DNA of 64,000 nucleotides. Source: Pachysolen tannophilus NRRL Y-2460. Taxonomy: Eukaryota. This document shows, piece by piece, positions 1-64,000 of the stretch. Every line of letters starts with the position of its first letter. Positions within the stretch are counted from its first letter, which is position 1. Location of the stretch: contig KV454011.1 in assembly GCA_001661245.1 (NCBI GenBank), forward strand, positions 1,142,724 through 1,206,723. Direction: 5' to 3'. Below the pieces are notes generated by a model that was not told the origin of the DNA, made no database searches, and saw only the letters and a program-made list of their open reading frames with translations. The translations under genes were made by a program, and so were the position numbers.

Positions 1-277
1 CTATCGACATTCTCTTCTTCTCCGTAATTCTTTTCTTCTAAAAAACAAATGAATATTCTCCCTATTACTGTTTTAATTTTCGATTTAAATTTTAATATAA
101 TATTTTCATCTATAATAATAGATCTATCTATAAGAGAATCTGTTTTTTCTTTTTTTTTCTTTTTTTCTTTTTTTTTTTTTTTTTTTTTGAGTTATTTTTT
201 TTTTATTTTATTTTTTGTTAACTAATTAAAAATTAGATGAACAATTTAAATATATTTTATTATATATGGATTAATAG

Positions 278-1075
278 ATGACTACTGCTCATAGACCGAC
301 GTTTGACCATGCCAAAGGTGTGAAGAATCAAAACAAGACTTCTATAGTTCATGCGAGATCGTTGCCGGCTCATCGACAGTTGAAATTTAGGAAAAGAAGA
401 TTACAAGCAGAAGAAGAAGAAGAAGATGGTGATGATGAAGAATTTAAAACTTTAAATGTTGATTTAAATAAAGCTAAGAAATCTGCTCTGGAATTCAAGT
501 TAGAATTATTGCTGAAGGAGCAAAAGTATTATAAGGAGAACAATAAATTGTATAAAGATAGGTATTTGAGGAATGATTCAGATGAGCATGAAGAGACTTT
601 GATGATTGAAGCTAATGGCGGTAGTGAAGAAACGTTTGAACAAAGAAGGCAAAAATTATTGGAAGAAACAAGGGATGTTGATGCTTCATCGAGTGAGGAG
701 GAGGACGACGATAACGATAACGAGGAGGAAGAACCTGAAGAACCCGAAGAAGAAGAAGAAGAAGAAGAAGAACAAGAGGGTAGTTCAGAATCTGAGGATG
801 ATTCTGAAGATGAGACTGAGCAATTAATGAAAGAGCTTGCCAAGATTAAAAAAGAACGAGAACAAGAAAAATTGCTGCTGGCAAAAGAGCTGCAAGAACG
901 TGAGATGATGGGCAAGAATCCATTACTAAACAATAATTCCAATGGGAGAAGTTGGAGGAATGAGACAGTTTTCCAAAAACAAAATAAAATTGGTGGGAAT
1001 AAAGAAGATGGGTTTGTTAATGATTTGTTAAGAAATGAATTCCACAAGAAATTCATGGATAGGTTTATAAAATAA
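278..1075 (+). CDS. CWC15: Pre-mRNA splicing factor Cwc15/Cwf15
   Basis: N-terminal MTTAHRPTF motif, acidic middle region, and C-terminal SWRNETVF...FVNDLLRNEFHKKFMDRFIK, all typical of the Cwf15/Cwc15 family. Confidence 0.93.
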   Translation: MTTAHRPTFDHAKGVKNQNKTSIVHARSLPAHRQLKFRKRRLQAEEEEEDGDDEEFKTLNVDLNKAKKSALEFKLELLLKEQKYYKENNKLYKDRYLRNDSDEHEETLMIEANGGSEETFEQRRQKLLEETRDVDASSSEEEDDDNDNEEEEPEEPEEEEEEEEEQEGSSESEDDSEDETEQLMKELAKIKKEREQEKLLLAKELQEREMMGKNPLLNNNSNGRSWRNETVFQKQNKIGGNKEDGFVNDLLRNEFHKKFMDRFIK

Positions 1076-1218
1076 ATAAATAAATACAATTCTTGAATCT
1101 TTTTTTTTTTTTAATGAATAATGATTATTGATTTTGCTTTTGTTTTTTTTTATAAATATATATATATATGTAAAAGTATCTGAATAAGTTAACAAATGTG
1201 TGTAGGAAAAATATTTAT

Positions 1219-1750
1219 TTATTTATTGACAACAATGATATTATCCAATTCATCTTTTTCAAATGCTTCAGCTTCAGCTTCTAAAATGAAAGGAGTCAAA
1301 TATGGAACATCTTCATCTAATTTTAAAACTTTTGATTTTGGTAATAACTGGTGAGACATTGCCAATTGTTGGGCGGTTAAAATTCTATAATTTCTAGCAT
1401 ATGTTTCAGAATTTGGTAATCTATGAATAGCCTTTTGCATAATTGGGGTTTCTTCAATCAATATATCATCCAATCTATAAATATAAATATAACCGCTGTT
1501 AGTAAAAACAATCTTTTTTTTTTCAAAAAAACAAATAAAAAAAAAAACCAAATCCACTTATTATATCTCTTATCTATATACCACAAGTTTCATTCATTTT
1601 AATTTTAATTTTAATTACTCACCTTAAACCCATTTCTCTGTAACCAGCCAAGTGAACAAACACTTTTGAAGCTGGAACAAAAAGAGATCTCAAGACAGGA
1701 GTCTTTAATATATAGTCACACTGCTTAACAACCGATGTTAATGAAGCCAT
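1219..1750 (-). CDS. QCR7: Ubiquinol-cytochrome c reductase subunit 7, two exons (1750-1623 and 1474-1219), 127 aa
   Basis: Exon 1 MASLTSVVKQCDYILKTPVLRSLFVPASKVFVHLAGYREMGL joins exon 2 RLDDILIEETPIMQKAIHRLP...YARNYRILTAQQ; 128+256 nt = 128 codons. The start given in the ORF track (1557) lies inside the intron. Confidence 0.93.
1475..1622 (-). other. Spliceosomal intron of QCR7 (148 nt)
   Basis: Donor GTGAGT at 1622, branch TACTAAC at 1504-1498, acceptor TAG ending at 1475; splicing restores the frame (AG|A = Arg). Confidence 0.92.
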
Positions 1751-2080
1751 TTCTATCACAATATGAATATCAATATCAATATTAAATTATAATATAATAT
1801 AATATAATTTAATAATAATAATTATAATATAGTTAATAGATATTGTTAATAATGCTATTTTTTCTCTTTTTCTTGTTCTTTTACCGTCTTGAGCTTTGTT
1901 GTAATTTGGAAAAGTTTTATTGGTTGTGCTATTGACACGGGGCTGCCACTAGAGAAAAACAGTAAAAAAAAAAGATAAAATTGACAGAACTAAAATTAGT
2001 AGTGTACAAAAGCAGACAAGTGCTCAAAAAATACTAATCAGGTAGTTCGAGAGCACGACACTACTCTTGTTGTAAACTTC

Positions 2081-2268
2081 TGAAAATTTTTTAGGAAAAA
2101 CAGAAAGTCGTGTATATAAGTTTGAAAACTAAAAAAAATTATTTCCTTTTTGGTTTGGACTTCCATTTAGGGGAAATTTCCTTTTTCGTTTTTTTCACTT
2201 TTTTTTTTTTTTTTTTTTTTTCTTTTTATCTCATCTCTATGAAAAATAAGTAGAAAAAAAAAATTTTC
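2081..2268. promoter_or_regulatory. RRPE and PAC ribosome-biogenesis elements upstream of SPB1
   Basis: TGAAAATTTT at 2081-2090, AAAAATTTTC near 2259-2268, and GAGATGAG on the minus strand (CTCATCTC 2230-2237), in front of a Ribi gene. Confidence 0.7.
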
Positions 2269-2376
2269 GCTTTCTTTTTATATGAAAAGAAGATAGCTTT
2301 GTTTTATTGTGTATTACATAGATTAACTAGATTATCTATTGTATCTATTTTAGAAGTTTGAGCTACTGTTTGAAAG

Positions 2377-4887
2377 ATGGGTAAGACTCAAAAGAAAAAT
2401 AGCAAAGGTCGTTTGGACCGGTATTATTTCTTGGCCAAAGAGAAAGGATATAGAGCTCGTTCTTCTTTTAAGATTTTACAGATTAATGAGAAATATGGTC
2501 ATTTTTTAGAAAAATCGAAAGTGGTTATAGATTTATGTGCTGCTCCAGGGTCATGGTGTCAGGTTGCTTCGAAGCTATGTCCTGTAAACTCGATGATTAT
2601 TGGTGTTGATATTGTCCCCATTAAGCCATTACCAAATTGTATTACTTTTCAATCGGATATTACAACTGAAGATTGTAGGTCTAAATTAAGAGGTTATATG
2701 AAGACATGGAAGGCGGATACTGTATTGCATGATGGTGCTCCAAATGTTGGTCTTGGATGGGTACAGGATGCATTTACCCAGTCGCAGTTGACTCTTCAAG
2801 CGTTGAAATTAGCAGTGGAAAATCTTGCACCAGGTGGAACATTTGTAACAAAGATTTTTAGATCAAAAGATTATAATAATTTGATGTGGGTTTTCAGGCA
2901 ATTATTTGATAAAGTTGAAGCAACAAAACCTCCTGCATCTCGTAATGTATCTGCAGAGATTTTTGTTGTTTGTAAAAATTTTAAAGCTCCTAAGAAATTG
3001 GATCCAAGATTATTAGATCCAAAAGAAGTTTTTGAAGAAATACTGGAAGGTGCTAAAAATAATGAATCAAAAGTTTTTAACCCAGAAAAGAAAAAAAGGA
3101 AAAGAGATGGTTATGAAGAAGGTGATTATACACAATTCAAGACAATGCCATTAATGGAATGGGTCAATTTACAAGATGATGTTATAAGTATATTAGGTAC
3201 AATGAATCTGTTTATTATTGATAAAGAAAATCCAGATTTTAAAATTCTTAAAAAAATGAAACAAACTACTGATGAATTTTATGAATGTTGTAAAGATTTA
3301 AAAGTTCTTGGTAAGAAAGATTTCCGTATGTTAATAAAATGGAGAAAACATGCTCGTGAATTATTAGGTTTGGAAGATGAAGATAGTAAAGATAAAAATA
3401 ATTTAAAAGATCAATCATCATTAGTTGAAGTGGAACCATTAACAGAAGATCAAAAAATTGATAAAGAATTACAAGATTTACAATCAAAACTGGCACAAAA
3501 GAGGAAAAGAGAAAAAAGAAAGAAAAATGAATCAAAACAAAAGGAAATTCAAAGAATGCAAATGAATATGTTAACCGATATGCAAATTGGTATTGATGCT
3601 GCTACAAATGGTGGTGAATCTTTATTCGATTTAAAAAAAGCTGAAAAGACTGGCCAACTTAATGACCTTGCTAAAGGTAAAAAACGTATGATCTTTAATA
3701 ATGAAGATATAATAAGGGATAACGATATCACAGTGGGAAATGGTGATAATGATGATAAAGATTTTGATGACCTGAACTCAGAAAATGAAGTTGATGAGTT
3801 GGAAGCACAATTAAATGACATGTATCAAAATTATCAAGAACGTAGAATGGAAAAAGATGCCAATTTGAAAGCTAAATTAGCAAGAGGTGGCGATGTAGAT
3901 GATGCATGGGAAGGTATTACTGAAACTGAAGAAACTAATGCCGGATTGAATGGAGATGCAAGCTCAGATGGTGAATTTTATTCTAGCAGCGAGTCAGATA
4001 TTGATTCTGATGATGATGAAGCAATTAATAAATTAGTTTCGGATTTAAAAGAACAGAAACTGGAAAACGGCTTATCTAAAAAGGCAAAAGTATTTTTCAG
4101 TGATTCTATATTTGATGATGTTGATGAAGAAGATGCTCAAAATGGTAAAGTTTCTAAAAATGAAGTTCCTACAAATATTTTAAAAGTACAGAAAAATTTT
4201 GAACAAGTTGTAGCAGAAGATGATGATGATGGAACTTTTGAAGTTGTTGCTGCTGATGAAGATGGAGAAGAAGATGATAATTCCGATAATGATGACGGAA
4301 CCAAAAAATTGAAATCGCACAAAGATGATGTGGATATCGCCACTGTAGAAGCAATGACTTTAGCTCATCAAGTTGCCTTAGGCCAGAAAACAAAACATGA
4401 CTTGGTCGATGAAGGTTTCAATAGATACTCTTTCCGTGATAAAGACGGCTTACCAGATTGGTTTCTTGATGACGAAAATAAGCATTCCAAGATAGTTAAA
4501 CCTACCACAAAAGAAGCTGCATTGGCAATAAAGGAAAAATTAAAAGAATTGAATGCAAGACCAATCAAGAAAGTAATGGAGGCCCAAGGACGTAAAAAAA
4601 TGAGAGCATTGAAAAGATTAGAAAAATTAAAGAGAAAATCAGATTTAATCAATGATGATTCAGAGAAATCCGAAAGAGATAAAGCAGAAGAAATTACTAA
4701 ATTGATGAAGAAACTTACAAAGAAACAAAAGACAAAACCTAAAGTCACCTTGGTTGTTGCTTCAGGTAAGAATAAAGGTTTAAGTGGTAGACCAAAAGGT
4801 ATTAAGGGTAAATATAAAATGGTTGACGGTACTTTGAAGAATGAGCAAAGAGCATTACGTCGTATCGCTAAGAAACACAAGAAATAG
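2377..4887 (+). CDS. SPB1: 27S pre-rRNA 2'-O-methyltransferase Spb1 (FtsJ/RrmJ family)
   Basis: GYRARSSFK, DLCAAPGSW, VLHDGAPNVG, KPPASRNVSAEIFVVC and the Spb1 C-terminal domain (LNARPIKKV, GKYKMVDG). Confidence 0.97.
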   Translation: MGKTQKKNSKGRLDRYYFLAKEKGYRARSSFKILQINEKYGHFLEKSKVVIDLCAAPGSWCQVASKLCPVNSMIIGVDIVPIKPLPNCITFQSDITTEDCRSKLRGYMKTWKADTVLHDGAPNVGLGWVQDAFTQSQLTLQALKLAVENLAPGGTFVTKIFRSKDYNNLMWVFRQLFDKVEATKPPASRNVSAEIFVVCKNFKAPKKLDPRLLDPKEVFEEILEGAKNNESKVFNPEKKKRKRDGYEEGDYTQFKTMPLMEWVNLQDDVISILGTMNLFIIDKENPDFKILKKMKQTTDEFYECCKDLKVLGKKDFRMLIKWRKHARELLGLEDEDSKDKNNLKDQSSLVEVEPLTEDQKIDKELQDLQSKLAQKRKREKRKKNESKQKEIQRMQMNMLTDMQIGIDAATNGGESLFDLKKAEKTGQLNDLAKGKKRMIFNNEDIIRDNDITVGNGDNDDKDFDDLNSENEVDELEAQLNDMYQNYQERRMEKDANLKAKLARGGDVDDAWEGITETEETNAGLNGDASSDGEFYSSSESDIDSDDDEAINKLVSDLKEQKLENGLSKKAKVFFSDSIFDDVDEEDAQNGKVSKNEVPTNILKVQKNFEQVVAEDDDDGTFEVVAADEDGEEDDNSDNDDGTKKLKSHKDDVDIATVEAMTLAHQVALGQKTKHDLVDEGFNRYSFRDKDGLPDWFLDDENKHSKIVKPTTKEAALAIKEKLKELNARPIKKVMEAQGRKKMRALKRLEKLKRKSDLINDDSEKSERDKAEEITKLMKKLTKKQKTKPKVTLVVASGKNKGLSGRPKGIKGKYKMVDGTLKNEQRALRRIAKKHKK

Positions 4888-5105
4888 AAGTTGTATAGAG
4901 ATGATAGATCTAAATAAAATTCGGTTTTTTTTTATCTTATAATTTGACTTGTATTATTTGTATTATGCTATTAGGGCATCTCGTAATTACCGATTTGTAC
5001 AGTAGGAATTTTTAGTTAAAAAAAATATTTATTATATATATTAATGTTACCCCATAAAAAGCTAGGATTTAAGTATTCATTTAATTCAAACCAAGATATA
5101 AGATT

Positions 5106-7193
5106 ATGGTAGAGAGCAATCTGTCTTATATGCAAGACGAGGATTTAGAGCATAATAGGAGCTCTACTCCTTTATTACCACAACTGCTTGATAATTCATC
5201 TATATCTATCAATACGGTAGACGTGCAGCAGATGGTGAACGTTATCAATCCTCCGAGATCAACTTTTTACATTATAATATTGACGGTGATATTGGGAGGA
5301 TTACAATTGGCGTGGTCTACTGAGTTCAGTGAGGGAACTCCGTTTTTATTAAGTTTGGGTATTTCGAAACAACTTCTAGCTTTGATATGGATAGCCGGAC
5401 CATTGAGTGGTACATTAGGTCAGCCCATTGTAGGAATTTACAGTGATAATTGCAATTTTTCAATAGGTAGAAGGAAACCATTTATAATAGCAGGATGTTT
5501 GGCTACAAGCTTTTCCTTGTGGTATCTTTCACATTCCCCAACTATTATTAAATTTATTTTTTTCCATAATGATGGTTCGAACATGGATCTGATAAAAAGT
5601 TTCACGATTCCGTTTGCTGCATTTGGAGTTTACTTGCTTGATTTTTCCATTAGTGTGATTCAAGCGGCATCAAGAGCGTTTATAGTTGATTGTGTTCCAA
5701 CAAATCAACAGCAGATTGCCAATGCGTGGGCTGCGAGAATGATTGGGATATTTAATATAGTTGGATTTTGGTTAGGTTCAATTGATTTGACTAAAATCTT
5801 ACCCTTATTAGGTGATACTCAATTTAAGATCTTGGCATCGTTTGCTGCTATCTTCTTGGTAATATTTACATCGGTTAGTTGTTTATATATCGTTGAGAGG
5901 AATCCTCAAGCTGATGTTGCTATTAAAGCAGAAAGAAGGAAAAGTCTGAAAAAATTAAAAGCTTTAGGTATAGAAGATTTGCAATCATCAAATATTTTAA
6001 AAATTATTAAATCATTATTTTTGCAAACATTAAATTCTATTAATAAATTGCCACCACAAGTAAAGATTGTTTGTTATGCCGAATTTTTTGCATGGATTGG
6101 TTATTTCCCCATGTTGTTTTATACAACAACTTATGTTGGTGAATTGTATTTATATAACAATGGACATAACTTGAATAAGTTACCTGAGGAAGAAAAACAA
6201 AGACTCTTGGATGAAAGTACTAGACGTGGTTCATTGGCGTTACTTTTACATGCAATTACATCTTTGGTAGTTTGCATGATTTTACCCACTTTAGTGAAAC
6301 CAATGGAGCAATGCGCGGACAATGGTGGTCCTAAAAATTTTGAAGAAGAAGATTCTGAAATTGAGGTTTTCTCAAATGTTCAACTTAACAATATAGTTAA
6401 AAATTGTATGAGATACAAGAAGGATTTTGATAAGAAATTACAATTATTTACAATTTCTAAAATTTGGATCGTATCACATGTAGTATTTATCTTGTGCATG
6501 ACTTCGACTTTTTTCATATTTAATTCAGTTAGCGCTATAGTAATGTTTGCATTTTTAGGGATTCCATGGGGAACAGCTTTGTATGCACCATTTGTTTTAA
6601 TCAGTGAAGAAATCAGTAGGATAAAAGATATCAAGGCAAGAGCAGCAAGTGAGGATTTTATGAGTGTACATTCAAATCATATGTCAAATAACCACAGACC
6701 GCAACATGATTTTGCAACTGCTCATCCTTATAATACAACATTTGAAGATGATAATTCCACCGCAGATTTATCACTGGAAGAAAATCCCAACTCTCCAATA
6801 ATACCTCAAAGAACTATAAATTCTCAAATAACCAAGAATTTACAGAGAAAATTTGGAAAACAGAAAAGACTACATCCCAAGATAGTTGCCAAGTACGAAA
6901 ATTATGAACATGAATCCGGTATTATCTTAGGCATACATAACGTTTTCATAGCTGCTCCTCAAGTTATCTCCTCCTTAATGAGCTCTCTTTTATTTTGGAT
7001 TTTCAGTAAAATACAAAAAAACACTGGAGATGATGAAGAATTTGATAGCAGTTTAGGTTGGGTTTTCAGGTTTGGTGGATTAGCATGCATACTTGCGTTA
7101 TGGCTCAGTTTAAAAGTGAAAACCAGCCAACAATTGATGTTAGAAGATGAAATAGAACTAGAGGGTCAAACTATGGAAGAACCAAACGCTTAA
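5106..7193 (+). CDS. Sucrose/alpha-glucoside:H+ symporter of the GPH/SUC family (S. pombe Sut1-like), MFS
   Basis: GGLQLAWSTEFSEGTPFLLSLG, WIAGPLSGTLGQPIVG, GRRKPF, FFAWIGYFPMLFY and GIILGIHNVFIAAPQ motifs; about 12 hydrophobic segments. Confidence 0.85.
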   Translation: MVESNLSYMQDEDLEHNRSSTPLLPQLLDNSSISINTVDVQQMVNVINPPRSTFYIIILTVILGGLQLAWSTEFSEGTPFLLSLGISKQLLALIWIAGPLSGTLGQPIVGIYSDNCNFSIGRRKPFIIAGCLATSFSLWYLSHSPTIIKFIFFHNDGSNMDLIKSFTIPFAAFGVYLLDFSISVIQAASRAFIVDCVPTNQQQIANAWAARMIGIFNIVGFWLGSIDLTKILPLLGDTQFKILASFAAIFLVIFTSVSCLYIVERNPQADVAIKAERRKSLKKLKALGIEDLQSSNILKIIKSLFLQTLNSINKLPPQVKIVCYAEFFAWIGYFPMLFYTTTYVGELYLYNNGHNLNKLPEEEKQRLLDESTRRGSLALLLHAITSLVVCMILPTLVKPMEQCADNGGPKNFEEEDSEIEVFSNVQLNNIVKNCMRYKKDFDKKLQLFTISKIWIVSHVVFILCMTSTFFIFNSVSAIVMFAFLGIPWGTALYAPFVLISEEISRIKDIKARAASEDFMSVHSNHMSNNHRPQHDFATAHPYNTTFEDDNSTADLSLEENPNSPIIPQRTINSQITKNLQRKFGKQKRLHPKIVAKYENYEHESGIILGIHNVFIAAPQVISSLMSSLLFWIFSKIQKNTGDDEEFDSSLGWVFRFGGLACILALWLSLKVKTSQQLMLEDEIELEGQTMEEPNA

Positions 7194-7989
7194 ACGTATT
7201 CTCGTTACTTATTTATCTCTTTAATCTTGCTTTATTTTATACTTTGTTCCTATTTATTCCTTTTGCCTGTTTATTTTTTATGACTACACGAATTCAATGT
7301 AAGGAAATGTATCTTAACTCGGCTATCACCAAACATGTAGAGCAACATATATATATATATATATAGTTGATTCAACTTAAGTATCTTTTCTTTTACTTTA
7401 GGGACCATTACTTCAAGGATTCATTACTTGTTGGTGCTAATCCCTGTCCCATCTCACTCTCACGTCGACATTATTCTCTTCTCAACCATCTTAACCGAAA
7501 AGATCTTGCAATAGCCGTACAAAAACCTGTAGCTGCAGAATTATTTCCTTTTTAGGAAGAGTGATATTCGAAGATGGGCCAACAACACCAATGGATTCCC
7601 ACCAAGACAAACAGTGAACAACAACCAACCACTATATGAATTAAATGCTCATGGGACAGTTGAGTATATTACAAAGAATTGGTTGATGATGACTCCTTTT
7701 TTCTTTTTTTTTTTGGCTGTATTGAAAAATGAAGTTTGAAACAAATTTGAGCGTATCGGCTAATATATCCATTTGAGCAAGTCTCTTCTTCTTCGGAGCT
7801 CGCTTAAGTTTTCCGTATCGATTACGGCTTCCTTTGGGGTAAAAAGTCGGTCGTTAATATATAAATACCATTACAAAGTCAGCTCTTCTCATGTGTTAAT
7901 TGAATTCCCGACTTTATATCAAGAGACAAGACACTGGATTTTATTTTGTTGATCAGCGGTAGTGTTGGATAAGTTTTTCTTTTTATTGA

Positions 7990-9738
<1,749 letters not shown>

Positions 9739-10061
9739 AACAAAATATTTTTTTTTTTTAAAAAAAAAGCACCATAATAAGTTACTTAAATAAATAGTCT
9801 CTCTCAATAAAGCCTTTTCATTCCAATATTCTTTTTGCTTTACTCTGAAGTGTGTAGTTGAACTAAGTCTCTTCATCAATTTCTGATCATTTGTATGTAA
9901 GTAGTGCTTCAAATGATATAACACGCCTTTACAATATTTTTGTTTACTTTAAATGAGAATACCAAGAAAAGTTTATATTCTTTTTATTATTATTATTACC
10001 ATTTATTTCAATTATTAGATTTGGATTTATTATAGAGAGATAGCTAGGTTTTAGACGGAGG

Positions 10062-10937
10062 ATGTCAAAGAAGTCGGCTTCTAAAATTAAAAAAACAGTG
10101 TCGTTTTCTGATACGTTGCCAAACGAAACATCTACGTCGAATGATGGCAAGGGAAACACAAAAATTTCAAATACCGCTGTGAATAGCAGTGAGAGTAATG
10201 ACTGGAAGGAAAAGGAAGATGATGATTCCAATGGGAAGAAAATTTCATCTATAGAGCCTGCACCAGTATTTAAAAGCACTTTTGCCATTGTACCATACCA
10301 TTATTTGTTGGTTTTATTTTCAATGTTTTATCATCATAATATTACTCAAGATGTCATATTAGGGTTGAAGCAAAGTTTAATTTTATTAATTGGTTTACAA
10401 ATTGTGTATGGCTACATATTGTTATTTGAATTGGTACCACCATCGGCTTCCAAGGTAAAGAAGTCTGCTAAACAGATGAAACAACAAAATTCCGACATCA
10501 ACTTCTTGTACATTTTTGCTTCTTTAGTTTTATCCTGTTTATTAGCATTCCCAGTTTACGTAATAATCGTTTTATTTGGTGCTCCATTTTTATCCTTAAC
10601 TTTACAGACGTTGTTATTATCGTTGCATTTTTCTTTAATTACTATTTTCCCGCTATTCATCGTTTATAATTTTACCAAGGCAAACGATTTTAACCATTAC
10701 TGTTATTTAATATTTTCGAATTTTTCAACAGATACTTTACTTAACCATCAAGTTTATTTTATTTCAATTGGAGGTGTTATTGGGACTTGGTTAGGTGTTT
10801 TCCCGATCCCCCTAGATTGGGATAGAGATTGGCAAAAATGGCCAATAACGTTAATAGTAGGTGGTTATACCGGTTCCGTTATTGGTGCACTTTTTAGTTC
10901 AGCACTTAATTTTTATTTATCAAAAAAATCAAATTAA
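10062..10937 (+). CDS. GPI11: GPI anchor biosynthesis protein Gpi11 (PIG-F family)
   Basis: Multi-pass membrane protein with LFGAP and GTWLGVFPIPLDWDRDWQKWPI signatures. Confidence 0.93.
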   Translation: MSKKSASKIKKTVSFSDTLPNETSTSNDGKGNTKISNTAVNSSESNDWKEKEDDDSNGKKISSIEPAPVFKSTFAIVPYHYLLVLFSMFYHHNITQDVILGLKQSLILLIGLQIVYGYILLFELVPPSASKVKKSAKQMKQQNSDINFLYIFASLVLSCLLAFPVYVIIVLFGAPFLSLTLQTLLLSLHFSLITIFPLFIVYNFTKANDFNHYCYLIFSNFSTDTLLNHQVYFISIGGVIGTWLGVFPIPLDWDRDWQKWPITLIVGGYTGSVIGALFSSALNFYLSKKSN

Positions 10938-11034
10938 TTAAATATATGGGCAATGATTTTAGAATAATTTCCCCCCACAAGAGTAAAAGAAAATATATCA
11001 ACATCCTAATTATTAATTTTTAATTCATATGAAC

Positions 11035-13193
11035 TCAACCTTCATCATTATAAACAGCAACTCTCTCCAGAATTATAATTTTTTTAATAAAAAAATACCA
11101 TTTTAATAACGATTTTTTATCTCGCTCCAATTTGGCTAAATCTAATTTTAATTTATAATTGTGGTGCCAAATTTTAAGAATCTTGAATCTGTCTCTTTCA
11201 TGACATAAAATGGAACATATCACAGGAACAGCATGACCTGGTTTGATATTGAAGTTGAATTGTGAAACTACGGGCACCCAAGAAACGTCAATGTCAATTT
11301 CGTTTATCATTAGTAATTGATCTTTTTTTTTTTGTGATTATTATGTTCTTCCATAATTTCCACTATATTTGGCAATTCAATTACAACAGTTCCTTTAGGT
11401 ATCATATTTCTTGTAAAGATTTCAATATTACCGTACTTATTTCTTGGCAATTGATTATTAAAATTGATAATCAGAGCTTTATATGGTTCAGTTTGAGTAT
11501 AAGAGTATAGTTCTTGTTTAATTATATCCTCAGTATTGACATTCTCATCGTAAATGGAAATATTATGTTTCCTTTTGTTCTTAATGGTTCTTGGGTTATA
11601 ATTGTTAACTTTCAACGGTTCAACATTAGGTTTTAATTGACGGCCTAATAGTTTCCATGAAGTTTCAGTTTTCAACTTAATAATAGATGATTGGTAATAA
11701 AATGGTTCTTTTTTCAGCAGTGATGATGAAATTTTCAAGAATCCAATCAGTTTTGATTTACTAGTGTCGATGAATTCATTATTATATAATAATGAAGGGG
11801 TTACAAAATTATTCGAACTTCGTAATCTTGAAAAAACTGGTTTGTCAAAATTGATTAACCCCAATTTGTGCAAAGTTTCTAATTCAACGTGATATTTTCT
11901 TTGATACTTATTACCATTAATTATCATTAATATTCTTTTAAACCAAATAAATGATTTTTTTCCATGCTCTAGTTGATTTTGATATTGTAAACATCTTAGG
12001 GGAAAATATCTAAAACAGATATTTTTCAAGTATCTAGAGCTCGTATCCAACATGTAATTTTGGGAATCAATGGAAACTACATACCACATTTTCATTTGAC
12101 CTTGGTATTTTCCCCTAGGTTCGAAATGATTCACAAATGATGATTTTATCAATTCATTTTTGTCTAAATGATTCAACTTAACCAATGACGGTATTGTCAA
12201 TTTACTAACAGAATCAGCAAAATCAGTAAATGAAAATAAATCAACAACAAAAATTTCTGGGGTTGAAGGTGATGAAACTTCACACCAATATGTTGGGAAT
12301 AACATATCTTTATCATTACTGACGTGTGACTTTTTCTTATAGTTCAAAGGTATAGCATTATCCAGTTTATCCAAAGAATATCCCAATAGCGGCAAAGAAA
12401 AACATAATCTAACTTCAAAACCTAATCCTCTTAATAGAGATACAAATAATTGTACCGCAATATCTCTATTACCTTTCAATTGTTTAGCATATAATATTTT
12501 GAAATCTTGCAAAGATTCAATTGGCTCAAAATTATAATAATAATCATTGGATTTCAAGTTTAACGGATCCTTAAGATATCCATTATGCCTAAGACCATGT
12601 CCTTCTAATCTGAAATTCAATTGAAACCATCTTGTTAAATTAACAACAAACTTGTGAAATTCTTTCAGTAGTTGTACCTGATCATCATCTTCTTTACTAG
12701 TCTTTGTCCTTTCGAAAAACTTTTTTACTTTCTTTCTAAAATCCTTTGACAATTTCTTCTTCAATATCTTTTGAAGCTCTTGGTCTTGTAACCATTGGTT
12801 TCTAATATATAAATGAATCATTAATGAAATCATATGCATACAATGCATACTAAACCTTGAAGATTTCAAACGATTTATCAATTTGAAATCAGTAGTTTTT
12901 TCACTGGAACCGTTGGATGAAACATTTTTTAAAGTAACAACATCAATCCTCTGTGAGACATTATTTGAACTTATGATCGAGTCATCCAACAGAATTTCTT
13001 CAAAATCTGATGGAAACTCATCATTATCATCATCATCATCATCATCATCTGATTCATCACAATTCAATTTCCTTTTTTTCGTAACATTCAACTCTTGCTT
13101 TTTTTGTTCATCTTGCGAATCATCTGAAATATCCGAATCTATATTCCGAGAAATCAAGTCTATGGCATCATGATTGCTAATATTACCTCCCAT
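11035..13193 (-). CDS. Rad4/XPC-family nucleotide excision repair protein (Rad34-like), interrupted by an apparent frameshift at 11323-11333
   Basis: GNRDIAVQLFVSLLRGLGFEVRL (transglutaminase-like domain), LYSYTQTEPY and PRNKYGNIEIF (BHD3). The rest of BHD3 (VVSQFNFNIKPGHAVPV) and the terminal helix lie in the -1 frame (11310-11035). Confidence 0.8.
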
Positions 13194-13391
13194 CTACAGA
13201 TCTTCACATTTGGTTTTACAATCTACAATCTACGAATAGGAATTCAACCTTTTTTTTCTTTTTTGGTTTTTTGGAAAAAACCCATTTTTTCTTATATTAA
13301 GAAAAAAGTAAAAAAAAAACGAGAAATTTTAAAAGAAAGAGATTCAAAAGTTATATAGAAATAAAAGACAAGAAAGTTGTTTTTAAAGACA

Positions 13392-14528
13392 ATGAGACAG
13401 ATGAGACAGATGAGGCATATGAATCAGCAAGTAAGGTTTTTATCTTTTCGGTCATTGCTTTCATTTTCTAAAGAGAGTCCAGATCCTAAGCCAATTGATG
13501 TTGAACTTGTTAAGGGAACCGGTAATGGACCATTTGCTGAAACTGCTAAATTTGAAGTTATTGGAACGCCGGCTTCGTTATTAAATATCAAGTTACCGGC
13601 TTCAGCTATTTTAAATATACGGTATAGTAATGCTATTTCTTCAGTGGTTGGAATAAGTGGGAAATTGGACAATTTAACCAAAGAATTGAGTTTAATAACA
13701 AGTGGGATATCAAAACCAATATTGTATCAACGTATATATAATACATCACCAATCAATTTATTAGTTGCCAATAGTTTAAATTTTAGAAATTTTGTAGTAT
13801 TGAATTTGAAAAATAATGAGAATGAGAATTGGGTGGTTTCAAATTCTAAAAATTTAATTGCATGGTCAGGTAATTACTTGAATTTAAAATTGAATCCCAA
13901 GAAAATTCATGGTTCTTCTTCTAATTCATACTTGTCAAAATTTAATGCTTTGGATGTGGATGGTGAAGGCATTATTGCATTGGCAGGTAATGGCCAATTG
14001 TTCAAAGTTGAGTTGAACCAAGATGAATCCATTTATATCAACCCAAGTGCTTTAGTTGCACATAAAGTAAATATTGGTAATATCAATGATATTAAAATCA
14101 CAAAAATTCCTTCCAAAAAATTGATAACAGATTTAAATTTAAGTCTACCCAGATTCTCCATTCCAGATAAGTTGAAACTTTACTACAACCAATTGTATAA
14201 ATTTGTTACAGAAAGATTAACACCAGCACTCACTTCTTCTACTACTTCTGGTACAACAACATCCAATATCAACGAGGTCAGTGAGACAAAACGGAAACCA
14301 TCAGAATTCGATTATTCCGTATCTAAAAACTTATCAACAGTAGCTTCTTCGACGAAATCTGTCCTAACTAAGCTTGCTTCCTTCTTACCAAAAATTGGCA
14401 AAACCGATTTACTATATGAAGTAAAAGGCCCAGCTGTGTTAATTATTCAAAACGATGTTAGCCAAGGTGGTGATAGAGTATTTACAAAACTGGAATTAGA
14501 CAAAGTATACACAAAAATGTCACTTTAA
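13392..14528 (+). CDS. AIM24: Mitochondrial protein Aim24-like
   Basis: Presequence ending QVRFLS; FEVIGTPASLLNIKLPAS, LIAWSG, GEGIIALAGNG, ESIYINPSALVA and VKGPAVLIIQ match the AIM24 family. First ATG at 13392. Confidence 0.75.
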   Translation: MRQMRQMRHMNQQVRFLSFRSLLSFSKESPDPKPIDVELVKGTGNGPFAETAKFEVIGTPASLLNIKLPASAILNIRYSNAISSVVGISGKLDNLTKELSLITSGISKPILYQRIYNTSPINLLVANSLNFRNFVVLNLKNNENENWVVSNSKNLIAWSGNYLNLKLNPKKIHGSSSNSYLSKFNALDVDGEGIIALAGNGQLFKVELNQDESIYINPSALVAHKVNIGNINDIKITKIPSKKLITDLNLSLPRFSIPDKLKLYYNQLYKFVTERLTPALTSSTTSGTTTSNINEVSETKRKPSEFDYSVSKNLSTVASSTKSVLTKLASFLPKIGKTDLLYEVKGPAVLIIQNDVSQGGDRVFTKLELDKVYTKMSL

Positions 14529-14905
14529 TTAGATTTTTTTTTTTTTTTTTTGTTCATTATTTGCTTTCTCTCTCTCTCTCTTTCTCTTTCTCTTTCTCTT
14601 TACGAATGACAATATCAATGATCTTTACTATTCATGAAAAATATGACCTTCGTTCTCTCTTAAATTATAACTTTTAGCCGGAAATCATCTCAATGTAGTT
14701 TCGAAGTCCGTTATTTCCTAATTGGGATGTGTTCTTAGTAAGAAACAATGTTCAAAGTGCATTTAATTGCGTCTTGAAGTTACGCTAAATGATGGGTTTG
14801 ACTAAATACATAATTGATGATTCAATTGATATATATATAAATTGGATGAATAAACATTGATTATTTGATTAAATAGATAAAAGGATATATGTGTTTCTTG
14901 ACGGG

Positions 14906-17900
14906 ATGTTGGAATCTTCATCAGTGAAACCAGTCAAGAAACGGTTAAGAATTCCGGTATCTTGTAAAGCTTGCAGGAAGAGAAAGACTAAAGTGAGTAT
15001 TAATAATACTAAAGAATTATTGATGAAATAGATAGATTTATATTTATCTAAATTACATGTAACTAACTTCAAACTCTTCCTTATAGTGTGATAGAGATAA
15101 ACCGAAATGTGGATATTGTCTGGTAAATGATATTGAATGTGTATATGAGGATAAGAGAAGTTGGGTGAATAATTTTGATGTTAACTCCGACGCCCCTTTG
15201 ATGGCAAAAAATAACAGTTGTACCAATTCTTCTTCAAATGAAGAGCGTTATGGAAGTGAAGTAGCTTCATTTACGAATCATGATGAGAAATCTTATTTGG
15301 AATTGGAGGATGAAATTGCTAGTTTGAAAAAAGAACTTTTAGAATTAAAACTTTCTAATTTGCCACCATCAATTACTTTACCAAAAAATCTTCCACCAAT
15401 TGATGATAATGATTGTTTAAATTTTTATTCTGGTTATAATCCACGTTTGAAACTGACTGCTCTTAGTGCTTCTTGTCAAGGAGCTTTTTCTTCTCAATCT
15501 TTAATTAAAAAAGATCCATTTATTAGACTTTTATGGTTAAAATTAGTTGCATCAAAGGCTAGAAGAGAATTTCTTCAAGCTTTAAGACCAAGTGAACCAA
15601 CTCAAAATCTTGATAATATATATGCACCTTTTTTCAATTTTACAAATGATCATAAAGGTTTTAGAGATTTGCTGAATGGTGAAGAAATGTTAACTGTTCC
15701 AAATGAATTACGAGATAAGGAGATTAAATCACATGGTACATCAACAGATATGAAAGATCATCAATGGAATAATTTAGTTGCTCAAATTAAAAGTTCTTCA
15801 ATTCCAACCACAGGCCATAGTTTATCCAATTTTCCTCAATTGGTCCCCTTGGGTTCATGTTTTATTTCTCATAATATGCATGCAGATTTCCAATTATACC
15901 TTCTGAAAAAACTTCCAACAAAGAGAGCTATATGGCTTTTAATAGATAGGTTCTTTAAATATGCATACCCTTTTATGCCTTATATTGATCAAAAAATTTT
16001 TATTGACGATCTTACAAAGTTAATTGGTCCAAGAAATCTTGAAGAGGTTAAAATTGATAATGTACCCATTAAAAGAGGTTTAGATTTTGCCACTATAGGA
16101 ATATTATTAATGGTTTTAGAATTTGGTTCTTTTACTCTTTTTGCAAATAGTGATAAATCACTTGCAAAAGCAGGTGTATTTAAAGTAACAGATCCTGACA
16201 TGAAATATTTGTTAGATAATCCTTTACTTGATGATGAAAATGTTGGTGCAAAGTTTTGTCTTGGTCAATTTAGGGTTTTCAAAAAAGTAACAATTGAAGT
16301 AGCACAGTTGGCTGTTTATTTAAGACTTTATGACAGATATTCACCTCAGGATGGTGATAGTTTATTTGGTTCCAATTCTTTGATCTTTAACGGTGCGATA
16401 ATGCAAATGGCATACGCTATAGGATTGAATAGAGATCCTAGTGGGTTTGAAGATATCGCCGGACTATCAGATGACAGAAGTTTGAATTTAAGAAGAAAGC
16501 TTTGGTATGGTGTTTTAAATTGTGATAGTTATCAATTTTATATTTTAGGTATTGCATCATCTACACGAGTTGATTTTTTTGATACAAATTTACCTAACAA
16601 TAAATCCAGTAATTGTGAAGACTCTAAAATTGAAAATTTTGTTATTGAAAGTGTTAGTAATTTTCTGAAAATAGATGGATTAATTAAGGATTTCATTTAT
16701 GAGTGTTCAAGCTTTAAAAGGGAAGTTTCTGTTAAAGAACTAATAAGTAAAACTCATACTTTGGAATCTTATATTGATGAGAAATATGTATCTTTGAGTG
16801 ATATTTTATTGAAATCGCACGATGAAGATAAACACATAAATAATATCAAGAAGGTTGATGCGACATTAAATTATTTACATGCTAAGGTCTTATTGCAGTT
16901 GATTTATTACAACATATATCTTAATTATGAATCATCTTCAAAGAACAATGAATTGGCAGTTTATTTTCTTAAAAAAATATTAGGGATAAGCACTGAATTG
17001 ATGGAAGTATGTCCACACGTGATTAAAAACTCTTCTCTTTACTATGGAAGAGGATTAGATTTTATTATAAATCCTACTTTACAATTGGTCTGTCATAAAT
17101 CATTACAAATGAGAGGGGGTTTATATTCAAGATTCGTTCATTTCAAGATGCTTTTAAAAACTGATGGTACATTACCAAGCTTCCTTCGAACTCAACTTAA
17201 CAATGTAATAGACGTTATATTTTACCCTTTTTCAAAAGTATTATCTTCATTATTTTTCATTAGTGACAGATATTGCTATGCCTGGAAGCTAACAAAACTC
17301 CAGAGAATTTTTGTTTTGATGATAATGAATGACAACCGGGACCGAAGTGAGAATTTTTACGAAGCTGTCAAAAATGATGATGGTACTTTTAAATTAAAAC
17401 TCAGAGGTGACGATGAAGGGGTTATTGAAATTCCACAAAGATCAGTATTTTCACTGTTGTCATTGCCAACCACTTTGGAGATTTTAAACTATGTCGCAAG
17501 TTTACGTAACGAGGAAAATCTAGCAGTCATCAATGGATCAAAGCGTCCAAAGAACAATGTTGACCATAATGAGTGTCGCAAAAGTTTTTCCAACTTAAAA
17601 AATGAGAGTAATAACAATAATAATGTATTTTCTCGCGTTGAGATATCCACTTCACTGAATTCGGATGATTCCATTCAAAATTGGGACTGGCCGACGTCGT
17701 CTTCGTTAAATTTATTATCACCTAAGATTGATACTTCGAATAATATTTTCCCAGATCCAGATATTGATAAAACTTGGTTGAATTTTATGAGTGATAGAGT
17801 AAATAACGATATGGATGGAATTCACAGCGATGTTAAGCCCCTCAGTAATAAGGGTCCTGGCGATGTTATAAATACTGATGGATTGTACGTTTTTCCGTCA

Positions 17901-18125
17901 GAATCTGAAAGCGTTCCTCATAATAACACTAACAATAATAATCAAGTTGATAGTTTTTCCAAAGACGTTAGTGCTGAATACATTAGTAAACTAGAAGTTT
18001 TAATGAATGCTCCATTAACTCCTACATCCGAGAATAATATTGTTAATAGGAATAATAACTATAATGAAAGTGATTTAATAGCACTTGACCAATTGATGAA
18101 ATTTGTTGCTGAGGATTTATACTAA
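14906..18125 (+). CDS. Zn(II)2Cys6 fungal transcription factor (Mrr1/Cta4/Yrr1-like), two exons (14906-14992 and 15087-18125), 1041 aa
   Basis: The spliced product reads KKRLRIPVSCKACRKRKTK|CDRDKPKCGYCxVNDIECVY with all six Cys; the fungal TF middle homology region is present (AYAIGLNRDP, LRRKLW). Confidence 0.9.
14993..15086 (+). other. Spliceosomal intron (94 nt, phase 0) inside the zinc cluster
   Basis: GTGAGT donor at 14993, AACTAAC branch at 15061-15067, TAG acceptor ending at 15086; in frame with ORF 15165..18125. Confidence 0.92.
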
Positions 18126-18403
18126 TGTACCTCATGACCCTGCTATAAGTTCTTATTTACTTGCACCACATGACTGTTTTGATATGATGATACTTTTATA
18201 TTTATATTCTGCTTTTTTTTCTCTTTTTTAATAGCTGCTATTATTACGTTTAATTATATTTCGTTCGAAATGTTTCTTCTTGTCAATAGTTTCATTTTTG
18301 TTTTTTTTTTATTTCTTTAGCGAGAAACAGGAACAAAAATGAGTAACAAATAAATGCTTAAATTGTCTTTTTTTTTTAATTGAATTTAAAAGTCTACATA
18401 TTC

Positions 18404-20221
18404 CTATATAAATGGAATACTTGCTCCATCAGAGCGTAAATCACATCCACCGGCCCAAACTAATACATCCTTGTATTCTTCTATCGAACCATTACAACGC
18501 TTAACAATTTGTCCTCTTCCGAAAGCAGATCTCTGATTACCTTTCAAGACTTTAACGTCATGACCTAACTTATTTAAGCCTTCAACAACTGAATCATCTA
18601 TACCCTCTTCCAAGCACACAAGGGTAACTGGATTTGAAGTTGGTCCATCTGATCCATGACCTTTGTCTAAGTGCTTTTTACTAGGGTGAGGAAGAAGAGT
18701 AATTCTAGGAGCATCTAGAGCTACCTGTGGATCAAATCCAAACAAAGTTAAGTTCAAAAAAACTTGGACGTGTGCCTGTGGTTGATTGAATCCACCCATT
18801 ATACCGTAACTCGCATATAGATCCTCAGAACCAGCAGAAGATGGTGTAGTTATCATTCCTGGGATAATGGTATGATAGCAACGTTTGTTCCCTGCAATAC
18901 AATTTTTAGAGTTAGGTTTACATGAAAAATTCCCACCTCTATTATGTAACACAAAACCTTTATCTGGAACGATAATTCCAGAACCAAAACTCTCATATAA
19001 AGAATTAATAAAAGAACATGCGTTACCTTCAGAATCTGTTGCAGTAAAGTATACAGTATCAGATTTAAAAATCGAATTAGGGACGCCATGTTTTATGGTT
19101 TCATTATCTATGACTTTTTCCTTTGAAATTGATTTTATTCTTTCTTGCAAATATTCTGGTTCTAAAAGTTTTTCAATAGCATCTTCTTGAGAATGAGCAT
19201 TTTTATCTAATAATTTATAAAAATCAGGATCGTTAACATACTCATCACTATCTCTGAAACTCAATTTTAAGGATTCAATAAGCAAATGTAAATATTCAAC
19301 CGAATTGTGCTTTACGGTGGATAAGTCTAATTTATCAGTTTTTGACAACTCTCTAATTAACCCCAATGCTAACAATGCTACTAAACCTTGTCCATTTGGA
19401 GGAATTTCCCATAATTTCTGTTCACCAAATTGTAAAGAAATAGGTTCGACAAAAGTTGAGGTATGATTTTCCAAATCTTGTAGAGAAATCAACCCACCAC
19501 GACTTCTAACTTCTTCAACAATAGCTTCAGCAGTAGAACCTTGATAAAATCCCAGTTTACCATTTTTGGCAATCAATTTTAAAGTTTCAGCCAATTTTTC
19601 ATTTTTAAGAAACTGACCTTTTAAAGGAGCTTTAAAGCCTGGATTTGGTAAAAAAATTGATAAATCATCAATATATGTTTGATCTGCATTTTTATTTTGA
19701 ATTTTCAAGTTTAATTCAGACAGAGCCCATAAATGTGCACTAATCTGACTAATTGGAGCACCTTTCTCTGCTAACTCTATCGCAGGCTGTAAACATTCTT
19801 CAAGAGTAACTTTGCCAGACCCCCATTTTTCGAAAGCGTCACACCAACCGGCAATGGCACCAGGGACATTTACCATAAAAATAGAACCTTTCTTCAACCT
19901 ATAAGTTGGAAGAATATGATCTGGGAAATTAGACTTTATGTAATCCAAACTCAACTCCGATGCAGATCTACCAGTACCATTCAATCCATAAACTTTTTTA
20001 TCCTTATTGTCATAATACAAAGCAAAACAATCACCTCCAATTCCAGTGGAAGCTGGCTCCAACACGCATAAACAGGCGGAAATCGCAATACACGCATCCA
20101 CACAATTACCACCTTTCGCCAAAATTTTAATACCTGCTTGGCTTGCCAATGGTTGAGAAGAGGAAGCAATACCTTTTGCAGAGTAAACCACCGATCTTCT
20201 AGAGTTGAATGGCTGGTCCAT
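18404..20221 (-). CDS. Gamma-glutamyltransferase-family Ntn hydrolase (soluble, YwrD-like subtype)
   Basis: GGNCVDA, EPASTGIGGDCF, WEIPPNGQG, nucleophile Thr in SDTVYF...SFINSLY, LHNRG, YHTIIPG, GIMGGFNQPQAHVQ, FGRGQI; no N-terminal membrane anchor. Confidence 0.9.
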   Translation of the reverse strand: MDQPFNSRRSVVYSAKGIASSSQPLASQAGIKILAKGGNCVDACIAISACLCVLEPASTGIGGDCFALYYDNKDKKVYGLNGTGRSASELSLDYIKSNFPDHILPTYRLKKGSIFMVNVPGAIAGWCDAFEKWGSGKVTLEECLQPAIELAEKGAPISQISAHLWALSELNLKIQNKNADQTYIDDLSIFLPNPGFKAPLKGQFLKNEKLAETLKLIAKNGKLGFYQGSTAEAIVEEVRSRGGLISLQDLENHTSTFVEPISLQFGEQKLWEIPPNGQGLVALLALGLIRELSKTDKLDLSTVKHNSVEYLHLLIESLKLSFRDSDEYVNDPDFYKLLDKNAHSQEDAIEKLLEPEYLQERIKSISKEKVIDNETIKHGVPNSIFKSDTVYFTATDSEGNACSFINSLYESFGSGIIVPDKGFVLHNRGGNFSCKPNSKNCIAGNKRCYHTIIPGMITTPSSAGSEDLYASYGIMGGFNQPQAHVQVFLNLTLFGFDPQVALDAPRITLLPHPSKKHLDKGHGSDGPTSNPVTLVCLEEGIDDSVVEGLNKLGHDVKVLKGNQRSAFGRGQIVKRCNGSIEEYKDVLVWAGGCDLRSDGASIPFI

Positions 20222-20831
20222 TATAAGTACAAAACTTATTTGACTATAATAGAAATGGCAAATTCAACGAATATATAAAGAAAATATTATATTATATTAT
20301 ATTATTATATCATATCATATATTCTTTATATATGTCCGAAAATTCAACTTAAGCTTTGACCTAGCTTGCCTCACTTGGGGCCGCTCGAGAAATGAAAAAT
20401 TGTGGGGAAAAAACCAGAACCCCGGAGCCACACAATAAATTTCCCGCCTATGCTGCCGCCCAAGCTGCCTAATCGGCCAACCATGCCCATACAGCTGCCG
20501 ACTGCCCAAGTCAACCATACTTTCCACTCATGTTTCACTTCCCTGATACCTAAAACTATTTCTTATATTATCAATTGCCTTAATAACCTCAACACTTTTC
20601 ACCGCCTAACAAAAAAAAACAACCACTCTCAGGAAATGGCCAATACCACATCTGCTTCCCAACCAATTAACCCGACCATCATCTTTAATACCGGTTTTTG
20701 TCGTCGCTCCAGATCCACAGCGAGCCCTCTTCCCTTCAAATGGCTGCAAAGTCTTTGTCATTTGGAGCACGACTGTTTTTGCAATTTTTAAATTTTTCTC
20801 GTGTTTGTTAAAATGTGAGTGTGATGGGCGA

Positions 20832-20837
20832 ACGCGT
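20832..20837. promoter_or_regulatory. MCB element (ACGCGT) upstream of POL3
   Basis: ACGCGT about 150 nt before the POL3 ATG, next to TATATATAAA; MBF control of replication genes is established. Confidence 0.7.
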
Positions 20838-20985
20838 TGCTTTATATATAAAATCAAGCAGTATTTTGTATAACAAAAAGGAAGACAAAGAGCACTCAAG
20901 TATCAGCAAGGATAGGAAGAAAATACGTACTTAGGTTGAGGTTGTGACTTAAAAAGTTTAAGGGCGAGGTTTATAAAGTTGTTAG

Positions 20986-23900
20986 ATGGGATCCAACAAT
21001 TTTGAGAAAGTTGATATCGACGTGTCGCTGCAGAAGAGGCATAACCGCTCTCCTTCTAACAAGGAAAATGAAGAGCTTTTACGACAAGGTTTTAAGAAGA
21101 TTAAACCTGCGGAAAATATAGCTATAGATCAGTCAGTTGGGTTTAATTCAGCTCATGCGTTGCCTGTAGCGAACCAGTCTGTGGTTTCAAATGAGAGTCT
21201 GAAAAATAGGTTGTTACCTCATTTCCATCATACTTCAGTTGATGATTACAAATCTAAAATGCATTCTCCAAGACCTTTACAAAAATTGAACAATGGCGCT
21301 AATGGTAATGGCAATGGCGGTGAGAAATCTTCTTTTGAAAAAGAGTTATTGCTTATGGCTAAGGAAAAAGAGCTTGAAGTTAGTGGTCGTATGGCGAATA
21401 AGGGAAGAAATAGAGAATATCAAAATTGGTCAAGACCACCGTTGGATCCTGATTTTGATCCTAAATTAAAAGACATTACTTTTCAGCAGTTAGATGCTGA
21501 GGAGACTACTATAAATTCTTTTTCAGCGGTTAGATTTTTTGGTGTTACTGAAGAAGGACATTCTGTGTTATGTAATGTTGTTGGGTTTTTACATTATTTT
21601 TACGTTCCATTACCAAAAGGTTTACAAAATTCTGATTTAAAAGATTTAAAAGCTTATTTAAATGAAAGATATCAAGGTGTTAGTAATATAGAAATTTCAT
21701 TTAAAGAAAGCATATGGGGTTATAATAATAATATGAAATTACCTTTTTTGAAAATAGTTGTTGATAATGCTAAATATGTTCCTAAATTGAGAAGTGCTTT
21801 TGAAAGAGGTGAAGTCCAATTTAAAGATTTGTTTCCCATTTCGGGACAAATGTCATTTGATAATATACAGTATTTGTTAAGAATGATGGTTGATTGTAAG
21901 ATCACAGGTATGTCTTGGATCACTCTTCCAAAGGATAAATATAAATTAGTGACGGATGAACTGTCCAAGATTTCAACATGTCAATTTGAAGCTTCAATAA
22001 ATTATCAGGATTTGGTATGTCATCCTTCAGATGGCGAATATTCTAAGATAGCTCCTTTAAGAGTTTTATCGTTTGATATTGAATGTACCGGAAGAAAAGG
22101 TATTTTTCCAGAACCTGAGCATGATGCCGTTATTCAAATAGCTAATGTTGTTAATACAACAGGTGATTCAACACCATTTGTTAGAAATGTATTCACTGTA
22201 AATACTTGTTCTCCAATTATTGGATCTCAAATTTATTCTTATATGACGGAAGAAGAAATGTTAATGAAATGGAGAGAATTCATAGTTAAAGTCGATCCAG
22301 ATGTCATTATTGGTTACAATATCTTGAATTTTGATTTACCTTATTTGATTAATAGAGCTGCAACTTTAAAACAACAGAGATTCCCATATTTTTCAAGGTT
22401 GAAAGCAGTAAAACAAGAAATTAAAGACACTTTTTTCCAATCTAGAGCATATGGTATGAGGGAAAATAAAACAATTAACATTGAAGGTAGAATGCAATTT
22501 GATCTTTTACAATTTATTCAAAGAGAATATAAATTAAGATCTTATACTTTGAATTCCGTATCCTCACATTTTTTAAACGAGCAAAAAGAAGATGTTCATC
22601 ATTCCATCATTGCAGATTTACAAAATGGTGATGCAGAAACAAGAAGAAGATTAGCAGTTTATTGTTTGAAAGATGCTTATTTACCTTTAAGATTGATAGA
22701 GAAATTAATGTGCTTGGTTAATTATACCGAAATGGCAAGAGTTACTGGTGTACCCTTTTCCTTCTTGTTAAATAGAGGTCAACAAATCAAAGTTATTTCT
22801 CAATTATTTAGAAAATGTCTTGATTTAGATATAGTTATACCCAATATGAAAAATGAAGGTGTTAATGAAGAATATGAAGGTGCCACCGTTATTGAGCCTA
22901 TTAGAGGATATTATGATGTTCCAATTGCAACATTGGATTTTGCATCTTTGTATCCATCTATTATGATGGCTCATAATTTGTGTTATACAACATTGTTAAA
23001 TAAACAAACCATTGATAGATTAGGTTTAGTGAAAGATAAAGATTACACCTTAACACCAAATAATGATTATTTTGTTAAACTGCATTTGAAAAAAGGGATA
23101 TTACCTACAATTTTACAAGAATTATTACTGGCTAGAAAGAGGGCAAAACAGGATTTGAAAATAGAAACTGATCCTTTCAAAAAGCAAGTTTTAAATGGTA
23201 GACAATTGGCTTTGAAAATTTCAGCAAATTCCGTTTATGGTTTTACAGGTGCCACTATCGGTAAGCTACCCTGTTTAGCCATCTCATCTTCTGTTACTGC
23301 ATTTGGTAGAGAAATGATCGAACAGACAAAACAAGCTGTTGAAGAAAAATATACCAAACTGAATGGTTATGAACAAGATGCGGTAGTCATATATGGTGAT
23401 ACCGATTCTGTTATGGTCAAGTTTGGTCTTACCGATTTAGCCCATTGTATGGATCTAGGTAAAGAGGCAGCTGAATACGTTTCTCATAAATTCAAAGATC
23501 CAATCAAATTGGAATTTGAAAAAGTTTATTATCCTTATTTATTAATCAACAAAAAAAGATATGCTGGTTTGTTTTGGACAAATACTAAATCACCGGATAA
23601 GATGGACACTAAAGGTATTGAAACCGTTAGAAGAGACAACTGTAGATTGGTACAACTTGTAATTACCAAAGTGTTGGAATTAATATTATACGAAAGAGAT
23701 GTTGTAGGAGCACAAGAATTTGTTAAAAAGATGATTGCAGATTTACTACAAAACAGGGTCGATTTATCTCAATTAGTTATTACTAAAAAATTATCAAGAC
23801 AAGATTATACAGCTAAACAAGCACATGTCGAATTGGCTGAAAGAATGAGAAAAAGAGATGCCGGTTCTGCTCCAACCCTTGGTGATCGTGTACCTTTTGT

Positions 23901-24468
23901 CATTATTAAGAATTCTGGTGGTAAGAATTATGAAAAATCCGAAGATCCATTGTACGTTTTAGAGCATTCTTTACCAATAGATACGAAATATTACCTAGAT
24001 AACCAATTGTCGAACCCAATAATGAGAATTTTCGAGCCAATATTGGGAGAATCCAAGGCTAAAGAGTTATTAACGGGAGAACACACGAGAACTAGAACTA
24101 TGGGTTCATCTGCGGGACTGTCTTTGGCCAATGGTGCATTGGGGGGTTTACTAAAATTTGCTAAAAAGAGAGAAGTTTGTAAAAATTGCAAATCTCCCCT
24201 AGATCCAAAAACTAGTAATGGTGTTCTTTGTACCAATTGTATATCCAATGCTCCTAGACTTTATGCCGATGAGTTGGCCAAACTAAACATGTTGGAAGTG
24301 AAATTTTCCAAGTTATGGACTGAATGTCAACGTTGTCAGGGATCATTACATCAAGAAGTTTTATGTTCTAATAATGACTGTCCTATTTTTTACATGAGAA
24401 CAAAAGCACAGAAGGATGTGACCCAACAATCGCAAGAATTAGCCAAATGGGATGAAACGCTGTGGTAG
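20986..24468 (+). CDS. POL3: DNA polymerase delta catalytic subunit
   Basis: Exo [33 protein letters not shown], and C-terminal CysA (CKNC...CTNC) and CysB (CQRC...[10 protein letters not shown]). Confidence 0.98.
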
Positions 24469-24649
24469 GTAGTTTTTCAATTATTTATTTTCTTTTTTAA
24501 AATATAAACTGAACTGTAAAAAAATATCTGATTCAAAATTCAGTAGAATTTATAAGTAATTCATATATTTAGAAACGATTTAGCTATGAAAAATAAACCT
24601 ACAGACATTTTATATATATATATATATATAATTTATTAAATTTTAGAAA

Positions 24650-25726
24650 TTAAAGCAACCCTAAATCCTGCAATCTTGTACAACTTGGTAATTCAATGGC
24701 CTCAGCTTTTTTCAATTTTTCCTTATTAACAAATAAAATACCATAACTATCTTCAATTGCTCTATTTTTATAATTTTCTTCTCTATTGCATTTAACTTTT
24801 AAATCATTGATGTATACATTTTCAATTTTCTTATCCAATAGACTTAATTTTGCATTATTTTTATTATTTTCTTTTTTATTTTTATCTTCATACCCTCCAT
24901 AATCGGTGAATGTCTTTTCATTTATATAGTAAGGGATATGGAATCTTGATGTAACCCGCTCTACAGGTAACGATGGCTGGGGCTCAAATGAAAACTTTGG
25001 TAATGTACTCTTTGAATGAAGATCATCGTTACCAGCAAGCAAGTTTGAAATGAGAGGTATCAACAAGAATAGTATGAGCGGGAAGAATTGTCTAAAATTC
25101 TCCTTTAACAGTTGCAATGGAGTTTGGGGTTCCGTACGCTGACGCTGTTGCTGCTGCTGCTGCTGTTGACGCTCTCTCTGTCTTTGCCGCTGCTGCTGCA
25201 GATAAGAATTATAACCAGCAGGCCCACCGAAATGGAATGTAAACCCATTTCCATTTCCAAATGCAAAAGAGTTACCACCACCATTAAATAAGAAATTTAA
25301 CAAATCATCTTCCATGCCAAAAGGTGAAGCTCCTCCCATAGATGCTCCAGAACCAAATGGATTTCTTTGAAATGGAAATTGTGTTCCTCCTGATGCAAAA
25401 GGAGAATCTGCAAATCCACTACTAGAACCAGTACCCATTCCTCTTGAATCTGGATCAGATCCTGTTTGATCAAATATTCTCTTTTTATCAGGATCATTCA
25501 ATACTTCAAATGCTTTCGCTAATTTTTTAAAAGCTTCAGATGATTTTGGATGATTATTCTTATCAGGATGAAGTTTTATCAGTAATTTTCTATATGATTT
25601 TTTAATTTCAGAATCTGTCGCTGTCTTTTGAATGTCCAATATCTTATAATAATCAGTTTTATCAATCGATAACAACTTCAATACTATTGTCTCTTGTTCT
25701 TTTGTATATGACTTCTCTGATGACAT
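24650..25726 (-). CDS. HLJ1: ER-membrane J-domain co-chaperone (Hlj1/DNAJB12 type)
   Basis: J domain with HPD, G/F-rich region, one TM segment and a lumenal C-terminal domain (CNRE...LPSCTRL). Confidence 0.85.
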   Translation of the reverse strand: MSSEKSYTKEQETIVLKLLSIDKTDYYKILDIQKTATDSEIKKSYRKLLIKLHPDKNNHPKSSEAFKKLAKAFEVLNDPDKKRIFDQTGSDPDSRGMGTGSSSGFADSPFASGGTQFPFQRNPFGSGASMGGASPFGMEDDLLNFLFNGGGNSFAFGNGNGFTFHFGGPAGYNSYLQQQRQRQRERQQQQQQQQRQRTEPQTPLQLLKENFRQFFPLILFLLIPLISNLLAGNDDLHSKSTLPKFSFEPQPSLPVERVTSRFHIPYYINEKTFTDYGGYEDKNKKENNKNNAKLSLLDKKIENVYINDLKVKCNREENYKNRAIEDSYGILFVNKEKLKKAEAIELPSCTRLQDLGLL

Positions 25727-26233
25727 CTTTTCCTTTCTATTTGCTTTGAAAAAAAAAACAAAAAATAATAAATAAAAAAATTGGATTTTGCTATGAATTA
25801 ATTAATTATTTAGTCTTGCCTAGTTGAAATAAAAAGAATAAAATGCCAGGTAAATAAAATAATTTTTTGAAAAAAGGAAATGAATCGCAAACAACTAAAA
25901 AACAAAAAATTAAAAAAATGAAGAGCACAACAAAGAGAAGATAAGATATTTCATATATAAATATATATATATTTATATGTCTATGGGTAATAAATCTTTC
26001 TTCAATCTGTTTAATGATATCAGATTAGATAGATATAGATACAGAAATTGTTGGTCGTTTTCTGATTTTTTTTATTTTTATTTTTTTTTCATAGTGTTTT
26101 GATGGCGAAAAAAAAAAGAAAAAAAAAAATTCAATTTTTCAAACTACAACGACGACAACTACAACGAAAATGGATTAAATTGTTATCTACAATTAGTTGA
26201 AATAAATAATTCCATTTGAATGGAGGTTTGACT

Positions 26234-27694
26234 TTACACGATATCACCATCTTTGTATGTTTTACCCTTGACGAATTCCAAGTCTTCGCCTTTATAACTG
26301 GTAAGACTTGAAACTTCTACCAATGAATTTTCATTATCTAATTTCCCGCCATTTTGTAAGATCCATTTAGTACCTAATTTTAAACTATCAAGTCTAGCAG
26401 ATTGAGGACTATCTATTGGAATTTCAGGTCCATTTTTTAAAGGTGAGAATTCTTCATGTCTATCAACTTCGAGACAACCAAATTTCGATAATGGTATTGA
26501 GGGGAAAACATCAAATATAAATTGTTCCAATTTAATAGCGTTTGGTTCAATTGGAGTAATTTTTGTATTTGGGTTTTGTGGATTTAAGACTGATACTTTT
26601 TTTTTAGCAATATGAAATGGTAAAAATTCTTGAGATTTTATCCATTTTGGAATTTCTTTTTTCAAAAGATCAACACTATAATAATGATTAACAATATTTG
26701 CAGCTTTTAAATATAAATTTCCATTTTCATCTTGTTTTTCTGATAATTCTTTTGAAATTTCTGAATATTCAATAACACATGGACAATTTCTATCTGTATC
26801 TAATACAATTAAACCAACTTTTTCTGATGCATTTCTTTTTCTAACAACTTTTGTAGATAAATCATATTTATTTCTTGCAGACCATCCAATAAATGTAGGA
26901 TCAGCAACTCTTGCAAGACAATTATCAACACAATACATATGAATATGTTTAATATTTTTTTGGTCAAAATCTTCAAGTAATTTTGAAGAATAAATACCTT
27001 TATATAACCCACCATTACCATCAGGACTTTCACAAATTGAATTTTTTGAATTGAGTAAAATTTTAGATCCATCAATTGAAAAACAAGGAAATGTTCCTTG
27101 ATTGAAAAAAATAATATGATTTTTATTTAATCCAAAATAATTATTATCAATAAAATAATTTTCTGTAATTTTCCTTGTAGCAATCGAAGTCATAATATAC
27201 CAAGTTACTCTTGCATTGTTATTATGGAAAGTTTCATTTGACAATTTAACAACTCTCATGATTTTTTCGGCTTGAATTTGAAATAAAGATTTATGTGAAG
27301 GTAAACCAATATCATAACAACCTTTTGGAGCACACGATCCTAACCTTGAACCTTGACCACCAGCCATCAAGATAACACCAACCTCACCTCTATTAATAAG
27401 CTCTAAACCTTCGCGCTCCCACTGAGCAACATTCTCTGCTGGCTCTTCTAATAACGACGAATGACTTTGAACAGGTAATGGCTTGAAATTCCTCAGCATA
27501 GAACAATTTGATTTACTAAAATTGATAGCCTTTTGTACCGTTGAAACCAATTCCAAAGGATCTTCAAACTGTGAAAGCTGACTCAAAAACTCAGACTGTT
27601 CCTCAAGTGACAATTCATCCCAATAAGCAAACAAATGCTCTTGATTTGCATCAATATATTGCTGTTTTATATCGGCGGTTAACGAAGAAGGCAT
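26234..27694 (-). CDS. QRI1: UDP-N-acetylglucosamine pyrophosphorylase
   Basis: LMAGGQGSRLG..PKG, SPDGNGGLY, YCVDN, IKLEQFIFDVF, EFSPLKN. Confidence 0.96.
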   Translation of the reverse strand: MPSSLTADIKQQYIDANQEHLFAYWDELSLEEQSEFLSQLSQFEDPLELVSTVQKAINFSKSNCSMLRNFKPLPVQSHSSLLEEPAENVAQWEREGLELINRGEVGVILMAGGQGSRLGSCAPKGCYDIGLPSHKSLFQIQAEKIMRVVKLSNETFHNNNARVTWYIMTSIATRKITENYFIDNNYFGLNKNHIIFFNQGTFPCFSIDGSKILLNSKNSICESPDGNGGLYKGIYSSKLLEDFDQKNIKHIHMYCVDNCLARVADPTFIGWSARNKYDLSTKVVRKRNASEKVGLIVLDTDRNCPCVIEYSEISKELSEKQDENGNLYLKAANIVNHYYSVDLLKKEIPKWIKSQEFLPFHIAKKKVSVLNPQNPNTKITPIEPNAIKLEQFIFDVFPSIPLSKFGCLEVDRHEEFSPLKNGPEIPIDSPQSARLDSLKLGTKWILQNGGKLDNENSLVEVSSLTSYKGEDLEFVKGKTYKDGDIV

Positions 27695-28380
27695 ATTCTT
27701 TTTTTTTTTAACTCCAAAAAGTTTCTTAATGCAACTCTACCTTAGTATTCCTATTTACACCCAGAGACCTAGCTCCAGTTCAATTAATAATAAAATCAAT
27801 AATATATAATATGATATACACCCCTTTTGTCAATTAATAAAACAATTATATATTTTAAATAAATTATTACTTTTTACGTGTTGTTGTTGTTGTTTTTTTG
27901 TTTTGTGATTTTTTAAGATTTTTTGTGATGGTCGTCAACTTCCTAAAATGACCCTTTGATATTTGGAAGACGACTACGATTTATCTAAAACACTTACCAA
28001 TCAGATAGATTGATTGAGAGATGGATAGATGAATACCTAAGTAGTAAGAGACAGATGATGAGACCGAAGAAGAAAACTGTTATTAGGGTCAAGAGTGTGG
28101 CTAGGTATTTTATGGCAAAGTTTGTTAGAAAGAGAACGGGGAGGAAGAGAGAAGTAAAGAATCGAGTTATTAAAAGAAATACTAATATATCGAACCCATT
28201 CAACTTTAAGATAGTTAGTTCTGGAACATTGAATGAGAAACTGAATTTGGGAATGGATTAGAAAATAGTGATAGAGTCAGGTACTAATAGTGTAAAAGAC
28301 GGGTGGTTTAAAATTCACAGCAAACTTTTTATTATTATTTTTTTTTTTTTTTTTTTGTTTTCATATAAAGTGAAATAAAT

Positions 28381-29889
28381 TTATAATAAAAATCCAGTAT
28401 TGACATGAATAGCTTTTGCCTGTGTATAAGTGTTCAAACCGTAATCACCCAATTCTCTTCCATGGCCACTCATCTTTACACCACCAAATGGAACGTGGAA
28501 ATCTGAATCATTAGAAGAATTAATCCAAACCATTCCTGCTTCAATTGCATCTGCAACTTTAAACAGTTTTGAATTATCCTTAGTGAAAACTGCAGCTCCA
28601 AGTCCATATTCTGTATCATTTGCTAATTTGATAGCTTCTTCTTGAGTTTTAAATTTACCACAAACAACAACTGGACCAAAAATTTCTTCTCTAACAATTC
28701 TCATTTTATTATTAACATCACTAAAAATTGTTGGTTCAACAAACCAACCTTGAGAATATTTATCTTCTAAAGGTTTTGATCCACCTAATAATAATTTTGC
28801 ACCTTCTTTTTTACCTATTTCAATATATTCCAAAATTTTATCTCTTTGTAATTTTGAAACTTGTGGACCAACAACAACATCTTTATGTTCAAATGGTAAA
28901 CCTTGTTTATATTCTTGTTTAACATGAATTACATATTTATTTAAAAATTCTTGATAAATTTCTTCTTCAATATAAATTCTTGAAGTTGAAGTACAAATTT
29001 GACCCATATTTGAAAAAATTCCAATTGCTGCCCATTTAACAGCTTGATCTAAATCACAATCTTTGAAAACTAATAAAGGAGATTTACCACCACATTCTAA
29101 AGTAACAGCTTTTAAAGTATCTGATGCTAATTTTTGAATAATTCGACCTGTATGAGTACTACCTGTAAATGCAATTTTTCTAACATCTTGATGAGTTGCT
29201 AAAGCAGAACCAGCAATTGGACCAAATCCACTAATAAAATTAACAACACCTGGAGGGAAACCAGCTTCTAATATTAATTTACCAAAATATAAAATACTTA
29301 ATGGAGTATTTTCAGCACTTTTTAATACTAAAGTATTACCTGCAGCCAAAGCAGGTGCAATTTTCCAAATTGCCATTCCTAATGGATAATTCCATGGTAC
29401 AATTTGCCCCACAACACCAAAAGGTTCATGTTTAGTCAAACACCATTTATCCTTATTTATTGGAATATATTCACCATGACTTTTATCTGCCCATCCAGCA
29501 TAATATTTTAATACACCAATACATTCATCAATATCGAAAACAGCATTAGTTTCTAATGGTTTACCACTATCAAAGGCCTCAATTTGAGCAAGAATATCCT
29601 TATTGGCCTTTGTTAACTCATACAACTTATATAACAAATCACCTCTTTCAGATGGACTAATTGAATCTTTCCAAACATCATAAAAAGCCAGTTTCAGCGC
29701 TTGTACTGCCTTATCAACATCTAACTCCTCAGCACATTCAACAGAACATATAACTTGTCCAGTAGCAGGATCAATTGAATCAATCAAATTACCCTTTGAG
29801 CCGCAGACATATTCATTATTGATAAATAGTCCCGTTGGTTGTAAGTATTTAGTACCATTTGGTAAAGTAATTTCAACTTCTTTAGACAT
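28381..29889 (-). CDS. Cytosolic NAD(P)+ aldehyde dehydrogenase (Ald2/Ald3-like)
   Basis: PWNYP, FTGST, LECGGKSP, NMGQICTS, EEIFGPV, PFGGVKMSGHGRELG; no presequence. Confidence 0.93.
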   Translation of the reverse strand: MSKEVEITLPNGTKYLQPTGLFINNEYVCGSKGNLIDSIDPATGQVICSVECAEELDVDKAVQALKLAFYDVWKDSISPSERGDLLYKLYELTKANKDILAQIEAFDSGKPLETNAVFDIDECIGVLKYYAGWADKSHGEYIPINKDKWCLTKHEPFGVVGQIVPWNYPLGMAIWKIAPALAAGNTLVLKSAENTPLSILYFGKLILEAGFPPGVVNFISGFGPIAGSALATHQDVRKIAFTGSTHTGRIIQKLASDTLKAVTLECGGKSPLLVFKDCDLDQAVKWAAIGIFSNMGQICTSTSRIYIEEEIYQEFLNKYVIHVKQEYKQGLPFEHKDVVVGPQVSKLQRDKILEYIEIGKKEGAKLLLGGSKPLEDKYSQGWFVEPTIFSDVNNKMRIVREEIFGPVVVCGKFKTQEEAIKLANDTEYGLGAAVFTKDNSKLFKVADAIEAGMVWINSSNDSDFHVPFGGVKMSGHGRELGDYGLNTYTQAKAIHVNTGFLL

Positions 29890-30585
29890 TATCTATCTCT
29901 CTTTTTTTTTATTGTTTTATACTTAGTATAAGTAAGTAAGATCTTATATTGAAAAAAAAAAAGCAAAAATAAAAATAAAAAAAAAAAAAAAAAAAAAAAA
30001 AAATTACTATCGGCTTAATTAAATATCTTTTCAAAGATCAAATACAAAATAATTAACTATCAAGGGTTTAAAATTTAACAATTTTTAGAGAGATTTCTTG
30101 ATTTATTAAGATAAAGTGCATTCGCTGCAGTAAATTCAGTTTCTTGTCTTGTCTTGTCTTGTATGTATTTGTCTTGTACTTGCCTTTTTAGGAAAGATTA
30201 TTATTATTGTTTTTTTTTTCTCGAATAAAAATTCCGCCCTATTGTCTGATAAGCAAAAAGTCTGCTTGGCATTTCCGAACTGAGGCCTCCGCAAGATTTT
30301 TTTCCACCTTGGAATTCCCCCTCAATTTAGCCGCCGATATAATATTAATAAATAATTATATAAACCATTTCTGTTGGATTTATTTAGATTTTAAAAAAAA
30401 TTCCTTTACTTTATAGATGAGTTGATTTACCTATGATTTATCCATCTATTGATCCATCTATCATCTATCGATTATATATTTCAATTTTTGAAACAATGCG
30501 TTGTTTCCCCTTACATGAGAGCTGAGCTTTTTCTTTTTTTTTTTTTGTTCTAATGTAGAGTTGGGATATTTAAACCAATAAATAA

Positions 30586-30599
30586 TGCCCAATTAGGCA
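30586..30599. promoter_or_regulatory. Mcm1/MADS-like palindrome in the divergent ALD-NIK1 promoter
   Basis: TGCC-CAATTA-GGCA fits the CC-N6-GG pattern. Confidence 0.35.
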
Positions 30600-30728
30600 A
30601 TCACAATAGTGTATAACCTCTTTTTCGTTGGGATTTTTCTGTCTTTTTAAAACTTTTAATTTAAAAGATAATTTGATTGATTTTGCTGAGGAAAAATTGA
30701 TTTTTTTTTTCTTTTCTTTCGTCGCGCT

Positions 30729-30731
<3 letters not shown>

Positions 30732-30760
<29 letters not shown>
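30732..30760. repeat. (TA)n microsatellite
   Basis: Perfect TA dinucleotide run in the NIK1 promoter; similar runs occur in many intergenic regions. Confidence 0.9.
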
Positions 30761-30762
<2 letters not shown>

Positions 30763-31068
30763 TAAATAATATATATGTGTTTTAAAAATAAACAAGCAGG
30801 GGTATTAAAATAGTTATTATATAGATATTTATATATATAAATATTTGATTTGATTACTGAATTATTTATTTATTATTAGATTTTTTTTCTTTTCATTAGT
30901 TAGTTAGTTAGATTGTTGTTAGATCGATTGAATTATTGAAAAGAAAAGGAATTTTTATTATTATTATTAGACAAAGCATAGAGGAGAAATTTTTTTTTTT
31001 TTATTTTTTTTTTTTTAACTAGACAATATCATATTATTAATAATAGACAAGGAAGGAGTTTTGAAATT

Positions 31069-34000
31069 ATGTCGACTCCAGATTTGATAAATATCTTGAA
31101 AGACCCTGTGTTGTTTAATGAACATCATGAGTCGATAAGAACAAGTTTATTAGATTTGATGGATACGAAAGATGTTGAGATCAAAAAATTAAATGATAAT
31201 TTAATAACTGCTAAAAATGCAAATAAAGCATTTCAACAAGCATTATCTGAAATAGGTACGGTGGTTATATCTGTCGCTATGGGTGATTTATCTAAAAAAG
31301 TTCAAATACACCCTGTAGAGAGTGATCCAGAAATTTTAAAAGTTAAAATAACTATTAATACAATGATGGATCAATTACAAACTTTTGCTAATGAAGTTAC
31401 TAAAGTCGCTACTGAAGTTGCCCATGGAGAATTAGGAGGTCAAGCAAAGAATGAAGGGACCGTTGGTATATGGCGCTCATTAACCAATAATGTTAATATC
31501 ATGGCTTTGAATTTAACGAATCAAGTTAGAGAAATTGCTGATGTTACAAGGGCGGTAGCGTATGGTGATTTATCAAGAAAGATTAATGTACATGCTCAAG
31601 GTGAAATTTTAGAATTACAGAAAACAATAAATACTATGGTTGACCAATTAAGAACTTTTGCATTTGAAGTCACCAGAGTTTCTAGAGAAGTAGGTGTCTT
31701 GGGTTTATTGGGCGGTCAAGCAAGAATTAATAACGTGGAAGGTATATGGAAAGAATTGACTGATAACGTTAATGCTATGGCTGCAAATTTAACTAATCAG
31801 GTCCGTAATATAGCTAATGTTACTACTGCTGTAGCTCAAGGGGATTTGTCTAAAAAAGTTACTGCTGATTGTAAAGGTGAAATATTAGATTTAAAATTAA
31901 CTATAAATCAAATGGTGGATAGATTACAAACTTTTGCAGAAGAAGTTACTAGAGTTGCTAGAGAAACTGGTGTCTTTGGACGATTAGGTGGAGAAGCAAA
32001 TGTTCAGGATGTCGATGGTGCTTGGAAGGAAGTTACTGAAAATGTTAATATCATGGCTGCTAATTTAACTAATCAAGTACGTTCTATAGCAACAGTCACC
32101 ACTGCAGTTGCACATGGTGATTTATCTCAAAAAATTAATGTGGATGCTCAAGGTGAAATTTTACAATTAAAAGATACAATAAATAAGATGGTGGATTCTT
32201 TACAAGTTTTCGCCGAAGAAGTTACAAAAGTTGCAAGAGAAACTGGTGTTGAAGGTAAATTAGGTGTTCAGGCCAATGTAAAAGATGTTGATGGTGCATG
32301 GAAAGCAGTCACTGAAAATGTAAATACAATGGCTACAAATTTAACCAGTCAAGTTAGAGCTTTTGCTCAGATCACAGCTGCCGCAACAGATGGTGATTTC
32401 ACTAGATTTATTACAGTTGAAGCCAGTGGTGAAATGGATGCATTGAAGACAAAAATTAATCAAATGGTTTTGAATTTAAGAGAATCTATTCAAAGAAATA
32501 CTGCTGCAAGAGAAGCTGCAGAATTAGCAAATAGTGCTAAATCTGAATTTTTAGCCAATATGTCTCATGAAATTAGAACACCAATGAATGGTATTATTGG
32601 TATGACTCAATTAACTTTAGATACTGAATTAACACAATATCAACGTGAAATGTTAAGTATTGTCCATAATTTAGCAAATAGTTTATTGACTATTATTGAT
32701 GATATCTTGGATATTTCTAAGATTGAAGCAAATAGAATGACAGTAGAACAAATTGATTTTAGTTTAAGAGGTACTGTCTTTGGTGCATTGAAAACTTTAG
32801 CAGTCAAAGCAATTGAGAAACAGTTGGATTTAATTTATGAAGCAGATAATTCTTTCCCAGATAATTTGGTTGGTGATTCATTTAGATTAAGACAAGTTAT
32901 ATTGAATTTAGCAGGTAATGCTATTAAATTTACAACTCATGGTAAAGTCACAGTAAGTGTTAAAAAATCAGCTAAAGTTCATAATAATTCTGAAAAATTA
33001 TTATTAGAATTTTGTGTTAGTGATACCGGTATTGGTATTGAAAAGGATAAATTAGGTTTAATTTTTGATACTTTTTGTCAAGCAGATGGTTCTACCACTA
33101 GAAAATTTGGTGGTACTGGTTTAGGTTTATCTATTTCTAAACAATTAATTCAATTGATGGGTGGTGAGATTTGGGTTGTTTCCAACTATGGTAGAGGTTC
33201 CGATTTCTATTTTACAATCTTGGTTGCTCAAGCAAATATTGAGTTAGCAAGACAACTTGAAACTCTACTACCTTTTAAAGATCATTTTGTTTTGTTTATT
33301 AGTACAGAGCATGATGATTTAAGAGCTCGTGAAATCAAGACAAATATTGAAAATTTAAAATTAAAACCAGTCATTGCTAGAACTATAGAAGAAGCAAATT
33401 TCCAAGAACCTGTTAAATTTGACATTATAATAGTCGATTCCATAGATATTGCAAAACAATTAAGAACATTACCAGAAATCAAATACATTCCTTTAGTATT
33501 ATTGCATCCTTCAATTCCTGCATTAAATATGAGATTATGCTTAGATTTAGGTATAACTTCTTATGGTAATACCCCTTGTTCAATAACGGATTTAGCTTCA
33601 ATTTTGAAACCAGCTTTAGAATCAAGGGCTGCACCTCCAAATTCAGATGGTTCTATATCTTATAATATTTTGTTGGCAGAGGATAATTTGGTTAATCAAA
33701 AATTGGCTGTAAGAATATTAGAAAAACATGGTCATAAAGTTGAAGTTGTTGAAAATGGATTAGATGCATTTGAAGCTGTTAAGAGTAAGAAATATGATGT
33801 TGTCTTGATGGATGTTCAAATGCCAATTATGGGAGGCTTTGAAGCCACTGGAAAGATTAGAGAATGGGAGAAAAAATCCAATCCTGTTGATTCTTTATCT
33901 TTTAGAACTCCAATTATTGCCTTAACAGCTCATGCTATGTTGGGTGATAGAGAAAGATGTATGAAAGCTCAAATGGATGAATATCTTTCAAAACCTTTGA

Positions 34001-34575
34001 AACCAAATTTATTAGTTCAAACTATTTCAAAATCCATCCATAATATCAATCAGTTGAAAGAATTATCTAAACACCAAAGTAATAGAATGTCCAATTTTGC
34101 CAAATCTGTTTCAAATCATACAAGTAAAGAATTGAATAATCAGCAGCAACAACAGCAACAAAATCAGCATAATAGCAATCGCCAACGTTTCCATGATAAA
34201 TATTCTCCATTGGTCAGCGTATCAAGCGGTGGAAGTAACAATGGAAGCAGCTCAGATTTACACCAACAATCTGTATCCGCCAATATATCCGATATACACG
34301 GTGAGGATTATGGAAGAATGTCTTTAGAGTATAATTCAAATAATAACATGTCTTTATCTGATGTCTCAATGGGTGAAGAAAATCCATCTCTGGAAACTGC
34401 CACAGGTGACACTGAAACTCTTGGTCCTCATAATAATTCCATGAAAAAGAGACCAAATCCATTAGCTTCAAATAGAGGTAGAAGTGTCACAGAAAGTTAT
34501 GTATCTACTGTGAATGGAATAAATAATAATAATAACATTGTCAGTCCAACAAAGAGAAAACTCAGTGAAGATTGA
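31069..34575 (+). CDS. NIK1: Group III hybrid histidine kinase
   Basis: Tandem ~92-aa HAMP-containing repeats (five AxGD[LF] units), H-box [13 protein letters not shown]1/F/G2 boxes, receiver domain LAEDN...DVQMP...SKP. Confidence 0.96.
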
Positions 34576-34929
34576 AGAGAAGAGAGGTTATTTTAGTTTG
34601 TGTATATGTCTTTTATTGAACTATTTTTTTTTTTTTCTTTACTATTTTTGCTATTAATATCTTTTGATCTTTCAAAAACCGAATTTTTAGAGCTTTATGA
34701 ATATATCATCATATTTCATACAAGTATTATTAGTATTGTTACTTTTTATTTAGAATTATTTTTTTTAGCTTTTAAAAAGGAATTGATGTATATAATAAAT
34801 AAATCGCTAGATGAGAATGTATTTTTGCTGAAAAACTGGAAAAAACAAAAAATAATTTTTTTTAAAATAAAAGAATCTATTCAAGTTATTTATTATTATG
34901 ATTACTAGGACTAGGTCTCTGATAATAAG

Positions 34930-36498
34930 ATGTTCTTGAAAAAAGTAAAGGGACAGCTAATAATTAGACAGTTCTCTCAACTGATCCTGTTTTCAAATAA
35001 AAATCAAGAAACTTTTAAATTTCTAAAAGATTATAAGTTAAAATGTGGATTAGAGATCCATACTCAGTTAGATACATCGAAGAAATTGTTTTCATTATCA
35101 CCGACTTCATTTAATGAGAGACAAAATACTAGAGTATCTTATTTTGATGTCTCTTTACCTGGAACGCAGCCGAGATTGAACCCAGAAGCATTGTTATATA
35201 CATTGAAAGCAGCAGTTGTTCTTAATTCCAAGATAAACCCCATCTCCACATTTGATAGAAAACATTATTTTTATGGAGATCAACCTTTAGGATATCAAAT
35301 AACACAGCATTATAATCCTATTTCCAAAGGAGGATATATCACTTTAACCAAAGAGTTTGATGAAATTAATGAGGTACAAAAAATCATTAACATTGAACAG
35401 ATACAAATAGAACAAGATACTGGGAAATCAATGTATAAGAATCAAGATGGGAATTCTCAAATCGATTTAAATAGAAGTAATATGCCCTTGATAGAGTTGG
35501 TAACAAAACCAGATTTTGAAGATTTAAAACAAGTAAAGGCATTTATCAAAAAATTTCAATTATTATTCAAAATTTTGAAGATATGTACAGGTGATTTGGA
35601 AACAGGTGCTATTAGAGTAGATGTTAATCTTAGTGTTAACAATGGTGAAAGAATTGAAATCAAAAATTTATCTAGTACATCAGCAATCTTGAACGCTATC
35701 AAGTATGAATATAATAGGCAGGTGGAACTAATTAAACAAGGCAACCCTATAATTTCTAAAGAAACAAGAGGTTGGGATGGTTTCCAAACAGTGAAATTAC
35801 GGAACAAAGAAACTGCTGTTGATTATAGATATATGCCAGATCCAGAGTTACCTCCAATTGTATTAGATTTGGCTGATTTAATACCAAACATTTCTTCAAA
35901 CATACCAGAATTACCCGAGGAACAATTATTAAAATTATCATCTAAACCTCATAATTGCAAATTAAGAGATTCTAGAATTTTGGTTCAAAACCAACCATTA
36001 TTAAACTATTACCTAACATTATTTGAATTATTGAAAGAACAAAATATCAAAAATTTAGACAAATTATCAGTCAATTGGTGTTGTCATGAACTCCTAGGAG
36101 CATTAACAAAACTAGACTTAGAATTTGACCATAACCTCTTACCTGCTACAAAATTAGCAGAATTAATCATACAAGTTTCCCACAAAGCCATAACCAACAA
36201 CAACGCAAAACTTCTCTTATTGCACTTGCTAAACAACAAAGAAGACTTGAACAAGTCAATACCCGAATTAATTGAAGAGTACGAATTAGGAATGGATAAA
36301 CTCTCAGAACAAGAAATTGTGGAATTCATCGATGAAGTCTTAAAAGACCCAAAAAATTCAAAGATAGTAGAAACCATACAACGTGGAGAGAAGCCAAAAT
36401 CAATCAACTACCTCATAGGGCAATGCATGAGACTCAGCAGTGGGAAAGTCGACTCCAAAGTGTTTGAACACCACTTGACCAAGAGGTTCAAGACATAG
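34930..36498 (+). CDS. PET112: Mitochondrial Glu-tRNA(Gln) amidotransferase subunit B (GatB)
   Basis: GLEIHTQL, FDRKHYFYGDQPLGYQITQ, IQIEQDTGKS, DLNR, RVDVN, DYRYMPDPELP. Confidence 0.95.
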   Translation: MFLKKVKGQLIIRQFSQLILFSNKNQETFKFLKDYKLKCGLEIHTQLDTSKKLFSLSPTSFNERQNTRVSYFDVSLPGTQPRLNPEALLYTLKAAVVLNSKINPISTFDRKHYFYGDQPLGYQITQHYNPISKGGYITLTKEFDEINEVQKIINIEQIQIEQDTGKSMYKNQDGNSQIDLNRSNMPLIELVTKPDFEDLKQVKAFIKKFQLLFKILKICTGDLETGAIRVDVNLSVNNGERIEIKNLSSTSAILNAIKYEYNRQVELIKQGNPIISKETRGWDGFQTVKLRNKETAVDYRYMPDPELPPIVLDLADLIPNISSNIPELPEEQLLKLSSKPHNCKLRDSRILVQNQPLLNYYLTLFELLKEQNIKNLDKLSVNWCCHELLGALTKLDLEFDHNLLPATKLAELIIQVSHKAITNNNAKLLLLHLLNNKEDLNKSIPELIEEYELGMDKLSEQEIVEFIDEVLKDPKNSKIVETIQRGEKPKSINYLIGQCMRLSSGKVDSKVFEHHLTKRFKT

Positions 36499-37163
36499 CT
36501 AGTAATGAATGCTCCTAATAAGAAAGAGAAAGAAAGGCGGTCGTGTAGATAGTAACCAATTACCCGCTTTTGCGACGGCTCAGCTTATCGCATCTTTTGT
36601 GTACAGCTAGATTAACAAAAAAAAAACATAATTATAAATATATTTATGATGTATATAATATAATATAATATAATAAAATAATATAATATATTTATAATAT
36701 ATTTATGATATATATATATATATATAGTATAGTATATTCGTTTATCTATTGATTATTAGGAGGTAAGTTTATTGTATTTTAATATAGTTGTTAATTGATT
36801 GATTGGTAGTTCTATTGATTTTTTTTTTGTGAGGGTGAGCTTTATTTGTAATAAAAAAGAGATTTAATTACTGAATGCATGGTGCAGCGCGTAGTATTAT
36901 TGCCACTGACAACAAGAAGATTTCATAACAAAGATTGATTAATACATCCAATCAATTCAAGATACTAAATTTTTTATTTTTTTTTCTTTCTAATTTCAAT
37001 TATTGAAAGGGTTTATTTTTAAATCATTTTGATTATTGTTGATTGCTGTTTATTTATTCAGATTTAACTAACATTTTTTATAATAATAAAAAATTTAAGT
37101 GATTTTTATTAATTTATCTTATCGTTATTATTATATATATATATATACAGTCCAAAAACAAAA

Positions 37164-37541
37164 ATGAGATCCCAATTTAAAGATGAACACCCTTTTGAAA
37201 AAAGAAAGGCGGAAGCAATGAGAATTCGTTCTAAGTTTACAGACAGAATTCCTGTTATTTGTGAAAAAGTTGAGAAATCGGATATTCCAGAAATTGATAA
37301 GCGTAAATATTTGGTTCCATGCGATTTAACAGTTGGTCAATTTGTTTATGTTATTAGAAAGAGAATTAAATTACCAAGTGAGAAGGCCATTTTCATCTTT
37401 GTCAATGATATATTGCCCCCAACTGCAGCTTTAATGTCTAGCATTTACGAAGAACATCATGATGAAGATGGATTTTTGTATGTGTTATACAGTGGTGAAA
37501 ACACTTTTGGTGAATTGGAAGGTGTTGAAGAAATATTATGA
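37164..37541 (+). CDS. ATG8: Autophagy ubiquitin-like protein Atg8
   Basis: [42 protein letters not shown] followed by a 9-aa tail after the conjugated Gly. Confidence 0.98.
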
Positions 37542-38186
37542 GTCAGATATAGGAGGAGGTTAGGGTTCCTATTATAATTTGTTGTTGTTTAGTTAAATTT
37601 TTTTTTTTTTTTTATTATTATTACTTTATTTTATTTTATTTTATCCATTTAAAGTTCTCTTATATTAAACCCTAATGAGGTTAATAACAGCTTTTTTTTT
37701 TTTTTTTTTTTCTATAATTTTTTGTATCAACAGTCTTGGGGTTTATTCTTGATAGTCGTTTTGTATTTCTTCATTTCTTTTATTATTTTCTTCTTTTTTT
37801 TTTCTTTCTTTTATTGAATGATTGGGATTTGGATTAAATTTTTATATTTACTTTTAAAACATGCGTACTTAAGTTATAGCTGTTTTCAAGTATATTTATT
37901 ATCATCACATTCAATATTTGGTACTAGCGAGTTACTAGTTTTTTTTTTTCTTATATACACAAACACATTGAATATTCGATAATACTACAACAAGAAATTA
38001 GACCATCATTTATCTATTCTAAAACTGGATAAATTGGTTTATGTTTTTTGATAATTTTTAATCTTTTGTATATGTAATGTATAAGCGTGTACCTTGAAAA
38101 AGTTGAAAATTCATAAGAACACCTAAATCATTATTAATAGTCAATAAATATATTTTCATTAGAGAGTTGTGGTTATCTAAAAATAT

Positions 38187-41108
38187 ATGAGAGTGACCAT
38201 GAGAATTTATTCGTTAAATCAATTTCTTTCGATTGGGTTGCTTCTAGTATTATTTTTAGTTATTCCAACGGAATCTGTTAAATCTTATTTATTTAAGAAA
38301 TGTGATGAATCTTCCTTTTGTCATAGAAATCGTTTTTTTGCAAATTCGATTAAATCATTAGGTGATTCGAATTATAAACCAATTTATAAAATTGATCCAG
38401 ATTCTTTTGATATTGATATCATTAGGTCTTCTTTTAAAGGTGATATCATCAAGACTTTAAATGATGGTCAAACAGAAGTTGTATTACCTTTTGAAGTCAA
38501 TATTTTAAAAGATAATAATATAAGATTAAGAATTGATGAATTAAACAGAATTAATGGGAAAATACAAGTAGATAATAATCGTTTGACAAAGAGAAGGTTT
38601 AATGAAGCTTATAAATATGCTTTTAAAGATAATGGGAATGTTGAATTGTTGGATAAAGATGTTGAATTAAAATTTGAAAAATTTGATGATAGATTAGAAT
38701 TAACTTATGGTAAAAATTTAGAAAATTGTTTAAAAATTTTTTATTATCCTTTTAAATTAGTTACTTACTTGGATGATAAAGAAGTTCTGGTAATCAATGA
38801 TAGAAATTTCTTGAATGTTGAACATTGGAGACAAAGACAAGAAAATGATACTCTTAATTTATCTCCAGAAGAAACTGATTTTAATTTATTCCATGATTCT
38901 TTTAAAGATTCCAAAAATGATAAGTTACCATTTGGACCTGAATCAATTGGATTAGATGTCTCTTTATTACAAATTGATACTGTTTTCGGTCTTGCTGAAC
39001 ATTCTTCAATGAATTTACAGTTGAAAGATACTTCAGAAACGGATCCTTATAGATTGTTTAATGTTGATATATTTGAATATGAAACAGAAAGCCAATTTCC
39101 TATGTATGGTAGTATTCCATTTATTATGGGTGTTCGTGAAGATTATAGCGTTGGTGTATTTTGGGTTAATGGTGCTGATACCTGGGTCGATGTTAATAAG
39201 ATCTATGATGGGGACGACGTTAATGAACAACGACAACAACAACAGCAGCAGGTTTTATCTTCAAAGAAAGAAAAGAAAACTTCAACCCATTGGATGTCTG
39301 AAAATGGTATTATTGATTTGGTTATCATGGTTGGCAAGACCCCATCTGAAGTTAATTCGAAATATGGACTAGTTACTGGATTTACAAAATTACCTCTGCT
39401 TTTCTCATTAGGATATCATCAATGTCGCTGGAATTATAATGACGAAGAAGATGTATTGAATGTTCACCAAAACTTTGATATTTACAATATCAGTTATGAT
39501 ACCATTTGGTTGGATGTTGAATATACAGATTCAAAGAGGTATTTTACATGGAAAGATCAATTGTTTTCAGATCCAATTGGTATGGTAAATACTTTAGATG
39601 AAACTGGTAGGAACTTGGTTGTTATTATTGATCCGCATATAAAAGCTGATTATTTTTTAAGTGAAGAAATTGAAAAACGTGGTATTGGTATTGCAAATTC
39701 CGATAATGAAAAATGTTATCATGGACATTGTTGGCCAGGTGAAAGTGTTTGGATAGATACTTTTAATCCTAAAGCTAGAGAATATTGGATCACTTTATTT
39801 AAAAATTCAACTACTGGAAATAATTTTATTGGAAGTGCTTCCAATATTCATATTTGGAATGATATGTCAGAACCATCAATTTTTAATGGGCCTGAAACTT
39901 CTGCACCTAAGGATCTTGTACATTATGGTGGTTGGGAACATAGATCCATTCATAACATTTATGGGTTGACTTTCCATGAGGCAACATATGAAGCATTACA
40001 ATTAAGATTTGCCAATGAAAATAAGAGACCTTTTATTTTAACAAGATCTTTTTATAGTGGATCTCAAAGAACAGTTGCAATGTGGACAGGTGATAACAGG
40101 TCAAAATGGGAATTTTTAAAACTTTCGATTCCAATGAATTTAAACCAAGGAATTGTTAATTTCCCATTTAGTGGATCTGATGTTGGTGGGTTTTTCGGTA
40201 ATCCTTCTAAAGATTTATTAACAAGGTGGTATCAAACCGGTATTTTCTATCCATTTTTCAGAGCCCATGCACATATAGACTCTAGAAGAAGAGAACCTTG
40301 GCTTATTGGTGAACCTTATACATCTATAATTAGGGATTTGATAGATTTGCGTTATAAACTTTTACCTGTATTATATACTGCATTTTATGAAAATTCCATC
40401 AATGGGTTACCAATAATGAAACCAGTTTTCTACGAACATCCTGAAAACCCAGAAACATACTCTATTGATGATGAATTTTTCTTATCGGATAGTGGATTAT
40501 TAGCAAAACCAATAGTGGAAGAAAATTGTGTTCAAACGGATATTTATTTCCCAGATGATGAAATTTATTACAACTTCTTTGACTACTCAGATCACATACA
40601 AGATGGTCCTAAAAGATATACTATTGATAAAGTCTCATTAGAAACTTTACCATTATTCATTAAAGGTGGAAATATCTTAACAACAAAGGAAAGACACAGA
40701 AGATCAACCAGATTGATGAAATACGACCCATATACTCTAACAGTAGCATTAGATAAGGAAAACAATTTTGCAAAAGGAAAGTTATACATCGACGACGGAG
40801 AAACATTCAATCATGAATCAAGCAATGACTACCTCATCGCACAGTTTGAATACTCGAATAACCAACTCAAATCATCAATTTTCACAAAAGACAATTCAAA
40901 TCAACCTCTTGTTCAAAGCTTAAATACAATCAAAATTGAAAAAATTAAAATCATTGGTTCAAAGCTTAAATACAAGAGCAAAAAAGCAAAAGTTTCCCAG
41001 GATGGCAAAGAATGGGAGGTAGACTTGATCGACAACTCAGACCACTACGTCGTCAGAAACCCAGGCGTCGTCGTCGGTAAGCAATGGATTATCACTCCTG
41101 TTGTCTGA
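38187..41108 (+). CDS. ROT2: ER glucosidase II alpha subunit (GH31)
   Basis: Signal peptide, FKKCDESSFCHRNR, LGYHQCRWNY, WLDVEY, WNDMSEPS, WTGDN, FFRAHAHIDSRRREPW. Confidence 0.95.
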   Translation: MRVTMRIYSLNQFLSIGLLLVLFLVIPTESVKSYLFKKCDESSFCHRNRFFANSIKSLGDSNYKPIYKIDPDSFDIDIIRSSFKGDIIKTLNDGQTEVVLPFEVNILKDNNIRLRIDELNRINGKIQVDNNRLTKRRFNEAYKYAFKDNGNVELLDKDVELKFEKFDDRLELTYGKNLENCLKIFYYPFKLVTYLDDKEVLVINDRNFLNVEHWRQRQENDTLNLSPEETDFNLFHDSFKDSKNDKLPFGPESIGLDVSLLQIDTVFGLAEHSSMNLQLKDTSETDPYRLFNVDIFEYETESQFPMYGSIPFIMGVREDYSVGVFWVNGADTWVDVNKIYDGDDVNEQRQQQQQQVLSSKKEKKTSTHWMSENGIIDLVIMVGKTPSEVNSKYGLVTGFTKLPLLFSLGYHQCRWNYNDEEDVLNVHQNFDIYNISYDTIWLDVEYTDSKRYFTWKDQLFSDPIGMVNTLDETGRNLVVIIDPHIKADYFLSEEIEKRGIGIANSDNEKCYHGHCWPGESVWIDTFNPKAREYWITLFKNSTTGNNFIGSASNIHIWNDMSEPSIFNGPETSAPKDLVHYGGWEHRSIHNIYGLTFHEATYEALQLRFANENKRPFILTRSFYSGSQRTVAMWTGDNRSKWEFLKLSIPMNLNQGIVNFPFSGSDVGGFFGNPSKDLLTRWYQTGIFYPFFRAHAHIDSRRREPWLIGEPYTSIIRDLIDLRYKLLPVLYTAFYENSINGLPIMKPVFYEHPENPETYSIDDEFFLSDSGLLAKPIVEENCVQTDIYFPDDEIYYNFFDYSDHIQDGPKRYTIDKVSLETLPLFIKGGNILTTKERHRRSTRLMKYDPYTLTVALDKENNFAKGKLYIDDGETFNHESSNDYLIAQFEYSNNQLKSSIFTKDNSNQPLVQSLNTIKIEKIKIIGSKLKYKSKKAKVSQDGKEWEVDLIDNSDHYVVRNPGVVVGKQWIITPVV

Positions 41109-41259
41109 ACAGACCTTCAAAATCTCACACGACTTTTTTTTTGGTGAACAATTTTTTTTTTTCATTTTTTCATTTTTTTTCATTTTTTTTCACGAGGTGG
41201 TGTTGAGCAGAGTTTTTGAGTCATCTTTGTTGTAGGCTAAAGTTTGTTTTAACAGAATA

Positions 41260-41294
<35 letters not shown>

Positions 41295-41314
41295 ATTATT
41301 ATCTCTATATATTA

Positions 41315-41386
41315 ATGTCTCTTGGCAGATACAATTATTTTTATAAAGGTATCAGTTTGTTGAATAGTTATAATCTTTTGAGCATT
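41315..41386 (+). CDS. VAS1: Predicted upstream exon encoding the mitochondrial targeting peptide of VAS1
   Basis: ATG at 41315 plus 24 codons (MSLGRYNYFYKGISLLNSYNLLSI), then GTAGT-type donor GTAAGT at 41387; splices in frame to 41520 (KRSFSIDHFK-M). Confidence 0.75.
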
Positions 41387-41519
41387 GTAAGTTTTAACCA
41401 CGGATTTTTTTCTTTAAATTAATATTTGAAGATTTCTTTTCAAGTTTTTTATAAAAATTTTTTTTTTTTTTTGCTTTTTGATTGATTATTGTTTCTAATA
41501 TTGAAAAAAAAAAATCTAG
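41387..41519 (+). other. Predicted intron (133 nt, phase 0) at the 5' end of VAS1
   Basis: GTAAGT donor, TTCTAAT branch-like site at 41493-41499, TAG acceptor at 41517-41519; branch-to-acceptor spacing is similar to the other introns in this window. Confidence 0.75.
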
Positions 41520-41549
41520 AAGAGAAGTTTCAGTATTGATCACTTCAAG

Positions 41550-44500
41550 ATGAGCGAGGGACAAGGAACGGTTCCTGAACAACAGGTTTTGCAAGCTGGT
41601 GAGGGCAAAGGTCCTAAAAGTGCAAAGGAGTTGGAAAAAGAACGTAAGAAGGCTGAAAAATTAGCTAAATTTGAAGCTAAAAAGCAAAAGCTGGAAGCTT
41701 TAAAGAAGAATCAAGAAGCCAATTCTTTGAAAAAAAAGGAAAAAGTTAAGAAGGGATCAGTAGAAGAACCAGCGGGAGAATTTTTGGATCAGACTGTTCC
41801 TGGTGAAAGAAAAATTTTACTTTCATTAGAAGATCCATCATTGAAAGCATATAATCCTAAAAATGTTGAATCTTCTTGGTATGAATGGTGGGTTAAGGAA
41901 AAATTCTTTGAGCCAAAGTTTACTGAAGATGGTAAAATCAAGCCAGAAGGTTTATTTACAATTCCAGCACCTCCACCTAATGTTACCGGTGCTTTGCATA
42001 TTGGACATGCTTTAACTGTTTCACTTCAAGATGCTTTAATTCGTTATAATAGAATGAAGGGAAAGACAACTTTATTTTTACCAGGGTTTGACCATGCAGG
42101 AATTGCCACTCAATCTGTTGTTGAAAAAAACATATGGGCTAGAGAAAAGAAAACTAGACATGATTATGGTCGTGAAGCATTTGTAAAGAAAGTTTGGGAT
42201 TGGAAAGATGTATATCATGCTAAGATTAAATCACAATTCCAGAAAATGGGTGCATCATATGATTGGTCCAGAGAGGCATTTACACTTAGTCCTCAATTAT
42301 CAAAAGCTGTTGTGGAAGCTTTTGTTAGAATGCATGAAGATGGTACAATTTATCGTGCTTCAAGATTAGTAAATTGGTCAGTTAAATTAAATACCGCTAT
42401 ATCTAATTTAGAAGTTGATAATAAAACTATTCCTGGTAGAACTTTATTATCTGTTCCAGGTTATGATAATCCAATTGAATTTGGTGTCTTGACATCTTTT
42501 GCCTATCCAGTTGTTGGATCAGATGAAAAATTGGTTGTTGCTACAACACGTCCAGAAACTATATTTGGTGATACTGCAGTTGCTGTTCATCCAGATGATC
42601 CTCGTTATAAACATTTACATGGTAAATTTGTTCAGCATCCATTTATAGATAAACAAATTCCAATCATCACCGATTCAGAGGCTGTTGATATGGAATTTGG
42701 TACTGGTGCTGTTAAAATTACTCCAGGACATGATACTAACGATTATAATACCGGTAAACGTAATAATTTGGAATTTATCAATATTCTTACAGATGATGGT
42801 AAATTGAATGATGAATGTGGACCTGAATGGAGTGGTATGAAGAGATTTGATGCTCGTGCTTTAGTTATTGAAAAATTAAAAGAAAAAGGATTATTTGTAG
42901 AACAAAAAGATAATGAAATGACAATTCCAACTTGTTCAAGATCTGGTGATGTTATTGAACCTTATTTGAAACCACAATGGTGGGTTTCTCAGAAAAGTAT
43001 GGCTAGTGAAGCAATTAAAGCTGTTAAAGATGGAAGAATTACAATTACTCCTAAAGTATCTGAAGCTGAATATTTCCAATGGTTGGAAAATATTCAAGAT
43101 TGGTGTATTTCAAGACAGTTATGGTGGGGTCATAGATGTCCTGTTTACTTTGTTAGAATTGAAGGTCAAGATAATGATCCAAATGATGGTGAATATTGGG
43201 TTAGTGGTAGATCTTTAGAAGAAGCAGGCATTAAAGCACAAAAGAAATTCCCTGGTTTGAAATATACTTTAGAACAAGATGAAGATGTCTTGGATACTTG
43301 GTTCTCGTCTGGTTTATGGCCTTTTAGTACATTGGGATGGCCTGACAAGACTCCTGATATGGAAATGTTCTCACCAATGTCCTTATTAGAAACAGGTTGG
43401 GATATATTATTCTTTTGGGTTACAAGAATGATTTTATTAGGATTGAAATTAACAGGGGATGTTCCATTTAAAGAAGTTTTCTGTCATTCTTTAGTTCGTG
43501 ATGCCCAAGGCCGTAAGATGTCAAAATCTTTGGGAAATGTTGTTGATCCAATTGATGTTATTACTGGTATTTCTTTAGATGAATTGCATAAAAAATTGTA
43601 TGTAGGTAATTTAGACCCTAGGGAAATTGCCAAAGCTACTGAAGGTCAAAAAGAATCTTATCCAAATGGTATTCCAGAATGTGGTACTGATGCATTAAGA
43701 TTTGCCTTATGTGCTTATTCTACAGGTGCTAGAGATATTAATTTGAATATTTTAAGAGTTGAAGGTTATAGAAAATTCTGTAATAAGATTTATCAAGCTA
43801 CAAAATTTGCCTTGATGAGATTAGGTGATGATTATAAACCACCAGCTTCTACTAGAATAACAGGTAATGAATCACTTGTTGAAAAATGGATTTTACATAA
43901 ATTGACTAATACAGCTAAGAAATTAAATAATGATTTAGACAATCGTGAATTTGGTGAAGCTGCTAATTCAATTTATCAATTCTGGTATGATGTATGTGAT
44001 GTTTATATTGAAAATTCTAAATATTTAATTGTTGAAGGAACACCAGAGCAACAAAAATCTGCAAAAGATACTTTATATACATGTATTGATGAAGCTTTAA
44101 AAATGATTCATCCATTTATGCCATTTATTACTGAAGAAATGTGGCAAAGATTACCAAGACGTGAAAATGATACAACAAAATCTATTGTTATTAGTAAATA
44201 TCCAGAATTTCTTGCTGAATTTGATGATTTGGAAAGTTTGAATGCTTATGATTTAATATTAGAAGTTACTAAAGGTTCTAGATCATTACTTTCGCATTAT
44301 GGTATATTGAAAAATGGTAAAGTATTTGTCGAATCATCAAATGAAGATATTTTTAAAATTGTTTCTGAGCAAAGAAAATCGATTGTATCATTAATTAAAG
44401 CTGTTGATGAAATTTCTGTTGTTAAAAATATAAAAGAAATCCCAGCAGGATGTGCTTTAGCAACAATAAACATTGATTGTAATGTTCATGTCTTGGTCAA

Positions 44501-44723
44501 AGGTGCTATTGATATTGATGGAGAAATAAAGAAAACTGAATCCAAATTGGCTAAAGTCTTGAAACAAAAAGAAAATATTGAAAAGACAATAAATTCAAAA
44601 GATTATTCTGAAAAGGCAAATACCCAAGTTCAAGAACTGAATAAAGAGAAATATGAAAAGGCATTAGCTGAAATTGATGGATTGAACGCAACAATCAGTA
44701 ATTTAGAAAAATTGAAGTTATGA
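41550..44723 (+). CDS. VAS1: Valyl-tRNA synthetase (cytosolic form start)
   Basis: PPPNVTGALHIGH, GFDHAGIATQ, DWCISRQLWWGH, KMSKS and a C-terminal coiled coil. Confidence 0.98.
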   Translation: MSEGQGTVPEQQVLQAGEGKGPKSAKELEKERKKAEKLAKFEAKKQKLEALKKNQEANSLKKKEKVKKGSVEEPAGEFLDQTVPGERKILLSLEDPSLKAYNPKNVESSWYEWWVKEKFFEPKFTEDGKIKPEGLFTIPAPPPNVTGALHIGHALTVSLQDALIRYNRMKGKTTLFLPGFDHAGIATQSVVEKNIWAREKKTRHDYGREAFVKKVWDWKDVYHAKIKSQFQKMGASYDWSREAFTLSPQLSKAVVEAFVRMHEDGTIYRASRLVNWSVKLNTAISNLEVDNKTIPGRTLLSVPGYDNPIEFGVLTSFAYPVVGSDEKLVVATTRPETIFGDTAVAVHPDDPRYKHLHGKFVQHPFIDKQIPIITDSEAVDMEFGTGAVKITPGHDTNDYNTGKRNNLEFINILTDDGKLNDECGPEWSGMKRFDARALVIEKLKEKGLFVEQKDNEMTIPTCSRSGDVIEPYLKPQWWVSQKSMASEAIKAVKDGRITITPKVSEAEYFQWLENIQDWCISRQLWWGHRCPVYFVRIEGQDNDPNDGEYWVSGRSLEEAGIKAQKKFPGLKYTLEQDEDVLDTWFSSGLWPFSTLGWPDKTPDMEMFSPMSLLETGWDILFFWVTRMILLGLKLTGDVPFKEVFCHSLVRDAQGRKMSKSLGNVVDPIDVITGISLDELHKKLYVGNLDPREIAKATEGQKESYPNGIPECGTDALRFALCAYSTGARDINLNILRVEGYRKFCNKIYQATKFALMRLGDDYKPPASTRITGNESLVEKWILHKLTNTAKKLNNDLDNREFGEAANSIYQFWYDVCDVYIENSKYLIVEGTPEQQKSAKDTLYTCIDEALKMIHPFMPFITEEMWQRLPRRENDTTKSIVISKYPEFLAEFDDLESLNAYDLILEVTKGSRSLLSHYGILKNGKVFVESSNEDIFKIVSEQRKSIVSLIKAVDEISVVKNIKEIPAGCALATINIDCNVHVLVKGAIDIDGEIKKTESKLAKVLKQKENIEKTINSKDYSEKANTQVQELNKEKYEKALAEIDGLNATISNLEKLKL

Positions 44724-44882
44724 AGAAGAATCTTTTTTTCCTTTTTATAATTTAAATATATATAAATCTTTTTTTTTATTTTTTATTTTTTATTATTTTT
44801 ATTAGTTTTGATCTTTTATTATGAGTAAATTACAATGTTATTATTATTATTATGAATTATTATTTATACATTGAGATATAGT

Positions 44883-45638
44883 TTAAGCTTTCCAAATATA
44901 ATCATTTTTGAATTTTTCAGTTATACAATTTTTGATAACTTTTGTGTTTAAGTTTTCAATTTCCTTTTTACATTTATCCAATACATTTTTGAAAAAAATT
45001 TGTTCATCAAATTCACCAATTGATTCAGAATAAATCAAATTATTGCATTTCCCATTTCTTAAATCATAAACTATTAAATGCAGAGATTTTGAATTGATCA
45101 AATCATTTTTATTAAAATCTGTTGTTAGTTGATTATTTGAATTTATAATACAACAAGATGATAAAAATGAAGATTTCATTGAAATCCCACTATCTATCAA
45201 GGCCAAATACGTAGATATAAGACACCCATTTAAATCATTTAAAGAGAAAAAATCATTCATATCATCACTTCCAATAGTAGTATCATCTTCATAATTTGGT
45301 TTATTTAGTATTTGTAATACAATTTGTATCAATTGTCTTGGATATTCAAACGAATCTATAACTCTATCCAAAACTAATTTTAACTTATATTCCAATAACT
45401 TTTCCCTAGTCGACGCAACACCAATATGAGGCATCACTGAAATTTCTAAATTTGATTGTTGAGGCGATTCTTGTCTTGCCTTAGATTCAATAGGTCCCGT
45501 AATAGAACATATTATACCCAATTCTCCTTCATCAAGATCCTTCCTACTGGAAATCGATAATTGTGCAGAACCATCGACCCTATTCAAAACAGATAACTTG
45601 GCTTCATATATAAGCTCATCAGACCCTCCACTCGACAT
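44883..45638 (-). CDS. RRP46: Exosome RNase PH-like subunit Rrp46
   Basis: LSVLNRVDGSA, ICSITGPIE, YPRQLIQIVLQ, YLALIDSGISM. The real ATG is probably at 45638; the extra 60 aa in the track run through promoter motifs. Confidence 0.88.
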   Translation of the reverse strand: MSSGGSDELIYEAKLSVLNRVDGSAQLSISSRKDLDEGELGIICSITGPIESKARQESPQQSNLEISVMPHIGVASTREKLLEYKLKLVLDRVIDSFEYPRQLIQIVLQILNKPNYEDDTTIGSDDMNDFFSLNDLNGCLISTYLALIDSGISMKSSFLSSCCIINSNNQLTTDFNKNDLINSKSLHLIVYDLRNGKCNNLIYSESIGEFDEQIFFKNVLDKCKKEIENLNTKVIKNCITEKFKNDYIWKA

Positions 45639-45711
45639 GATTAGACTGAAAAAAAATACTCTCTTGATAATTATATCTATTTCCCAATTTCCCAATACCC
45701 AATACAAAATA

Positions 45712-45857
45712 GAAAAATTTTCAGTATGTGAAATAGAAATAGCCCAAAAAAAAAATCCAGGTCGTGATATCCAAAACAAAAGCACAAATTGGGAAATTGT
45801 GCTTTTAGAACACGACACATTTGTTTATGGGAGATTTTTAAAGGCTCAAAAGATGAG
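45712..45857. promoter_or_regulatory. RRPE and PAC elements upstream of RRP46
   Basis: GAAAAATTTTC at 45712-45722 and GATGAG at 45852-45857, consistent with an rRNA-processing gene. Confidence 0.6.
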
Positions 45858-45998
45858 TAAGTTAAGTAAATAAGTTCACCATTACAATTACAATTTTTTA
45901 ATCAAGTTTTCAATATGAATTTATTGTTTAGATTATAGCTATGAGGTATTAGAAAGTGTTTTTAATTATAGGTAACTTTTTCTGAGATTAAATGATTT

Positions 45999-46030
<32 letters not shown>

Positions 46031-46223
46031 GAGTAAAAATTAATTTATTAATTTCCGGCGGAGATAACCGTTTCTTTTTGGCCTGCTTTTTTTTTGGTTC
46101 TTATCAGTGAATAGGAAGAAACTAAAAACGGTTGTATTCATATATATATAAAGAGTAAGCGATAAGTAAAAGTAATTTATATATATATATTTGGATAAAT
46201 TGATTGTGAAGTGATTTGAGGAT

Positions 46224-47267
46224 ATGAGTGAGGAAGAAAACCCATTAGAAGTTGTTGATATTTCAACTATAGATATTGAGACTGCTGATAAATTAATTCA
46301 TGCTGCTTCTACTCAAGGTTTTTTAATGATTGAAGGACATAATTTTAAACAACTGGAGATTGATAATTTATTTGAAATATCTCTGAATTTTTTTAAACAA
46401 TCATCTGAAGAAAAATTAAAATATAGTATTGGTACTGATAATTGTGGATATACAAATTTTGGATCTGAAAATTTAGATCAAGATAATCCAAATAAACCAA
46501 AAGGTGATCCAAAAGAAGGTTTTAATTTTGCACAATTAGATTTAACAACTGGTATACCAAATCAAGAATTACCCGATTATTTTAAAGATCCCATAATTTT
46601 TAATCAAATTACTAAAACTATTTTAAAACTTCAAGAAAATATTTATAAAATATTAAAATTATTAGCAATTGGTTTAAAAATTGATTTAAAAGAAGGTGGT
46701 GAAAATTTTTTTATTGATAGGCATAAAGCTTATCAAAAATCCGGTTCAGCATTTAGAATGCTTCATTACCCATCATCCAAAAGTTTAAACCCAGAAGAAT
46801 CTATAAGAGCTGGTGCACATACTGATTATGGAGGATTAACTCTTTTATTCCAAGAAGGTAAAGATCAATCTAAAGGTTTAGAAATTTTTTCACCTATACT
46901 TAAAAAATGGCAAGCAGTACCTTATGTTGCACCTTCTCCAAAATATCAACAACAAGGTTATGGTGGACCTTTAGTTGTTAACATTGCAGATCTGTTAAGT
47001 TATTGGACAAATGGATATTTAAAATCAACCATACATAGGGTCAAATTCCCAAAAGATTTTCAAGAAAGCGGTAAAAGTAGATATAGTATAGTATATTTTA
47101 GTCATCCTGAAAATAGTACTCCATTAACACCTGTTCCTAGTGAATTGATCAGATCTATAAAAGGTAGAGGTGCTTCATATGAGTATGCAAAGAATGGTAC
47201 TGCAATAACGGCCCTTGAACATCTAACAAAGAGACTAGATGCTACTTATTACCAATTCAGAAAGTGA
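46224..47267 (+). CDS. 2-oxoglutarate/Fe(II)-dependent dioxygenase (IPNS/DIOX-like), substrate unknown
   Basis: Facial triad HTD...H (RAGAHTDYG, STIHRV) and the RYS 2OG-binding motif; DIOX_N-like GDPKEGFN. Confidence 0.9.
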   Translation: MSEEENPLEVVDISTIDIETADKLIHAASTQGFLMIEGHNFKQLEIDNLFEISLNFFKQSSEEKLKYSIGTDNCGYTNFGSENLDQDNPNKPKGDPKEGFNFAQLDLTTGIPNQELPDYFKDPIIFNQITKTILKLQENIYKILKLLAIGLKIDLKEGGENFFIDRHKAYQKSGSAFRMLHYPSSKSLNPEESIRAGAHTDYGGLTLLFQEGKDQSKGLEIFSPILKKWQAVPYVAPSPKYQQQGYGGPLVVNIADLLSYWTNGYLKSTIHRVKFPKDFQESGKSRYSIVYFSHPENSTPLTPVPSELIRSIKGRGASYEYAKNGTAITALEHLTKRLDATYYQFRK

Positions 47268-47995
47268 TTGATTATATTGATTTTAAACCACCACAATTAA
47301 CCTAACTTTACTTCACATACAATCGTGCTCCTAACACGCCAATTAACTAACTATATACAAACACTATTTATTTACCCGTGAAATGTACAATTTTTTTTTT
47401 TTTTTTTTTTTGGAAGTGGCATAATTCCGGTACACTTCCGACGCCTTTCCGGTTCACACAGTTTATCCTGTTATATCTGTCATTTTCGCGAATTCTCGCG
47501 AATTTTTCTTTTTTTTTTCTCTTTCTTTCTTTCTTTCTTTGCTTTTTCCCTCTTCTGTTCCTGGACGTGTCAATAAATAAAAGTTTTTAATTTTTTTTTT
47601 TTTTAATTTTTTTTCTTTGTTCGTTCAAAAATAAAATTTGTCTTTTAACGGCGCTTTAATTTACAACACCTTCTTTTTTTTTTTTTGCCTTTGTAAGAAG
47701 AACAAAACAAATAATATTAAAACAAAGGAGATAATCTCTAATCTGGTTTTAAGATAATAAATAGATTGATTACTTTGTTTACTACTTTTATTTACACAGT
47801 TTACAATTAAATAAATAAATAAATATATATTTATATTTATATAAACTTGATCTTAATTGTTTGGATGAATTAAAAGATCATTGCAATTAACAAGAAAATA
47901 AACAATTAATTAATTACTTTTGGTGTTTGTTATATTATTTTATTTTATTTTATTTTTTTCTTTTAATAGAGTTTTGATGAAATAAGTAAGGACTT

Positions 47996-48020
47996 GATTT
48001 GATTTGATTTGATTTGATTT
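47996..48020. repeat. (GATTT)5 microsatellite in the STH1 5' region
   Basis: Five direct copies of GATTT. Confidence 0.85.
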
Positions 48021-48095
48021 TAAATTAATTTTTTTTTTTCTTTTTCTTTTTTTTTGGTTTTTTGGGTTTTTTATTTTTGTCTCAATATTTAAACA

Positions 48096-51000
48096 ATGTC
48101 ATCATTATCACCAAAAGTGACATTACCATATTCAGTATCGGTACAATCTTCAAAACAACAAACACCACAGGGTAATAGCGGTATACTTCCGAAACTGTTT
48201 CATACCCATAAGTTTGATAGCAATACTAATATAAACAATGTTGATATTCCTTTCCCACAAGATCAACAAGGTATTCAATTGTTGTTAGCTAAATATTTAT
48301 CGTATAATAATGAAGATATTACACCTGAAAAATTGGCTATTGAAAGAATTTTATATGATATAAGTTCTAAACAACAAGTTATTAATGTATTACAAGAGGA
48401 GTTGAATGATAAGATAATTGAAAATAAGATTGATAATGATGTTGATTTGGAGTTATTGAAAAAACAGATTTTTGGTTTACAATTATTATCATTTGATTAT
48501 AATTTACCTGAATCTTTACAAGAAGATTTTATTGATGATGAGGAACAAGATATGATTATTAATAAAGATGATGATGATTACCAAGAGTTTCCTATAATAA
48601 TGAATTGTGATGATTATGAATCACAAGCTACAAGATTGGGGGTTTCTCTGAAACCAAGTTTGAAAACAACTGCTGATGGGGTGGGTAATTATATTGTTGA
48701 AAATATATTAACAAAGAAAATTGCTGATAGAATTTCTAAATTAGAAAAAATCCCTGCAACTCTTGGTTCATATGATACAAGTTCTTTAAAAAATTTATCA
48801 CTTGCTTCTAAGGAATTACCTGAAGGTATTGATGAATTGAAATTAAAAGCAATTGTTGAATTAAAATCTTTAAGATTATTACCAAGGCAAAAACAATATA
48901 GAAGAAAAATTATGGAATCTGTTTTCCAAAGAGCACATCTTGATGTGGATTATTTAAAAAATAATCCTTTAACAATGTCAGCTCAAAGAACTTTACATTT
49001 AGTTCCTAAAATTTTTGCTCCACAAACTGCAAGATTAGCTGAACAATTAGAAGAACAACAGAAAAAAGAAGAAAAGAAAAGACAACATATTGCTAATTTA
49101 AATAAAATTAATACAATTGTTGAAAATGCAAATGAAACAATTAGTGCAAGAAATGAATCTTGGAATAAAAGAATGAATCTTGGTAGATCTTTACATTTTT
49201 TACATCAAAAAATTGAAAAAGATGAAAGTAGAAAATTGGAATCAACTGCAAAAGATCGTTTAAGAGCTTTAAAGGCAAATGATGAAGAAGCTTATCTTAA
49301 ATTATTGGATCAAACAAAAGATACAAGAATTACACATTTATTAAAACAAACAAATACATTTTTGGATTCATTGGCTCAAGCTGTTAAAGTTCAACAAAAT
49401 GAAGCAAAATTATTAGAAAATAAAGTTGATGAAGTGGATCAAAATGATTCAGATGATGAAGATAATAATGAAGGTAAAATTGATTATTACGAAGTTGCTC
49501 ATCAAATAAAAGAAGTAGTAACACGTCAACCTAAATTATTAGTTGGTGGTACTTTAAAAGAATATCAATTAAAAGGTTTAGAATGGATGGTTTCATTATA
49601 TAATAATCATCTTAACGGTATCTTGGCAGATGAAATGGGTCTTGGTAAAACTATTCAATCAATTTCATTAATAGCTTATCTTATAGAACTGAAAAAGGAA
49701 AAAGATAAATTCTTGGTAATTGTTCCATTATCAACAATAACAAATTGGACTTTAGAATTTGAAAAATGGGCTCCAGGAATTAATCTTATTGTTTATAAAG
49801 GTCCACCAATGGTTAGAAAGCAATTACAACATCAAATAAGAATGGGTAATTTTAAAGTATTATTAACAACATATGAATATATCATAAGAGATAGACCATT
49901 ATTGTCAAAGTTTAGATGGGCTCATATGATTATTGATGAAGGTCATAGAATGAAAAATTCACAATCTAAATTATCATATACTTTAACAAATTATTATCAT
50001 ACAAAAAATAGATTAATCTTAACAGGTACTCCTTTACAAAATAATTTACCGGAATTATGGGCATTATTAAATTTTGCATTACCTAAAATTTTTAATTCGG
50101 TGAAATCGTTTGATGAATGGTTCAATACTCCATTTGCCAACACAGGTAGCCAGGATAAAATTGAATTAACTGAAGAAGAAAGTTTATTGATCATTAGAAG
50201 ATTACATAAAGTGTTAAGACCATTTTTATTGAGAAGATTGAAAAAAGATGTTGAAAAAGATTTACCTGATAAAGTTGAAAAAGTCGTTAAATGTAAATTA
50301 TCCGGTTTACAATCTGTATTATATCAACAAATGTTAAAACATAATGCCTTATTTGTTGGTATTGGAGCTAATGGTGCCACTAAATCAGGTATTAAAGGTT
50401 TAAATAATAAAGTTATGCAATTAAGGAAAATTTGCAACCATCCTTTTGTATTTGAAGAAGTTGAAAATGTTATTAATCCAAGTAGATTATCGAATGATCT
50501 TATATATAGATCTTCTGGTAAATTTGAATTATTGGACAGAATTTTACCTAAATTTAAAGCATCAGGACATAGAGTTTTAATTTTCTTTCAAATGACTCAA
50601 GTTATGGATATAATGGAAGATTATTTAAGATACAGAAATTTGAAATACCTTAGATTGGATGGTAGTACCAAAGCTGATGATAGACAAACCATGTTAAAAG
50701 AATTTAATGATAAAGATTCTGAATATTTTGCATTCTTATTATCAACAAGAGCTGGTGGTTTAGGTCTTAATTTACAAACTGCTGATACTGTTATTATTTT
50801 TGATACCGATTGGAACCCACATCAAGATTTACAAGCTCAGGATCGTGCTCATCGTATTGGACAGAAAAATGAAGTTAGAATTTTAAGATTGATTACAAAT
50901 GATTCTGTTGAAGAAGTTATCTTGGAAAGAGCTCATCAAAAATTAGATATTGATGGTAAAGTTATTCAAGCAGGTAAATTTGATAACAAATCTACTGCAC

Positions 51001-52025
51001 AGGAACAAGAAGAATTTTTAAGAAAATTAATTGAAGCTGAACAGCAAAAGAGAAATGATCCAGAAGAAGATGATGAATTAGAAGATGAAGCTTTAAATGA
51101 GATCTTGGCTCGTAACGAAGACGAAAAAATATTGTTTGAAAAGATGGATACTGAAAGAATGGCAACCGCTAATATGGAATCAAGAAAGAGAGGTTTATCC
51201 AAAGCAGCTCCAAGATTAATGACTGAAGATGAATTACCAAAAATTTTCACCAAAGATATTTCTGCACATTTAGTTCAACCAACAAAGGAATTGGGACGTA
51301 CTAGGGAAAGGAAAAAAGTCTACTACGATGATGGTTTAACAGAAGAACAATGGCTTGAAGCCATGGACAATGATGATGATTCTGTTGAAGCTGCAATGCA
51401 ACGTAAAATGGAAAGAATGGCTAAGAGAAGAGCAAGAAGGGAAAAGAAAGAAGATGGTGTCTCTAATGGACACAAAGATACTGAAAATGATTCAAACATC
51501 GTTGGTGATGATTCTGAAGCTGATTCGGAAGGTACTCCTGGAAGAGGAAGAAGGCTGAGAAGAAGGTCGAGATCTGCTTCTGTTAAAGCAGAGGAACTAC
51601 CAACACCAAAGAGATCAAGAAGAAGTCTTTCAAAATCGGTAAAAGTTGAAGAAGATGAGGAAGAGGAGGAAGAGGATGAGAGTGTTGACGAATCATTTAT
51701 TGAGAATGGTTTAAAATTATTGAATGAAGCTAAAAACTTGAAAGATGAATCCGATGGCCATAAGATAGCAGAGTTCTTCATAGACTTGCCCTCCAAAAAA
51801 TTGTACCCTGATTATTATCAATTTATCTCACATCCTGTTTGTATCTCAGGAATGATCAAAAACTTGAATAAAAAGCACTATAAAAATGTGAATACTTTTA
51901 AAGACGATCTAAAGCAACTTGTCACCAATGCAAAAACTTATAATGAAGAAGGATCTTTTGTTTACAACGAAGCAGAAGAAATCGAAAAATTTTTTAATCA
52001 TAGGATGCAAGAGTTGGGTTTATAA
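48096..52025 (+). CDS. STH1: SWI2/SNF2-family remodeler ATPase, most like RSC Sth1
   Basis: HSA/post-HSA (LKANDEEAYLKLLDQTKDTRITHLL), LADEMGLGKT, DEGH, QAQDRAHRIGQ, SnAC (YDDGLTEEQWL) and a bromodomain. The length and the lack of a long Gln-rich N-terminus favour Sth1 over Snf2. Confidence 0.85.
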   Translation: MSSLSPKVTLPYSVSVQSSKQQTPQGNSGILPKLFHTHKFDSNTNINNVDIPFPQDQQGIQLLLAKYLSYNNEDITPEKLAIERILYDISSKQQVINVLQEELNDKIIENKIDNDVDLELLKKQIFGLQLLSFDYNLPESLQEDFIDDEEQDMIINKDDDDYQEFPIIMNCDDYESQATRLGVSLKPSLKTTADGVGNYIVENILTKKIADRISKLEKIPATLGSYDTSSLKNLSLASKELPEGIDELKLKAIVELKSLRLLPRQKQYRRKIMESVFQRAHLDVDYLKNNPLTMSAQRTLHLVPKIFAPQTARLAEQLEEQQKKEEKKRQHIANLNKINTIVENANETISARNESWNKRMNLGRSLHFLHQKIEKDESRKLESTAKDRLRALKANDEEAYLKLLDQTKDTRITHLLKQTNTFLDSLAQAVKVQQNEAKLLENKVDEVDQNDSDDEDNNEGKIDYYEVAHQIKEVVTRQPKLLVGGTLKEYQLKGLEWMVSLYNNHLNGILADEMGLGKTIQSISLIAYLIELKKEKDKFLVIVPLSTITNWTLEFEKWAPGINLIVYKGPPMVRKQLQHQIRMGNFKVLLTTYEYIIRDRPLLSKFRWAHMIIDEGHRMKNSQSKLSYTLTNYYHTKNRLILTGTPLQNNLPELWALLNFALPKIFNSVKSFDEWFNTPFANTGSQDKIELTEEESLLIIRRLHKVLRPFLLRRLKKDVEKDLPDKVEKVVKCKLSGLQSVLYQQMLKHNALFVGIGANGATKSGIKGLNNKVMQLRKICNHPFVFEEVENVINPSRLSNDLIYRSSGKFELLDRILPKFKASGHRVLIFFQMTQVMDIMEDYLRYRNLKYLRLDGSTKADDRQTMLKEFNDKDSEYFAFLLSTRAGGLGLNLQTADTVIIFDTDWNPHQDLQAQDRAHRIGQKNEVRILRLITNDSVEEVILERAHQKLDIDGKVIQAGKFDNKSTAQEQEEFLRKLIEAEQQKRNDPEEDDELEDEALNEILARNEDEKILFEKMDTERMATANMESRKRGLSKAAPRLMTEDELPKIFTKDISAHLVQPTKELGRTRERKKVYYDDGLTEEQWLEAMDNDDDSVEAAMQRKMERMAKRRARREKKEDGVSNGHKDTENDSNIVGDDSEADSEGTPGRGRRLRRRSRSASVKAEELPTPKRSRRSLSKSVKVEEDEEEEEEDESVDESFIENGLKLLNEAKNLKDESDGHKIAEFFIDLPSKKLYPDYYQFISHPVCISGMIKNLNKKHYKNVNTFKDDLKQLVTNAKTYNEEGSFVYNEAEEIEKFFNHRMQELGL

Positions 52026-52376
52026 ATGAAGAAAAAAAAAAATTTACTATTATGTTTAGTTTTTATTTTATATATATATATAAATATATATAAATATGTA
52101 TATGTATATAACTCCTTATCGGTTATTTAGTACTATTTGTTTTAAATTAAATTGTTTCATTAGCAATCAGTCCAATTGTATAATCTTCTTCTTAACTTCA
52201 TCTCTTAAATGAAGATTAATTCTCAACATTTTACCTGTTTTTGAAGAAAAAAACAAAATTTTCATTGTTTTTTTTTTTTTTGTAAATTCGTTTTTACAAT
52301 CAATTGATTAGATAAATTGTAATAAGTTTTCTATTCATTCATTGGATAGGGAATCATAAAAGAGGTCGAAGATAAG

Positions 52377-55300
52377 ATGGATCTCTATCATCAATTCATT
52401 GATCCAACCAAGGTTTCGAATTCATTAACTTGTAACTTTATAGATCCACAAATTGAAAACCTTATATTATCCAAAGGTACTTTATTACAAATTTTCCAAG
52501 TGATATCAGTAAATGAAACAAATGATAATGGAAACAAGAGTTTGGTTCTGACGAAGGCCAAGAGATTGAAACTTATAGTGGAATATAGACTTGATGGTTT
52601 AATTTTAGATTTGCATAAGATTAAAACTGTTGACAGTCCAACATTGGACAATATAATTGTATGTTTCAAGACAGCTAAAGTTTCATTGTTGAGATGGGAT
52701 CATTTGAATTTTAAAATAGATACAGTGAGTCTTCATTTTTACGAGCCTTATTTTCAAAAATTAATGCTTGATAGCTTGGATGACTCTACTATTTTTAAAG
52801 TGGATCCAAATGGGTATTGTGCTTGTTTGGTATATAAGGATTTGTTTTGTTTTTTACCATTTAAGCAAGGTGATGAAGAAGACGATCAAGAAGAAAATGA
52901 AGAAGATCTTTACCTGGAAGAAAGTAATCGTAAGAAGAGGAAAACTAATAATGGCAAAAGTGATGGTAAAAGTGAAGGCGAAATTGAAGATCGTAATGAA
53001 GAGATTAATAACAATAAAACTAATAATAGTCATAATGAATTGAAACAATTGTTTGATCCAAGTTTTATCTTGACTGCTTCAAAACTAGATCCTTCAATCA
53101 AAAACATAATTAATATAGAGTTTTTAAACTCATATCATGAACCGATATTAGCTATATTATTTCAAGAAGAATTGACATGGACTGGTACTTTGCCTATAAA
53201 GAAGGACACTACTAGGTTATTGGTATTGTCTTTAGATTTAAAAAATGCTTCTTCAACTGTAATTATAGATGTTAAAAATTTACCTTATGATTTAGACAAG
53301 ATTCTCCCATTACCAGATCACTTCAATGGTGGTTGTTTGCTTGTTGGTTCTAATGAAATTATACATGTTAATCCGATGGGGAGTACCAGTGGTATCGGTA
53401 TAAATTCTTTTTATAAAGATTGTTCAAAATTTAAAAATTTAAAAGACCAGTCTTCTTTAAATTTGAAATTAGAAAATTGTTTTGTGAGTTATCTTGGTGA
53501 TATGGATAAATTTTTAATCATCAATAATTCTGATGACGATGATTCTCAAAGCCCATTCTATGTCTTGAAATTTAATTTGAACGCTGGTTCTATGTCAAAT
53601 TTCTTGCAGATTGAACAATTGCCTAGTCATGCAAATACTCAAGACCTAGTGTTGACTCGACCAATTTGTATTAATAAATTTAACGAAGATGATCACTTGT
53701 TTTTCGTTGGATGTGATGGAGGTGATAGTATGTTGATCAGTTGGGATTATAAAAATACAGAAGATAGTGCTAATGGTCAAATACAGGAACTTGAAAATGA
53801 AGGTAACGGTAATGGTGAATCAGAAGATGTTACAAATAATCTTGAAGATGAAGATGAAGATGCTTATTTGTACTCTGATGACGAATCAAAGCCATCGAAT
53901 AAATTGAAAACTCAAAGTATCGATGACAAACAAAAAAATTCAAATGGTAAAAAATCTTTGAAAAAGTCAATTCAAAATTTAGTATTTACAAAGCAAGATC
54001 ATTTGATAAATTGTGGACCGATTACAAGTTTTACAATGGCAAAAATCTCGACCGAAAAGAAATTTTTTGGTTTGATTAATCCAAATTTAAACGAAGAATG
54101 CATTATTGCTTCTTCTTGTTATGATAAATCTTCCAAAATTTCAATTTTGCAACCATCTTTGAAGCCAATTGTAAAATCATCATTAAAGTTCTCAAATGTC
54201 AATCGAATCTGGACAATTCGTAAAGACAGCAAGAGTAATAAATCGGACTATTTAGTTACCACTAATTTCGACAACTATAAAACCGAAATTTTTTCAATTA
54301 ATGATAACTATAAAAATGTTTATACTGTGGATTTCAATGTCAACGAAATTACAATTCTTATGAAAAATATTACAAAAAATAATAAAATTTTACAAATAAC
54401 TACAACTTCAATAAAAGTATATGATAACAAATTTCACATATTGGTTTCATTGAAATTTGATAACGAAATTATTTACGGTTATAATTTGGATAATTTTGTT
54501 ATGATAACTCTCCAAAATGGTGATGTGGAAATATTTGAGTTTATAGAACATGATTTGCTGAAATTGAGCAAAGATATTAAAATTTTAGAAGAAGATTTTA
54601 ATAAAGATAAAAGAAAGAAGCAAAAAAAAGCACAAATTGAAACTAAGAAGCAAGAGTTAAAATCAACTGCTAGATACGAATTGTTAAAATTAGAATTGCC
54701 GTCAATTTTGAGTGATATAATTATTACTACAGGATGTATAATTAATTCCACATTGTTGAATAATGTTAAAATTGCTGGTGTTAAAAAAGATTTAAATGGC
54801 ATAGAGAAAAATAATACTACATTAGATGAGAAAGTTCCTTTGTTTTTCTTGGTAACTGTTGACAATAGAATTATAATATTTCAAAAAAATCATGACGAAA
54901 AGATCTTTCAATTAAGTGAGATCGAGAAGCTAAATGAATTGATAAATATAGAGCAGATGTTTTCAAATCCTGATTTGATCCCGGATCCGAAAATAAAACA
55001 AATTTTGGTATGTGATTTAGGTGATCAATATGATGCTGAAGAATATTTAACTATATTAACCGTTGGTGGTGAAATCATCATCTATAAGATTTTTAATGCT
55101 TTCTCAGAGAAAAAATTGATTAAAATTAATGATTTATCGAATTTACTATTGACAGGTGCTCCTGACAATGCATATCCAAATGGTACTAAGATTGAAAGAA
55201 AGTTAATTTATCTTGAAAATTTAAATGGGTTCAAGTCAATAATGATTACTGGTTTAAGGACTTTTATTATCATTAAGACATCAAAATCTTTACCCAAAAT

Positions 55301-56759
55301 ATTTAGATTTACCAAATTGAACTCTGTTTCAATTGCTTCTTTCAACAATTTGAGTGCTTCTAACGGGTTGATATATATTGATGATAATAAAAATGCTAGA
55401 GTAGTTGAGATAGATTCCTCGAAGGAAGATTATACCAATAACTTACCGATAAGACAACTTCCAATTGGTGAAACTATCAAAACGGTTACATATCACGTTA
55501 CTTCAAACACATTTATTGTTTCTATTGTTAAGAAGATCCCATATAACTGTGTGGATGAGGATGGAAACAAGGTAGGAGGTTCTAACGATTTGCAACCTCC
55601 GGCAAATTCATATAAAGGTTATATCAAATTGATTTCTCCTATGAATTGGTCTGTGATTGATCAAATAGAGTTAGAAGATAATGAGGTTGCCTTAAACATA
55701 AAATCTGCATTTTTGGATATTTCGAAAAACCATCAAAATCCACTTAAAAAAGAATTTTTGATCATTGGTTGTGGTATCTATAGAATGGAGGATTTAGCTG
55801 CCAATGGTTCATTTAAACTTTTTGATATAATTTCAATTATCCCAGAACCTGGTAAACCTGAAACAAATCATAAATTTAAAGAAATTTTTCAAGATCAAAC
55901 AAAAGGAGCTGTCACAACGATATGTGATATTAGTGGCCGTTTCTTAACTGCACAGGGACAAAAAATCATTATCAGAGATTTACAAGATGATAATACTGTT
56001 TTACCAGTTGCCTTTTATGACTGTTCAGTTTATGTTAGTGAATCGAAATCTTTTGAAGATTTATTGTTATTAGGAGATTCAATGAAAAGTGTATGGTTAT
56101 TAGGGTTTGATGCCGAACCTTACAGGATGATTATGTTAGGTAAAGATAACTGTAAGTTAGATGTGTCCTGCGCTGATTTCATAATATACGATAAACAATT
56201 ATATATATTGGTTGCAGATCATGATAATATTTTACATTTGTTACAATATGATCCGGAACATCCAGGTTCTCAATTAGGTCAAAAATTATTAAGAAAGGCT
56301 ATATTTAAATTAAATTCAAAGACGACTTGTATCAAGAGATTATTGAAATTTGAAGAATTTAACCAATTTAATAAAGATAACAAGTTTCAATGTTTAGGTT
56401 CCAATGCAGATGGATCTTTTTTCAAAATTGTTCCAATTTCAGAGTCAACTTATAGAAGATTTTATGTTTTACAACAACAGATCATTGATAAAGAATTTCA
56501 CATTGCTGGATTGAATCCAAGATTAAACAGATTTGATAATTTACCTTCAAACTTGAATGGATGTTTGAACCTGAATAGTAGTAGTGTTATTAATGGGATT
56601 TCATCAAGACCAATTTTAGAATTTGATTTGATTAAAAAATTTTTGAATTTTAACGAAGATAGAAGAAGAATGATTTCAGGTAAAGTTGGTAAAAATTCTT
56701 ATAGTGATATCTACAGGGATTTTATTGAAATAGAACATAGCTTAGACTACACCTCTTAA
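52377..56759 (+). CDS. CFT1: Cleavage/polyadenylation factor subunit Cft1 (CPSF160)
   Basis: IDTVSLHFYE, YHEPILAIL, NLPYD, LINCGPI, IPEPGKPETNHKFK, LGFDAEPYRM, AGLNPR. Confidence 0.93.
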   Translation: MDLYHQFIDPTKVSNSLTCNFIDPQIENLILSKGTLLQIFQVISVNETNDNGNKSLVLTKAKRLKLIVEYRLDGLILDLHKIKTVDSPTLDNIIVCFKTAKVSLLRWDHLNFKIDTVSLHFYEPYFQKLMLDSLDDSTIFKVDPNGYCACLVYKDLFCFLPFKQGDEEDDQEENEEDLYLEESNRKKRKTNNGKSDGKSEGEIEDRNEEINNNKTNNSHNELKQLFDPSFILTASKLDPSIKNIINIEFLNSYHEPILAILFQEELTWTGTLPIKKDTTRLLVLSLDLKNASSTVIIDVKNLPYDLDKILPLPDHFNGGCLLVGSNEIIHVNPMGSTSGIGINSFYKDCSKFKNLKDQSSLNLKLENCFVSYLGDMDKFLIINNSDDDDSQSPFYVLKFNLNAGSMSNFLQIEQLPSHANTQDLVLTRPICINKFNEDDHLFFVGCDGGDSMLISWDYKNTEDSANGQIQELENEGNGNGESEDVTNNLEDEDEDAYLYSDDESKPSNKLKTQSIDDKQKNSNGKKSLKKSIQNLVFTKQDHLINCGPITSFTMAKISTEKKFFGLINPNLNEECIIASSCYDKSSKISILQPSLKPIVKSSLKFSNVNRIWTIRKDSKSNKSDYLVTTNFDNYKTEIFSINDNYKNVYTVDFNVNEITILMKNITKNNKILQITTTSIKVYDNKFHILVSLKFDNEIIYGYNLDNFVMITLQNGDVEIFEFIEHDLLKLSKDIKILEEDFNKDKRKKQKKAQIETKKQELKSTARYELLKLELPSILSDIIITTGCIINSTLLNNVKIAGVKKDLNGIEKNNTTLDEKVPLFFLVTVDNRIIIFQKNHDEKIFQLSEIEKLNELINIEQMFSNPDLIPDPKIKQILVCDLGDQYDAEEYLTILTVGGEIIIYKIFNAFSEKKLIKINDLSNLLLTGAPDNAYPNGTKIERKLIYLENLNGFKSIMITGLRTFIIIKTSKSLPKIFRFTKLNSVSIASFNNLSASNGLIYIDDNKNARVVEIDSSKEDYTNNLPIRQLPIGETIKTVTYHVTSNTFIVSIVKKIPYNCVDEDGNKVGGSNDLQPPANSYKGYIKLISPMNWSVIDQIELEDNEVALNIKSAFLDISKNHQNPLKKEFLIIGCGIYRMEDLAANGSFKLFDIISIIPEPGKPETNHKFKEIFQDQTKGAVTTICDISGRFLTAQGQKIIIRDLQDDNTVLPVAFYDCSVYVSESKSFEDLLLLGDSMKSVWLLGFDAEPYRMIMLGKDNCKLDVSCADFIIYDKQLYILVADHDNILHLLQYDPEHPGSQLGQKLLRKAIFKLNSKTTCIKRLLKFEEFNQFNKDNKFQCLGSNADGSFFKIVPISESTYRRFYVLQQQIIDKEFHIAGLNPRLNRFDNLPSNLNGCLNLNSSSVINGISSRPILEFDLIKKFLNFNEDRRRMISGKVGKNSYSDIYRDFIEIEHSLDYTS

Positions 56760-57245
56760 AAGAAGATGACTTTTATTTTTTTGTATTATAGATAAATAGC
56801 TTTTTTTTTTACAATTAATTATATAATTTAATTCAAAAGAATACAACTATATTCACTAACATTAAACTGAATTAAGATACAACAACAATAGTATTTCAGA
56901 TAAAAAATCATTAACTAATCGATTACAAAAACTGCTGCAATAAAGAATCACTACCGACCAAAATTGCAAAATTATGTTTAAAATATATATAATATTAAGA
57001 TAAGGTGAGAATAAAAAAAAAAGACGTAAAAGCAACAATGAACTTCAGTAAAAATCTTCCATAATAAATGCAAAAGTAAAAATAAAAACAAAAGATATCT
57101 TCAAAGCTAAAGGTCAACCATGCATATATGAGCATATAGCATATATATATATATATATATATATTTAAATATATATATAAAAGAGTTTTGTTTTTTTTTT
57201 TTTTTTTTTTTTAGTATTTTGGTAATTTAGTAAAAAAAATATTTT

Positions 57246-57686
57246 TCACTTCTTCAACTTTTTCTTTTTTTCTTTTTCCAATCTTTCTCTTTCCTCAGCC
57301 TCAACCAAGGACAATCTTAGAGCTTCTGCAATCATTCTTTCTTCCAATTCCATTGTTTCTGACCTTTGCCTAACATTTGGAACATAATGATTATTATCAA
57401 ATTCCAAATTTCCACCATTACCTCCATTAGTATTGTTTACATCAATACCATTTGTATTATGATCATAAATTAAAGAAGTTGCATGAATAGCACTTGCAGC
57501 AGCAGATCTTCTTGCTAATTTCAATCGAGAATTTTTTAATTTAGCTTCCCAATCTGGTCTAATAGCATCAGACATGACCACACCTGGGGCATTAGGAGGT
57601 AATGAACCTCTCCTTTTCCTTTTAACATTCACTGTTTCATCTGATGTTGATGGCGAGCTTGTCTGCGGTCCCACTCCATGATTATA

Positions 57687-57719
<33 letters not shown>

Positions 57720-58838
57720 GTAATTGTAATTACCGTCTGGTGAAAGTTGATTTAAAAGAGAAGGTGAATTTCTAGGAGGTGTACCTGCTGCGGAATGTGT
57801 TTTTGAAATTGCTAAACTAATTGAAGTTGAATTTGAATTTGAATTATTATTAGTATTTATGAAGTCTGATGATGATCCTTCCTCTGTTATTGTAGTTGTA
57901 TCTTGATTTTTATAATCTGCAGGAGGTATACCACCTAATCCTGTTCTAAAATTTGGAGGCATATAAGTAACACCAAAATCTGACATTGCACAAAAAGGAC
58001 ATTTAGCAGGTTCACTTATCAATGCTTCTGGATTTTTTTCATCATTTTCATTAACATTTCCTTCTTCATCATGTGGTGGATGAGGATCCAATCTTTTAAT
58101 TTGAACAAAACATTCGGTACAAATTGGTTGAACACAACAACGACTTAAATTCAAATAAGGAGGATAATATAAGAAACATATAGGACATTCTGTAGCATTT
58201 CTATATAATTTCAATTGTAAATCTTTTGATGGTAAGAATGGGAATTTTTTTATTCCTTGTTTTTGAATATTTTTATCCTTTGCATATCTTATTTCAGCAT
58301 CTTCTTGCCATTTGAATGCTCTTATTTTTAATAATTGTTTATTTTTTTTGCTTTCTAATTTCCTCATTGCATTCGAAGACCTATGAAACTTATGTATATC
58401 CATATCTTCTTCTTCCTCATCATCATTTTCCGATGGTTTAGAATGTAAAGTTAATTTATCCAATATCACCAATAATTCATTATCAGTCCAACTAGATTCA
58501 AAATCTTGTAAAGGAGTATAAAATGGAGCCAATTTCCTATCAATTATTAAAGTCTTGACAGTATCAGTCTTATAATAAAGATTGGAATTATATGTACCAT
58601 ATGGAGCAAGAAACCCTCCATCAACAGTTTCTTCATACCTTACAATCAAATTCCAAGCATGCTCTTCTCTCAGTCTTTCCTTTTCCTTCTCTCTCTTACT
58701 TTTCTTCAAAATCGATTGAGTATTACCACCACTAAACGGTAGCGACGTGTTAGCGCCGTTGGAAATACTACCAATTGAAATTCCTCTTGGACGTCTAGTA
58801 GTAGTTTGTTCTGTTTCTTTTGCAGGAACGTTACCCAT
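57246..58838 (-). CDS. SIP5: Snf1/Reg1-interacting protein Sip5
   Basis: MGNVPAKE (possible myristoylation), ETVDGGFLAPYG, RKLAPFY, ECPICFLYYP..CCVQPICTECFVQIKR..CPFC, and LEERMIAEALRLSL. Confidence 0.92.
57688..57719 (-). repeat. (AAT)n coding microsatellite (poly-Asn) in SIP5
   Basis: TTA/ATT trinucleotide run on the plus strand, encoding an Asn tract. Confidence 0.85.
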
Positions 58839-59421
58839 TTTTGTTTTTTTTTTTGCTACTTTAGATGAATGAATATTAGAATTAAATAGATTAATAACGA
58901 TTTCTTTTTTTTGTTACTCTTTTGTTCTTTTTCTTTTCAAATGATGATAACTTTCTTTTCTCTTTGTTAGCTCATAGAAACTTTATCTAAATCATGTAAG
59001 ATCAGTATATATTAGAACAACCAGTTGCTCTTCTTCAACTTAAACAAAACAACGGATAAAACAAAAAACAAAAAAAAAAAAAACAAACCCAAAATACAAA
59101 AGATTAAAAATGATGGCAAAATTCAATAGAGAACGTTTCTGTCCATATACTCTAACTAACTGATGATAAAGATTAATTACTATATTGTCGAATTTATTTA
59201 ATTTATTTAATTTATATATTATATATATATTATATATTATCTTCTTATCTTATTATATTAACAGAGAATCCGCCTCTTTTTCCAATAAAAACATACGGTT
59301 AAAGGCTCAATTACTCGATTAGGAAATGACATTATTTCAGTTTGCAACGGAGCAGAAAGAAGCTGATGGAGTTGAAAGAAGGTGAAAGAAGCTGACGGTA
59401 ATGGAGGTGGATATGGATGAG

Positions 59422-61441
59422 CTATGGATGGGATAGGCCGTAACCGAAGCCCAAACCGATACTCATCATGATTAGTAGTGATGTTGCAAGACTTAATATT
59501 CCTGCTATGAGCTTGTGACTTTTGCTGATTGTACCTAATTTGTTATCTAGTAAACCTAAAAAGATGAATAAATAGAAAGGTGGCATTAAGATGGAAAGAA
59601 GTAATAGGTATCTTGATGTCTTTTTCGAACAAGTCTTGGCGTTGAAATGGTATTGTTTGTAGTAAGTTTTGCAAGTACTAATGTCGCTGTTTGAAGCGCT
59701 TGATATTGTAGTAGTAGTAGCGTTGTAAAAACTGTGATGGCTATGGTTTGATGTATCTACTAGTTTGAGTTTTTCCTGACTCAAGTCATTGAGGAAAAGA
59801 GGTGGTCTTTTCACTCCACTGTAGAGTCGATCATTGTAATCATTGTAATCATTATAATCATTAAAGTGGCCGTGGCCGTGGTCGATGTTGCTCCCTGCAC
59901 CTCGGAGCCCGCTGCCATTGGGCCCACCGATACCACTACTACCACTACTGTGTTTTCTTGTTGAACTAAATGTTTCAAATGTTGGTGAGCCAGATTTTAT
60001 CTGTGCCGCTCTTGGAACTAAGTTTTCTAAAGATCCAGGGTTGGTATTTGTAGTTATAGAGCGGTATAGTGAAGATGGTGCTGTACGTAGCGAATGAGAA
60101 TGCAGTGAATGATTGCGCTTAGTGCTCAACATTGAAGAGAATGATCGCTTGGCACTACTTTGCTCACTTCTGCTATCAGGTGCTGCAGATGCAGATGCAG
60201 CAGCTGAAGCAATCAACTCTTCTTGTGTAATTAACAAATGAGGTTTACCTGGTTGTGATCTTCTAAAATTTTCTAAATGATCAAGACTTTCATTTGAATA
60301 TTTTAAATCTTTTGGCACTGAACAAGAATTTATCATTGCTTGATAAAATGCAGAATTTGAATTTGAATTTAAATTTGATGTTGTACCTAATGATGGGAAT
60401 CTTTTAGAAACATTTGGCAGTGTTGTTGTTGTTGTTGTTGTTATTGACTGATTTGTGAGCTTGAAAAGTTTCTCTAATTCGTCAAATTTCTTGTCATATT
60501 CAAACTCATCCACAGATTGATGGAAATAAAGCTGTTCTTTGGATTGCGTAACTACATCGGCCTCTCCAACACTAACAATTTCATCTTCAAAAATATCTGA
60601 AAGAAATGAGAAATTGTTTCCTTCATCCTCTTGAATGATGTTTTCATTATCAAATGCTTTTTCTTTTTCTTCTTCTTCTTCTACTTCTTTTTCCTCTTTT
60701 GCATAGTTACCTTGTGATTTCAAAAATTCAAAATTCAGTGATGATGCTGTTTTAAAAGAAGCTGAGGAATCGTTACCACTACTAGTCTTTCTAATCGATG
60801 ATGAACCACCACTGCCTGAGTTTACATTTATTGAAGATACATCAGGACTCGAAATATAATGATTTAGTATACTAGTATTGGCAAGACTAGAATTAAAAGA
60901 TCCATTTGATATTAAATTCGATCTAGTACTGTTACCACTACCGGGTACTTTAGTCTTCTTTATGCTAATATTAGATGTAGATGTAGATGTATTGGTCAGT
61001 GTTGGTGAATTAAAATTGAGTGTCTTTTGTGTTTCATATACGTTATCAGAATTATCCAGAAATATTGTAAAATTTTGTTGTTGTTTATCTCCTGAGCTTA
61101 ATGATTTGGAACTAGCTACTGATTTACGTTTCTTTAATGTTATCTTTTTTCTGGTATTTGTTTTAGTAGCAGTAATTGGTAAATTATTGTCAATGTTTAA
61201 AGTCGTATTAACATCAAGATCTTCTAAGAAACTTTCTCTAAAATATCCACCCAAACTTTGCTGAGATTGTCTTATTAATGATTCTCTTCTTCTAAGAGAT
61301 TTTGAATTTTTTCTTTCAACTTTCCTTTCAAATTCACCAAATGATGCTAAAGTATTTAAAGAGATTGCCTTATCTATTGATTCTTCAGTTTGATTTCCAG
61401 CACCATGTAATAAATCTGATATCGTTGTAGATTCTTCTTCT

Positions 61442-61475
<34 letters not shown>

Positions 61476-61914
61476 TCTCTTCATCTTTCCTTCCTTTTCC
61501 AAAAGAAGAAATACTTGGGTTATTAATATTCCTTATATTCCAAGGAGAATTCGAATCTATTGGCATTGGTGCTGTAGGTGTTGTGGGTGTTATTTGTCCA
61601 TCCAATTTTGTAAAAGATCTTTGTTTGGTTGGTGATAAAGGTATAGAATTCATAAGACTTTCTCCTGCACTTATAATTGACATTCTAGAAAAAATACCTC
61701 TTCTCCTATTGATACTGTTACTTCCATGTGTTATTGCATTTGGTGATGGTTTTTCAAAACTTTGTGATTGTCTACCGGGTGTAGTATTAGCCGTACTTAA
61801 TGTATGTGATGATGAGAAGACATTTGCAGTGGAAGCAGATGATGAAGATATTGAATTGGGGATATCACTAGTGGGCAGCTTCTTCTTTCTACGCTCGGGA
61901 CTAAGAAAATTCAT
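59422..61914 (-). CDS. Ser/Thr-rich protein with two C-terminal TM helices, Bud8/Bud9-like bud-site landmark
   Basis: Long low-complexity N-terminus, then LLSILMPPFYLFI, a short loop and ...MSIGLGFGYGL at the extreme C-terminus, resembling the recalled Bud8/Bud9 ending (PP motif; IGFGVG). Confidence 0.6.
61432..61474 (-). repeat. (GAA)n coding microsatellite (poly-Glu) in the BUD8/9-like gene
   Basis: TTC trinucleotide run on the plus strand, encoding a Glu tract. Confidence 0.85.
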
Positions 61915-62069
61915 TATAATATAGCTTCCCTATTTAGCATCAATTGTTTGAGTGTGAAATAGAAAGAAAGCAAAAAAAAGAAAAAAATTTACTTATAACT
62001 GTAATTCAATCTCTTTATGAAAACAAAAAAAAAATTATTTAGAGGGTCCAAAACAACTAGAGAAAGCTC

Positions 62070-62188
62070 TTCCTGATTTGGGTTAGAAAAGTTAGTTTAT
62101 TTCTCTTTTGTTTTCACATCGAGCCAAAACTATTTTTTTTTTTTCGGTACTAAAGAAAGTGTTTACAATGTTTATTTGGTTTGTTTAC
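62070..62188. promoter_or_regulatory. Mcm1-like site plus three forkhead sites upstream of the BUD8/9-like gene
   Basis: TTCC-TGATTT-GGGT at 62070-62083; TGTTTAC 62160-62166, TGTTTAT 62169-62175, TGTTTAC 62182-62188. Confidence 0.55.
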
Positions 62189-62559
62189 ATTTTGCCTTTT
62201 GAGGAATCTTTTTTTTTTTTTTCATCGACATGATGGGTACTAAATAAATAATACCAAAACTTAAAATGTCTTTTGTTGATTAAGTATTCAACAGATAGAT
62301 ACGGCTAGAAACAGACAGCTTTCAAACGCAATTTTATATGAAAAACATATGTTATATAAAGAAAGAAAGAAATAAAAAAATAAAAAAAAAAAGAAATAAA
62401 AAATAAAAATAACCTTCATCTAACCCATTCATTCAAGTAACTAAAATAAAATACAAATACAAAAGAAAAAAAAAAAAAAAAAAAAAAAATTTAACAAACA
62501 ATGGAATAGAAAATCACGTATATATATACCCAACTTTATGGATTTCACGTCATTTTGAA

Positions 62560-63666
62560 TTAATCGTTGTGCGTTGTAGTGTCATCACCTTTATCTTCTT
62601 GTGTTGCCAATACTTGACTTGCCAACATGCCTAATGTATCTAACATATGATTATTACCATTACTATTTGAAGAAGATCTTGAAGAAGGAGAATCTCTTCC
62701 TGAATTTAAAGTTCTACTCAATTGTGATTTTAAATCTTCAATTTCACGAAGTAATCTTAAATTTTTCATTTTCAGTATTTTTAATTTATTATATTTCAAT
62801 TTTTTATAATGTTTAATCAATTTTAAATTTCTTTTGTTTAATTTTTCATTTTCTAAGATTAAACTACTCAAATTTATTTGAAAAGTTTCTAAATTTTTTA
62901 ATAAAATTTGTTTTTCAATATTTTTTTGTTCTAGTATTGTCTTTATTTGAAATTTAAATAAATTTTTATTTAAATTTAAATTTAATAATGAAGATTTTGA
63001 ATGATTTAAAATTTCAACTAATTTTTTAATCATTTTAGAAGGATCTTGTTTATTATAATTTTCTTTTAAATCATTCTCATCTATTGATGATGTTTCATTT
63101 ATGAAAAATTTCGCTTTTTCAATTATCAGCTCAATTTCAGAAAGAATCTTTCCACTTTCATTATCAATTAAATTCAAATCATTTTCATTCGAACTATTCT
63201 CATTTTTTTGACCTTCTTGTATATTATTCGCTATTTTATCCTCACTAAATTTTGAATCTTCTCCTGCTTCCATTTTTTTCAAATTTGTTACTTGCTGACC
63301 ATCATTAGTAATATCTTCCACCCCCATTTTGTCCACCTCATTCTTAATCTTATTAATCTTATTCTTCTTATCATCACTAGTATCATCATTATCAACATCC
63401 CGGATTTTCCTCTTTTTCATACCATTGACCCCAAAACTCTTGCTAGACAATTCTTCCCCACCACCAGCACCAGCACCAGCACCCTCTTGAGATGATGATA
63501 AAGTAGAACTCGAACATTGAGATGAAACCTCAGTGCTAAGAACCTCTGATGATTTAGGTGAAAAAATAGTCAGTTGCTCTGAAGTTGTACATTGCTTATT
63601 AGATGAAGACAACACTTGTTCCAAGTTCAGCTTACCAACTAATTCCTGGGTCTGTAAAGTAGCCAT
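62560..63666 (-). CDS. Coiled-coil protein, Fdo1 (YMR144W)-like
   Basis: 368-aa ORF with a coiled-coil region. Its C-terminal motif MLDTLGMLASQVL resembles a motif I recall from S. cerevisiae Fdo1 (unverified). Confidence 0.5.
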   Translation of the reverse strand: MATLQTQELVGKLNLEQVLSSSNKQCTTSEQLTIFSPKSSEVLSTEVSSQCSSSTLSSSQEGAGAGAGGGEELSSKSFGVNGMKKRKIRDVDNDDTSDDKKNKINKIKNEVDKMGVEDITNDGQQVTNLKKMEAGEDSKFSEDKIANNIQEGQKNENSSNENDLNLIDNESGKILSEIELIIEKAKFFINETSSIDENDLKENYNKQDPSKMIKKLVEILNHSKSSLLNLNLNKNLFKFQIKTILEQKNIEKQILLKNLETFQINLSSLILENEKLNKRNLKLIKHYKKLKYNKLKILKMKNLRLLREIEDLKSQLSRTLNSGRDSPSSRSSSNSNGNNHMLDTLGMLASQVLATQEDKGDDTTTHND

Positions 63667-63866
63667 CCCGCTTTCCTCCTAACGTTCACAAAAAGTACCC
63701 AAAAAAAGTTCCCTGAACGTTCCTGAACGTTTCTAAAAGTTTCCAACTAATGTTCCTAAATCTTTAATTGGCAGCACTCACTCACACTTTCAAATACAAA
63801 AAGTTCAAATTAGTATTTGTTTTTATAAGTTTTCTTTTTTGTTTGGCGCATACTCAGGCCTAAAAG

Positions 63867-63872
63867 ACGCGT
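63867..63872. promoter_or_regulatory. MCB element upstream of the FDO1-like gene
   Basis: ACGCGT about 200 nt upstream of the ATG at 63666. Confidence 0.45.
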
Positions 63873-64000
63873 AAAAGAAAAATATCAAAAAACAAAAAAA
63901 AAAAAAATTGCTAACAAAACTCAAAGTCGTGTTAAACACACTCAAATATCCAAATCGGGAACAATTTTTTGTTTTTCTTCTTTCTTCTGGAAGTCGTTCT

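Follow-up and report, generated by a model that had tools for sequence, protein, structure and literature searches.

The reading of CUG as alanine corresponds to NCBI translation table 26, and the published members of the clade that uses it (the Ala clade) are Pachysolen, Nakazawaea and Peterozyma. The mechanism taken from the literature is that the ancestral tRNA-Leu(CAG) would have been lost, while a tRNA for alanine would have acquired a CAG anticodon by mutation, kept its Ala identity elements, and so be charged with Ala and read CUG. The reassignment itself is already in print (PMC4937558, PMC5951914; 2016 and 2018). According to PMC4937558, P. tannophilus has a tRNA(CAG) of alanine type, and Ala occupies 97.2% of 907 fully supported CUG positions, the decoding being called unambiguous. 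The same paper gives 16,824 CUG codons in 5,288 proteins, a mean of 3.2 each, and puts the affected genes at 80%. The Ala clade is described as a deep split within the Pichiaceae (PMC5951914).

The source of the window (the whole 64-kb stretch of DNA analysed here) is almost certainly a budding yeast that belongs to the CUG-Ala clade, with its nuclear genes decoded by table 26 and CTG read as Ala, where the tRNA and the decoding at the protein level are supplied by the literature. ARAGORN finds 0 tRNAs in the window and Rfam 0 families, in keeping with the statement in the initial annotation that no tRNA(CAG) gene lies here. The features are collected in Table 1. Codon counts are based on 16,595 codons in 24 ORFs, two antisense ORFs having been left out of the 26 listed. 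At least one CTG is present in 23 of the 24 ORFs, and the mean density is 3.2 per ORF (77 codons in 24 ORFs), which matches the published density for P. tannophilus and speaks for the Ala reading.

The initial annotation had described in-frame CTG codons as rare. The codon is indeed rare in number (77 of 16,595 codons), but this has no evidential value: position-specific base composition over the 24 ORFs predicts 77.2, and because the count equals this expectation, rarity is evidence for nothing and was rejected as an argument. The seven individual CTG codons cited there are all in-frame codons of the ORFs named, correctly located, and their flanking residues agree with those quoted.

Table 1. 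Genes and CTG codons of the window discussed in the text (positions are those of the window; aa, residue number in the protein).
Feature	Position	Strand	Basis
All in-frame CTG codons (n=77 in 24 ORFs)	278..63666	.	Window ORF list
Spb1 rRNA methyltransferase, five CTG (aa 223, 278, 372, 466, 562)	2377..4887	+	
DNA polymerase delta catalytic subunit (POL3)	20986..24468	+	Pfam DNA_pol_B
POL3 CTG codons (n=8)	including 23128-23130 (aa 715), 23359-23361 (aa 792)	+	
HLJ1-like J-domain protein	24650..25726	-	Pfam DnaJ + DUF1977
HLJ1 CTG codons	25582-25580 (aa 49, J-domain helix II), 25201-25199 (aa 176), 25111-25109 (aa 206)	-	
Aldehyde dehydrogenase (ALDH)	28381..29889	-	Pfam Aldedh, E 3e-169
ALDH CTG codons	29697-29695 (aa 65), 29691-29689 (aa 67), 28566-28564 (aa 442)	-	In frame
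Valyl-tRNA synthetase (VAS1)	41550..44723	+	Pfam tRNA-synt_1
VAS1 CTG codons	41691-41693 (aa 48), 44637-44639 (aa 1030)	+	
2OG-Fe(II) oxygenase	46224..47267	+	PDB homologues thymine dioxygenase and SpoC
Oxygenase CTG codons	46353 (aa 44), 46383 (aa 54), 46992-46994 (aa 257)	+	

The comparison with homologues took in 36 of the 77 CTG codons. Alignment columns at CTG are more variable than those at other codons, with a median share for the commonest residue of 0.39 vs 0.85. Where a CTG codon does fall in a conserved column it faces Ala, never Leu or Ser. No column dominated by Leu or Ser, the pattern that the initial annotation had named as contrary to its reading, was found among the columns compared. 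This distribution, mainly variable columns and otherwise conserved Ala columns, would arise because most present-day CTG codons probably appeared anew after the reassignment.

Conserved columns occur in three proteins. In ALDH (136 homologues) the column at aa 65 holds Ala in 129, Ser in 2 and Leu in 0, and that at aa 442 holds Ala in 108, Ser in 3 and Leu in 0. The column at aa 67 is variable, and Ala has only a plurality there (31/136, followed by R 23 and K 19). The proposal that the ALDH codons at aa 65 and aa 67 face Ala is therefore right for the first and only loosely so for the second, and the family motif given in its support, AVxAAxAAF, is not borne out: the alignment (n=136) gives AVxAAxxAF. 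For HLJ1 the comparison covered only aa 49 of the three CTG codons. Here Ala is found in 5/5 printed PDB J-domain alignments (four distinct proteins; the best 5 of 48 matches), with Ser in 0/5 and Leu in 0/5, and the J-domain codon is confirmed to lie at an Ala site. In VAS1, the aa 1030 column contains Ala in 77 of 119 homologues, Ser in 17, Lys in 10 and Leu in 2. Raw counts from these homologue sets overstate independence, since the rows share ancestry and some duplicate others, as with the numerous Saccharomyces rows in VAS1. The S. cerevisiae motif EANK, which the initial annotation had given for this site, is correct, as the Vas1p row reads KEANKSK. The aa 48 column is shared between Q (65) and K (54) over the same 119 homologues. 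A search of the VAS1 C-terminus against the PDB gave no match.

The other columns are of the variable kind. Those of POL3 (119 homologues) contain almost no Leu. The suggestion that aa 715 and aa 792 are both small-residue sites holds at aa 715 (T52, S43, G11, A8) and fails at aa 792 (K84, A19). At aa 699 there are 36 Ser vs 6 Ala, and the Ser share of 0.36 is the highest of any CTG column. Among 119 rows for Spb1, aa 223 has P/G/A, aa 278 has K in 97, aa 372 has Q in 97 together with L in 15, and aa 466 and 562 are mixed. In the oxygenase, the two distinct PDB homologues printed have L and M at aa 257, the only CTG site of this protein with hydrophobic homologues, so that the earlier caution about its ambiguity stands; at aa 54 they have A and R, and at aa 44 D and V. 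Further PDB comparisons again gave columns that were variable and uninformative: V/K at STH1 aa 532, I at GGT aa 167, D/K at GGT aa 223, Q/P at GH31 aa 404 and K/M/V at Put2-like aa 511. Residues are mixed at Cwc15 aa 71, 79, 200, 201 and 205, with L in 2/15 CTG cells, within a gap-flanked low-complexity stretch. In one weak homologue, Rad4 aa 482, 492, 493 and 574 face E, V, G and P.

In order to combine the columns, a Codetta-like profile score was calculated, as the initial annotation had proposed. This is the summed log emission probability for each candidate residue, with position-based weights and a pseudocount weight of 0.1, and it was taken over 16 CTG columns from four alignments, each column with an occupancy of 50% or more. 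Ala ranks first. Relative to it, Lys scores −11.2 ln units, Ser −13.6 and Leu −25.9, and the order of residues is unchanged at pseudocount weights of 0.05 and 0.2. As a control, the score was applied to the other codons for which 5 or more columns existed, and its inference was correct for 53 of 53. In a matched, harder resampling control, made up of 3 conserved and 13 variable columns, a true A, S or L won 1986, 1991 and 1991 of 2000 draws, respectively. Ala also stays at the top whichever protein is left out, with a lead over Lys of only 2.0 ln units when that protein is ALDH.

The phylogenetic placement by POL3 points the same way. The tree is of a single gene (30 rows, LG+G4), and its rows include no named Ala-clade sequence. 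The query forms a pair with one relative, P0002 (SH-aLRT 99), and this pair is nested with Kuraishia, Komagataella, C. boidinii, Ogataea, Brettanomyces and Pichia (SH-aLRT 99). The sister of this set is the Debaryomyces/Scheffersomyces group, while Saccharomycopsis sits on a long branch far from the query. The organism therefore groups with yeasts of the Pichiaceae type and does not fall within the CUG-Ser1 clade, a position that agrees with the one published for the Ala clade.

Public protein records were also compared. Those of 10/10 window proteins tested have A at every CTG that they span (33 of the 77), which reflects the choice of annotators and not the behaviour of ribosomes. The POL3 record P0001 covers aa 124-1160 and departs from the standard translation at the 6 CTG codons in that range and nowhere else; 6/6 read A. 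The Spb1 record P0121 is of equal length and differs only at the five CTG codons, again with A in 5/5, and the VAS1 record P0391 shows two differences only, both CTG codons and both A. The oxygenase record has A at all three CTG codons, including aa 257. For ALDH and for HLJ1, the public collection contains an exact copy of the table-26 translation but none of the standard one. Beyond POL3, Spb1 and VAS1, table-26 translations of window ORFs, those of ALDH and HLJ1 included, are found there letter for letter in 7/7 cases (sources NCBI and UniRef), and when standard-code translations of the same ORFs were sought in the collection, 0/3 were present. The claim that CTG is mistranslated as Leu thus does not apply to the published annotation of this sequence, which uses A in 10/10 window proteins tested. 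The wider inference, that the organism belongs to the CUG-Ala clade, is upheld by the agreement of the conserved Ala columns, the profile score, the POL3 tree and the public records.

Three other readings were considered. The first is that CTG is not purely Ala. It is very unlikely that a minority of the codons, or the sites at oxygenase aa 257 and GGT aa 167, are also read as Leu by a wobbling tRNA-Leu; if they were, the proteome would be partly stochastic, as published for Ascoidea asiatica. In its stronger form, with Ala as the main residue and a substantial second one, such as Leu through a wobbling tRNA-Leu(UAG), ambiguous decoding is extremely improbable. A few CTG sites do face hydrophobic residues, a minority decoding would be invisible to alignments, and dual decoding of CUG is in print for Ascoidea asiatica (PMC6041473). 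However, with 36 sites examined, variable columns would be expected to yield three that face hydrophobic residues in any case, and the near-uniform Ala that PMC4937558 reports for P. tannophilus, with decoding described there as unambiguous, also speaks against it.

The second reading is that CTG stands for serine, the code of the CUG-Ser1 (table 12) and CUG-Ser2 yeasts. In the variable POL3 columns at aa 15, 326, 699 and 715, Ser ranks first or second among the residues. A reverse model was also run, which takes the probability of the homologue residues given the query residue as a per-column average over 14 columns. It gives Ser −42.6, Ala −44.4 and Leu −59.7, a lead of 1.8 ln units for Ser over Ala; this cruder substitution model excludes only Leu and does not separate Ala from Ser. 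The conserved columns are against serine, as Ser is almost missing from ALDH aa 65 and aa 442 and missing from HLJ1 aa 49, and so is the profile score of −13.6. Moreover, the query has L at none of the columns in which Ser makes up 80% or more (0 of 27 in POL3, 18 in Spb1 and 29 in VAS1; 74 in total), whereas CUG-Ser yeasts translated by the standard code show as many as 11 L at such columns of these alignments. With the POL3 tree setting the query outside the Debaryomyces/Scheffersomyces group and A in the public records, we consider serine to be exceedingly unlikely.

The third, that the standard code applies and the Ala columns record genuine Ala-to-Leu substitutions in this species, can practically be dismissed: oxygenase aa 257 (L/M), Spb1 aa 372 (L 15/119) and GGT aa 167 (I) would suit it, but it needs Ala to have been replaced at four sites where homologues have Leu in 0/136, 0/136, 2/119 and 0/5, its profile score is −25.9, the Leu share of homologue residues is 0.021 at CTG columns vs 0.698 where these proteins use any of the five remaining Leu codons, with 0/5000 resampled sets of Leu columns having a share as low, and all this is so even though the alignments were built with L placed at CTG and therefore favour Leu matches.

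The reading of CTG as Ala is thus real here, but it is a code variant that is already published and annotated, and has no novelty. It adds no new knowledge, because the biology has been published, NCBI has given it a table, and the public records use it. In practice it is useful as a check, in that the right code is recovered from the raw sequence of a 64-kb window. If CTG were read as Leu, by the standard code, nearly every protein of the organism would contain a wrong residue (23/24 window ORFs carry CTG). With CTG in so many ORFs, at about 3.2 per gene, the choice of table matters for annotation, homology search and heterologous expression. Large public collections still contain automatically translated yeast proteins that, in the alignments used here, have Leu where the conserved residue of the column is Ser or Ala.

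Three known systems can be set beside the window. The CUG-Ser1 yeasts (Candida albicans, Debaryomyces, Scheffersomyces; table 12) are a related budding-yeast group and resemble it in that CTG is reassigned and conserved Leu columns are avoided. They differ in reading Ser, by means of a tRNA-Ser(CAG), whereas the conserved columns of the window are Ala and its POL3 lies outside that clade. In the CUG-Ser2 yeasts (Ascoidea, Saccharomycopsis) the same codon is affected, by a third independent reassignment in budding yeasts (PMC5951914; PMC6041473). There the target is Ser, or Ser and Leu, unlike in the window, and Saccharomycopsis is distant in the POL3 tree. From the Ala clade (Pachysolen, Nakazawaea, Peterozyma; table 26) no difference was found in alignments, CTG density, POL3 tree or protein records, the published case being defined by tRNA-Ala(CAG) and peptides. 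The window shares with this clade Ala at the conserved CTG columns, mostly non-conserved CTG positions at around 3.2 CTG per gene, a place beside Pichiaceae-type (Leu2) yeasts, and protein records in which CTG is Ala.

The sequence observation made in the initial annotation is confirmed, apart from three small corrections given below. Its reading of CTG as alanine, with the organism a yeast of the CUG-Ala clade (NCBI translation table 26), is supported, and our confidence in it is high. The reassignment is already known, and is already applied in the public annotation of these proteins.

The window is AT-rich (30.4% G+C), with tightly packed yeast genes and few introns. Of the 26 ORFs that reach 150 aa, 24 were retained; the two set aside run antisense to Cwc15 and STH1 and have most probably arisen by chance. 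Pfam provided names for most of the 24: Cwc15, Spb1, a Put2-like ALDH, PIG-F, Rad4, AIM24, a zinc-cluster factor, GGT, POL3, an HLJ1-like J protein, UDP-sugar pyrophosphorylase, ALDH, a Nik1-type hybrid histidine kinase, GatB, a GH31 glucosidase, VAS1, an RNase PH subunit, a 2OG oxygenase, STH1/SNF2 and CFT1.

Coordinates of individually described ORFs
ORF	Position	Strand	Length	Remarks
POL3	20986-24468	+	1160 codons	
Nik1-type (group III) hybrid histidine kinase	31069-34575	+	1168 codons	Repeated HAMP, HisKA, HATPase_c, receiver domain; one CTG only
Antisense within Cwc15 gene	529-1056	-	175 aa	Excluded from all counts
Antisense within STH1 gene	51323-51781	-	152 aa	Excluded from all counts

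Each CTG cited initially proved to be an in-frame codon of this ORF set, with its context correctly quoted. CTG is indeed rare (77 of 16,595 codons, 0.46%; CTC, at 29, and GCG, at 39, are rarer), but position-specific base composition predicts 77.2, and its rarity is therefore uninformative on decoding. Over the three reading frames of the ORFs, there are 391 CTG in +1, 77 in frame and 23 in +2. ARAGORN found no tRNA genes in the 64-kb window, and no Rfam family reached its gathering score, in agreement with the reported lack of a tRNA(CAG) gene there.

Homologous residues could be compared at 36 of the 77 CTG codons, using deep alignments of POL3, Spb1 and VAS1 (119 homologues each) and ALDH (136 of 150 matches listed, the 14 outside 440-560 aa being left out), together with PDB alignments for eight more proteins. 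Conservation is far lower at the CTG columns than at other columns: the most frequent residue has a median share of 0.39 at the former and 0.85 at the latter. Alanine stands opposite ALDH aa 65 in 129 of 136 homologues and aa 442 in 108. ALDH aa 67, also put forward as an alanine site, is not a conserved one (A 31, the plurality, R 23, K 19), and the family motif is better written AVxAAxxAF than AVxAAxAAF. At VAS1 aa 1030 alanine again leads (A 77, S 17, K 10, F 5, Q 4, T 2, L 2, V 1; n = 119), and Vas1p of S. cerevisiae has KEANKSK here, in agreement with the EANK given in the initial annotation. In the J domain of HLJ1, aa 49 faces alanine in all five PDB alignments among the matches listed (DNAJB12, Ydj1, DNAJB1 twice, and dnj-12). 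The remaining sites are variable or scattered. Two POL3 positions had been described as small-residue sites, which holds for aa 715 and fails for aa 792, while oxygenase aa 257 was rightly flagged as ambiguous.

Residues opposite the other CTG codons
Protein	CTG codon	Residues opposite	Comparison
POL3	aa 715	T 52, S 43, G 11, A 8	119 homologues, variable
POL3	aa 792	K 84, A 19	119 homologues, variable
POL3	aa 699	S 36, D 36, E 26	119 homologues, variable
POL3	aa 326	S 23, N 17, D 17, A 10	119 homologues, variable
POL3	aa 1159	V 36, I 17, S 13, L 9	119 homologues, variable
POL3	aa 72, aa 1045	Nearly all gaps	119 homologues
Spb1	aa 223	P 39, G 29, A 28	119 homologues, variable
Spb1	aa 278	K 97	119 homologues, grouped with variable
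Spb1	aa 372	Q 97, L 15	119 homologues, grouped with variable
Spb1	aa 466, aa 562	Mixed	119 homologues
VAS1	aa 48	Q 65, K 54	119 homologues, variable
STH1	aa 532	V/K	PDB
GGT	aa 167; aa 223	I; D/K	PDB
Oxygenase	aa 44; aa 54; aa 257	D/V; A/R; L/M	PDB
GH31	aa 404	Q/P	PDB
Put2-like	aa 511	K/M/V	PDB
Cwc15	Five sites	Mixed	PDB
Rad4	Four sites	E, V, G, P	PDB

A Codetta-like score was calculated, summing for each residue the log of its weighted, pseudocounted column frequency over the 16 CTG columns with at least 50% occupancy. Alanine scored best, with Lys at −11.2, Ser at −13.6 and Leu at −25.9 relative to it, an order unchanged across three pseudocount weights. As a control, the score was applied to 53 other codons and returned the correct residue for every one; in deliberately difficult resamples, which combined 3 conserved with 13 poorly conserved columns, it chose the true residue in 1986-1991 of 2000. 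Alanine remained first whichever protein was left out, its lead falling to 2.0 over Lys and 5.2 over Ser on omission of ALDH. Run in the reverse direction, an averaged substitution model (Ser −42.6, Ala −44.4, Leu −59.7) rejects leucine and does not separate alanine from serine. The alignments were built with L at the CTG positions and so favour leucine; its rejection is therefore conservative.

The public records of POL3, Spb1 and VAS1 differ from the standard translation solely at CTG, carrying A at 6/6 (within the span of the record), 5/5 and 2/2 sites respectively. Exact-sequence look-up found all seven further table-26 translations (ALDH, HLJ1, oxygenase, GGT, STH1, CFT1 and Put2-like), from sources including NCBI and UniRef and on a 2,514,465-bp contig, and none of three standard-code translations of the same ORFs. 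Altogether the records cover 33 of the 77 codons and carry A there, contrary to the earlier suggestion that the annotation mistranslates CTG as leucine. Such records reflect the annotators' choice of code, not ribosomal decoding; what they settle is that the annotation of this DNA already acknowledges the reassignment.

The public POL3 record (P0001, 1037 aa) begins at Met124 of the ORF, so that only some 11 residues precede the part alignable to S. cerevisiae Pol3, which is matched from residue 85 onwards. The yeast homologues listed range from 1008 to 1132 aa, and the 123 upstream codons include two further CTG. This gene model may be shortened at its N-terminus.

As an internal control, many rows of the POL3, Spb1 and VAS1 alignments have leucine in columns with a serine share of 80% or more (at most 11, in row P0103; 7 in P0233), and many of these proteins come from auto-assembled public runs. 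This is the pattern that standard-code translation of CUG-Ser yeasts would give. The nearest relatives of the query, P0002 and P0392, have leucine at one and two columns of at least 80% alanine, and at no such serine column. Judged by these residues, large protein collections still hold standard-code translations of CUG-Ser yeasts, and probably of CUG-Ala yeasts also. P0106, which NCBI lists under the bacterium Kocuria palustris as a hypothetical protein, is a yeast-type POL3 of full length that shares 68% identity with the query and has leucine at seven columns of at least 80% serine; it seems to be a contaminating CUG-Ser yeast sequence within a bacterial assembly, translated by the bacterial or standard code.

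The closest named relatives of POL3, Spb1 and VAS1 are from Candida boidinii, Ogataea, Kuraishia, Komagataella and Debaryomyces (66-75% identity). A 30-row POL3 tree, with its root placed on Lipomyces/Dipodascopsis, joins the query to P0002 (SH-aLRT 99) and nests this pair with Kuraishia, Komagataella, C. boidinii, Ogataea, Brettanomyces and Pichia (99); a Debaryomyces/Scheffersomyces/Candida maltosa set is sister to this group. The Ala clade (Pachysolen, Nakazawaea, Peterozyma) and the Leu2 clade are described as a deep division within Pichiaceae (PMC5951914). Because it is a single-gene tree without a named Ala-clade row, we read it for consistency only: it agrees with an Ala-clade position and does not establish that the query belongs to a named genus.

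In P. tannophilus, CUG is reported to be translated as alanine, with Ala at 97.2% of 907 fully supported CUG positions by LC-MS/MS, and reassignment is described as 'mainly at conserved alanine positions' (PMC4937558). The figures quoted there, 16,824 CUG positions in 5,288 predicted proteins and 80% of genes affected, are matched by the window, with 3.2 CTG codons per ORF and at least one in 23 of the 24 ORFs.
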